NCBI RefSeq assembly: GCF_964213995.1
Contig: NW_027590142.1
Coordinates: 372,001 to 436,000 of the forward strand
Length of the DNA stretch: 64,000 bases
DNA from: Mustelus asterias
Lineage: Eukaryota
Direction of reading: 5' to 3'
Positions 1-64,000 of the stretch are shown in pieces; the stretch's first letter is position 1; the number at the start of each line of letters is the position of its first letter. The notes under the pieces were generated by a model, which was not told the DNA's origin, made no database searches, and saw only the letters and a list, made by a program, of their open reading frames with translations. The translations under genes and the position numbers were made by a program.

Positions 1-26
1 CATATTTAAGCAAAGTCTTTCTCTGA

Positions 27-64
27 GGTTTTTGTATGAGGATGTCGCTGTGCTCAGCACTGTG
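27..64 (-). other. 22-spacer RSS on the 3' side of the D segment
   Basis: Minus-strand CACAGTG (58-64), 22-nt spacer (36-57), perfect ACAAAAACC (27-35). Confidence 0.95.
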
Positions 65-78
65 ACCCACTGCTGTAT
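65..78 (-). other. IGHD: Ig heavy-chain D segment (shark D1 type), coding ATACAGCAGTGGGT
   Basis: 14 nt flanked by two canonical RSSs. The 12/22 spacer configuration and the ...CAGTGGGT sequence resemble the first D of shark IgM clusters. Lies ~400 bp downstream of the VH. Confidence 0.93.
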
Positions 79-106
79 CACAGTGACACACACCCACACA
101 AAAACT
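79..106 (+). other. 12-RSS on the V-facing (5') side of the D segment
   Basis: CACAGTG 79-85, 12-nt spacer 86-97, ACAAAAACT 98-106. Confidence 0.95.
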
Positions 107-453
107 GCACTCACTCTGTTCAGTACTGCCGCTCAATATTCACTTCAAATGGACCATTAGTTCTGCTCTAATTTAAAATGCATGCAACTGTTTATATAAC
201 ACAATCTATCAGAAATATTAAAATGAGTAATATGTCCAGTGATGTACTTGCTGAAACTACAACAAATATAAAGTCAGTGAAAAGCTCACCCCGTTAGAGT
301 GGTGAGTTTGTTAAATTTTACTGTTAAATGCTTTCTTTGTTACTTCTTTTAAACACGATTATGGTTTGGTTCTGACCACTGTCGTTAATATTACATTTAA
401 AACAGATACTTACCTTCAGGTTATGATGGAAGTTGCTGAATTCCCTCTCGAGC

Positions 454-492
454 TGTTCTTGTTCGGGTGCAGCCCTGGTTCCTCTCGCTGTG
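454..492 (-). other. 23-RSS of the VH gene
   Basis: CACAGCG (486-492), 23-nt spacer (463-485), ACAAGAACA (454-462), directly after YYCAR. Confidence 0.92.
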
Positions 493-797
493 GTGTCTTG
501 CACAGTAATAGATGGCCGTGTCTTCAATCTTCAGGCTCTTCATGTCCAAAGCGAAGATGCTGCTTGAAAGGTCTTTGGACGCAGTAAATCGGCCCTGAAT
601 CCCGGAGGCGTAATATTTGTTGGATGAATCGTAGTAGCTAACGAGCCACTCCAGCCCCTGTCCGGGAACCTGCCGGATCCAACCCATCCAGGTGCTGCCA
701 AGAGTCAAGCCGCTGGTTTTACAGGTCAGTTTGAGGGAGCCTCCGGGAAGCCCGGTCTCTGCCTCTGGCTGAGTCAACACAACCTCCGACTGGACAC
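493..797 (-). CDS. IGHV: IgM-type heavy-chain V exon, intact
   Basis: Acceptor TTTTACAG then [30 protein letters not shown]...[14 protein letters not shown]...RFTASKD...[10 protein letters not shown]. Both Cys and the conserved Trp present; no stops; typical shark IgM VH frameworks. Confidence 0.96.
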
Positions 798-928
798 CTG
801 TAAAAATATATCAAAAACCCCGAGGATTAATCCTGGTGAAATGATTGCTGATTCTGCAACATTCCAGAGATAGAATAACACTGAGACAGTAGCAGTCAGA
901 CTTGCACAATAAAAATAAAACTACTCAC

Positions 929-974
929 CGGATAAGAAAGTCAGCAACAAACTGAGAGAAATCGCCGACCTCAT
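929..974 (-). CDS. IGHV: Leader exon of the VH gene (MRSAISLSLLLTFLS-G)
   Basis: ATG at 974, 46 nt, phase-1 donor G|GTGAGT; 131-bp intron (798-928) splices in frame to the V exon. Confidence 0.93.
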
Positions 975-1059
975 CCTTCTGGTGATTTGGGGGAAATGGT
1001 TGTGTCAGAAAATCAATGAACAAACCAACTCCGGGACTGTTGGATTCCGGTCCCAGTGA

Positions 1060-1115
1060 GCGGCATTTAAATACCCGGCAGAAGGGGGCGGCTTTCCAGG
1101 CGTCGCCTGTTGATT
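1060..1115 (-). promoter_or_regulatory. Probable VH core promoter (TATA-like TATTTAAAT in a GC-rich patch)
   Basis: TATA-like box ~95 nt upstream of the ATG; no ATGCAAAT octamer seen, consistent with octamer-less shark VH promoters. Confidence 0.45.
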
Positions 1116-2099
1116 CCCTGCTGGAGGCGGCGACTGGTTCCACGTCCCACCTTCCACACCCCAACAGAATGGACTCCGAGATTTACAATAGGTTAATATT
1201 AAAATGGACATTTTGTCTGTGTCGGGATATTTGTTTTGCTGAACATGTTCATTGTATTGTCTCCATTATTTCTGATGGTGAATTTGCAGTTCATCATTTC
1301 TTTATTTAAAAAAATTAATTCCATTGTAAATATGGTGTTTTTATTACCACGCCCCCAAGAAGAACACAAATCTAAAAATGCTGAAATAACATTTTTGGAA
1401 AATAAGGAGACCGTCAGTCTATTTTGCAATAATTCCGAATCTCTGTCACATTACAATAATAAAGCATAATTTATCAGAAGAATTGTTATCCATTTCTGTA
1501 ACTAAATGTGGGGGATGAACAAAGTGATTCTATTTACTGTGTGGATGGCTATCACTGTACAGTTTGGGTTTGGAGATGAGAGGAAACTCTCACACAATAC
1601 AATGTTTCTCCTTATATTTGTCAAACTACCTCAATCTCGAAGACAGCCCTTTGAAAATAATAAGAATCCCGCCTTCCTGATAATTAAACAGTGAGTTGAT
1701 TGTGAAACATAAAAATAAATCGACTTTTGACAGAGAAGTTAATGAATCGGAACGGACACGGAGATCATGAAAGTTCTTCTTCAGCATCTAAATAATTGCA
1801 GCTCACTCTATCGGCCACCGGCTGTCTAACATTCCCAGGTATTGCGAACACAGGATATCAGGGCTTTGCGGCACATTGCAAATATCACAAAAATAAATGT
1901 TTTATCTTCCATTGAATCAGGTTATGAACTGATCATTTCGCCACTCATTGGCAGCTATGAGAGGAACTCTTCAATAATGGAAATCAGATTATACTGTACA
2001 ATAGAACACGGTGCAAATCAGGTACAAGAGACGCTGCTGTTTAAATGAGATACAGAACTTTCAGAATATTCCAGTAATCCCCGCTGTTCATGTTAGTTT

Positions 2100-2408
2100 T
2101 ATAGAACATAGAACAGGACAGCACAGAACAGGCCCTTCGGCCCACGATGTTGTGCCGAGCTTTATCTGAAACCAAGAGCAAGCTATCCCACTCCCTATCA
2201 TCCTGGTGTGCTCCATGTGCCTATCCAATAACCGCTTAAATATTCCTAAAGTGTCTGACTCCACTATCACTGCAGGCAGTCCATTCCACACCCCAATCAC
2301 TCTCTGCGTAAAGAACCTACCTCTGATATCCTTCCTATATCTCCCACCATGAACCCTATAGTTATTCCCCCTTGTAATAGCTCCATCCACCCGAGGAAAT
2401 AGTCTTTG
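2100..2408 (-). mobile_element. CR1 LINE 3' fragment
   Basis: Encodes RGRFFTQRVIGVWNGLP; (TTCTATG)n tail. Confidence 0.88.
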
Positions 2409-3526
2409 ATGCTCTTTTAATATTATTTCGATCATTATTCTGATCTCAATTAACAGGAGAATTCGGACCACCAACATCTCTCTCTGTCATTTCATGAAGT
2501 GGTTAATAAACAGACTTTAATTATTGGAATGACATTTACTTGGAAGTTATACAAATGAAAAATTATCTGGTCACTTTATTGTTTTGCGATACTATTTACT
2601 CACATAATGAACAGGACACTGAATGATAATATTTGATTAGAATGATTACGATTTAAAATGTGTCTTTCTTGCGGGAATGAAACATTTATTGTTTAAATGG
2701 CTGAATCCCATTTTGTCCATTTAGGTTCACGCTAATCTGCCCCACACAGTGTTTGGCAGCAATCCAGCCTGCTGTCAAATGCTCAAAGTTATTGACAGGA
2801 AGCATCTGGGGGTGTTTGTGCAGTAGATCAAAGATCTGTTTTCTCAGTACTGACTGCTTGGCTGCAAGCCAACTTCAAACCTTTCACGTTGTCAATGAGG
2901 CCTATTTATAAACAAATCTACCCAGCAACAGTACGAGAAGCATTTCAATTTTTTAAAGTTGCAAATCTAGATGAATTTTGCCATCTCTAAAGAAATAAAA
3001 GTCATGCATCTTCTCTGGCACCCTGTTAGCAACAATGATTATTTTTCCAACACATCAGGATATTGTGATAGATGGATAGAAAGGATTACAAGACAACTGA
3101 GAGATGTCTCAGAGAGATGATACATGTACATGCATGTCTGTATTTTCTTTCCCTTTGTCTTTCCATGGGATGTTTGATTGGAAAGACCAGCACTTTTTGC
3201 CTGTCCAAATTCTCGTGAATTGACTGGTTTTCTAGGCCACTTCTAAAAATATTAAAGAGTAGGCTATTTTGCTGTCCACCTGGAGGCACATCCTTGGGAG
3301 ACCAGGTAGCGATGGCAGATTGGCTCCATTGGGGAATCAAAGATGTTCTAACGGTCGCCATTATTATCTATTCCAGATTTATGAATTGAATTCAAATTCT
3401 ACCAGCTGCAATGGCGCGATTTAAATCCCTGTCCTCACATCATTGTCCTGGGCCTCTGGGTCACTGGATCCATTAAATTAATATTATGTCACAATCTACG
3501 CAAACAATAATTGTTTTACTGTGTTG

Positions 3527-4005
3527 ATAGAGTCATAGAGTCATAGCGTCATAGAGGTTTACTGCATGGAAACAGGCCCTTCGGCCCAACTTGTCCAAGC
3601 CGCACTTTTTTAAAACCCCTGAGCTAATCCCAATTGCCCGCATTTGGCCAATATCCCTCTATGCCCATCGTACCCATGTAACTATCTAAATGCTTTTTAA
3701 AAGACAGAATTGTACCCGCCTCTACAACTACCTCTGGCAGCTTGTTCCAGACACTCACCACCCACTGTGTGAAAAAAATGCCCCTCTGGACACTTTTGTA
3801 TCTCTCCCCTCTCACCTTAAACCTATGACCTCTAGTTTTAGACTCCCCTACATTTGGGAAAAGATATTTACTATCTAGCTGATCTGTGCCCCTCATTATT
3901 TTAAAGATCTCTCTAAGATCACCCCAAAGCCTCCTACACTTCAGAGAAAAAAGTCCCTGTCTATCCAGCCTCTCCTTCTAACTCAGTCGAGCAAGTCCCG
4001 GTAGC
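3527..4005 (-). mobile_element. CR1 LINE 3' fragment
   Basis: TRGHRFKVRG...FFTQWVVSVWNKLP; (GACTCTAT)n tail. Confidence 0.88.
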
Positions 4006-4939
4006 TGCATGCCTTTCCTTTCTTTAGAGATGAGAAATGTCATTCAATCCTGCATCAGGAATGAATGACATTTCAATGAATGATGTTTGGATGAATGACA
4101 GTTTGATGCCTGAATACTTTGATTGAGAAACCAATGAATGGATTGATGGATGCATTGATAGATGGCATTGAAAGATGCTGTTCTGCATTCCCATATTTGT
4201 GTTTGATTATTTCATGAATTGAATCAGCTCCTTTATTCCATTTGCGTCACTCTAATACCTCCAATTCTTCCAGAATGTCTGGGTGAAATCCATCCCGAGT
4301 TTATCGGGAGTTAGCAAGCTGATCCTCACGAAGAGAAGGACGAGATTTTCCTGCGGCTCGGATGGTTCATTTCTCTGCTGATGCTGAATCTTCATATCCA
4401 AGATAAAAAGAGGGAACATGGTTAGGCTGAGGAGGGAGAATTGTAATATTTGAAACATGTGGCTCTTCCACGTGCAACAAATCACTCAACATGCCCTCAC
4501 CCAAATTAGTGAAGGTAACAGGGTGAAAAGTAAATAAGGTAGCCACAAAAATATTGTGAGACTCACTGGACAACTACGAGTGTTACATTACTTCCCAAAA
4601 CAGTGTAACAGTGTAATAATGAATCGGGTTTTAAGGATTCAGTAACTTCACATGAGGTACAGGGAGTTTCATTTTTATCATCACTTTGAAAATCATCACA
4701 CACTCCAGCTATGTATCAGGACATTCTGTGTGATGATAAGGTGATAACTTGTCAATGAAGCGCAGAGGCTGCTGGGTGGCTGTTCATTATCCTCGGTCTG
4801 AATTAATTCAATTCCCCACTGAATTCTGGGACAGATTTTATTCCTTGGTGACAAAAAGGCCAAGAAAGTGTCAATAAATGTTAATATCAATATATCATAC
4901 GAAGCAAATTACAATTGTATGTTGTATAGAATGAAATAC

Positions 4940-5475
4940 TGAAAACAAACAGAAAATGCTGGAAAATCGCAGCAGGTCTGACAGCATCTGTGGAGACAGA
5001 ATAGAGCCAACGTTTCGAGTCTGGATGACGCTTCGGCAGAGTATTCCTGATGCGTTGGAGAGATCATCATTGTTTCGAACAAAGTGTCAGAGAAGCTGCA
5101 TAACTTTCCTGTGAGATGGGAATATTTTAAGTAGTTACTGTTTAATGATATACACTACTTCGAGACACACACAAGTTACATCAATTCACATATCGATCCC
5201 AAATATCATAATCAACTTCTCCATCCTAACTAACCTAATCAACGCCTCAATCACGAACTATATCCTAAAAAAAAACTTCCTAATCCCTATCCACGCTCAT
5301 CATTTCCCAATTTCATCATCCTCTTCAAATTTCTCCAAATAAAAAAGGGCCATCCTGACTCAAAACGTTGGCTCTATTCTCTCTCCCCAGATGCTGTCAG
5401 GCCTGTTGAGATTTTCCAGAATTTATTGTTTTTGTTTCAGTTTCCAGAATCCGTAGTATTTTGCTTTTTTCAATA
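4940..5475. mobile_element. Penelope-like inverted-end insertion enclosing ~300 bp of other sequence
   Basis: 4940-5040 and 5345-5440 are inverted copies of the same terminus found at 13078-13305; the block is absent from the paralogous site at ~17435. Confidence 0.65.
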
Positions 5476-5924
5476 TGCTGAATATAATTGGTGAAATAAT
5501 TGTTTATCGGTATGAATTGATGATAATTGGTGAACTGGAAAAACCCCACCTGGAAGTTCCACTCCAAGACACTCATCAACCTGAATTGAACATATATTAC
5601 CGTTCCTATACTGTCGGTGGGTCGGAATTCATGAGCACTCTCCCTAACAGCACTATGGAAGTACCTACACTGCAGGTTTTGCAGCGGTTCAAGAAGGCGG
5701 CTCAACACCAATTTACCGAATAGTTAGCAATGTGGAATAAATGCTGCACTAGATACTGTCGCCCGCCTTCCATAAAGTAATGTTAAATATACTAATCTTT
5801 GTGAATGAATGAGAACTGGTGAATGCATTTAATAAATTGTGAATGGAAGATCATTGGTGAAAATAATTACTATTTTTCTGAACATTTATGACATTCTCCT
5901 TATCTGCTGGAAGATTTAATGTTT

Positions 5925-6222
5925 GAAGTTTATTTATTAATGTCACAAGTCGGCTTACATTAACACTGTAATGAAGTTACTGTGAAAATCCCCGAGTCGT
6001 CACATTGCGGTGTCGGTTCGGGTACACTGAGGGGGAATTTAGCCTGGCCGTGCACCTTACCTGCATGTCCCTTCGGACTGTGGGAGGAAACTGGAGCACC
6101 CAGAGGAAATCCGCGCATACACGAAAAATGTGCTGACTCCGCACAGACACTGACCCAAGCTGGGAACCAAACCTGTGGCCCTGGTGATGTGAGGCAACAG
6201 AGCTAACCACTGTGCCACCCTG
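5925..6222 (-). mobile_element. tRNA-derived V-SINE (HE1-like)
   Basis: GGCACAGTGGTTAGC A-box head, central V-domain-like GGGTGCTCC..TTTCCTCCCACAGTC, AATAAATAAAC tail. Confidence 0.85.
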
Positions 6223-6929
6223 CCACCCACCATTCCACAAGAGATGTATGATTCAAATTCATCACACTTTTTGCAAAGTAAGTCAATGGAAGAGAATGCT
6301 CCAGCTACAGACATATCTCAGTCATGGCATCACGGGAAAGATATTTGCTGGGGTCACACTTGGAAAACACCATCTGCTTGCAGACCGGGTGCTCCTGATG
6401 TGCAGTGTAGTGACTTTGTTGGAACAGTTACTCCAGCCAACAACTTCTCCATGTTCCATATGTGTCCATTTCTTTAACATACTTTGGTCAATCTCGCAAA
6501 GACATTCAACACCGTCAGCACGGCAAAGACTACAGGATTTTGGTGATAACTGGCTCTACACCAAAGTTCCTAATATCCATTCATAATACAAAAACGATAA
6601 CACGCAATGACAAATGGTAGCTTCATGGGCAGAACTTGTGGCAGAACTAACCTTTCAAAAATTGTCCTCCTCAATCATCAGAAAAGGTAACATATGTAAA
6701 GGAAGCCAATCTGAATTGGATGTGTTTATTGTGCGTCCAACATGTACTGTAAATGGAAGAATGCAAGTGATCATTTTGAAATTAATTTTTATAAACATGA
6801 TATATTTCACAAAACACACGCACAGCAAGATGCTCAATTTTTGTTCCGCCAGGATCACTCGATTCCAGAAATGATTTAAAATGAGTCCAAATATAGACAC
6901 AAATTTTAAATTAAAAGGTGAATAGAGAG

Positions 6930-7760
6930 TGCGTGCCCTTGACATCGACACAGCAATTGACCGTTTGGAGCATCAAGGAACCCGAGCGAAACTGCAGTTA
7001 ATGGGAATGAGGGGGGGAAAACAGTCCACTGGCTGGAGCACAAAGGAAGATGGTTGTTGTTGTTAATGGTTAATCATCTCAGTCACAGGGCTCTGCAGGA
7101 ATTCTTCAGCTTAGTGACCTAGCCCCAAGATTCAGCCATCATCAAAGTTTACATGTGGGATGTTCACTGATGATTGAACAAAGTTCAGCACCAGTTCCGA
7201 CTCCTCAGGTACTGACACAGTCTGTGTCTATATGAAGCAAGACTTAGAAAACATTCAGTCTTGGGCTAATGAGTGGCAAGTAACACTAATGCCACACAAG
7301 TGGCAGGCAACGACCCTCTCCAACAAGGGAGATTCCAACCATCTCCCTTTCCCTCACTATCAACATCCTGGGCATTATGCTTCGTGAAAATCTGAACTGG
7401 AACAGGCAGTTAAATCATGTGGCTGCAACAGCAGGTCTGATGCCAGGAGTTCTGCAGCGATCAGCTCACCACCTGACTTCCCAAACCCCATCCATCATCT
7501 ACAACGCAAAAGTCAGGAGTATGAACAAAGAACAAAGAACAGTCCAGCACATGACAGGCCCTTCTGCCCACCAAGTCTGTTCCAACACAGATGATTGAAT
7601 ATTCTCTACCTGCCTAACTTGTGCCACTCAAAAAGCTCAATGCCATTCTGGAAAAAGTAGCTGTCTCGAAGAACACCCCACCCACCAACTTCCCAAAGCT
7701 TGCCACCACATTCTCAAAGGAAATTAGGGTTTGGTAACAAAAGTTGACTTTACATAAGTG
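6930..7760 (+). mobile_element. Old degraded CR1/L2-group LINE fragment
   Basis: Decayed RT-like motifs (CTTGACATC...GACCGTTTGGAGCATCAAGG); related pieces at ~18470-18870, ~37960-39790 and ~60830-61270. Confidence 0.6.
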
Positions 7761-7799
7761 GCGCCAAAATCTCATGAAATAATTTTAAACATATCATAT

Positions 7800-9550
7800 C
7801 CCTGCTTATATTCAACTCGCCTCTGACCCTGTCTGTATTGCACCAGGCTCTACCTGGATCACATTCCATGAGGTCCTATCTAAGTTTTTTTCCTGAACTC
7901 GGCTCAATTTGAGGTGTTCATATACGAGGCACAGGCCCTGTTAATATTATAATTTCTAAGTTATAGCTGCACTGAGCCAGTTCTCTTCTAATCTGACAAG
8001 AGGCCGTGTCTTAATTCTTACTGCCTCAGGACATTTAACACTGTATACTAAACTGGAAATACTGTCTTCATGCATTACACATGGTACTGTCACATTTATT
8101 ATGCTAATAGTTCATTAGATTTTAATAGTTTGGGTCTTGTTTAAGTTAATGCTTCACCAGTCCATGTATTTGATTATTTAAGACTGTCATGTCTCAGTTT
8201 CATTGTACGTTGCAATACGTCCTAATAGCTGCATTGTCCGAATCACAGTGTGTATCAGTCTAGGTCCTGCATCAACAATTACCACGAATAAAATGGGCTC
8301 TGTCTCAGTTTATATCATTCTAGGTACTGTATCAGTAATTATCACTAACACACTGGACTCTGTCTCGGTTTAAACCTGTCTCAGTCATGTATCAGTAGAC
8401 ATTACTAATGCACTTGGCTCCATCTCAGTTCAGACAAGTCTCGCTCCAGTATCATTAATTACTCGGCTCTGTCTCAATTCATATCACACAAGCTCCTATA
8501 TCCAGTGGAACTGCGCTAGACACTGTCTCCGTTTGCTTTTCCTTGACAATGTCATAAGTATTTTTTTAATGTTTCTATCATGGGATGTGGGTGTTATTGG
8601 AAATACCAGTATTTGATATTTGACCATCCCCACATGGCACTCGGCACTAACTCATTTCTATTTTATTGGATCAGGCCCCTGTTTATATTAAAATACAGTC
8701 TGGCTCTGTTACTCTGCTAGACCAGAACTCAGTTTATATTGCACTGGACACTCTCTCTGGATATTTAATATTTGATACTGACCCTGTATATATTTCACTA
8801 GACTGTGTCAGTGTTATTCCTGCACTTAACTATGTCTCTGTTTGAGTTATGTCTGTATTACTACACGGTTCTGCGAGAAGAAGAGATAACATATTGGGAT
8901 AAAAACATTGCTTTCAGGCAGGATCCAGAAACGGGCAGTATTGGATCGACAGTATTTGGTTGGTGCAGTCTTGGAGGGCCGACGGGCCTTTTCCTGTGCT
9001 GTAATTTTCTTTCTTTTTTGTTCTTTGTTGACAGTGCATGCTGCACAGGGCTTGGTATCCATTTTCAATGCAGTCAGCAGAAGTAGACTTCAGATATCTC
9101 TTCTTCTTTTCCAGTGCCCAAAACCTCATAGAGTTTGCACATGCAGAAAGATGCAGAGAATTGTGTTCCCCCAACCAACTTCATCATTACTGGCATTGAC
9201 CGGTGCAGTAAAAACTGAGACTATGTCCAATGCAATATAAACGTGGACACGATCAATTGCAGAAATGAGATTGCATCTAGTTTGATACAAGCAGAGACAG
9301 ACCTAAATTAATGTAAACGGAGACAACGTCTCGCTTAATATAAACAGAAACATGGTGATGTATAATATAAACAGGGTCAGCCTCTAGTTTAGTATAAACA
9401 GATAAAACATCCAGTTTAATATGAGTAGAGACAGGCAATATAGAATTCTACGTGCAATATAAAAAGAGTTAAGGTCTAGTGAAAAATAAACAAAGGCATG
9501 GCCTCATAATATAAGCTGACACAGGGGAAATTTACTGTAATATAAAGGGA
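7800..9550. repeat. Degenerate ~27-29-bp minisatellite arrays in opposite orientations around a unique core
   Basis: Unit resembling TCTAGTGTAATATAAACAGAGACACGG on + at ~9210-9550 and its reverse complement at ~7800-8850. Confidence 0.6.
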
Positions 9551-9584
9551 CTGCTTCAGTCCCCATGAAATTTGTAGAGACGGC

Positions 9585-10120
9585 CGACTGTCCCATCAAA
9601 AACTTACAGGACAGGAGGAACATGGGGTTAGCTGCAGAATGCAAAGTTCCCTCTGCATTGCCAAATTAAACACTCCCAAGGCAGAAATAGCATGAGTTAG
9701 ATACAAGTGAATCTCCCTCTACACTATCCAAACCAAACACTCCCAGAACAGTATACTGTCTGGAAACAGAATGAAACTCCCTCTATAAAGTCTGCTCAAA
9801 CAAAATGAAGGCAGAAAGAGTATGGACTCTCTTATAGATAAAATCTCTTCTGCACTCTTCCATTAGAGATTCGGGAGGCAGGTTTGCATTAGTGTTAGTT
9901 ACAGGGGAAAGACCGTCTACACAGTTCCATAAAACACACCCAGGTCAGGTACAGCAGAGATTAGATACGGATTAAATCTTCCTTGACAAAGTCATATCAA
10001 ACATTCAAAAGGCAGGTACAGTGAGTTTAGATGCAGAGTAAATATTCCTCGACACTGTCCAGTCAAATACTCCAAGGACAGGGACAGCACCGACTAAATA
10101 TAGGGAAAGATCCTTCGATA
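9585..10120 (+). repeat. Degenerate ~65-bp tandem repeat
   Basis: About 8 units like TTAGATACAGAGTAAATCTCCCTCTACACTGTCC..TCAAACACTCCCAGG.CAGGTACAGCA; inverted copy at ~35850-36120. Confidence 0.75.
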
Positions 10121-10121
10121 C

Positions 10122-10898
10122 TTTGGAAAAAAGAATAGAGGCATGGACTATTTTCTAAACGGTAACAAAATTCATAATGCTAAAGTGCAAAGGGACTTGG
10201 GAGTCCTAGTCCAGGATTCTCTAAAGGTAAACTTGCAGGTTGAGTCCGTAATTAAGAAAGCAAATGTAATGTTGTCATTTATCTCAAGAGGCTTGGAATA
10301 CAAAAGCAGGGATGTACTTCTGAGGCTTTATAAAGCACTGGTTAGGCCCCATTTGGAGTACCGTGAGCAATTTTGGGCTCCACACCTCAGGAAGGACATA
10401 CTGGCACTGGAGCGCGTCCAGCGGAGATTCACACGGATGATCCCAGGAATGGTAGACCTGACATACGATGAACGTCTGAGGATCGTGGGATTATATTCAT
10501 TGGAGTTTAGGAGGTTGAGGGGAGATCTAATAGAAACTTACAAGCTAATGAACGGCTTAGATAGGATGGACGTAGGGAAGTTGTTTCCATTAGCAGGGGA
10601 GACTAGGACGCGGGGGCACAGCCTTAGAATAAAAGGGAGTCACTTTAGAACAGAGATGAGGAGAAATTTCTTCAGCCAGAGAGTGGTAGGTCTGTGGAAT
10701 TCATTGCCACAGAAGGCTGTGGAGGCCGAGACGTTGAGCGTCTTCAAGACAGAAATTGATAAATTCTTGATTTCTCGAGGAATTAAGGGCTATGGGGAGA
10801 GAGCGGGTAAATGGAGTTGAAATCAACCATGATTGAATGGTGGAGTGGACTCGATGGGCCGAATGGCCTTACTTCCGCTCCTATGTCTTATGGTCTTA
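10122..10898 (+). mobile_element. CR1 LINE, 5'-truncated (RT C-terminus)
   Basis: ORF 10143-10820 with LVRPHLEY, RRLRGDLIETYK, FFSQRVV; (TCTTATGG)n tail. Confidence 0.92.
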
Positions 10899-11856
10899 TG
10901 GATACTGCCACATCGAATCCTTATCACTAGATACATCTCTATTAGATACAAAAAAAAATGTCTCAAGCATTTCCAGATCACAGGATGCTCAAGAGATCTT
11001 TTAGAGTAAATCTCACTCACGGATCCAATTTATTGAATTACATTCTTTTAGAAGCCTATAACTCTGGCGGAGAGAATACATTGGGCAGACACTGACTTTA
11101 AACTGTGGAGTGAAGACGATGAACCATCGTGGAGAGACAAGATACAAAACCAAAAAAGAGAAAGACAGAGAAAGAGATGAAACACAGGAAATTTCTACGA
11201 ACACATTTGCCGTGTTATTATATTTCGGGATCAGAGGAATTATTTCCTAATTCTGCACATAGATATCATCATGATGTTTTTCTTCACATAACTGATGAAT
11301 AAATAATGTTGAAAAACAACCATTACTGGGATCCGTTAATTGATTTGCATGGTTGTCTCTATTTCTGTGCTGTCTTCGTGGGGAAATATTTGTTGTGTTT
11401 TTGTCAGTCAACAATCTAATTTGGAATTTCTATTTTTGTATTTATTTACATAAACACCTCACTGGTTACAATGAAATGTCCATGACAGCAAAACCAGATA
11501 AACCGTCATTTATTGATAAGTTTCAACTCAAAATAGAGGTTTATTTTAAGAATATTAACAGTTGGTCCAAAATGATTAGAAACGTTTTGAACATTCATTA
11601 CACCAGTTGTATTTAATTAAAAGAAAATGAAAAATTCCATTTCAGAATTAGTTCTGTAAGTTCTGATGTCACAATTAGTAAAGCATCTGTGAACAGGCAG
11701 ATATTAATTTGATTGAGCATTTAATATGTTTAAACTAGATAAGTTAAAACGAAGAAACAGATCTGATGTCTGAAGTATTCCTGTCACAGATAGTGATCAC
11801 ACTCACACAAGGGAAGAATAAAAAATCCAGTGTGGTTATCAATGAGAGATACAATT

Positions 11857-12335
11857 AGCTTTGCTGCCTCACAGCGACAGAGAAGCGCGTTCGATTCCAA
11901 CCTCAGGTGACTGTGTGTGGTTTCCACATTCTACCCATATCCATGTGAGTTTCCTCCGAGTGCTCCAGTTTCCTTCCACAGTCCAAGGATGTGCAGGTTA
12001 GGTGGATTGGCTATGATAAATTGCCCCTTAGCGTCCAATGATGTGCAACTTAGAATCATAGAATCCCTACAGTGCAGAAGGAGACCATTCGGTTCATCAA
12101 GTCTGCACCAGCTATCCAGCAAAGCATCCTTCCCAGGCCCAAGGTGGATTATCTATGCTAAATTTCCTGTTAGTGTCCAATGATATGTCGGTTAGGGGTA
12201 TTAGCCTGTGAATATGTGTTGTTGTCGGGATAGGGTGAAGGCTGGGCCCAGGTAGGATGCTCTGCTGGAGAACCACTGCAGACTTGTTGGACCGAATGGC
12301 CTCTTTTTGAACTGTTGGGATTCTATGATTTTATG
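11857..12335 (+). mobile_element. V-SINE with an inserted inverted SINE 3' piece
   Basis: SINE body plus inverted AGAATCATAGAATCCCTACAG segment at ~12050-12140. Confidence 0.75.
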
Positions 12336-13027
12336 CTGCTATGATCAGAGGGAAGAGTGACTATATTCGCATTAATCACAGCGCTTCCAAAGAATTACAA
12401 CTTACATTTTGGTGGAACTTGCATTTATACAACACTTTACCCGACCTCATGTCGTCCCAATGTTCTTAAAGCTCACTGATGGACCTTTGCTGAATTTACT
12501 CACTGCTGTAATGTTGGAAATATAGCAGTATAATTTGCGTAAACTTGCTCCAACAAACCGAGATGTGATAAATGGCAAGTAAATTTGCGATTTTATTTGA
12601 AGAATGAGGATTTGGGTAGGATATTGGGCAGAACAGCCTTGCTCTTCATAATTATATCAAGAGATTTTGCATCCTGGCATCGATCTTAAATGTGAATCTG
12701 GTTCTGGCTCTGCTGATGCCCATTGAGATGCTGAGTAGCACTTTTGTTGTTTTAGTATTAGATTTCCGAAATCTGCAGAACTTTGCACTGCTTTTATTGA
12801 ATCTCTGGATGTGAGCATCACTGACAAAGCCAACAGTAATTGTCCCTACTGAGAAGGCGATTGTGAGCCACCTAGTTGAAACCTGCCCTCCAGATGATTT
12901 TATTGTTTGACTTTCCATAGCAGCTTTGATACAACTGGATGGCTTGCTCGGCAATTTCATTGGTGGCGAAGAGTCATTTTCATCACAGTGGAACTGGAGT
13001 CTATGTAGGACAGACAGGGGAAAGCTG

Positions 13028-13550
13028 GGAATCTTCGGTTTTCATGTTATTTCCAAAGAGACGACGTTGTTTGAAGTATAAAAGCAAATTACTGCAGATT
13101 CTGGAATTGAAACCAAAAGAATAAATGCTGGAAAATCTCAGCAGGCCTGGTAATATCTGTAAGGAGAGCAAAGAGCTGACGTTTCGAGTCCAGATGGCCC
13201 TTTGAAAAAGCTTTGACAAAGGGTAATCTGTGCTCGAAACGTCAGCTCTTCTCTCTCCTTACAGATGATGCCAGACTTGCTGAGATTTTCCAGCATTTTC
13301 TCTTTACGTTGTTTTAAGTGTCTTTGGGCGGAGTAAATTGATTCTGAATCCCTGGGGCGGAGGAATTGTAGGTTGATCCAAATCTATCCTACTGAAAAAC
13401 ACACTATAAACGTTGTCCAGGGACCTGTGGACCCGAACCATCCAGTTGCTGCCAATATTCGACGCGTTGGCCTTACAGCTCAGTCTCAGGGAGCCTCAGA
13501 GACGCCCGGTTTCTGCCTCTGGCTGAGTGAACATAACCTCCGATTCGATA
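13028..13550 (-). pseudogene. IGHV: IgM-type VH pseudogene (paralog of the 493-797 VH)
   Basis: GGGAGCCTC...CCCGGTTTCTGCCTCTGGCTGAGT...AACCTCCGA matches FR1; FR3 remnant (SKD.SNNVVSLE..MKTEDS) is split by a 228-bp insertion; frameshifts; YYC, RSS and leader not found. Confidence 0.88.
13078..13305. mobile_element. Penelope-like palindromic insertion in the pseudo-VH FR3
   Basis: Hairpin centred near AAAGCTTT (~13210); 14-bp target duplication ACGTTGTTT(G/T)AAGT at 13064-13077 and 13306-13319. Confidence 0.8.
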
Positions 13551-13567
13551 CTTGTAAAAATATAAAG

Positions 13568-13902
13568 AAAACATTGAAAACGAAAGGCCACACACCCCGA
13601 ACATACTCTCTCACCTTTCTACATCGGGAACAAGATACAAAAGTATTAGGACACGGACAAACCGACTAAAAAATCGCTTCTTTCCTGCTGCAATCAGACT
13701 TTTGAATGGACCTTCCTCGCATTAAGTTGATATTTCTCTACACCCTAGCTATGACTACAACACTACATTCTGCACTCGCTCGTTTCCATCTCGATGTACG
13801 GTATGCTTTCTCTGTATAGTGCGCAAGAAACACTAATTTTCATTGTGTACTAATATGCACGCCAATAATAAATCAAATGAAACCAAACCAAATCAAATCA
13901 AA
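13568..13902 (+). mobile_element. Rex1/Babar-type LINE 3' end in the pseudo-VH intron
   Basis: Encodes SGTRYKSIRTRTNRLKNRFFPAAIRLLN; (AAATC)n tail; VH-intron homology resumes at ~13905. Confidence 0.75.
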
Positions 13903-14299
13903 TAAATCAAAAACCCTGAGGATTATTCCCGATGAATTGATTGCTGACACTGCGACATTCCAGAGTTAGGCTAACACTGAGGCAGCAACAGTGAGATCCA
14001 TTGTCTTGTCTCTGCCAGTCCAAGAGGTGAAATTGCATTTGAGCATCTGTGATAGAAAATAAAAACAATTTCATTGTAAATTAAGTCCCTTCATTTATCC
14101 ACCCCTCCACAAGGGAATAGACATACAGAAGATGACATTAACTTATCAGGGTAAAGATGTCAATCTGATTTGCAATCATTCTGTGTCTCTAACACTTTGC
14201 ATCAAAAATATAATTCATTTAAGGAATTATTATCGATTTATTGTATTTCTGGTGTGGGTAACTATCATTGTAACTTGGGACTGGATATAAGAAGAAAGG

Positions 14300-14962
14300 A
14301 ATACAATGGCCTAGTGTTTTTATCGCTGGACAATTAATCCACAAACTCAACTAATAGTCTCATGATCCGGCTTCGAGTCCCGCCACGGCAGATGGTGGAA
14401 TTTAAATTCAGTAAAAACATCTGGAATCAAGAATCTACTTATGACCATGATATCATTGCCGATTGTGTAAAAACCTTTCTGGTTCACTAATGTCTTTTAA
14501 GGAAGGGAATCTGCTGTCCTTACTTGGTCTGGCCTACATGTGATTCCAGAGCCACAACAATGTGGTTGGCTCTCAACTGCCCTCGGACAAGGGGTGGGCA
14601 ATAAATGCTGATCATCCAGCGGCACCCATGTCCATAGAATCCCTACAGAGCAGAAGGAGGCCATTTGGCCTATCGGGCCCGCACCGACACCATTCCCTCC
14701 CAGGCCCTATACCCATCAGCCCACGTATATTCCCAGCTCATTCCCTTGACAGTATGGGACAATTTATCATCGCCAATCAACCTAAACAGAACATGCTTGG
14801 ATCGTACGAGTAAATAGGCAGACAATTGGAGAATGTGCATGCTCCACAGAGACAGTGACTCCACACAGACCCAAACCGGTAATTGAGCCCGGGTCCCTGG
14901 CGCTGTGAGGCAGAAGTGCTAACAACTATGCCACTGTGCCTCCCACGAATGAATTCAAAAAA
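14300..14962 (+). mobile_element. Deu-domain-type SINE (SacSINE1-like) with a nested minus-strand V-SINE (~14633-14942)
   Basis: GGTTCACTAATGTC..AGGAAGG..GGCCTACATGTGA core; same family at ~33695-34010 and ~55170-55405. Confidence 0.7.
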
Positions 14963-17619
14963 GAAAATCCTCATATGATACAGTATTACACTTTATATTT
15001 CTCCAACAGCTCCTTAACCCTGTGACAATTAGCGGTGAACGAAACCTGGTTGGCTTATAATTAATTGAGCTGGCAGAGAAACAAAATTGAAATCGACTTT
15101 TGACAGAATTGAATAAATCAGGACGGACACAGCGATCAGGAAAGTTCTCCGTCAGCATCCAAATCATTGTAGCTCATCTTATTGACCACCGGCTGTCTCA
15201 CATTCACTGGTAGTGGGAGCACAGGGCATCAGGACTTTGCAGCATATTGCACAATATCACAAGAGTAAATGCTTTATCTTCCACAGAACCAGGTTATGAA
15301 CTGGACATTTCTTCACAGATTGGCAGCTCTGAGAGGCACTGTTAAATAATCAAAATCAAATTATGCTGCACATTAGAACATGGTACTACTCAGGTACAAG
15401 AGACGTTGCCTTTCTAATGAGGGGCAGAAGACTGAGAATATTCCAGGAATCCGCGCTGTTCAAGGCAATTATATGACTTTATTTTACTTTTAATTATTTT
15501 CATTTTTGGGCCATTACACTGATCTCATTGGACTGAGGGATTGGGGACATCAAAATCTCTTTCCTGCACTTCATTGAAGTTGCTCACAAAGTGGCTTTAA
15601 TTGTTGGAAGGACATTTATTTGTAAGTCATACAGATGAAATAGCACCCAGCCAATTGACTAGTTTCCGATACTGTTTAATCACATAATCAACAGTGCATT
15701 CATTAAAAGTATTTGCTTGGAATGAATACCATTTAAAACGTGTCTTTCTTGTGGGAATCAGACATTTATTGCATAACTGGCTAAGTCCCATTTTATCCTT
15801 ACATATTAACGTTAATCTGTCCACGCAGTGTTTGGCAGCGGTCCAACCTGCTGCCAAATATCCGAAAATATTTACAGGAAGCATCTGAGGGTGTTTGTTC
15901 AGAAACTCAAAGATCTGTTTCCTCAGTACTGAGCGCTTGGCTGCAAGCCAACTTCAAACTCTCAGCATTGTCAATGGGGCCTATTTATAAATAAATCTGC
16001 CCAGCAACAGTACTGGAGGCAACTTAATTATTTTTAATGTTGTAAACCTGTATGAATGTTTCCCATTTCTTTGGAAAAGAAAGTTTCCATCTTCTCTGGC
16101 TCCTTGTTAGCAACAATGATGATCTCTCCAACACAACAAAACACTGTGATCGATGGATAGAAATAAATACAGGCAGATTGTGAGAGTTGATTCAGAGAGG
16201 TGATATATCTTATACTGCATAAACATGTATGCTTGTGTTTTATTTCACTTGATTCTTCCATGGGACGAGGGAGTCTCTGGAAAGACCAACATTTGTTTCC
16301 TGTGCTTAATTTATTTTCAACTGAGGGGTGTGCTAGGGCATTTCGGAAGGCATTGCCCAGTTACACATACTGCTGCCTCTCTGTAGTCACACCCTGGTGA
16401 GACCAAGTAGGGATGGCAGATTTCCTTGATTGGGGAATCAGAGAGGTTTATCTGGTCGCTGTAAGTATGAATCCAGATTTATTGATTGAAATCAAATTCC
16501 ACCAGCTGCCATGGTCGGATTTAATCTCGTGTTCCCTCATCACTGGCTTGGGCTTCTGGATTACTGCTCCACTGGTATTAATATTACGCCACCATCGACA
16601 CAAGAAATAAATAAATGCCTGTGTTGATGCAGGGATGAACGATAGTTGGATACCTGAATGTTTTCATTGAGGAATCAGTGAATGGACTGATGGATGCGAC
16701 GATAGCTGGTCCTGAAATTTGTTGTTCTACATTCGCTTACTTGTGTTTTACCACTTCAAAAATCGAATCTAGTCCTTTATTACAATTGTGTCAGTCTACA
16801 ACCTTTAATCCTTCCAGATTTTCGGGGTGAATTCCATCACCGGGATATCGGGAACAAATGAATTGAACCTCACTAAGATTAGTCTGATTTTTCCCCGTGT
16901 TGGTGGTAAATCTTCAAATCCAAAATGGAAAGAGGGAACATGATGAGGTTGATGAGGGAGGATTGTAATATTTGGAACATGTGGCCTTTCCAGTGCAACA
17001 AAATCACTCAACAGATCATCACCCAAATTAGTGAAGCCTAATAAATAAATAATGTGGCAACGAAAATATTGTGTAACTCACTGGACAGCTTGAAGTTTTG
17101 AATTACTTTCCAGAACTGTGTAAAAATGAATCGGGATTTTTAAGCTTCTATAAATTCATATTAGATACAGATACTTTCAGTTATACAGCCATTATAAAAA
17201 TGGTCACACATTCCAGTTATTTATTAGGAGTTTCTGTGTGATGATGAGGTGATTACTTGTAATAAAGCGTAGAGGCTGCTGGGTAGCTGCTACTATTTGG
17301 TCTGATTTAAATCAATTTCCCACTGAATTCTGAGGCAGATTTGATTCTTTCGTGACAGAAAGGCGAATGCTGTTTCAATACATTTGAATCTCAATGAATT
17401 GTACTAAATAAACTGCAATTATATTCGCATCAAATAAAATACTGGCAATAATTGGTGAAATATTAATTATTTTTTGTGAATTGAAGATTATTGGTAATAT
17501 TAGCGCCAGGCAATGACCACCTCCAAAAAGGGAGAATCTACCCATTGCTCCTTGTCACTCAATGATATTATGATACTGAATCACCCACTATAAACATCGT
17601 CGGGGTTACCAATGGCTAA

Positions 17620-18458
17620 CAAGAATATAAGAACATAAGAAGTAGGAGCAGGAGTAGGCCATCTAGCCCCACGAGCCTGCCCCGCCATTCAATAAAACCA
17701 TGGCTGATCTGATAGTATGTTCCACTTACCCGCCCGCTCCCCATAACCCTTAATTCCCTTATTGATCACAAATCTATCTACCTGTGACTTAAACATATTG
17801 AACGAGGTAGCCTCCACTGCTTCAATGGGCAGAGAATTCATTCCAAAGATTCACTACCCTCTGAGAGAAGAAGTTCCTCCTCAACTCTGTTCTAAACTGA
17901 CTCCCCCTTATTTTGAGGCTGTGTCCTCTCGTTCTTGTTTCCTTTCTAAGTGGAAAGAATCTCTCTGCCTCTACCCTGTCTAGTCAGTTCATTATCTAAT
18001 ATGTCTCTATAAGATCTCTCCTCAGCCTTCTAAACTCCAATGAGTACAGGCCCAATCTACTCAATCTCTCCTCATAAGCTAACCCCCTCATCTCCGGTAT
18101 CAACCTGGTGAACCTTCTCTGTACTCCCTCCAAGGCCAATATATTCTTCCGCAAATAAGGGGACCAAAATTGCACACAGCACTCTAGTTGCGGCCTCACC
18201 AGTACATTGTACAATTGCAGCAGGACCTGCCTGCTTTTATACTCCATCCCCTTCGCGATAAAGGCCAACATTCCATTTGCCTTCTTGATCACCTGCTGCA
18301 CCTGCAAACTGATTTTTTCCGATTCATGCACAAGGACCCACAGGTCTCTCTGCACAGTAGCATGTTGTAATTTTTCATCATATAAATAAGAGTCCATTTT
18401 ACTATTATTGCTTCCAAAGTGGATAACCTCACACTTGTCAACGTTATATTCCATCTGC
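17620..18458 (-). mobile_element. CR1 LINE 3' fragment, internally deleted
   Basis: ORF 17996-18469 RT C-terminus; (TTCTTATG)n tail. Confidence 0.88.
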
Positions 18459-18872
18459 TGCATTATCATCGCTGCATTAACGAGGTATATAAATGCTCCG
18501 GCTGGAAAATCAGGTCAGCCTGCTGTGAGTAACCCACCTCCAGACTCCCCAAACCTGTGCACCAACTACACGACATAAGTCAGGAGAGTAAAAGGGTTCT
18601 TTCCACTTGCTTGAATAAGTGGAGCTCAAACAACATTCAAGAATCTTCATACCATTCAGGAATAAGCAGCCGGCTTGACTGGCATAGAATTTGAAAATGC
18701 TCACTCCCTCCTCCACAGAGAGCAGTATGATGTACCATTTACAAGTTTCTCTTCCGAAACTCACCAAGACTCCTTAGGCAGCAACTTCCAACCACACGAC
18801 AGTTACCATCTGGAAGGACAGGAGTAACAGTTACCAGGGAATATCACCTATAAATTCCCCTCCTAATCAGTC

Positions 18873-21800
18873 ATAGAACATAGAACATAGAACATTACAG
18901 CGCAGAACAGGCCCTTCGGCCCACGATGTTGCACCGACCAGTTAAAAAAACAAAACTGTGACCCTCCAACCTAAACCAATTTCTTTTCGTCCATGAACCT
19001 ATCTACGGATCTCTTAAACGCCCCCAAACTAGGCGCATTTACAACTGATGCTGGCAGGGCATTCCAATCCCTCACCACCCTCTGGGTAAAGAACCTACCC
19101 CTGACATCGGTTCTATAACTACCCCCCCTCAATTTAAAGCCATGCCCCCTCGTGCTGGATTTCTCCATCAGAGGAAAAAGGCTATCACTATCCACCCTAT
19201 CTAAACCTCTAATCATCTTATATGTTTCAATAAGATCCCCTCTTAGCCGCCGCCTTTCCAGCGAAAACAATCCCAAATCCCTCAGCCTCTCCTCATAGGA
19301 TCTCCCCTCCATACCAGGCAACATCCTGGTAAACCTCCTCTGCACCCTCTCCAAAGCCTCCACATCCTTCCTGTAATGTGGGGACCAGAACTGCACACAG
19401 TACTCCAAGTGCGGCCGCACCAGAGTTGTGTACAGTTGCAACATAACGCTACGACTCCTAAATTCAATCCCCCTACCAATAAACGCCAAGACACCATATG
19501 CCTTCTTAACAACCTTATCTACTTGATTCCCAACTTTCAGGGATCTATGCACACATACACCTAGATCCCTCTGCTCCTCCACACTATTCAAAGTCCTCCC
19601 GTTAGCCCTATACTCAACACATCTGTTATTCCTACCAAAGTGAATTACCTCACACTTCTCCGCATTAAACTCCATCCGCCACCTCTCGGCCCAACTTTGC
19701 AACCTGTCTAAGTCTTCCTGCAAACTACGACACCCTTCCTCACTGTCTACCACACCACCGACTTTGGTGTCATCAGCAAATTTGCTAATCCACCCAACTA
19801 TACCCTCATCCAGATCATTAATAAATATTACAAACAGCAGTGGCCCCAAAACAGATCCCTGAGGTACACCACTTGTAACCGCACTCCATGATGAATATTT
19901 ACTATCAACCACCACCCTCTGTTTCCTATCCGCTAGCCAATTCCTGATCCAATTTCCTAGATCACCCCCAATCCCATACATCTGCATTTTCTGCAGAAGC
20001 CTACCATGGTAGTGCACTAGAAAGCTTTAGATTGGCTAAGAGGGAGTTGAAGAGCGAGCTTAGAAGGGCTAAAAGGGGACATGAGAAGACTTTGGCGGAT
20101 AGGGTTAAAGAGAATCCTAAGGCGTTCTATAGGTATGTCAAGAACAGAAGGTTGGTTAGGGCAAGTTTAGGGCCAGTTATAGATGGCAGAGGGAAGTTAT
20201 GTGTGGAACCGGAGGAGATTGGTGAAGCATTGAACCAATATTTCTCTTCGGTGTTCACGCAAGGGGACATGAATATAGCTGAGGAGGACACTGGGTTGCA
20301 AGGGAGTAGAATAGACAGTATTACAGTTGATAAGGAGGATGTGCAGGATATTCTGGAGGGTCTGAAAATAGATAAATCCCCTGGTCCGGATGGGATTTAT
20401 CCAAGGATTCTCTGGGAGGCAAGAGAAGTGATTGCAGAGCCTCTGGCTCTGATCTTCAGGTCGTCGTTGGCCTCTGGTATAGTACCAGAAGATTGGAGGT
20501 TAGCGAATGTTGTCCCATTGTTTAAGAAGGGGAACAGAGACTTCCCCGGGAATTATAGACCGGTGAGTCTCACTTCTGTTGTCGGCAAGATGTTGGAAAA
20601 AATTATAAGGGATAGGATTTATAGTTATTTGGAGAGTAATGAATTGATAGGTGATAGTCAGCATGGTTTTGTGGCAGGTAGGTCGTGCCTTACTAACCTT
20701 ATTGAGTTTTTTGAGAAAGTGACCAAGGAGGTGGATGGGGGCAAGGCAGTGGACGTGGTATATATGGATTTTAGTAAGGCGTTTGATAAGGTTCACCATG
20801 GTAGGCTTCTGCAGAAAATGCAGATGTATGGGATTGGGGGTGATCTAGGAAATTGGATCAGGAATTGGCTAGCGGATAGGAAACAGAGGGTGGTGGTTGA
20901 TAGTAAATATTCATCATGGAGTGCGGTTACAAGTGGTGTACCTCAGGGATCTGTTTTGGGGCCACTGCTGTTTGTAATATTTATTAATGATCTGGATGAG
21001 GGTATAGTTGGGTGGATTAGCAAATTTGCTGATGACACCAAAGTCGGTGGTGTGGTAGACAGTGAGGAAGGGTGTCGTAGTTTGCAGGAAGACTTAGACA
21101 GGTTGCAAAGTTGGGCCGAGAGGTGGCGGATGGAGTTTAATGCGGAGAAGTGTGAGGTAATTCACTTTGGTAGGAATAACAGATGTGTTGAGTATAGGGC
21201 TAACGGGAGGACTTTGAATAGTGTGGAGGAGCAGAGGGATCTAGGTGTATGTGTGCATAGATCCCTGAAAGTTGGGAATCAAGTAGATAAGGTTGTTAAG
21301 AAGGCATATGGTGTCTTGGCGTTTATTGGTAGGGGGATTGAATTTAGGAGTCGTAGCGTTATGTTGCAACTGTACACAACTCTGGTGCGGCCGCACTTGG
21401 AGTACTGTGTGCAGTTCTGGTCCCCACATTACAGGAAGGATGTGGAGGCTTTGGAGAGGGTGCAGAGGAGGTTTACCAGGATGTTGCCTGGTATGGAGGG
21501 GAGATCCTATGAGGAGAGGCTGAGGGATTTGGGATTGTTTTCGCTGGAAAGGCGGCGGCTAAGAGGGGATCTTATTGAAACATATAAGATGATTAGAGGT
21601 TTAGATAGGGTGGATAGTGATAGCCTTTTTCCTCTGATGGAGAAATCCAGCACGAGGGGGCATGGCTTTAAATTGAGGGGGGGTAGTTATAGAACCGATG
21701 TCAGGGGTAGGTTCTTTACCCAGAGGGTGGTGAGGGATTGGAATGCCCTGCCAGCATCAGTAGTAAATGCGCCTAGTTTGGGGGCGTTTAAGAGATCCGT

Positions 21801-23031
21801 AGATAGGTTCATGGACGAAAAGAAATTGGTTTAGGTTGGAGGGTCACAGTTTTTTTTTAACTGGTCGGTGCAACATCGTGGGCCGAAGGGCCTGTTCTGC
21901 GCTGTAATGTTCTATGTTCTATGTTCTATGGTGAACCTTATCAAACGCCTTACTAAAATCCATATATACCACGTCCACTGCCTTGCCCCCATCCACCTCC
22001 TTGGTCACTTTCTCAAAAAACTCAATAAGGTTAGTAAGGCACGACCTACCTGCCACAAAACCATGCTGACTATCACCTATCAATTCATTACTCTCCAAAT
22101 AACTATAAATCCTATCCCTTATAATTTTTTCCAACATCTTGCCGACAACAGAAGTGAGACTCACCGGTCTATAATTCCCGGGGAAGTCTCTGTTCCCCTT
22201 CTTAAACAATGGGACAACATTCGCTAACCTCCAATCTTCTGGTACTATACCAGAGGCCAACGACGACCTGAAGATCAGAGCCAGAGGCTCTGCAATCACT
22301 TCTCTTGCCTCCCAGAGAATCCTTGGATAAATCCCATCCGCACCAGGGGATTTATCTATTTTCAGACCCTCCAGAATATCCTGCACATCCTCCTTATCAA
22401 CTGTAATACTGTCTATTCTACTCCCCTGCAACCCAGTGTCCTCCTCAGCTATATTCATGTCCCCTTGCGTGAACACCGAAGAGAAATATTGGTTCAATGC
22501 TTCACCAATCTCCTCCGGTTCCACACATAACTTCCCTCTGCCATCTATAACTGGCCCTAAACTTGCCCTAACCAACCTTCTGTTCTTGACATACCTATAG
22601 AACGCCTTAGGATTCTCTTTAACCCTATCCGCCAAAGTCTTCTCATGTCCCCTTTTAGCCCTTCTAAGCTCGCTCTTCAACTCCCTCTTAGCCAATCTAA
22701 AGCTTTCTAGTGCACTACCCGAGTGCTCACGTCTCATCCGAACATAAGCCTCCTTTTTCTTTTTAACCAACAAAGAAACTTTTTTGGTGCACCACGGTTC
22801 CCTAACCCTACCAATTCCTCCTTGCCTGACAGGGACATACCTATCACAGACTCGCAGTAGCTGCTCCTTGAAAAAACTCCACATGTCGGACGTTCCCAGT
22901 CCCTGTAATCTCCTAGTCCAACCTATGTTTCCTAATTCTCTCCTAATAGCCTCATAATTCCAATATAGCCTCACCTCTAGTTGGCCTGTCTACATACTGA
23001 GTCAAAAAACCTTCCTGCACGCTTTGAACAA
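18873..23031 (-). mobile_element. Young 5'-truncated CR1, split at ATGGT by a copy of the same family
   Basis: Pieces 21928-23031 and 18873-20010 join to give ...KAFDKVHH|GRLLQKMQ...; nearly identical to 43617-45995 apart from a ~150-bp internal deletion at ~22960. Confidence 0.92.
20008..21930 (+). mobile_element. Young 5'-truncated CR1 nested in opposite orientation (600-aa open RT)
   Basis: ORF 20032-21834 with YRPVSLTS, GVPQGSVLGP, FADD; (TTCTATG)n tail; ATGGT duplicated at 20006-20010 and 21928-21932. Confidence 0.94.
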
Positions 23032-23102
23032 GACTGGGAGACTGGGAGACGAAGCAGAAAGCTTTGATCAGTGGAGGGAACAGATCGGATGTAATTTTAG
23101 TG

Positions 23103-23441
23103 CGGCACGGTAGCACAGTGGTTAGCACTGCTGCTTCACAGCTCCAGGGATCTGGGTTCGATTGCCGGCTTGGGTCACTGTCTGTGTGGAGTTTGCACAT
23201 TCTCCTCGTGTCTGCGTGGGTTTCCTCCGGGTGCTCCGATTTCCTCCCACAGTCCAAAGATGTGCGGGTTAGGTTGATTGGCCATGCTAAAATTGCCCCT
23301 TCTTGTCCTGAGATGCGGAGGTTAGAGGGATTAGCGGGTAAATATGTAGGGATATGGGGTAAGGCCTGGGTGGGATTGTGGTCGGTGCAGACTCGCTGGA
23401 CCAAATGGCCTCTTTCTGCACTGTAGGGTTTCTATGATTCT
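23103..23441 (+). mobile_element. Full-length V-SINE (HE1-like)
   Basis: A box TAGCACAGTGG, B box GGTTCGATTGCC, V-domain, TTCTATGATTCT tail. Confidence 0.9.
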
Positions 23442-23544
23442 AATGTAAACAGACACCAAGATCTATTGCAAATGCTCACATGCAGTATATAAATAGGCAT
23501 GGCCTAGTGCATTACTGTACATGACTGCGCCAAATGTGTGTGAC

Positions 23545-23602
23545 AGAGAGGGAGGGAGAGAGACAGGGAGAGAGAAACACAAGGAGAGAGAGAGAGAGAG
23601 AG
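23545..23602 (+). repeat. (GA)n microsatellite
   Basis: Direct read. Confidence 0.85.
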
Positions 23603-24429
23603 ATGCACATTAATACCACTCCATTTATGATGAATGATCTGCTGAGTGTTTCTGGCTTTTTTTTTCAGACCCATGCCTCGGCAATATCTTCCTGATGAGC
23701 AACGAGATATTTAATCAGGTTACTGACAGGATGGCCAATAAAAGTGATGGTTTTATGGATTGATTTAGACGAGAAATATGAGGTAACGAGATATAGGGAG
23801 GGAATAACAGAGCTTCGGGCCTCGACAGATGAACACATCCCAAACTGAAAAATAATTTTGAAGATAACAATACGAATTGCAGAAAATATATGTTTTTAAT
23901 TCTATTCAAACATAACGTACCAGTCAACACTTGTTCTGTGGCCATTTCGGTTTTTTCTCTCTCTGAAACAGATGAGCAAATAATGAATGGACAGATATTT
24001 AGCCTGTGGGAGCCCATCTGGCGATATTGTGAGGACACAATTCTGTCTCACACTGCCAGTATATCAGTTGAATGGTATAAATAAAATAAGATAGGCGAAC
24101 AATGTTTATCGCTAAACTCTGTGACACATTGACTCAGTGCAACACAATATTCAACTAATAAAATGTATCACAACAGAAGTTGCTTGAAGTTATTGCAACG
24201 AGCACTGAACGATTGTTCAGATATTGACTTGTCCCCAATGCCGGTTAATCACTGAGAAATTGTTATAACGTTCACGCTAAATATTACCCACATGATAGCA
24301 GAGCAATTAGACGTTTCTCACAGCTATTTATATATATTAGCAAAAAAATAAACCTACTCTTCGAAACAAGAATGATTGGTACCGGACAGGCAAACCCACA
24401 TTATATCGTGAGTGACAATATCTCGACAG

Positions 24430-24640
24430 GCAACATATTCATGGTCGTATGTTGGATTAACAGAGACAGGTTCTGATGTAATGTAAAGAGACAAATCATG
24501 TTTAATATAAAAAAAGCTGGAATCTGATGTAATATAATCAGATCCGTGGTCTACTCTAGTAAGAATTGACAGGACCAAATCAAGCATAAATAGAGAGATG
24601 GCCTAGTGTAGCAAAACGAGAGAAATGACCGAATGTAGCG
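24430..24640 (+). repeat. Direct repeat of ~28905-29120 (minisatellite-derived block)
   Basis: Shared GTCGTATGTTG.ATTAACAGAGACAG...CAGATCCGTGGTCTACTCT...ACGAGAGAAATGACCG. Confidence 0.8.
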
Positions 24641-25525
24641 TGAAGAGAGACAGGGTCTACTGTCATTCAATTAAAGACTGGGTCCAGTACAGCACAAATA
24701 GCAGTATGGTCTTGTATCAAGCAGTGCCTTCTGTACATTGGCCTCTTGCCAGTGGATAACAGTTTCTTCCTAATGAGTAAAACATTCCCATTTATAACTT
24801 TGAACTTCTGCGCTAAATCTCCCATAAAGATTGGGATCAAAGGTGAACACGGGATCAAAGGCGAACTAGCTAGATGGGTACAGAACTGGCTTGGCCATAG
24901 AAGACAGAGGGTAGCAGTGGAGGGGTCTTTTTCTGATTGGAGGTCTGTGCCTAGTTGTGTTCCGCAGGGCTCTGTACTGGGACCTCTGCTGTTTGTGATA
25001 TATATAAATGACTTGGAAGAAGATGTAGCTGGTCTGATTAGTAAGTTTGCGGACGACAAAAAGATTGCTGGAGTTGCGGATAGTGATGAACATTGTCAGA
25101 GAATATAGCAGGATATAGATAGGCTGGAAAATTGGGTGGAGAAATGGCAGATGGAATTTAATCCAGATAAATGTGAAGTGGTGTATTTTGGTAGATCTAA
25201 TGCTGGGGGGAGATATACAATAAATGGCAGAACCATCAGGAGTATAGACACACAGAGGGATCTGCCTGTGCAAGTCCACAGATCCTTAAAGGTAGCAGCA
25301 CAGGTGGAAAAGGTGGCGAAGAAGGCATATGGCATGCTTGTCTTTATTGGACGGGGCAAAGAGTATAGAAGTTGGCATATGATGTTGCAGTTATATAGAA
25401 CGTTGGTTAGGCCACATTTGGAATACTGCGTCCAGTTCTGGTCGCCACACTATCAGAAGGACGTGGAGGCTTTGGAGAGAGTGCAGAAAAGGTTTACGAG
25501 GCTGTTGCCTGGTATGGAGGGTATT

Positions 25526-28245
25526 AAACAAATAACAGATGCATGTAAAAATGGAACAGCAATAATCATGGGGGATTTTAACCTCCATATTGATTGGTCA
25601 ACTCAAGTCGGACACGGTGGACTTGAGGAAGAGTTCTTAGAATGCCGTCACGATAGTTTCCTCGAACAGTATGTTACAGAACCTATGAGGGAGCAAACTA
25701 TCTTGGATCTGGTCCTGTGTAATGAGACAGGTAAAGTTAATGATCTCCTTGTGAGGGATCCTCTTGGAATGAGTGATCACAGTATGGTTGAATTTCTAAT
25801 ACAGATGGAGGGTGAGAAGTACCGTCCCAAACCAGTGTCCTCTGCTTGAACAAGGGGGATTACAAAAGGATGAGGGCGGAGTTGGCGAATGTAGACTGGG
25901 AACACAGACTAATTGGTGGGACAGTTGAGGAACAGTGGATGATTTTTAAGGAGATTTTTCTCAGTACTCAGCAAAAATATATTCCAGTGCAAAAGAAGGA
26001 ATGTAAGAAAAGGGATAACCAGCCATGGATAACCAAGGAAATAAAGGATAGTATCAAATTAAAAACAAATGCATACAGAGTGGCCAAAATTAGTGGCGAA
26101 CGAGAAGATTGGGAAAGCTTTAAAAAACAACAAAGAGCTACTAAGAAAGCAAGAAAGAAAGGAAAGATAGATTATGAAAGCAAACTAGCACAAAATATAA
26201 AAACTGATAGTAAAGGTTTTTACAAACATATAAAACGGAAAAGAGTGGCTGAAGTAAATGTTGGTCCCTTAGAAGATGAGAAGGGGGATTTAATAATAGG
26301 AAACTAGGAAATGGCCGAGGCCTTAAACAAGGTTTTTGTGTCGGGTCTTCACAGTGGAGGACACAAATAGCTGACCAATAATTGACGGTCATGGGACTGT
26401 CGGGAGTGAGGACCTTAAAACGATCACTATTACTAAAGAGGTAGTGCTGGGTCGGCTAATGGGACTAAAGGTACACAAGTCCCCTGGTCCGGATGGAATG
26501 CATCCCAGGGTACTAAAAGAAACGGCAGAAGAAATAGCAAATGCATTAGTTGTAATTTATCAAAATTCACTGGACTCTGGGGAGGTGCCAGCTGATTGGA
26601 AAACAGCTAATGTAACGCCACTGTTTAAAAAATGAGGTAGACAAAACGCAGGTAACTACAGGCCGGTTAGGTTAACATCCGTAGTTGGAAAAATGCTGGA
26701 ATCTATCATTAAGGAAGAAATAGCAGGACACCTGGAAAAGAATGGTTTAATCAAGCAGACGCAGCATGGATTCATGAAGGGAAAGTCATGTTTGACTAAT
26801 TTACTGGAATTTGTTGAGGATATAACGAGTGCGGTTGACAGAGGGGAACCGGTGGATGTGGTGTATTTAGATTTCCAGAAGGCATTCGATGAGGTGCCTC
26901 ACAAAAGATAAAGGTACACGGAGTTGGGGGTAAAGTGTTAGCGTGGATTGAGGATTGGCTATCGAACAAATGATGTGGAGATGCCGGCGTTGGACTGGGG
27001 TGAAGACATTAAGACTTTTAACAATACCAGGTTAAAGTCCAACAGGTTTATTTGGTGCCCGAAGGAGCAGCGCTCCGAAAGCTTATGGTATTTGCTACCA
27101 AATAAACCTGTTGGACTTTACCCTGGTGTTGTTAAAACTCTTACTGTATCTAACAGAAAGCAGAGAGTCGGAATATATGGGTGCTTTTCCGGTTGGCAAT
27201 CAGTGACTAGTGGCATGCCGCAGGGATCGGTGCTGGGGCCTCAACTATTTACCATATACATAGACGGTCTGGAGGAGGGGACCGAGTGTAGGGTAATAAA
27301 GTTTGCGGATGACACAAAGATGAGTGGGAAAGCAAATTGCGTGGAGGACACAGAAAGTCTGCAGAGTGATTTGGATAGGCTAAGTGAGTGCGCAAGGATC
27401 TGGCAGATGGAGTATAACGTTGGTAAGTGTGAGGTTATCCACTTTGGAAGGAATAATAGTAAAATGGACTATTACTTAAACGGTGAAAAATTACAAAATG
27501 GTACTGTGCAGAGGGACCTGGGGGTTCTTGTGTATGAATCACAAAAACTCAGTTTACAGGTGCAGCAGGTAAACAAGAAGGCAAATGGAACGTTGGCCTT
27601 TATCGCGAGAGGGATGGAGTATCAAAACAGGGAGGTCATGCTGCAACTGTATAGGGTACTGGTGAGGCTGCACCTAGAATACTGTGTACAATTTTGGTCC
27701 CCTCATTTAAGAAAGGATATATTAGCTTTGGAGGGGGTACAGAGAAGGTTCACCAGGTTGATTCCGGAGATGAGGGGGTTAGCTTATGAGGAGAGATTGA
27801 GTAGACTGGGCCTGTACTCATTGGAGTTTAGAAGGTTGAGGGGAGATCTTATAGAGACATATAAGATAATGAAGGGGCTAGACAGGGTAGAAGCAGCGAG
27901 GTTATTTCCACTTACTAAGGAAACAAGAACTAGGGGGCATAGCCTCAAAATACAGGGGAGTCAATTTAGAACAGAGTTGAGGAGGAACTTCTTCTCCGAG
28001 AGTGTAGTGAATCTTTGGAATTCTCTGCCCAATGAAGCAGTAGAGTCTACCTCGTTAAATGTGTTTAAGTCACAGATGGATAGATTTTTAACCATTAAGG
28101 GAATTAAGGGTTATGGGAAGCGGGCGGGTAAGTGGAACTGAACCCACTATCCGATCAGCCATGATCTTATTGAATGGCGGAGTAGGCTTGAGGGGCTAGA
28201 TGGCCGACCCCGGCTCCTATTTCTTATGTTCTTATGTTCGTATGT
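25526..28245 (+). mobile_element. Nested CR1 (partial APE endonuclease plus RT, frameshifted)
   Basis: IMGDFN, SDH, GPDGMHPRVLKE, QGSVLGP, FADD motifs over several ORFs; (TTCTTATG)n tail. Confidence 0.9.
26969..27146. mobile_element. Penelope-like hairpin insertion
   Basis: Inverted arms AAAGTCCAACAGGTTTATTTGG / CCAAATAAACCTGTTGGACTTT around GAAGGAGCAGCGCTCCGAAA; TATC(G/T)AACA target duplication. Confidence 0.75.
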
Positions 28246-29651
28246 AGCTATGAGGTGAGATTGAGTAAACTAGGGTTATTCTCCCTGGAAAGACGGAGGT
28301 TGAGGGGCGACCTAATAGAAGTTTATAAAATTATGAAGGGCATAGATAGGGTGAACAGTTGGAAGCTTTTTCCCAGGTCAGAAATGACAAACACAAGAGG
28401 TCACAAGTTCAAGTTAAGGGGGACAAGGTTCAATCCAGATATGCAGTGGACGTTCTTTACACAGAGGGTGGTGGGGGCCTGGGATGCACTACCAAGCAAG
28501 GTGGTTGAGACAGACACGCTAGGATCATTTCAGACTTATCTAGATAGCCACATGAACAGACTGGGAATAGAGGGATACAAGCGGATGGTCCAGTTAGGAA
28601 CACATGATCGGTGCAGACTTGGAGGGCCGAAGGGCCTGTTCCTGTGCTGTATTGTTCTTTGTTCTTTATTTGTTCTTTGTAAACTGCTCAGCTCTAAGGG
28701 AACCAAACTCAGCTTTCAGCTGTTCTGATAGTGCAGCTCATACATGATTAACGTCAAGATCGATAAGACCTTCTATCCCGCGTGCTTACTGATGTCATTT
28801 TAGGAATTGATGGAACTTTTGGATGGATTCCCATTAATCATTGTCATTATGTCAGCATAAGATTCCAGGCTGGGAGAAGACTTGCTTCTGACAATTAAAT
28901 GCCAACAACATATACATAGTCGTATGTTGAATTAACAGAGACAGTCTCTGATGTAATGTAAAGAGAAAAATTCTGTGTAATATAAAAAGAGATGGGATCA
29001 GATGTAATAGAAACAGATCCGTGGTCTACTCTCGTACTAATTGAGAGGACCTAATGCAGCATAAATAGAGGGATGGCCTCATAACGAGTGTAGTATAACG
29101 AGAGAAATGACCGCATGTAGCATAAATTCATACTACATTCGGTCATTTCTCTCGTTCTGCTACACTAGGCCATTACAAATTAAAAATTCCAAATTTGGAA
29201 ATTTCAAATTCCAAACTACAAATTCATTACAAATGAATTTATTCTATACATGTAACCTACGTGTCTGCGTGGGTTTCCTCCAGTTACTCCATTTTCCTCC
29301 CACTTTCGGAAATACGCACTGTTTAGGTGCATTGACCCGAACAGCCGCTGGACTGTGGTGACTAGAGAAATTTCACAGTAACGTAATTGCAGTGTTAATG
29401 TAAGCCTTACTTGTGAGTAATAAATAAACTTTGTATAGTGTAGTATTGGACACAGATTTTCAGACTGTGGGCACACTGAGCTGAATGTCATCATGTCAAA
29501 ACACAAATTATGGCCAGTTAACAGTCTAATCTCAGTGGAATCCGCATAAGTTTTGAGTCAAACGGTAATGTGTTCAATTCCCACAACAGACACCTGAGCT
29601 CGTGATCCAACCTGTGACCCAGTGCTGAATATTCAGTTTTCCATTATTAGA

Positions 29652-30745
29652 TAGAACAAAGAACAACGAACAATACAGCACAGGAACAGGCCCTTCGGCC
29701 CTCCAAGCCCGTGCCGCTCCCTAGTCCAAACTAGACCATTCTTTTGTATCCCTCCATTCCCACTCCGTTCATATGGCTGTCTAGATAAGTCTTAAACGTT
29801 CCCAGTGTGTTCGCCTCCAGCACCTTGCCTGGGAGCGCATTCCAGGCCCCCACCACCCTCTGTGTAAAATATGTCCTTCTGATATCTGTGTTAAACCTCC
29901 CCCCACCCCCCCCCCTTCACCTTGAACCTATGACCCCTCGTGAACGTCACCACCGACCTGGGGAAAAGCTTCCCAGCGTTCACCCTATCTATGCCTTTCA
30001 TAATTTAATACACCTCTATTAAGTCTCCCCTCATCCTCCGTCTTTCCAGGGAGAACAACCCCAGTTTACCCAATCTCTCCTCATAACTAAGCCCCTCCAT
30101 ACCAGGCAACATCCTGGTAAGCCTCCTCTGTACTCTCTCCAAAGCCTCCACGTCCTTCTGGTAGTGTGGCGACCAGAACTGGACGCAGTATTCCAGATGC
30201 GGCCGAACCAACGTTCTATACATCTGCAACATCAGACCCCAACTTCTATACTCTATGCCCCGTCCTATAAAGGCAAGCATGCCATATGCCATCTTCACCA
30301 CCCTTTCCACCTGTGACGTCACCTTCAAGGATCTGTGGACTTGCACACCCATGTCCCTCTGCGTATCTACACCCTTTATGGTTCTGCCATTTATCGTATA
30401 GCTCCTCCCTACATTATTTCTACCAAAATGCATCACTTCGCATTCATCAGGATTGAACTCCATCTGCCATTTCTTTGCCCAAATTTCCAGCCTATCTATA
30501 TCCTGCTGTAGCTTCTGACAATGCTCCTCACTATCTGCAAGTCCTGCCAATTTTGTGTCGTCCGCAAACTTACTGATCACCCCAGTTACACCTTCTTCCA
30601 GACCGTTTATATAAATCACAAACAGCAGAGGTCCCAATACAGAGCCCTGCGGAACACCACTAGTCACAGGCCTCCAGCCAGAAAAAGACCCTTCCACTAC
30701 CATCCTCTGTCTTCTGTGACCAAACCAGTTCTCCACCCATCTAGC
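29652..30745 (-). mobile_element. CR1 LINE 3' fragment
   Basis: ORF 30005-30736 RT motifs; (TTCTTTG)n tail. Confidence 0.9.
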
Positions 30746-31099
30746 CCATCTAGATGTGATGATATTTCAGTCTAAGGGGTAGTACAGCAATATCGTTATT
30801 AAGCGAGCATTCCAAAAGCTTGAAGTAATGGTCTGGGGACAGGAGTTCCAATTCCAACCTGGCAGCTGAGGAATTTCAATTCACTTAATTGATTATGCTG
30901 AAACAAACATCATGTATATTTAAAGTTTAAAGGTTTAAAGTGTATTTATTCGTCACAAGTAGGCTTACATTCAAAATGTAATGAAGTTACTGTGAAAATC
31001 TTATGTCGTCAAAGCTCATCTTCTTCTCGAATGTCGTTCAGGAGAGGAAATTTTACTTCTTAGTTCTAAGATATATAAAATTACAGAAGAAGCAACAAA

Positions 31100-33692
31100 C
31101 CTGAGGTTTAGGACCGTTTTAGAATTCAACAAAAGAAGACCAAATGATCGCGGGGGGAAATAGAGTATGAGAGTAAAATAGCAGGGAACATAGAAACTAA
31201 TTGTAAAAGCTTCTATGAATATCTGAAGAGACAAAGATTAGTAAAGACAAATGTAGTACCTTACAGTCAGAATCCAGGGAAATTATAATGGGGAACAAAG
31301 AAATGTTGGGTGAATAGAACACAAAGTTTGACACCACCTTCTCAAAAGAGGACACACATATCCTCCCAGAAATGTTAGGGAACCAAGGGGCTAGTTGGAA
31401 GGCGGCATTGCTGTAAACCAGTATTAGTACGAAAATCGTACTGGGGAAATTAATCGGGTTAAATGCTGATCAATCACTAGGGCTTGATAATCTACATCCC
31501 AGAGTATGAAAGGAAATGGCCCTGAACATATTGGATACATTGGTGGTCATCTTCCAATCTTCTATAAACTCTGGAACAGTTCCTACAGATTGGAGAGTGA
31601 CAAATGTAACCTCAATGTATACAAAGGAAGGGAGAGTAAAAATGATGAATTACAGCCTGACTTTAGTCTCATCGAAGATTTTAGAAACTTATAAAAGACA
31701 TGATAGCAAAACATGTGGAAAGCATTAACGGAATTTGATGAACCCAGCACGGGCTTAATAAATACGTAATTCTTAACAAACCTACTTGCGTTCTTTGAGG
31801 ATGCAAATAATGGGATAGGCAAGGTGGGACCGGTGTACGTGGTGTATTTGCACTTCAAGAAGACATTTGAGATGGTTCTTCATAAAATATCAGGAGGCCA
31901 AATTAAAGCGCAAATGGGGTTAATGTATTGGCATAGGTATGGAATTCGTTGACAGGTAAGAAACTCGAGAGTGGAAATAAATGGGTCATTTTCCGAGTGG
32001 CAGTCAGCGACTCGTGGGGTACCCCAGATCCCAACTTTTTAAATGTATTCATTAGTCACAAGTAGGCTTACGTTAGCACTGCAATGAAGTTACTGTGAAA
32101 ATCCCCGAGTCGCCATATTCCAGCGCCTGTTCGGGTGCACTGAGGGAGAATTTAGCATGGCGTAGCTAATGCACCTAACCAGAAAGTCTTTCAGACTGTG
32201 GGAGGAAACCGGAGCACCCGGAAGAAATCCATATAGACACGGGGAGAATGTGCAGGCTCCGTACAGACAGTGACCCAAGCTGGGAATCGAACCCAGGTCC
32301 CTCGCACTGTACAACTGTGGGATCTGGATGAGGGAATCAAATGTAACATTTTCAAAAGGGTTGGCGATACATAACTGGGCGTAATTGTGAGCTGTGTGAA
32401 GGATGAAGGGGGGCTTCACTGTGATCTGGACAAGTTGAGTGAATGGGTGAACACGTGGCAGATGCAGTACAGGGTGACTAAATGTGCAGTTATATACTGG
32501 TGTGTAAAGCAGAAAGCAACATATATTTGGAAGTGTGATGTAGAAATGGATCTGCGTGTCCTTGTACACCAGTCAATAAAATTGGAGAGGCATGCACAGC
32601 AAACAATTAGGAAGGCCTTCTCTGCACGAAGATTTGAGTTCAGAATTACGGAAGCCTTACTGCAATTATGCCGGGCCTTCCTCGGACCATGCCCGGTGTA
32701 GTGCGTGTAGTTCTGATCTCGATAAATAAGAAAGGGTCTGTGGGGACTACAACTGATACCGGAATTGGTGGGACTGTCCTAGGAAGTGAGGTTGATTCGA
32801 CTGGGCCTGTATTCACTTGACTCACCTGATGAAGGAGCGGTGCTCTGAAAGCTTGTGATTCCAAATAAACCTGTTGGACGTTAACCTGGTGTTGTGAGAC
32901 GACTTACTGTGTTCACCCCATTCCAACGCTGGTATTTCCACCTCATGTATTCACTTGAATTTAGAAGGATGAGAGGACATCTGATCGAAACATATAACAT
33001 TGTGACTGAAACATATAAAACGAGGGTGGCACGGTGGCACAGTGGCGAGCCTCATAGCGCCAGGGACTCGGATATGATTCCCAGCTTGGGCCACTTTCTA
33101 GGCAGAGTCTGCACATTCTCCCCGTGTCTGTGTGGGTTTCCTTCGGGTGCTCCAGTTTCCTCCAACATTCTGAAAGACGTGTTGGTTCGGTGCATTGACC
33201 ATGCTAAATTTTCGCTCAGCGAACCTGAATAGGCGCTGGAGTGTGACAGTAGGGCATTTTCACAGTAACTTCATTGGAGTGTGAATGTATGCCTACCTGT
33301 GACACAAATAATAAATATACATTATGAATAAATAAATAAAGTATAACAGGACTGGACAGGCTAGATGAAGGAAAGATGTTTTCGCTGGTTAGGGAGTCTC
33401 AAACCAGGGATGCAGTTTCAAGACACAGGGTAGCCAATTTAGGATAGAAATGGGGAAAGCTCTCTTCACTTCAGAGGCTAGTGAACCCGCAGAGTGATCT
33501 CGCACAGATGACTGTGGATGACATGTCGCTGCATCTATTCAAGAAATAAATAGATTTGTGATTACATTTTAATGCTACCGAGGGGTGTGGACAGAATGCA
33601 ACAATGTGACCTGGAGATAGGAAACTATCCATGATCATGATGAATGACGGATCAGGTTCGAATGGCCTACTTCGACTCCTAGTTTCTATGTA
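31100..33692 (+). mobile_element. Old degraded CR1 carrying nested V-SINEs (~32048-32305 minus, ~33025-33320 plus) and a Penelope-like insert
   Basis: Decayed RT motifs (IFQSSINSGTVPTDWRVTNV; YSLEFRRMRGHLIETY). Confidence 0.75.
32821..32945 (+). mobile_element. Penelope-like terminal fragment with hammerhead-ribozyme core
   Basis: CTGATGA-AGGAGCGGTGCTCT-GAAA; 13-bp target duplication TGTATTCACTTGA (32808-32820, 32946-32958). Confidence 0.78.
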
Positions 33693-34617
33693 CCTAATGT
33701 TCAGCTAATGTTCTGAGGACCTGGGTTCAAATCCCACCGCGGCAGATCGTGGAATTTGAATTCAATAAAAAATATCTGGAACTAAAAATCACTTGATGAC
33801 TGAGACCATTGTTAATTTTTGCAAAAACCCATCTGGTTCGCTAATGTCCCTTTAGGGAAAGAAATCTACCGACCTGTGCTTGTCTGGCCTACATGTGACT
33901 CCAGAGGCACAGCAATGTGCTTGACTCTCAACAGCCCTCCAAGGGCAACTAAGGATGGGCAAATAATGCTCGTCAGCCAGTGACGCCCAAGTCCCACGAA
34001 TGAATAAAAAAGACTGTGTTTACCCTGTCTGTCCTACATGTGACTCCAGTTCCACAGTGATGAAGCTGACACTTAAATGCCTCTGAGATTTCCGAAATAG
34101 CCATTCAGGTGTTTCAAAGCTGCTGCAGAAAGTCAAGCACAAATAAAACCGACCAGAGGGCAATTATTTTCAAAAAGGTAGCTCAGATCAGCCTTCTCAG
34201 GATGGGCAATTGATGCTGACTTTGTCAGTGATGCCCATATCCAGAGAATGAATAAAACAGTACAAACAGTGTTGTTCCAGAAATCTGACAGAAAAACAAC
34301 AAAAACGGTTGATCAGTGGGCATCAGCAGAGAGTGAAACGGATTCTCATTTCAGGCCGATGGCAGGATGCAAAATCTCGATGATATAATTCTGTAGAACA
34401 GGGCTGTTCTCCCCAGTATCCTGGGCCATTCGTTCTTCACCTAAAATCACAAAATTGCTGTTCCTTTATCACATCTCGGTTTGTGGGAGGCTGCTGTGCC
34501 CCAAATATTTGCTGTATTCCCAATATTACAGTAGTGAATAAATTCAGCGAAAATACATCAGAGAGTTTTAAATGCTTTGGGGCGACCTGAGGTCGGGGAA
34601 ACCGTTATAAAAACGTG

Positions 34618-34977
34618 GGCGGCACGGTGGCCTAGTGAGGCGGCACTGTGGCACAGTGGTTAGCACTGCTGCCTTACATCTCTAGAGCCGTGGTTCGATT
34701 CCCGGCTTGGGTCACTGTCTGTGTGGAGCTCGCACATTCTTCCACATGTCAGCGAGCGTTTCCTCCGGGTGCTCCGGTTTCCTCCCACAGTGCAAAGATG
34801 TACGGGTTAGGTTGATTGGCCATGCTAAATTGACCCTTAGTGCCCCAGGATATGCAGGTTAGCGAGATTAACAGGGTAAATATGTTGGGTTACGGGGATA
34901 GGGCCTGCGTGGGATTTTTGTCGGTGCCGACTCGACGGGCTGAATGGCCTCCTTCTGCACTGTAGGGCTTCTATGTT
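34618..34977 (+). mobile_element. V-SINE with duplicated 5' head
   Basis: GGCGGCACGGTGGC repeated before a typical V-SINE body. Confidence 0.85.
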
Positions 34978-36832
34978 TCCATAAACTCAATGCAAGTTCT
35001 TTCCAAATGTTAACATTAGAAAATGCAAGATTTGATATGTTGAGAGCTCTGAGATTAATGTGATTGTATTCATTCCGCTGCATGTTGTCTTAACTTGTCC
35101 AGTTTAAGTAGATTAAATCATCAATCAAATTGACATTCGGTGGAATACCAATCTGTTCAAATATGTTTCATTTATTGTGACATCAGAATACTCTGAACAA
35201 ATTTTTGATTAGAATGTATCTCTTTATTTGAATTAAATAGCATCTGCTCTAATGGGTATTCACAAAGCTTCTATTCATTTTGAACCAATTGTCAATATAC
35301 TTAAATTAAACAGTTATTTTGAGTTGAAACGAATCAATAAGTGACTGTTTATCTGGTTTTGCTGCCGTGATACTTCATTCTAACCAGTGAGGTGTTTGTG
35401 TAAGTAAACAGTGAAATAGCAATCCCAGAATAAATTTATTGATTGAGGAAAACACAACAAAAACTTCCCCATCAACACAGCACAGAAATAGACAAACATG
35501 CATATAAATCAACGGATTCCAGTCGTGAATGTTTTTTGGACATTTTTCTTCATCTGTTATACGCGCAAAAAAGGCTATGATCATCTCTGTGTTCAAAAGT
35601 AGGAAAGATTCCCTCTAATCTCGAAATATAATGCCACGGCAAATATATTTGTGGAGATTTCCTGTGCTTTATCTCTCCGTGTTTTTCTCCTGTCTGATTC
35701 TGTCTCTTGCTTTGTCTCTCCACGACAGGTCATTGTCAACAACATCAAGTCAAACTCCAGCTAATGTATTCTCTCAGCCATATTAATAGGCTTCTAACTA
35801 AATGGGTCTAATTCAATTAATTGGACAATATCGAGAGAGCTTTTCTCCAAAATGTATATTGGTCATTCCTTGGATCTAACTCGTCCTGTCCCGGCCACCC
35901 AATTGTTTCAATGGACAGCGTAGAGAGAGTTTTACTGTTTCTAAACAGCCTACATTTTCTGGGAATGTATGATTCGGACAGTGGAGATGGAGATACACTT
36001 CGTATCTATCCCGTGCTACACCTGCCTTGGGAGTGTTTAATGTTGCAATGTGGAGGGAGCTTAACATTCGCTACCTAAACACATGCTACACCTGTCCTTG
36101 GAATGTTTGATGGGACACTAGGCCCTGTCTCTATAATGCACTCGTCTGTGATCCTGGTCTGCTGATGTTAAATTAACTAATCTCTGCGTCAGTTTATATT
36201 AAAGAACGTTGTGTCTCTGTTCATATTACACTAGATGTGCTCTCTGTTTATACTAAACTAGATGCTGTCTCTGTTTATATTACACGTCACCATATCTCTG
36301 TTTACATTAAGCTCGACAGTGACTCTGCTTCTATTAATGTCGACCTGTCTCTGTACTAAACTGGATGCGGTCTTAGTTCTGCACTTGACTGTGTCCACGT
36401 TCATTTTATATTGGGCACGGACTCAGTTATTACTGCGCCAGACAAGGTGCAATAATGTGAAAAGTGGCTGGGGGAACACATTTCTCTGCATCCTCCGACA
36501 GACACAACTCTGGGATGGAGACTGGTCTTGGACACTGGAAGAAGTGATATCTGAAATCCAATTCTGCTGACTGCATTGCAAGTAGATATCAACCCTGCGC
36601 TGGATGCACTGTCGATCCAATAGTTTCTGTTTCAGGATCCTGCTGAATACAGATGTTTTTAGCACAGCATATTCATGTATTGTATTATCTCTCCTCCTCA
36701 CAGAACCGTAGAGTAATGCGACCTTAATTCGAACAGAGGCATAATCTAGTGCATTGATAACAGTGACCTGGTCACATTAAATGTAGGCAGAGTCAGGATC
36801 AAATAAACACATACATGGACTGATGCAGCATT

Positions 36833-37286
36833 AAGACCATACCATAAGACATAGTAGCAGAATTAGGCCACTCGGCCCATCGAGACTGCTCCGCCATTCA
36901 ATCATGGCTGATACTTTTCTGATCTTCACTCTCCTGCCTTTTGCCCATAACCCCTGATCCCTTTATTAATCAAGAACCTATCTATCTCTATCTTAAAGAC
37001 ACTCAATGACTTGGCCTCCACAGCCTGCTGTGGCAAAGAGTTCCACAGATTCACCACTCTCTGGCTGAATAAATTTTTCCACATCTCTGTTTTAAAGGAT
37101 CACCCCTTTAGCGCGAGGTTGTGCCCTCTGGTTCTAGCTTTTCCTACGAGGGGAACCATCCTCTCCATGTTCACTCTATCCAGCCCTCGCAGTATCCTGC
37201 AAGTTTCAATAAGATCCCCCCCATCCTTCTAAACTCCATCGAGTACAGACCCAGAGTCCTCAAACGTTCCTCATACGGCAAGTTCT
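36833..37286 (-). mobile_element. CR1 3' fragment
   Basis: Reverse complement of RGDLIET...FFSQRVVNLWNSLPQ-type 3' end. Confidence 0.8.
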
Positions 37287-37439
37287 AACTAAAACAAGAT
37301 CGAGTTAATTTGATGTAATGAACTATTCAAGCAAATACTGTGACCGAACATTTGTAATGTAAGAATGTTGTTTCAGTTTAGTATACGCATGTTGTGATGC
37401 AGTAGGAATTGAGACACAGCCAGATTAAAGTTTTAAAGC

Positions 37440-37730
37440 TTATTCATTAGTGTCACAAGTAGGCTTACATCAACACTGCAATTAAGTTACTGTGAAAATC
37501 CCCTAGTCGCCTGTTCGGGTAGAATTTAGGGGAGAATTTAGCATGGCCAAAATGCACCTAAACAGCACGTCCTTCGGACTGTGGGAGGAAACCGGAGGAC
37601 CCGGATGAAACCCACCCAGACACAGGGAGAACATGCAGACGACACACAGACAGTCACCATAGCTGGGAATTGAAACCGGGTCCCTGGTGCTATCAGGCAG
37701 CAGTGATAACTATTGTGCCACCGTGGCGCC
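37440..37730 (-). mobile_element. V-SINE
   Basis: Same family as 5925-6222. Confidence 0.82.
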
Positions 37731-40204
37731 CATATTAACTGAAACATAGTTCAGCACAGTCATAACTCAGAAACTATCGTCGAAGTAGGGCCTTGGCTTC
37801 TTGTAGGAACAACTGATAATGAGCCGAGTAGGGAAATAACGGAGATAAGACATGTTGTAATGTGATCGAGACATGGCCTATTTCAATACAAACAGAAATG
37901 GGGGTTAATTGAATATAAGCAGAGATATGACATGTTCAAAGTTATTTTATGAGATTTTTGTGTCACTGGTAAAGTAGCATTTGTTGCCACTTCGTTTATC
38001 CCTTTGAGAATGTAGTGGTGAGCCCTCTTCTCGAGCCATTGAATTCCACAGAGTAAATACACGCACAGTGCTGACAGGAAAGGAGTTACAAGGTTTTCAT
38101 CCATTGACACTGAAATATACAGTCAAGATGGCGTGTGGGTTTTATGGGCACTTGCAGGTAATTGTGTTCTCCTGCATCTGCTGCCCTTGTCGCTTTAAGT
38201 GTCAGAATGAATGTGGTTGGAAGGTGCCATGGAAGGATAATGCCGCTGTTATACAAGTTGTATAGTTCAGACTACTGGAATTGTACATCTGTGATGCAGA
38301 GAGTGAATGCTTAAAGTGGCGCGCGGGGCGTTCATCGAGCCACCTGCTTTCTGCTGGGTGGTATCGAGATATTTAGGTGTTGCTTCAGGATCACACGTCA
38401 GACAAGTGGAGAATATTCAATCACACTCCTGACTTTTGCCCTGTACATGATGGAGAGGGTTTGAGAAGTCAGGGGGTGAGTGACTCAACACAGAATTCCC
38501 AGCATCTGACATGTTCTTGTCGCAATATTTTTTACGTGGCTGTCCCAATTCAGTTTTTAATCAACGGTAATTCACAGAATGATGATAGTGGGGGTTTCAG
38601 CGGTCGTCATGCCATTTAGTGTCAAAGAGAGATGTTTGGAATCTCTCTTACTTGAAGAAGGTCATTGCCTGCCACTTGTGTGGCGTGAATGTTATTCTCC
38701 ACTCCTCAGACAAGCCTGAATGTGTTCTAAGTCTTGCTGCATATGGACACGGACTGCTTCAGTATCTGAGGAGTCGCAAATGTGCTGAACACTGTGCAAT
38801 CATTAGTGAACATCCCACTACTGAGCTTCTAATGAAGGGTGAAGATTAGGCCGAGCACACTATCCTGAGGACTTCCTGCAGCAATGCCCTGTGACTCAGA
38901 TGATTGGCTTTCAACAACCACAACCATCTTACTCTATGTTCGGTTTGACTGAAGCCAGTGGAATGTTTACCCCCGGATCCCCATTGACTGCAGCTTCGCT
39001 CGGGCTTATTGATGCCATAATCAGTCAAGTGCTGCGTTATTGTCGAGGGCAGGCACTCTCACCTTACCTTATTAAATCAGCTATTTCTACTATATTTGGA
39101 CTAAGTTCAAATGATTTCTGGAACCGCGTGCCCCTAGTGGGACCCAGAGAGAGCATCATTGAGCGGATTATTATTATTATTGCTGATCGGATGATCCTTG
39201 ATACTTTCTATTACGTTGATCGAGTGAGGACGCATTGGGCGATAATTGGCCAGATTGGAGTTTCCCTGCTTTTCGTGACAGGACATGTTTGCCAATTTTC
39301 CATACTGTTGGGTATGTGACCGTGATGTATATACTTGAATAGATTGGCTGGGGCGCAGCTAGCTCCAGAGCACAAATCGTCATTATTATTGCTGAAATAT
39401 TGTCAGGACCAATAACCTTTGCAGTGTCCAAAGCCTTCAGCACAGTGTTAGGCCACAGATCAATCATGAACATATTGCATGGCGGAGCGGGCTCCAGGGC
39501 TTGAATGGCCTATTCATCTTCCAATGTTATACTGTGAAATGAATTGAACTGCTTGGAAACTGGCATCTGTGATGCTGGGGACCTCAGGAGGAGGCTGAGA
39601 TGGAACATCTTCTCGGCACTTCCGGCTGGAGATGGTAGCAATTGTTTCAGTTTTGTTTCTTTACCCTTTGCTGAGGTCCCACATCATTAAGAATGTGGGT
39701 TTTATTTGAGGCTCCTGCTGCGGTTAATTGTTTTAATGTCCACGACCATTCAGGACTGCATGCGGCAGAACTGCAAAGTTTGATCCTTCCTGGAAATATT
39801 CGGATCAGAGTGATTGTGTGATGTATACATTGACATGTACTGGTGCAATATTAGTTTAAACAGGGTGTCATATAATATAATGTAGTATAATCAGAGACTG
39901 TGCCCATTCTAAATAGATACATATGGAGGTCAATTCAAAATGAACAGATACAGGGTCCAGTGTAGTATTTATTGCGGCATTCATTGCGTCATGTAATGTA
40001 ACCCATCAAGATTTCATTTCCATCTGCTGGCAAAACTCTGTAATTACAGTTACTGTGAAAATATCGCTGTTAGGTATGATCTATGATATGAATGTACCAC
40101 GAATTCACATCCATTCATGTAATACCACATCCCCTTCTGCGGAAGGTGCCAAATTGTAAGGTGCAACGAATTGTACACGTACGTTGCTGAATCATGCAGC
40201 TTAA

Positions 40205-41012
40205 GTGTTGTCCCGCAGGAATCTGTCTTGGGGCCTCAATTATTGACAGTATTCATTAATGGCTTAGATAATGGCATGAAAAGTCAAATGTCCAAATGAT
40301 AGATCAAGGTATTTTTAGAAGGCACAAAATTAAATTTAGTGGATGCCCAACGAGATTTGGGGCTTCAGGCGCATAGTTTCTCAAAATGCCACCAACTGAT
40401 GCAGAAAATAGACATTAAGGCCAACGGAATACTGGCCTTCATACCCAAAGGACTGGAGTATAGGGATGCAGATGTTGTACTGCAATTGTGAAAATCTTTG
40501 TTAGACCACAAAAAGAGTACTGTGAGCAGGCATGGGCAAAAAATCTTTGGAAAGATGTTGGCTCTGGAGGGAGTTCAACGCAAGTTGCGAGGAGAGATCA
40601 GACAAATTAAGACTTTTTCTCTCGAATTCAGAAGGTTGAGTGCTGCTCTGATAGAAATCTGTGAAATATTTACAGGGAAGGTAGATAAAGATAAAATGTT
40701 TCCACACGTTGAAAGTTCGAGAATAAAGGGCCATAGTTTAAAAAAATAGGGACAGGCCGTTCAGGAGAGTTAATAGAAAGAATTTGTACACGCAGAGAGA
40801 GATGGATGTTTGGAACTCTCTTCCGCAGACGCCGGTGGGTGCTGGTTCAATTGTTAGATTGAAGTCTGAGATCGATTTTCTTTTATTGAACAGGGGTATC
40901 AACATGGGCCGAGGGAAGGTACATGTATTCGGCCACAGATCAGCCATGAACTTATTGAATGGCGAGGCGAGTTCGAGGAGCTGAATGGCCTACTCCTGCG
41001 GCTATGTTCCGA
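40205..41012 (+). mobile_element. Degraded CR1 3' fragment
   Basis: ALEGVQR, SLEFRRL, VWNSLPQ remnants. Confidence 0.75.
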
Positions 41013-41286
41013 TGTTGCCAGATCAGCATCAGATCAAAATAGCTCAATCCATGGTAATGTATTTTTGTTCATTTTGGTTAAAAGGAGGAATGTTGACCAG
41101 GGCGCTGTTGGAGACCATGGGACCTTTAATGTTCAGCTCAGCAAACATGGCGTTGGGGAAAGTTTATTTGTTCATCGTTCCATCTGAAAGATAGTTGGTC
41201 ACACATTCCAGTTATTTATCAGGAGTTTCTGTGTGATGATGAGGTGATTCCTCGGAAGCCAAGATGGAGTGTTAAGTTGAAGGAAA

Positions 41287-41344
41287 GTGTGTGTGTGTGT
41301 GTTTGTGTGTGTGTGTGCGCGCGCGTGTGTGTGTGTGTGTGTGT
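41287..41344 (+). repeat. (TG)n microsatellite with a (CG)n core
   Basis: Direct read; alternating purine-pyrimidine. Confidence 0.9.
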
Positions 41345-42327
41345 TTCTATTTCTGTACGTGTACGTGCGTATGAAAGGGAGACAATTTATGGGACAGAAT
41401 GAGAACAAGAGAGAATATATGTGTGTGCCTCTGCGTGCCTTGTCGGAAAAATGTCATATTGTTTACAAATCAACGTCACAATGATAACCGGCATCCTCCC
41501 ATTTACAATAGAAGTTAGAAACACAGTAAACACATTCATTTCAGTTTGGTTTCTTTTGCATATGTCAAATTTGTTGATGACTGAGGAGGACAACTTTTGA
41601 GAGTTTGATTCAACTACAAGTGTTGCCCATGACGCTATCAGTTGTACTTGTACATTGTCGTGTTGTGTGTCATGAATGAGACCGAGGACTTTTTGGTGGA
41701 GAGCCTAGTTCCCCCAAATCTTGCAGTCTCTGCTCTGATGCGAGTGTCGAATGTCTTCTTGCGATTCACGAAAGTATGGTTATGATACGTATATCTTCCA
41801 ACACAAGCACAACACTGTGCTTCAGGTTAATCCCGCTCTTCAAGCAGATGAGTAACAAAATTGTAATCCTACCAAAGGCCTTTCCCGTGATGCTATGATT
41901 GAGATACAGCTGCAGATGTTGCCGTCTCCTCTGTCGGCCTTGTCTTCGGATAGTGTGATGTTTTTGAATCATGAATCTCCTGTGGAACGGAACCTATCTT
42001 CTGGCAGAGAAAGAGAAGGTCATAAATGTTCAGAAAGTTGGTGTTTATTTTCACCAATTGCCATCCATTCACAAAGTTGCACAATTTTGTTCACAAGTTA
42101 TCATCCATTCATAAACATTAATGCATTTAAGTTTTAATTCAAGGGACATGGGTGTTGCTGGCTAAGTCAGCATTTATTGCCTATACCTAATTGCCCTTAG
42201 TAAGCTGGTGATGAGCTAACTGCTTGAACTGCTGCAGAACCTGTGGTGTAGGTACCCACACTGTGCTGTTCTGGGATTTCAATCCAGCGACAGTGTAGGA
42301 AGGACGATATGTTTACAAGTCAGGTAG

Positions 42328-43041
42328 ATGACTCCTAGAAATGAGGCTTGGGTCAATGCCAGGAGGAGGGGTAAGAAGCAATCGGGAAGACAATCCCCTG
42401 GGGCGGATCCCCTCCATAATAGGTTTTCGGTGCTGGAGGCTACAGTTGAGGAGGAATCAACTGAGCAGAGAGAGCAGATCTCTGGGGGTGAGCCGAGTGA
42501 GAAAGCTCAGGTGGTTAGGGGCTGTAAAAGACTGGGCCTTGTGATTGGGGACTCCACAATTAAGGGGACAGATAGGAGGGTCGGAACTAAAGGTAGGGAC
42601 TCAGGGTTGGTGTGTTGCCTACCAGGGGCTGGGGTCCGGGATGTGTCTGACAGGGTATTCAGGACTCTTAGGGGGGAGGGAGATAAACCACAAGTTATTG
42701 TACATGTGGGGACACACGACATAGGGAGGATAGGGGAAGGGGATATTAGGCTGGGATTTATGGAGTTGGGGTGGAAACTAAAGGCCAAGACTGACAGAGT
42801 GGTTATCTCTGGACTCTTGCCTGTACCACGGGATAGTTTAGAGAGGAATAGGGAGAGGGAAGGTTTGAATTCATGGCTGAGGGGATGGTGCAGGAGGGAG
42901 GGGTTCAGGTACTTAAGCAATTGGGGCTCGTACTGGGGAAGGTGTGACCTCTATGAGAAGGATGGTCTACACCTTAATCAGAAGGGGACCAATATCCTGG
43001 GGGGTAAATTTGCTAAGGCCATGCAGGGAGGTTTAAACTGA
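42328..43041 (+). CDS. CR1 ORF1 C-terminal SGNH esterase domain
   Basis: LVIGDS, CCLPGA, IVHVGTHD, DGLHLN blocks. Confidence 0.88.
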   Translation: MTPRNEAWVNARRRGKKQSGRQSPGADPLHNRFSVLEATVEEESTEQREQISGGEPSEKAQVVRGCKRLGLVIGDSTIKGTDRRVGTKGRDSGLVCCLPGAGVRDVSDRVFRTLRGEGDKPQVIVHVGTHDIGRIGEGDIRLGFMELGWKLKAKTDRVVISGLLPVPRDSLERNREREGLNSWLRGWCRREGFRYLSNWGSYWGRCDLYEKDGLHLNQKGTNILGGKFAKAMQGGLN

Positions 43042-43069
43042 TTCGGGGGGGGGGGAGGGATCCTGAGTA

Positions 43070-45907
43070 GTGGGGCTGAAAGTGAGGGATGCATGGATGG
43101 GGACTGCAATGCACGGCATTGCAGAGGTGGAGCAGGGTTTGAAATGTGTATACTTCAATGCCAGGAGTATTCGCAATAAAGTGGGTGAACTTGCAGCGTG
43201 GATCAGTACCTGGGACTTCGATGTTGTGGCTATTTCAGAGACATGGATAGAGCAGGGGCAGGAATGGATGCTGCAGGTCCCGGGGTTCAAATGTTTTAGT
43301 CGAAGTAGGGAAGGAGGTAGAAGAGGGGGAGGGGTAGCATTATTGGTCAGAGATTGTATCACAGTGTCAGAGAGGAGGTTTGATGAGGACTTATCTGTTG
43401 AGGTAGTATGGGCGGAGATTAGAAATAGGAGAGGAGAGGTCACCCTGTTGGGAGTCTTTTATAGACCTCCTAAAAGTTCTAGAGAGGTTGAGGAAAGGAT
43501 TGCGGAGTCAATCCTGCTTAGGAGTGAAAGTAATAGGGCAATTGTTATGGGGGATTTTAACTTGACTAATATTGACTGGAATTGTTATAGCTCTAGCTCG
43601 TTAGAGGGGTCAGTTTTTGTTCAAAGCGTGCAGGAAGGTTTTTTGACTCAGTATGTAGACAGGCCAACTAGAGGTGAGGCTCTATTGGATCTGGTGCTGG
43701 GAAATGAGCCAGACCAGGTGCTAGACTTGGAAGTTGGTGTGCATTTTGGTGATAGTGACCACAATTCGGTTACGTTCACCTTAGTGATGGAAAGGGATAG
43801 GCATGAACCTCGGGCCAGTGGTTTTAGCTGGGGGAAGGGTAATTATGAGGCTATTAGGAGAGAATTAGGAAACATAGGTTGGACTAGGAGATTACAGGGA
43901 CTGGGAACGTCCGACATGTGGAGTTTTTTCAAGGAGCAGCTACTGCGAGTCTGTGATAGGTATGTCCCTGTCAGGCAAGGAGGAATTGGTAGGGCTAGGG
44001 AACCGTGGTGCACCAAAAAAGTTTCTTTGTTGGTTAAAAAGAAAAAGGAGGCTTATGTTCGGATGAGACGTGAGCACTCGGGTAGTGCACTAGAAAGCTT
44101 TAGATTGGCTAAGAGGGAGTTGAAGAGCGAGCTTAGAAGGGCTAAAAGGGGACATGAGAAGACTTTGGCGGATAGGGTTAAAGAGAATCCTAAGGCGTTC
44201 TATAGGTATGTCAAGAACAGAAGGTTGGTTAGGGCAAGTTTAGGGCCAGTTATAGATGGCAGAGGGAAGTTATGTGTGGAACCGGAGGAGATTGGTGAAG
44301 CATTGAACCAATATTTCTCTTCGGTGTTCACGCAAGGGGACATGAATATAGCTGAGGAGGACACTGGGTTGCAGGGGAGTAGAATAGACAGTATTACAGT
44401 TGATAAGGAGGATGTGCAGGATATTCTGGAGGGTCTGAAAATAGATAAATCCCCTGGTGCGGATGGGATTTATCCAAGGATTCTCTGGGAGGCAAGAGAA
44501 GTGATTGCAGAGCCTCTGGCTCTGATCTTCAGGTCGTCGTTGGCCTCTGGTATAGTACCAGAAGATTGGAGGTTAGCGAATGTTGTCCCATTGTTTAAGA
44601 AGGGGAACAGAGACTTCCCCGGGAATTATAGACCGGTGAGTCTCACTTCTGTTGTCGGCAAGATGTTGGAAAAAATTATAAGGGATAGGATTTATAGTTA
44701 TTTGGAGAGTAATGAATTGATAGGTGATAGTCAGCATGGTTTTGTGGCAGGTAGGTCGTGCCTTACTAACCTTATTGAGTTTTTTGAGAAAGTGACCAAG
44801 GAGGTGGATGGGGGCAAGGCAGTGGACGTGGTATATATGGATTTTAGTAAGGCGTTTGATAAGGTTCACCATGGTAGGCTTCTGCAGAAAATGCAGATGT
44901 ATGGGATTGGGGGTGATCTAGGAAATTGGATCAGGAATTGGCTAGCGGATAGGAAACAGAGGGTGGTGGTTGATAGTAAATATTCATCATGGAGTGCGGT
45001 TACAAGTGGTGTACCTCAGGGATCTGTTTTGGGGCCACTGCTGTTTGTAATATTTATTAATGATCTGGATGAGGGTATAGTTGGGTGGATTAGCAAATTT
45101 GCTGATGACACCAAAGTCGGTGGTGTGGTAGACAGTGAGGAAGGGTGTCGTAGTTTGCAGGAAGACTTAGACAGGTTGCAAAGTTGGGCCGAGAGGTGGC
45201 GGATGGAGTTTAATGCGGAGAAGTGTGAGGTAATTCACTTTGGTAGGAATAACAGATGTGTTGAGTATAGGGCTAACGGGAGGACTTTGAATAGTGTGGA
45301 GGAGCAGAGGGATCTAGGTGTATGTGTGCATAGATCCCTGAAAGTTGGGAATCAAGTAGATAAGGTTGTTAAGAAGGCATATGGTGTCTTGGCGTTTATT
45401 GGTAGGGGGATTGAATTTAGGAGTCGTAGCGTTATGTTGCAACTGTACACAACTCTGGTGCGGCCGCACTTGGAGTACTGTGTGCAGTTCTGGTCCCCAC
45501 ATTACAGGAAGGATGTGGAGGCTTTGGAGAGGGTGCAGAGGAGGTTTACCAGGATGTTGCCTGGTATGGAGGGGAGATCCTATGAGGAGAGGCTGAGGGA
45601 TTTGGGATTGTTTTCGCTGGAAAGGCGGCGGCTAAGAGGGGATCTTATTGAAACATATAAGATGATTAGAGGTTTAGATAGGGTGGATAGTGATAGCCTT
45701 TTTCCTCTGATGGAGAAATCCAGCACGAGGGGGCATGGCTTTAAATTGAGGGGGGGTAGTTATAGAACCGATGTCAGGGGTAGGTTCTTTACCCAGAGGG
45801 TGGTGAGGGATTGGAATGCCCTGCCAGCATCAGTTGTAAATGCGCCTAGTTTGGGGGCGTTTAAGAGATCCGTAGATAGGTTCATGGACGAAAAGAAATT
45901 GGTTTAG
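43070..45907 (+). CDS. CR1 ORF2 (APE endonuclease plus reverse transcriptase), uninterrupted
   Basis: YFNARS, ISETW, YRPP, MGDFN, SDH; YRPVSLTS, DFSKAFD, GVPQGSVLGP, FADD. Confidence 0.96.
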   Translation: MGLKVRDAWMGTAMHGIAEVEQGLKCVYFNARSIRNKVGELAAWISTWDFDVVAISETWIEQGQEWMLQVPGFKCFSRSREGGRRGGGVALLVRDCITVSERRFDEDLSVEVVWAEIRNRRGEVTLLGVFYRPPKSSREVEERIAESILLRSESNRAIVMGDFNLTNIDWNCYSSSSLEGSVFVQSVQEGFLTQYVDRPTRGEALLDLVLGNEPDQVLDLEVGVHFGDSDHNSVTFTLVMERDRHEPRASGFSWGKGNYEAIRRELGNIGWTRRLQGLGTSDMWSFFKEQLLRVCDRYVPVRQGGIGRAREPWCTKKVSLLVKKKKEAYVRMRREHSGSALESFRLAKRELKSELRRAKRGHEKTLADRVKENPKAFYRYVKNRRLVRASLGPVIDGRGKLCVEPEEIGEALNQYFSSVFTQGDMNIAEEDTGLQGSRIDSITVDKEDVQDILEGLKIDKSPGADGIYPRILWEAREVIAEPLALIFRSSLASGIVPEDWRLANVVPLFKKGNRDFPGNYRPVSLTSVVGKMLEKIIRDRIYSYLESNELIGDSQHGFVAGRSCLTNLIEFFEKVTKEVDGGKAVDVVYMDFSKAFDKVHHGRLLQKMQMYGIGGDLGNWIRNWLADRKQRVVVDSKYSSWSAVTSGVPQGSVLGPLLFVIFINDLDEGIVGWISKFADDTKVGGVVDSEEGCRSLQEDLDRLQSWAERWRMEFNAEKCEVIHFGRNNRCVEYRANGRTLNSVEEQRDLGVCVHRSLKVGNQVDKVVKKAYGVLAFIGRGIEFRSRSVMLQLYTTLVRPHLEYCVQFWSPHYRKDVEALERVQRRFTRMLPGMEGRSYEERLRDLGLFSLERRRLRGDLIETYKMIRGLDRVDSDSLFPLMEKSSTRGHGFKLRGGSYRTDVRGRFFTQRVVRDWNALPASVVNAPSLGAFKRSVDRFMDEKKLV

Positions 45908-46024
45908 GTTGGAGGGTCACAGTTTTTTTTTAACTGGTCGGTGCAACATCGTGGGCCGAAGGGCCTGTTCTGCGCTGTAATGTTCTATGTTCTATACAGC
46001 TTCTATCAGCTCGATTTTGTTTTC

Positions 46025-46097
46025 AGGCTCCAGTGAGACTTGAACTCTCGACCCCTAGTTTACAAAGCCAGTGCTTAAACCACTGAGCCATGGAGCC
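46025..46097 (-). tRNA. tRNA-Thr(TGT), probable pseudogene
   Basis: GGCTCCATGGCTCAGTGGTTTAAGCACTGGCTTTGTAAACTAGGGGTCGAGAGTTCAAGTCTCACTGGAGCCT; perfect acceptor stem, one mismatch each in D, anticodon and T stems; no oligo-T terminator. Confidence 0.8.
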
Positions 46098-46619
46098 AAA
46101 TGCTGCTATTACTTTACTTTACATAATATGCTGCTTCATTTATTATTACATGACGACAATGCTACAAATCATTATTTCTGAGTTTTTGTTCAGTCAAGAG
46201 GCGATTTCAGTTACACTCGGCTCCATCTCAGATATTATTGCGCTAGGCTCTATGTCGTGCACTACTGAACCATCTGTGCCTCACTTTGCCTTATATTTGG
46301 TCCTAATAATAAAGCAGACACTGTCTCAGCAATTGGTTTTCTATAAAATGCGTCTGACAGATGGAAAGAAAGAAGGGGCGAGCGAGAAAAGATGGATATT
46401 AGCTTAAAAAACGTAATATATTTCTGTCGATGAAAGGGGTTCGAAGAATGCGTTTCGTCTTGTTAATAACTATTAGGTGCTGCGTGTAATATTTAATTGC
46501 TCTCGTATTGTCTACAATATTTTATTGAAAGCTTGGGATGAAACTTGTAACATCCTCTTGTTCAGAAGAGATTGAGGAACATAATAAACGTACGCCACGT
46601 TGCACAGCAAATGGACACG

Positions 46620-46793
46620 AAAGGGCGATTCAGCATGGCCACTCCAACTAACCTGTACATCTTTAGACTGTAGGAGGAAAGCAGTAAACCTGGAGGAAAC
46701 CCACGCACACACGGGGTGAATGTGCAAACACCACACAAGGCCGAAATGGAACCTGTGCCCGTAACAGTGTGAGGTACCAGTGCTAACCACTGT
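46620..46793 (-). mobile_element. V-SINE fragment
   Basis: ACAGTGGTTAGCAC head and V-domain. Confidence 0.7.
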
Positions 46794-49700
46794 CTAAATA
46801 ATTGCTATTACCATTAAACATGATATGGTAATTTATTCAGTATTCACTTGCACATTCTATGCCTCAGTCAATACCTAAAGTTAATGAATTGCCCTGGACG
46901 CTCTTGAATGTGATGCACAGCTGGCCATTTCGCTGCCAACGCAATGCATCTTTCAAATGACTCACTGAATTTCTCTCCTCTCTTTCTCTGTCTCAGACTG
47001 CACCTAAATCAGATAACCTATCTTCTCTCTCTCAGTCTCCATTAACTCACTTACACAGGTATCCAGGAGACGGATCTAGCTACGAGTTAAAAAAAATATT
47101 TTTGTTGTTGTTTAAGGCACCTTGTGTCTGAAAAGATAAAGTACAAAAATCTCATCAGCGGAAAATTCAGTGTCGGAAACAAACCAGTTCACTCACTTAA
47201 CCTCTCTCCTCGATTTCTCTCACACAACACCTAACACACTTAAACTTTCTTATATGGAATACCTCTGCGGGGAAAAAAATGTTGCTTTAATTTTCCCTCT
47301 TTTCTCAGTGACAGCCTTCGGTCCATCTTCACTTCAATTAATCTATTTAAACCCCTAATATGATCATTTTCTTGATTCATTAAACTGGGAATAGACGTGA
47401 ATGTAATACTGAGACTGGCAGCAATCTGTGTGGTTGTTCTTGATGCTGTCATAGTGAGTTCACCCTCACAGTCAGGAAGAATGTTTACGGTGATAACATC
47501 AAACTGGCCTCGGTTGTTTCATTCTCAGGTAACACAACTTCCTGTTTCTTGCTGCCGGTTCCAAACCGCACATCTCACTTCTGAGCAGAAAATAAATCCA
47601 TGGACCACAATCTGGTGAGAACATCTGTCAGTGCGGCCTATATCTATCCACAGAGTCAGGGCAGAGTCACACAGATCACATTGCGGTGACATTTACAAAT
47701 GAGCCTGGTGTAATCTGCTTAGAGTTTCCATTCCCGGACATAACTCGATGGTCAGTGGATTAGCCACTGAGCTCCCCCGAGTTCCGTGAAGGAAGGGAAT
47801 GATAGCTGTTATCTTGCATTGTTTGATCATTTTCTCTCCATCTGCTTTTTATTTTTTGTTCCTTATCTGTCAGCACCCCGTTTTTCTTTCTGCTAACTCT
47901 CCCGGTGTCTCTGTCTATCTCCTATCTTTTGAAAACTTTTATTAGTGTTCATAATCATGAAGTTGTGAGTGGGGTAATTAAAGAGAGAATGTTTCAACTG
48001 GGAGGACGGTCAGCAACCAATGGGCTCAAATTTATTTTATTGAGCAGGGAGACAGAAATATAATTGTTTATTTTTACACAAACGTTGTTATAAACTGGAA
48101 TAAAGAGCTTGAAAGGGTGATCGAATCAGATTTCACAGTAACTTTAGAAAATAAATAAGATATATCCTTCATGGGGTTAAAATTTGAAGGGTTTTCAAGA
48201 ATGGGACCAGTTTAATGGTTCATCTATATAATTGTCCTCGCATCCTTTTTGTGTCTCTCCCTGCCCTTCATTGAGACTCAATAGAATGCAATATTTATAC
48301 AGCTGTCGTCTTGTGATAAGATAAGAGTATCACTTTGAACAAATTAGCATTGGATCGATTGTTTAGGAAAAGCACAATTGCCCTTAATATTTATTGCACT
48401 GTTCCTTTTTCCTCCGATGAAGTTTTCATATTTAGACTTTTCAGTCATCATATGTCCTAATTCTGTCTGTAAATGTGGAACTGTTTGTAGGAAAGAGAAG
48501 AAACAGATTATTTTCTGTTCCTCTGACAGATTCACCATTGTTACCTCAGATAACAGAAATTTATGGACCCGCCACGATTGTCCCCCTTGGGAATAACAGC
48601 TCTTCGTCAGGTAGAGTCAGTCACTCCTGCGGTCGTCATCGTGTTTTCAATCCGTGTTTGCCACACAAATCCCTACGAGACTCGTCATGACAAAGAATCC
48701 TGCGCTAAGGCCCTAGAAATGATTGCTTGCTTATATCAGTTCCCAGTCCGACTCCGGGCCCAGCTGTCTCTGTTAGTGATACACTGGAGCCGGTCATTCA
48801 AATTATAATATTCTAATTCTCCATGATTATTTCTGGAAACCGTTAGCCAATCAGTTGTGAATTAGAACCTATATCTGATTTTGTTTCATTTGACACCTGC
48901 CGTTTATCATTGGACAAATTACTTTTTTCGAGAATGATCACACGCACAAAAATGTTTATTTAAATGTCATATCATGTTCTGTCTCTCTTATTCTATATAT
49001 CCCATACATTGGTTTACATGATTCTCCCCCGGTCAGATTATGTCATCATTGCGCTAGCATATCTGTCTATATTAGATTAGATTCTGTCTCTGTTGTTCCT
49101 GAATAGTTTTTAATCATTTCTGGGATTTGGGCATCACTGGCATCTGTTGCCCTTCCCTAATTGCCCCTGACAAAGTGGTGATGAGCTGCCATCTTGAACC
49201 ACTGCGATCCATGTTCAGCAGCCCGTATCACTGTTTATACCACACAAGGTCTGAACACCCTTATGATACACCTGATCTTGATTAATCGTATTACCGACAT
49301 TGTACAACCTATACACAGTAGAAAATATTTAGGTTGGTTACCATGGAATTGGTGAAGGTAACGGTTACACAGAAATATTGCTCCTTCTCTGGAGAGCAGC
49401 AGATGTTTCCATCCTTTGCATCAATAGGAATAAGAGGACTGAGAATTAAAGTTATAATTATCTCCTGTCGGCTATATATCCAGCTTCATTTTCGGCATCA
49501 TTTTCACAAATCAGAACATATTTGAGTCTGATATCAGGAATTTCAGTGAGAAACTGAGAAGGTCATTTTCTTAAAATCTCTTCGCCATTTGACATGTGAG
49601 TTATTCATTTTCCAACTGATCTCTAAAGACAAATAAGTCAACGCTGGGAAAATAGTCAGTCTGAAATCATTTTGTAAACAAGAGCACAGAACAGAATGGT

Positions 49701-50169
49701 TGACAATAGATAATTACAGTATTACCTATTCTTCAATTGAAATGCATGAACTGTTTAGGGTTTTCATACACTCACGGAAGGCGGAAATGGATTGAAGGTT
49801 ATCACTGGAAAATTGAAGGGGATTTGCTAAATGAAAGTTTATTTCTCCAAATGGGGTTAATACAAAATAGATTAATTTAAATAAATTAGCAGACAAATAT
49901 TTAAGGAGGAAAATTATGTGTTATTTCTTAGACATAGAGCCATATGATCCCTATTGTGCACAAAAAGGTCATTTGGCCTATCGAGTCTGCATCCCATCCA
50001 GGTCATTCGGCCCAAATTTCCTTCTACCCTATCCCATTCTACCCTATCCCCGATGGCTCTGCACATTTACGATGGCTCATCCACGTTACCTACACATCCT
50101 TGGACACGAAGGGGCAATTTCGCATGGCCAATCCATCTAACATGGTATGATTAAATAAAAATTGGGGGT

Positions 50170-50830
50170 AGGCGTTTGTTCAGTAATACAGAGACAGGGC
50201 CGAGTGCAACAATTATTTATACAGTACCTGCACTAGTATGAATGGAGGCTGAGTTCAGTTCAATAATTCTTGAGAGAAGGTCTAGTGTATTAGTAACTAG
50301 CGTCGTACTTTCTAATATAAACAGAGACATGCAGCTGTAACAAAGAAAGATTTATTCTAATATCAGCGGAGACAATGTGCACAATAATTTCAACTGAGAC
50401 AGGTTCTAGTGTAATGTAAACTCATATAGGTGCTATCAGAATATAGGGACATGATCTAGCGTGATATAAACAGAGATGTAGCCCAGTGGAATAAAAAGTG
50501 AGGCAATGCAGAGTAAAGTAATAATTGAGAGAGGATGATGTGCAAAATGAACAGCAGTATGGTTTAGCGCATAATAAAGGAGAGAACATCAAACGTAATA
50601 AAACTGACACCGGGCCGAGAATAATTTCGTCTGATTCTGGGCATTGTATAATATAAAATGAGACAAAGCCTGACACAGTAATGTCAGACCAAGGCCTTAG
50701 ATTGATATAAGCTTTGACGCGGCAAGTGCATCAATGAATGAAAAGTGTAATAAAACAATAATTACAGAGACAGGATGCTGTTCGCTATAAACATGGAGGT
50801 AGACTGGTGCAGGAGTGATTGAGATATTGT
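50170..50830 (+). repeat. Degenerate ~28-bp minisatellite
   Basis: Repeated TCTAGTGTAATATAAACAGAGAC-like units; continues after the SINE to ~51400. Confidence 0.6.
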
Positions 50831-50862
50831 TGATGCTTTTATATACGTGGCAGGTTCCAGCA

Positions 50863-51182
50863 ATCATAGAAATCCTACAGTACAGAAAGAGGCCATTCGG
50901 CCCATCGAGTCTGCACCGACCGCAATCCCACCCAGGCCCTAGCCCCATATCACTCCATATTTTATCCGCTAACCTACACATCCCAGGACACTAAGGGGCA
51001 ATTTTAGCATGGCCAATCAACCTCACATCTTTGGACTGCGGGAGCAAACCGGAGCACCCGGTGTAAACCCACGCAGACACGAGGAGAATGTGCAAACTCC
51101 ACACAGACAGTGACCCAAGCCGGGAATCGAACCACGTCCCTGGAGCTGTGAAGCAGCAGTGCTAACCACTGTGCTACCGTGC
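50863..51182 (-). mobile_element. Full-length V-SINE
   Basis: Close match to the reverse complement of 23103-23441. Confidence 0.9.
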
Positions 51183-51984
51183 AATAACTGACACTGAGCC
51201 TCGTGTAATAAAAACAGTAACGTGTTCTGGTGCAGTATCAGAAGACAGAGGGTCAAGTGACGTAACAACAGATACATGGAGAATCATGACATTAGCCGAT
51301 AATTAATTCCGTGCTGCCGTAACTGCCAGAATGCACGGTGCAATATCAACTCAGGCTTTGATCAGTATAATAACAACCGGGATTTTGATGAGTACGGAAT
51401 CAACTCAGAATTATTGTCATATTATCAGAAATAGGATTTCTTGTCATATAAACTGGCTCTAGTTTAGGATGGGCAAAGCCTGAGTCCATGGCAGCAATAA
51501 TTGAGACAATCTCAGTTTTGTGTCATGCCAAAAATCACGGTTTCACTGCCATCTCCTGGACAACCTTTGCTATTGCAGATGTTGGGAAATGCTGATTTTA
51601 GTTGCTGTTTCTTATTTTTTCATTATCTGTAAACCCAGCTGGAGAGGCCAGCAATTATAGGTAATCGCTAATACTCTGAATTTATTGGTTTTCTAAAACA
51701 TGACAGCAGGCAGTTAGCGCCAACCACTTGGAGGCCTGGAGTTACGTATGGGCCAAGCTGGGGAAGGATGGAAGGTTTCCTTTTCCAGAGGGCATTAGCG
51801 AATCTGACGTGTTTTTTGTAATAGCCGCAATTAAGGAAACGAACTTTAAATTCAAAATTTTAATTGCATTCTAAATCTCACGTACTGTTGTAGTTGCCTT
51901 TGAATATATACCTTGAGAAAATTGCCTCCCCTCCTAATTACTAGCCCAGTGATATTACCACTATGCCACTGCCTCCCCTTTCAA

Positions 51985-53800
51985 GATTCATAGAGCATTT
52001 ACAACAGTGGAGAAGGCCATTTGACTCATCGTGTATGTGTTTGCCCTCTAAAGGAGCAATTCATCCAATAACACTCTCTACCCCACAGTCCAGCATTTTG
52101 TTCATTTTCAGACAATAATTCAATCCCATTTTGAAACCATCAATTGGCGCTGCCTGCACCAGACTCTCAAACAGCACATTCCAAATCTGAGTCAGTCACT
52201 GTCTGAAAATGTTTTCCGTTATGTCTCCATGCTTCTTTTGCCAATTAACTTCGATCCGCACCCTCTGGTACAAGATCCTTCTCCTAGTTAACGGTTCCTC
52301 TCTATCGACTCTCTCCAGACCACTTTGCATTTTGAATGCCTCAATAAGAACATAATAAGAACATAAGAACTAGGAGCAGGAGTTGGTCATCTGTCCCCTC
52401 GAGCCTGCTCCGCCATTCAATAAGATCTTTTCGTGGACTCAGCTCCACTTAACTGCGCCGCTCACCATAACCCTACATTCCTTTACTGTTGAAAAATGTA
52501 GCTATCCTTGCCTTAAAAACATTCAATGAGGTAGCCGCAACTGCTTCACTGGGCAGGGAATTCCTTGTATTCCATCTGCCAGACCCTCGCCCACTCACTT
52601 AGACTATCTATATCCCTTTGTCGACTTCCAGCATCCTCTGCACACTTTGCTCTGCCACTCATCTTCGTGTCGTCTGCGAATTTTGACACAGTGCACTTGG
52701 TCCCCAATTCCAAATCATCTATTTAAATCGTAAACAATTGCTGTCCCAACACTGATCCCTGAGGCACACCACTAGTCACTGATCGCCAACCAGAAAAACA
52801 CCCATTTACCCCTTCTCTTAACTTTCTGTTAGTTAGCCAATCCTCTATCCATGCTAATACATTACCCGTAACACCGTGCACCTTTACCTTATGCAGCAGT
52901 CTTTGGCGCGGCACCTTGTCAAATGCTTTCTGGAAATCCAGATACACCACATCCACAGGTTCCCCATTGTCACTGCACATGTAACGTTCTCAAAGAATTC
53001 CACCAAATTAGTGAAACATGACCTTCCCTTCACGAACCCATGCTAAGATCACATCAGTAACTCCCTGTCAAGGAAAACAGTCCTAACCTCTCCAATATAT
53101 TCTTGTAATTGAAGTTTCTGAACTCTGGAACTATTCTCGTGTTTTTCCTCTGCAGCCATCCTGTTGGCTTTACATTCCTCCTTAAGTTTGGTGCCCCGAA
53201 TTGGACGCAATATTTCTGTTGACTATTTTCCATTGCTTTCGACAGATATGGCCTAATTTCCTTGCTTCTGTATTCTATTCCCCAATAGACAAAGATTGTT
53301 AACTATTTTATTTACTGCAGTCTCAACTGTCTTCCACCATGAATGATTTATTCACATATTCTCTCAGTTCCCTCGGCGTCGACACCCACTTTCATAGCGT
53401 TTTCATCATTTCCATTTGTCTCTTCACATTTTGCACAACAAAGCTGAGCATGTAACTTTACTCTGCAATAAACTAAACCTCCTAATTACACGCCAATTGC
53501 ACCAATTAGGATCTTTTTCGTTCTAAAGTTCTGCATGATCTACTGATGGTTGGCAATGTTTCCAAGTTCTGTATCATTCACAGGTCTTGAAAGTCTGACT
53601 TCCATACCAAGCTCTCGGTCATTACTATGCCAGGATGTTCAACTATTCCTGGCAACTTCACTACAAGCTTTGCTCAAGTCCGAAAAACAGCGACGAGTTG
53701 TTTCCTGGCACTCAGCCAATTTCCTATCCATGTTACTCCTGTCCATTTTATTCTGTGAGCTCCATATTTACTCACAAGCTGTGGTGCAGCACCGTATCAC
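51985..53800 (-). mobile_element. Old CR1 with a nested younger CR1 piece (~52345-53045)
   Basis: VYLDFQKAFDKVP...GVPQGSVLG ORF 52723-52980; decayed CR1 3' sequence either side. Confidence 0.72.
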
Positions 53801-54496
53801 ATGACTTTTGGACGCCCAATAAGAGAAATACCCTCACAAACCATCTCTGTTACTCAGCATAAAACTCAAGCAAGTTAATTATACACGATTTGACCTGAAC
53901 AAATGCATTCTGGCTGAATTTGTCACGAAACATATAAGTGGGATGATTGCTGCAGTGATTAAGAGAGTGAAGATATAAATGCTAAATCTGCTGACGACAC
54001 AAAGATAGATCGGAAAATTGAGCATTGGCGAGGGCATTGGGCATGTCTCGAATATTGTGTGCACTACTTGTCTCCTTATCTTAAGAAAGATGTTAATGCA
54101 TTAGAAAAAGTTCAGAGGAGTTTCACTAAACTATTACCAGCTATGAGCGGGTCATCTTATGAGGAAAGAATGGTACCGTCAGGTTTGTACCCACGGGAGT
54201 TTAGAAGAGTAAGAGGCAAATTGGCTGAAACCTTCAAAACCCTAAGTGGTGCGAACAGTGTGGATGTTGAGCGGATGTTTCCTCTTGTCCAATGTTGTAG
54301 CTGTCCTGGATATTCTCTGAGTGCAGATATCTCAGATCTTGGTTCTGCGTCTGTTACCACTGCTGTACTGTCCACGGGAGGGCGCTCTTTGATCACTTCC
54401 CGAACATCAGAGTCTCCTTTTGCAGAAAGTGACAATTTGTTGATACGAAAATGGGCGGAGAAAATAAATCCCATCCAATCACATTGCATCTTCCCG

Positions 54497-54920
54497 GTTC
54501 TTTTGATTCAACCTTTAACTTCAATACATTTATTTAACTCAAATGTCCTCATTCTGAACTGAATATCTCTGAAATAGAGAACATTGAATTGCAAGCATGA
54601 CTGACCAACAAAAGAGCGCGAGTCACTGGGAAATACACATCCCATGGTACCTTTTTGAAATTGACCGCAGTCAGCTTTCAAACAAAAGCAAATATCTTTC
54701 AAGGGAAGAGATTTAAGAATGATCTGTTAGTTATACTTGATCCTTCTTTATTCTGTGTGTGAAACATTCTGGCGCTTAAATATCTTTCATCTACAGGAGG
54801 CCCAGCAAGTCCGCATTGATTCTCCATTTCCTCATCTACCTGAACGGTATTTCCTACATCTTTATTAGGAAGAACAATTTTAAAAATAAGCTTCGAAGCA
54901 ATGTGTGCCATTTCCTCTAT
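54497..54920 (-). repeat. Inverted repeat of ~59061-59470
   Basis: Shared CCAGAATGTTTCACACACAGAATAAAG..GATCAAGTATAA.TAACAGATCATTCT and flanks. Confidence 0.85.
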
Positions 54921-55043
54921 TGACCGGTCGAAAAACAATGGGAATTTCCCCATCCGTGAGCTGCGGCTGTCTGGCCGCGCGGTGTATTACTGCGGACTGA
55001 GAGACTCAGAGACAGAAACCAGAGGGAGCCCCGCACCAAAACA
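54921..55043 (+). pseudogene. Truncated TCR alpha/delta-type V relic (FR3 end plus degenerate 23-RSS)
   Basis: DRSKNNGNFPIRELRLSGRAVYYCGLR, then CTCAGAG (55005-55011), 23 nt, ACCAAAACA (55035-55043). Confidence 0.75.
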
Positions 55044-55889
55044 CTGCCGCAAAGTCACAGGGTGAACGGAGCAGAGAATGGTAATAATATTGAACTTTTT
55101 TAATTCGGCATGATTCACTCTGCAGTGCCTCCATACATTTTCAGTGTTTTCTGATATTCACAACAGGGGAGACGATGGCCTGGGGGTATTATCGCTAGAC
55201 GATTAATCCAGAAGCTCAGCTAAAGTTCTGCAGACCCATTTCAATAAAAAAAATCTACAATTAAAAATCCAGTTCACTAAAGTACTTTAGGGAAGGAAAA
55301 CTGCATTCCTCTGGCCTACATGTGACACCAGAGCCACTGCGATGTGGTTGATTCTCAACTAGAGATGGACAATAAATGCTGGCCAACCAGTGGCACCCAT
55401 GTCCCACACACAGAACAACATTTCACTGGATTCACGATTGAAACTGTCCTGAAAGTAAGGCTAATGGACGTATTAAAAAAAACAATGACAGAACTATTTA
55501 GCCTTCCATAGCTTCCGGGTCACACTAAGAAAATAAGCGGATTTTGTGGAATGTCAATTATTGAGCATGTTGAATCAATAGCTTTATGGAGCATAATCTC
55601 ATCAAGAGCTATGCTGATAGCGCGGGAAAGTGGCGTTCAGGCTTATCAGCCCTGATCTAACTGAATGACAAAACAGAATCGAAGGGCAGAATGGCCTACA
55701 GCTGTTCCCACGTTCCTACACCCCATTTGTCCATTTTCTTCCCGACGTCAATCGTTAAATCTCGAAGTTTTCTCTGTAAGGATAGTGATTGCCATCCAGC
55801 TCACTGTGTGTCTGTTTACTGTCTGTTATCTCACCACCTGGGTGTCACGCAGCTCCGCTGGGGACAGAAGGGACGGAGCTGAGAACATC

Positions 55890-55945
55890 CGGAGACAGGA
55901 AGCTGATTATTGAGGGCAACGATTAGACTTAATGAGATCAAACAC
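55890..55945 (+). promoter_or_regulatory. Candidate TCR V promoter (Ets-like CAGGAAG; CRE/decamer-like AATGAGATCA)
   Basis: Motifs ~40-85 nt upstream of the leader ATG; resemble known TCR V promoter elements. Confidence 0.4.
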
Positions 55946-55977
55946 CCAGCTCCCCTTCTACAGAGCGGACAGCAACA

Positions 55978-56023
55978 ATGTGGCTGCTCGGCGTGTGTGT
56001 AATGTGGGGACCGTTCCTGACAG
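55978..56023 (+). CDS. Leader exon of the TCR V (MWLLGVCVMWGPFLT-D)
   Basis: 46 nt, phase-1 donor G|GTAATT; 110-bp intron to TTTTCAG acceptor; in frame. Confidence 0.88.
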
Positions 56024-56133
56024 GTAATTATGTGCAAAATACAGTGCACCGTTTCTCACATTTCCCAAGCTTGGTTCCAGACCATTCTTTCATGGTCCGC
56101 CCGTCTGAACATTTTCTGTTTTGTTATTTTCAG

Positions 56134-56440
56134 ACCTGAGTCATGGAGATTCTGTCACCCAGTCGCTCTCATCAGATGTTAAGAGAGAAGGCGAGATCGT
56201 GACTTTAACCTGTGACTATCAAACCACAGAGAGCGACTATAGGCTGTACTGGTACCGACAACATCCAGACACACAGCCCGTGTTTATAGTGCGGAAAGAT
56301 CCTGATGGTTATGAAGATAAAGCAGATGTTTTTAAAAGTCGGTTCTATGTAGATCTCCAGGCTTCGAACAAATTCATCAGTGTAAATATATTCGACCTGA
56401 GCCAGACTGATGCTGCCGCTTATTACTGCGCGTTCAGACG
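56134..56440 (+). CDS. TRAV/DV: TCR alpha/delta-type V exon, intact
   Basis: DLSHG-DSVTQ...VTLTCDYQT...LYWYRQHPDTQPVFI...SRF...DAAAYYCAFR; no stops. Confidence 0.92.
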
Positions 56441-56479
56441 CACAGTGATAGAAAGAAGACCCAGCTTCGTGCAAAAACC
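56441..56479 (+). other. 23-RSS of the TCR V
   Basis: CACAGTG, 23-nt spacer, GCAAAAACC. Confidence 0.95.
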
Positions 56480-57781
56480 GGCTTACACTGGAGGAATGAG
56501 CCCGTGACGATTGAAGATTGCTTTATGGCCAGATGTTAACTGAGCTGTCAGCCTCTCAAACACACACACACAGAGGAAATCAAGTTAACCTCAGATGAAA
56601 CCACCATCTAACTGTTTCTAGCAGCAGTGGAGAAAACAAACTGCAGAATCCAATCTGTCAGGCAGATCCAGCACGGAATCATACTCGACTCATGCTTCCG
56701 AAAGACAATCATGCCATTTTGTGGTCTGGCTCCACCAGTCAGTAGTGCGCTGGAAGCCAGTGAATGGAAATACATCAAGCTGCGATACAATTAATGTCAT
56801 GGTAATGGGAATATACCCATTGTTTGCGACCACGGTTTGGAATTAAATACTTATTTTTTAATTGGGGAACGTTCGCAGAACATTGCAGGCATTGACCCAA
56901 CGTCATTGCACTCACCAGCAAATTTCAAAGCTATCTGTGCAGAAAACAACTCGCATTCAGTTTCACACTAGCCCTACAATCTATAGGTTACATCACAATA
57001 ACAATAATACAAATCAGGAAAAATTTGTATTAACATAATTTGACAATATGCTGAATACAGTGAATCTCCAGAAATAAGGCAATTTAACAGTCACCGCCAA
57101 CAGAGGGAGCCAGTATTCCTGACCAGTGCACCTAATCAATCAATAAACCGCATGGCACTGGGGAATGAGCACTCTCATTATTCTCATCATAAGTCACCAA
57201 TTCAGAAAACCGCACCCATCCTTATAATTTCCCTTTCTTGTTAGGAGACCATGATATTTGGTTTGGACTCTGTTACATTGCTCAACTTCCCTGATCGATG
57301 CACCAAATTTAAATTTACTTAAATGAACCAGTGGTCTTATGCTCTACAATCACAGTTCAATTTAAATGATATTTCAGGATAAATCTTTCCCATATCAGAT
57401 TGTACTTTATATTGTTGATTTTATACCTTCCTTGAATTTCCTCTGCCATCTCAATCATTGCTTCTCCCTTTGTCTATCTGCTTCCCTCACTGTATCTCCC
57501 CCAAACTCTCTCACTGACTTGTCATTGTCATTATGTTTCTATCCATTTCACTCCCTATTATTCTGTGAATCCTATACCGCTAAGTCCATCTCTGCTTATA
57601 TCAGGTGAAGAATATCCATTTCCAACCAATGCAACAGCAGAGAGCACAAGTGACCTTCAATGAGTGTTGCTGACTTCACTTGTCCATTTCATATTTACTG
57701 CGGCATCCTCATACTCTCTGATAATTATGAATTCGCTGAATGAGACAAATAGAAAGACATTTATTGATTATGAGGCGCCAA

Positions 57782-57843
57782 GTATCTGGAGTGTCGTGGT
57801 TGTCGCGGTCGCCTCGCATGCGATTTGAAACTAGGCAGAAACA
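57782..57843 (+). pseudogene. tRNA-Val-derived pseudogene with an ~11-nt internal deletion
   Basis: GTATCTGGAGTGTCGTGGTTGTCGCGGTCGCCTCGCATGCGA/TTTGAAACTAGGCAGAAACA aligns to vertebrate tRNA-Val lacking the variable-loop and 5' T-stem region. Confidence 0.62.
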
Positions 57844-58101
57844 CTATTCGAAAATTTTAATTAAGCTTGAGCCACGTCTGCATGTTTTAATTTGTTGCTA
57901 AAGATTACTGAATCGTGATGTTACATCTATATTACATTCGTGTCACCTCGGCCTCAAATGCTTTAGGAAAATAAGAAATGCTGTATTTCAGGACGCAATG
58001 GCAGGATAGAAATGTTTATATTGTTTGTACACATACGCAACTCGTTCAATTCACAACAGAATTTAATGGGTTTATTGATGTAGACTAACATTATTAATCA
58101 C

Positions 58102-58972
58102 CATAGAATCATAGAGTCATAGAGAGTCATAGAGGTTTACAGTATGGAAACAGGCCCTTCGGCCCAAATTATCCATACCATCCCTTTTTCTAACCCCTAA
58201 GATAGTCCCAGTTGCCCGCGTTTGGCCCATATCCCTCTCTACCCATCTTACCCGAGTAACTGTCTGAACGCTTTTGAAAGACAAAATTGATACCTCCTCT
58301 TCTACTACGTCTGGCAATTTGTTCCAGATACTCACCACCCTCTGTGTGAAATAATTACCCCCCTGGACCCTTTTGTATCTCTCCCCTCTCACTTTAAACC
58401 TATGCCCTCGAGTTCTTGACTCCCCAACTCTGGGAAAATATATTGACTATCTAGCTGATCTATGCCCCTCATTACCTTATGGACTGGTATAAAATCACCC
58501 CTAAGCCTCCTACGTTCCAGAGGAAAAAGTCCCAGACTATCCAGCCTCTCCTTGAAACTCAAACCATCAAGCCCCAGTAGCATCCTGGTAAATAATTTCG
58601 GCACTCTTTCTAATTTATTAATATCATTTCTATAATAGGAAGACCAGAACTGCACATTGTATTCCAAGTGTGGCCTTATCAATGTTTTGTACAACTTCAA
58701 CAAGACGTCTAAACTCCTGTATTCAATGTTCTGACCAAAGAAACCAAGCATGCCAAATGCCTTCTTCCCCACTCTATCCACCTGTGACTCCACTTTCAAG
58801 AAGCTATGAACCTGTACCCCTGGATCTCTTTGTTCTGTAACTCCCCCCAACGCCCTGCCATTAACTGAGTAAGTCCTGCCCTGGTTCGATCGACTAAAAT
58901 GCATCAGCTGGCATTTATCTGAATTACACTTCATCTGCCATTCATCAGCCCACGGGCCCAATTGATCAAGAT
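58102..58972 (-). mobile_element. CR1 3' fragment
   Basis: ORFs 58389-59006 and 58117-58392 with LIRPHLEY, RRLRGD; (GACTCTAT)n tail. Confidence 0.88.
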
Positions 58973-59976
58973 CAAGCTGAAACATGATCAAGGTCACCTG
59001 AAACATGTCTAATAGTATTGCGTGCTCGTAAGGACAGTCACAAGTGAAACTGTAACTGAACTAGAGGAAATGGTGCAAATTTCCCAGAAGCATCTTTTAA
59101 AAATGGTTCTTCATAATAAAGAAATGGGGGGAAAAAAACACTCAGACAGATGAGGAAATCAAGAATCAGCGCGGACCTGCTGGACTTCCTTTAGATGAAC
59201 GAACCAGAATGTTTCACACACAGAATAAAGAGCGATCAAGTATAATTAACAGATCATTCTGAAATCTCTTCCCTTTTAAGATTTGATTTTGTTTAAAAGC
59301 TAACTGTGGTCAATCACAAATAAACACCATGGGATGTGTATTACCCGGTGGCTCAATTGCTTTGTTGGTCAGTCATGTTTGCATTTCAATGTTGTATATT
59401 TCAGAGACATTCAATTCGGAATGAGGACATATGTGTTAATTAAATGTATCGATATTAAATGTTGAATAAAAAACAAATACTGGAAAGAACTGTTTGAAAT
59501 TGTTCGACGGAAGATGAGAATGATGCATTAATGACGGAGCATATTCTATGATTCTATGATTTACAGCAGAAATCATTGTTCCCTTAGACATTTGCGGGAC
59601 GAAAGCAGTTACAATTTGAAATTCCAGATAAATTGAGGCATCACGTTGAAAGTAACGGTTGCCTTCTTGTATTGAGGTACATGGACTCTGAAAGATACAT
59701 GAATTGCAGACTCACAAGCGCGGCCAGTAACAATATGGAGAAAATGTCATTAAAAACAAAGGTCGAAGCAGAAATATTATTTTAGCATTGATAGCAAGCT
59801 TATATTGTTCGACGTGATATATTCTGATGAGTTGTCAAGGTTGATATTACTGTTGGTATGCTGAAATAATTCACGTTCACTGAGCTTGACGCTCGGCATT
59901 GTTTGTGCAGTGTAACGGGTAAAATGTGTACTTCATACTCAAAAGCGCCCAGTACCAAACAGTCGAGTTAGCAACA

Positions 59977-60300
59977 TCATGGAAACCCTACAGTGCAGAA
60001 GCAGGCCATTTGGCTCATCGTGTCTGCACCGACAACAATCCCACCGAGGCCTTATCCCCGTAGGCCCACATATTTACAAGGCTAGCCTACGCATCCCGGG
60101 ACACTAGGAGGCTATTTAGCATGGCCAATGCTCCTAACCCGCACATCGTTGGAGTGTGGGAGGAAACCGGAGCACCGCGATGAAACCCACGCAGACACAG
60201 AGAGAACATGCAGACACCGCACAGACAGTGATCCAAAGCGGGAATCGAATCCTGGTCCTTAGAGCTGTGAGGCAGCAGTGCTAACTACTGCACCATCTTG
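59977..60300 (-). mobile_element. V-SINE
   Basis: Same family as 50863-51182. Confidence 0.82.
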
Positions 60301-61433
60301 TCTCCCAAAACTATCATCAGTGCATAACTCTGATATGAATGCCAGAGTGGGATTCAAACGCAGTTCCACGGAACATTACCCTGGGTCTCTGGATTATTAG
60401 TCCAGTGACAATACCACTATGCATTCAGTCCTCAAATGCTGAGGTGCTGATTTTTTTCCAAAACTAACGGCTTTTATCAGAGGTGCCTGAGCTGCTTTGG
60501 ATACAAACAAATTAGTTATATTATGGTTAACGCACCGGAAGGGCACGCTCAGTCGTTTCGGGCGAGCCATGCAATGTTGATTTATATTGCCCAATCCGCA
60601 GATTTTGTTCATTTCTTTCCGGTAGAGACTTCGAGATTCGTTCACATGGGGTTTGGTCTGAGAACCTGAGCACTAACTGCAGGGAATCCGTCAGCACAAC
60701 ACACTCGCTAGAAAAATATTCTCAAAAGGGTTGACTTGTACGGAGACATTCATGTTATCACCATTCACCTGTTCAAGGGACCCCACGACTGCCAGTTCAG
60801 GGATCCGGCCGAATGTTTCTTTTTATTCAATAACGAGATATGGGTGTTGCTGGTTGGGTCAGCAATATTACCCATCAGTAATTGGTCTTGAGAAGGTGGT
60901 GGCGAGCTGCCTTCTTGAACTGCTGCAGTCTATTGGTTTAGACACATCCATAGAGCTGTTGGGTATGGGGTGGAAGGGTTTCGTTATACCAGGACCTTGT
61001 CCCAGTGACAGTGAAGGAACAGTGATATATTTCCAAGCAATGTGGTGATTGGCCTGGAGGGGAGCTTCCAGGTGGTAGCGGTCTTGGGTTTGCAAGCTGC
61101 TCTCTGAGGTGCATTTGGTGAGTTCAAGCATCATACAGACAAGTGGAGAATAATCCATCAGACTCTTGACTTGTGCCTTGTATATGGTGGACAGATTTTA
61201 GGGACTCAGGAGGTGAATTCCTCACCGCAGGATTCACAGCTTCTGACCTGCTCTTGTAGCCACTGCACGAACAGATAAAATGTGTGCTGAGCCACAATAT
61301 GAGCATCTCTTTTCGTGCTCAGTGTGTAGTGGATTTTCAGCACTTCTATTCTTTTTTCTGAATACATCTTGAGGCATATGTAACAGCCACTGTCATATGC
61401 TTGTAAAATATTATTTTCAAGTAAGTAATATTC

Positions 61434-61608
61434 AGTGAGGAGTCTCACAACACCAGCTTAAAGTCCAACAGGTGTATTTGAAATCACTCACCTGATGAAG
61501 GAGCAGCACTCCAAAAGCTCGAAATTCCAAATAAACGTGACGGACTTTAACCTGATGTGAGACTTATTACTTTGCCCACCCCAGTCCAACGCCGGGCATC
61601 TCCACCTC
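61434..61608 (+). mobile_element. Penelope-like hairpin insertion with degenerate hammerhead core
   Basis: CTGATGAAGGAGCAGCACTCCAAAA; 11-bp target duplication AAGTAATATTC (61423-61433, 61609-61619). Confidence 0.75.
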
Positions 61609-64000
61609 AAGTAATATTCGATAATTGATCCAGTGAGGGGAGTGGTTAATGGTTGGACAGTGTTATTGTCTTTAATTGCAACATGGTGGAATAACTAATC
61701 AACTCTACTCAAGGGCAATTAGGGATGACTCTAAATGAATAAAGAAAATCACAATGATGGAACCTATCCTCACAAGTAAACAAATAATTTTGACAAAGCT
61801 TCTGCCCTATTCTGAAGCGTCGAGCCAATATGGAACAACTGCCATGAGTTTGTATATCGGCCGATGGCTCAATGGATGATACATCTGACCATGGGTCAGA
61901 TGGTTCCATGTTCGAATTCTGGCTTGCTCGGTGCAACTTTTAAAATAAGTTTACAATTTCCATGTTACTTTCGATGACCGTCTTTAATAACTTTAGACCG
62001 ACTCAGATAAATGCTGATGAACTGCAGTTTGCTTCTCTGCAGAGATGTTTCTTAGGAAATTCTTTTTCAACAGAAACCGACTGTTTAAAGTTAAATTCTA
62101 CTGAAAGATTAGCCTTAAGTAGGTTTAAACGAGCTTTTTTAAACGAACTTTTGATATATTGTTTGGAAAACATGTTGATAAGTTTAAGCTTTTTTTTTAA
62201 AAGTTGGAGCCGTCTGGATGATGGTATGGAAAAGTTAATTCGGAAAATGCTGAAACTAGTTTCCAAAAAGTTGACCAACACTTGTCAAATTCTAAGGAAG
62301 AATTTGTTTCAAGTATGTTTAGTGCTAAGAAGTTCACAAGATATTTCAGTTCGATACCAGTTTTTCAAATGTTGACCAATTCTAGTTAAACCCCATGGAG
62401 AAATATCTTTGAATAAGTTTCGTTTTGAAATGTTCACAAATTAGCCAGAAGGTGGAGATGTTGTAGTTGTTCTCCAAGGGAGCGGAGGAGATTGAGGAGA
62501 GATGTAATCGAGGTGGATGAGATTCGGACAGGTTTTGCTCAGGTAGATAAATAAAATATGTTCCCATTAACTCGTGGTGCTAACGGGTCGGGGCATGGAA
62601 GGGGACATTTTTTTAAGGTTTTGGGCAATTGACGGAGGGGGGAGGGCGATGGAGGAGGAACATTTTTCCGCAGTGAGTACTAAGCACCAGAACACTTTGC
62701 CTCCGAGAGTGGTGGATGGGGTTATTTTAGGTAAATAGAAATTCTGAGGCCGGAAGGTTGACCTCCTCAGAAAGAAAATGGATCTCTAGGAACATTATGT
62801 GGCCGCTAAAAGGAACTGCTCGATTGAATTTGACCTGTAAAGGCACCCACTGCTGTGTTGTTTGTTAAGAATCTCGCTGATGTTAAATGTGAGGGTACCC
62901 CAAAGTACAAAAAGATTAATTGGAACACAAATTATTAATTGTGGGAATTTTCAATTTGATACAATGTATAAAAAAAGGAAATGAGTGAGACATGGCCCAG
63001 CCTCGTTGCAAATAATTAATAATTGATAGTTATTAAATTAAAGCAGGCACACAACAGTTCAGCAGGACACTTAACTTCAATAATGGCCACACACACAAAG
63101 TATCTCATGAGCATCTCCCCTTTTCCCAGCTGTCCAGGTTCCTGACCTCTGAGAACTGCCCCTCTCCCTAATATCATTCGAAATTATATAACCAAATGAG
63201 TTCAATGCAGATTATAGTGACCAGCCACGGGTCATTTTCCAGTTTGGGAAAACTTTCTTCAGTCCAGCGTAGCGGTTCTTCTCTGTTAGAGTTTCTTTTT
63301 AAACAGCAGCTTTTTTCTGTACATTGCCTTTCTGCAGAGTCTGCTTTCTCCAGCTGGCTGTGGCTATTGTAGTCGCTATTCCTCTCCTCCTGTACGCAGC
63401 TCCCATGGCTATAGTTTCCATTCCATTTGATATTCTGCTATTTTATTTACACCTCTTCACTTCAATCCATAATCACTCAAGTCCACATTTGTTTTCCTGC
63501 GGTTTTGCTAATTCGCATATCAAAAACCCCTTCAGACAGATGTACTTTTATTAATCCAATCCTCCAGCTTATTTTATCCAAATTTGAACTTAAATCTTTA
63601 TATTTATAAATCTTGTAATGTTCTGGGGACGGAAGTTGGGGATGGCCTCCATTCTGAACGCGAGAGGCAGGCCAAGGCTTTCTTCAGGGAAGTCCTAATA
63701 TCTGCACACCATGTTGTTCGGGCCTGGGTGAAAGATTTTAGTCGGAATTCCACTGCGAACGAGAAGGGAGAAATTGGTGCTCAGCCAAATCTACGTTTGC
63801 TGCAGCGGGACCGGAGAAATCCAGCTGCGGTCGAGGTCAGAGAAACTCATGTCATAGCATTCTGCGTCCACCTGGTCGCAGTTGGATCACAGCTATGTTT
63901 CCAGACTGTAGAGCTTTTCCATGTCAATGATTTTTAAAGGAGGTCCTCTCCCAGTTTTTGCTCCACTAGTCAATGTCTCTGGTCACTTTGCACCAGATTG

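Follow-up and report, generated by a model that had tools for sequence, protein, structure and literature searches.

A 64-kb window of shark DNA probably spans the join between the 5′ end of an IgH minicluster and a TCR alpha/delta V block

Published layouts of the D1 segment place an RSS with a 12-bp spacer on its 5′ side and one with a 22- or 23-bp spacer on its 3′ side. V segments lying behind the C exons of the TCR beta and delta loci join by inversion. Chimeric IgHV-TCR-delta chains and TAILV were reportedly described in the nurse shark, by Criscitiello in 2010 and by Deiss in 2019; to our knowledge, TAILV and VH-delta segments are without a D of their own. The accessible part of Malecek 2008 (PMC2435157) places the segments of a nurse shark cluster ∼400 bp apart, with Cmu1 6.3 to 6.8 kb away. 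The accessible text of Flajnik et al. 2025 (PMC12227049) reports that IgM, IgW, and IgNAR show tight linkage with TCR alpha/delta in four elasmobranchs, that IgH clusters have some TCR alpha/delta-type V exons between them, and that VH-type V genes occur within the TCR-delta loci of sharks and other vertebrates. An earlier note on the DNA analyzed here had held that the principle of such an arrangement was already described, and the 2025 paper strengthens that statement.

The window, the whole stretch of 64,000 bases that was analyzed, contains 0 N runs. A six-frame motif scan identified two V-type domains in it, both at the positions that the earlier note had given. The first belongs to a VH-D unit at the left edge, read on the minus strand:

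929..974, minus strand: VH leader exon, 46 nt (translation MRSAISLSLLLTFLS)
798..928, minus strand: VH leader intron, GT..AG, phase 1 (sequence reading)
493..797, minus strand: open V exon of the VH; Cys, Trp, and YYCAR conserved (motif scan, Pfam, PDB)
454..492, minus strand: VH RSS with a 23-bp spacer (heptamer CACAGCG, nonamer ACAAGAACA; score 13/16)
79..106, minus strand: 5′ RSS of the D, 12-bp spacer (heptamer CACAGTG, nonamer ACAAAAACT; score 15/16)
65..78, minus strand: coding part of the D, 14 nt, flanked by the 12- and 22-bp-spacer RSSs and read as a putative D1 of an IgH minicluster
27..64, minus strand: 3′ RSS of the D, 22-bp spacer (heptamer CACAGTG, nonamer ACAAAAACC; score 16/16)

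The V exon, 797 to 493, has 0 stops and a CDR1 of GLTLGSTW. It matches the Pfam V-set (E 1.4e-14), and its PDB matches are antibody VH domains. Identity is 77% with a Chiloscyllium VH model and 75% with Heterodontus HV01 (P0002), whose start agrees with the leader at 13 of 15 residues by hand count. Likeness to HV01, which we take to be of IgM origin, suggests that the isotype is probably IgM rather than IgW. The VH RSS follows the V exon without a gap and departs from the consensus by one base in the heptamer and two in the nonamer; the distance from the V exon end to the D start is 414 bp. No canonical octamer was found near the VH, the two matches in the window both sitting elsewhere. Flanked 5′ by a 12-RSS and 3′ by a 22-RSS, the D would be suited, as a D1, to joining a 23-RSS VH and a 12-RSS D2.

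In DNA contigs of three organisms, the VH-D region was covered in 30 of 30 bins, by 88 to 184 contigs per run at 90 to 99% likeness. Because of this coverage the VH-D unit is, judged by contig matches, a member of a multi-copy cluster family in which V, RSS, and D have stayed linked. The VH is indistinguishable in any feature from ordinary cluster VHs. We also considered the unit as a TAILV or VH-delta segment, that is, a VH-like V without Ig D, J, and C of its own, and rejected this assignment; the VH has its own D with cluster-type RSSs.

The second V-type domain is read on the plus strand, near the right end of the window:

55978..56023, plus strand: leader exon of a TCR alpha/delta-type V, 46 nt, GT donor present (translation MWLLGVCVMWGPFLT)
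56024..56133, plus strand: leader intron of the TCR V, 110 nt, phase 1 (sequence reading)
56134..56440, plus strand: TCR alpha/delta-type V exon, open (motif scan, Pfam, PDB)
56441..56479, plus strand: TCR V RSS with a 23-bp spacer (CACAGTG / GCAAAAACC; score 15/16)

This exon also matches the Pfam V-set (E 4.7e-14). Among single-domain PDB entries, TCR alpha chains match it best (E 8e-18), followed by TCR delta chains at E 1.7e-13 or weaker; antibody constructs ranked among its PDB matches via summed multi-domain scores. Its identity to shark TCR V sequences was 58 to 63%; the V of P0046 stood at 62% and a germline V model from Heterodontus at 63%. P0046 is a TCR-delta transcript, since its J-C part is the same as that in the NAR-TCR chain P0052. 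A tblastn comparison of the VH with the TCR-type V within the window gave no cross-match at E values up to 10. These comparisons clearly point to a V of TCR alpha/delta type at 56 kb, nearer to the V genes of TCR alpha/delta than to those of Ig.

The pair is divergent: the 5′ ends face each other, and the ATGs lie ∼55.0 kb apart. The exact consensus RSS pattern, which the 3′ RSS of the D matches in full, appeared in 0 of 100 shuffles. Three RSSs scored at least 15/16, versus 0.01 expected, and 0 of 200 first-order Markov simulations reached three at that score. At a score of at least 13 there were 7, versus 2.4 expected, so that the weak sites at 8244, 14845, and 14932 are at chance level, and the VH RSS, with its score of 13, owes its credibility solely to its position next to the V exon. 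The earlier note had described a complete VH with its D on the minus strand and a complete TCR-type V on the plus strand, back to back and 55 kb apart, with good RSSs throughout. The leader, open V exon, 23-RSS, and D with 12/22 RSSs of the former were all found, as were the leader, open V exon, and near-consensus 23-RSS of the latter. The observation holds, with "back to back" meaning a divergent pair: both V genes are intact, and their RSSs go far past chance expectation.

The reading that we favor, at a probability of about 0.78, is that the window spans the join between a TCR alpha/delta V block and the 5′ end of an ordinary IgH minicluster whose isotype is probably IgM. Segments of an IgH cluster and a TCR alpha/delta V are linked in the assembly sequence within one gap-free 64-kb window. 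Reading leftwards at the left edge, the minicluster would start with the leader, the VH with its 23-RSS, and D1 with its 12- and 22-RSSs; beyond base 1, a D2 (12/12) and a JH (23-RSS) would be expected within ∼2 kb, and Cmu exons 6 to 10 kb downstream. From 56 kb rightwards, the V would be a conventional TCR alpha/delta V of a block that extends further rightwards, a direction inferred for the locus from how this one V is oriented; no TCR D, J, or C segment was found within the 64-kb window. In B-lineage cells, RAG would join VH, D1, D2, and JH inside the cluster, all by deletion and according to the 12/23 rule, and in T-lineage cells the TCR V would be joined to downstream D-delta or J-alpha segments. 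The second alternative of the earlier note, in which an IgM cluster borders on TCR V segments, fits the VH's own D with 12/22 RSSs, the 414-bp spacing, and the TCR alpha/delta type of the V. The adjacency exemplifies the elasmobranch Ig/TCR alpha-delta "antigen receptor complex" described in 2025 and does not amount to a special hybrid gene; PSMB5, with which the complex is syntenic, would lie beyond the 64 kb.

The TCR V may instead be part of a small island of TCR-type Vs scattered between IgH clusters, not the edge of the main array, and possibly rarely or never used; we regard this as unlikely. No second TCR V was found in the window, the 7.5 kb on its right-hand side included, and TCR alpha/delta-type V exons between IgH clusters are reported in the accessible text of PMC12227049. 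Against this reading, the V is fully intact and its 23-RSS is near consensus.

More doubtful is the idea that IgM miniclusters flanking TCR V blocks serve two lineages, the VH or a VH-D1 join being recombined in thymocytes by RAG with TCR D-delta or J-delta, and so with C-delta, by inversion across the V block, in addition to its use in its own B-cell cluster; the outcome would be chimeric IgHV-TCR-delta chains as in the nurse shark. Because the VH and the TCR V are divergent, such a join must be inversional, and so must the possible cis rearrangement of VH(-D) to TCR-delta D/J/C that the earlier note had given as its first alternative. The RSS types would permit it, the 23-RSS of the VH and the 3′ 22-RSS of D1 each being pairable with a 12-RSS, and the two genes share one contig, 55 kb apart. 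As far as the available portions of these sources go, chimeric IgM or IgW V with TCR D-J-C is on record (PMC5931798, PMC6795676), IgH clusters are widely RAG-cut in nurse shark thymocytes (PMC2435157), and proximity is argued to ease such joins (PMC12227049). However, inversion would be needed over a distance that is probably great, and two joints in DNA contigs (117-385 and 150-416) lie away from RSS borders. Of 22 listed runs, 0 are recorded as RNA, and none contains half of the words looked for. Were it true, sharks would make their "trans-rearranged" IgHV-TCR-delta chains in cis, by inversion out of B-cell clusters, and the 12/22 D1 would act as an adaptor in IgHV-TCR-delta joins.

No hallmark of a constant region, additional V domain, or additional strong RSS was found in the 55-kb spacer, which holds CR1-like LINE copies and one decayed VH pseudogene:

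13320..14239, minus strand: decayed VH pseudogene, in the orientation of the intact VH (blastn, tblastn)
18872..22959, no strand assigned: nested LINE insertion (self-blastn, 99.6 to 99.9% identity)
42328..45995, plus strand: full-length CR1-like LINE with open ORF1 (42328-43041) and ORF2 (43070-45907)

The pseudogene retains portions of the V exon and of the leader intron, the latter split by ∼330 bp, along with an upstream piece. It matches the intact VH region in three blocks, at 73%, 83.5%, and 71% identity by blastn, and gave a tblastn E of 7e-11; an in-frame stop occurs at codon 18, the frame is lost past FR2, and neither an RSS nor a D was found with it at 13320..14239. In the full-length LINE, ORF2 has Pfam matches to Exo_endo_phos and RVT_1, and ORF1 has a GDSL-like match of 32.4 bits, slightly below the cut-off of 32.9. 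The nested element is a 5′-truncated plus-strand LINE (20008-21922), with a tail of (ATGTTCT)n, inserted within a minus-strand copy of the same family. ATGG is duplicated at the junctions on both sides of it, and the inverted structure is a clean nested insertion.

An assembly misjoin would have its classic sites in the near-identical LINE copies (99.6 to 99.9%) that fill the spacer. It is nevertheless highly improbable: the window has no N runs, the sole suspicious structure is the clean insertion with duplicated ATGG, and adjacency of a like kind is published, as the accessible text of PMC12227049 has it. The spacer looks natural. Least credible of all is a VH-D unit dedicated to TCR use, of the TAILV or VH-delta kind and not followed by a Cmu; TCR-delta loci containing VH-type V genes are reported for sharks and other vertebrates (PMC12227049, in its accessible text), but this VH has a D, a 12/22 RSS layout, and a spacing all of cluster type, and its multi-copy family retains V, RSS, and D as a unit.

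By itself the window establishes no new principle, the Ig-beside-TCR layout being already published for sharks and rays. It provides the base-level anatomy (orientation, RSS types, and spacing) of one Ig/TCR junction, of a sort that the 2025 paper draws as boxes only. If such junctions were mapped genome-wide, one could ask which source gives rise to the IgHV-TCR-delta chimeras of sharks, ordinary clusters through cis inversion or dedicated VH-D-J-delta loci.

Set against known systems, the VH-D unit most resembles the IgM minicluster (VH-D1-D2-JH-Cmu) of nurse and horn sharks, which likewise has a leader, an intron, and a VH with a 23-RSS, then a D ∼400 bp downstream with a 5′ 12-RSS and a 3′ 22/23-RSS. 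Horn and bamboo shark VHs are 75 to 77% identical to the VH of the window, and, as with elasmobranch IgM miniclusters, the unit belongs to a multi-copy family. Unlike those miniclusters, the window shows only V and the putative D1, its VH heptamer has one non-consensus base, and a dead VH lies 12.8 kb upstream. As in the nurse shark chimeric IgHV-TCR-delta and TAILV system, a VH bearing a 23-RSS is placed where TCR segments are within reach, whereas the VH of the window, unlike TAILV and VH-delta segments, carries a cluster-type D1. A join of this VH to TCR D-delta would be inversional, as for the inverted V segments of the TCR beta and delta loci; those, however, lie downstream of C in a TCR locus, and this VH is part of an Ig cluster on the upstream side of the V block. 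Finally, the accessible text on the Ig-TCR alpha/delta linkage, or AgRC (PMC12227049), is without orientations, whereas the pair in the window is divergent; in both, TCR-type V exons adjoin IgH clusters, and an IgH cluster and a TCR-type V share one DNA stretch, tens of kilobases apart.

A six-frame scan of the 64,000 bases for V-domain hallmarks identified two V-type domains, and both lie where the earlier note had placed its two V-type genes. The first is an antibody heavy-chain V (VH) at the left edge, accompanied by a D segment (D1), with the following features:

974-929, minus strand: VH leader exon, translating as MRSAISLSLLLTFLS, followed by a GT..AG phase-1 intron
797-493, minus strand: VH V exon, open, with CDR1 GLTLGSTW and terminal YYCAR(H)
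492-454, minus strand: VH recombination signal (RSS) with a 23-bp spacer, CACAGCG / ACAAGAACA, flush with the end of the V exon
106-79, minus strand: D1 5' RSS, 12-bp spacer
78-65, minus strand: D1 segment, 14 nt, 414 bp past the VH V exon
64-27, minus strand: D1 3' RSS, 22-bp spacer, full consensus match

The CDR1 quoted in the earlier note is thus present in an open exon. This exon matches the Pfam V-set family (E = 1.4e-14) and 11,711 PDB sequences at E ≤1e-5, the best 60 of the 11,711 being antibody, nanobody, or scFv constructs. A large protein collection gave 52 candidates, of which 45 matched at E 1e-10, and the closest were elasmobranch VH sequences; over the V exon alone, a Chiloscyllium punctatum model (P0003) is 77% identical, and HV01 of Heterodontus francisci (P0002; "Ig heavy chain V region"), which we take to come from an IgM cluster, is 75% identical. 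A Rhincodon typus model of the same description (P0010) continues past YYCAR into a J-like WGQ..VTVT stretch, which points either to a VDJ gene joined in the germline or to splicing across segments in the gene model. A TATA-like TATTTAAA lies ∼95 bp upstream of the VH ATG; no exact promoter octamer was found near VH, both matches in the window (n = 2) sitting elsewhere.

The exact consensus RSS pattern was recovered in 0 of 100 shuffled sequences. Three sites score at least 15/16, against 0.01 expected, and none of 200 first-order Markov simulations gave three. At 13/16 or above, seven sites are observed and 2.4 expected, so three additional weak sites (8244, 14845, and 14932) are at chance level and were rejected as further segments. 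Site 8244 lies inside a tandem repeat at 8246-8372 (a 60-bp unit in 2.1 copies), the source of one such chance match; a second tandem repeat, at 36192-36282, has a 27-bp unit in 3.4 copies. A score of 13 alone would not make the VH RSS credible; its place flush with the V exon's end does. The VH heptamer (486-492) reads CACAGCG, and in the Chiloscyllium model P0003 the read-through is ..HSER.., which fits the consensus CACAGTG; the VH RSS of the cluster at the left edge may be slightly weakened. The 12/22 layout around D1 is that of published shark IgH clusters, and it gives D1 the signals it needs to join a 23-RSS VH at one end and a 12-RSS D2 at the other.

The second V-type domain belongs to a TCR alpha/delta-type V on the opposite strand:

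55978-56023, plus strand: TCR V leader exon, translating as MWLLGVCVMWGPFLT, followed by a 110-nt intron
56134-56440, plus strand: TCR V exon, open
56441-56479, plus strand: TCR V RSS, 23-bp spacer

This exon also matches Pfam V-set (E = 4.7e-14). The top PDB row is a multi-domain antibody construct of which no single stretch passes; among single-domain matches, TCR alpha chains rank first (E = 7.9e-18 to 6e-16), and TCR delta chains come next, from E = 1.7e-13. Of 51 candidates from the protein collection, only P0046 matched at E ≤1e-5, with 62% identity; over the V exon alone, a germline V model from Heterodontus (P0053) is 63% identical and a chain from the whale shark (P0048) 58%. The V-J-C transcript P0046 shares its J-C part with P0052, in which this part is preceded by a NAR-type V and then a supporting V, which identifies P0052 as a NAR-TCR chain. 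Since NAR-TCR is described as a TCR-delta chain in PMC6795676, and the J-C part is common to both, P0046 is a TCR-delta transcript. V segments of the nurse shark are common to delta and alpha cDNAs, according to PMC5931798, so "TCR alpha/delta V" is the right label for this gene. A blastn search of the window found no second copy of the TCR V region.

The two V genes lie in divergent orientation, their 5' ends opposed and ∼55.0 kb apart, and the window contains no runs of N. The DNA between them is rich in LINE sequence: matches to the window's own intact LINE proteins (tblastn) cover 17,352 of 54,800 bases. Its recognizable features are as follows:

13320-14239, minus strand: decayed VH pseudogene, oriented like the intact VH and 12.8 kb upstream of it
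42328-45995, plus strand: full-length CR1-like LINE, with ORF1 (42328-43041) and ORF2 (43070-45907) both open
46025-46097, minus strand: tRNA-like element scoring 48.3 bits against Rfam RF00005, 30 bp past the full-length LINE's 3' end

ORF2 of the LINE matches Exo_endo_phos and RVT_1 (endonuclease and reverse transcriptase), and ORF1 is GDSL-like, just below the Pfam cutoff. Three near-identical pieces (99.6 to 99.9%) in alternating orientation occupy 18872-22959, and at their junctions a 5'-truncated plus-strand copy lies within a minus-strand copy, with ATGG duplicated on both sides and an (ATGTTCT)n tail on the inserted copy. An assembly fold-back or misassembly at these inverted copies (18.9 to 23.0 kb) was rejected, because the duplication and the tail mark a natural nested insertion. 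The nested truncated pair is 99.6 to 99.9% identical to the full-length copy; the family is very young and probably still active. The tRNA-like element, the single Rfam match, may be the head of a tRNA-derived SINE or a tRNA gene.

The pseudogene comprises three blocks 71 to 83.5% identical to the intact VH region, with an in-frame stop at codon 18, the frame gone past FR2, and an insert of ∼330 bp in the leader intron. No RSS or D was found at 13320-14239; the element may be a relic, either of a duplicated V or of a cluster that was lost. Searches of the window by tblastn and blastn found no second V besides this pseudogene, none of the eight non-LINE spacer ORFs tested matched a Pfam family, and a crude test for the C1-set hallmark motif found none in the window's open stretches of at least 60 amino acids.

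Twenty-two sequencing runs are listed for positions 1-1100; not one is recorded as RNA or contains as much as half of the sampled words. Contigs from four runs (X1, X2, X4, and X7), representing three organisms, were placed on 1-1500. Each run yielded 88 to 184 short contigs that gave depth in every one of the 30 bins, with 90 to 99% likeness and many substitutions. The contigs cover exons and noncoding DNA alike, and at such likeness they represent DNA of a multicopy family in related sharks, with no bearing on RNA or on whether the 55 kb is contiguous; such a family fits what is expected of clusters. Two joints in the contigs, 117 to 385 and 150 to 416, were rejected as V-D joins made by RAG, since they lie off the RSS borders (V end at 493, D start at 78), and they are attributed to paralogue length variants. 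Contigs of X1 and X7 skip ∼266 bp at 118-384, between V and D1, which implies a shorter V-D1 spacer in paralogous or orthologous clusters; the window's cluster may carry an insertion there.

Together, VH and D1 fit an ordinary IgH minicluster of which they would form the 5' end, which supports the earlier note's proposal of a boundary between an IgM cluster and the TCR locus. The V-to-D gap of 414 bp agrees with the nurse shark IgH clusters of Malecek et al. (PMC2435157), described there as having segments ∼400 bp apart, Cmu1 at 6.3 to 6.8 kb, and joining within the cluster. On this model, RAG would join VH-D1-D2-JH leftwards by deletion, and the TCR V would be joined to D-delta or J-alpha segments on its right.

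The alternative is a hybrid receptor, in which the VH 23-RSS or the D1 22-RSS would pair with the 12-RSS of a TCR D-delta to give a VH-TCR-delta join. Judged from the layout of the signals, this is mechanically possible, and chimeric chains of an IgM or IgW V with TCR D-J-C are on record in PMC5931798 and PMC6795676; nurse shark thymocytes, according to PMC2435157, rearrange IgH clusters heavily but incompletely, without transcripts. However, because the VH and TCR V genes lie in divergent orientation, the two paired RSSs would point the same way and a join in cis would require inversion of the intervening DNA, and the window shows no feature that distinguishes this VH.

The minicluster beside a TCR V remains the better fit, and it has a close precedent. 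Beyond the paper of Flajnik et al. (PMC12227049; Sci Adv 2025), whose table S1, with the coordinates, lay outside the search, a literature search found none that maps Ig/TCR junctions at base level. In the text of that 2025 paper, elasmobranch IgH isotype clusters do not intermingle, and the word "orientation" has 0 occurrences, whereas the pair described here is divergent. The layout itself is the arrangement set out in the same text, with TCR-type V exons between IgH clusters, and the locus is a further instance of this known Ig/TCR arrangement, with no new principle.
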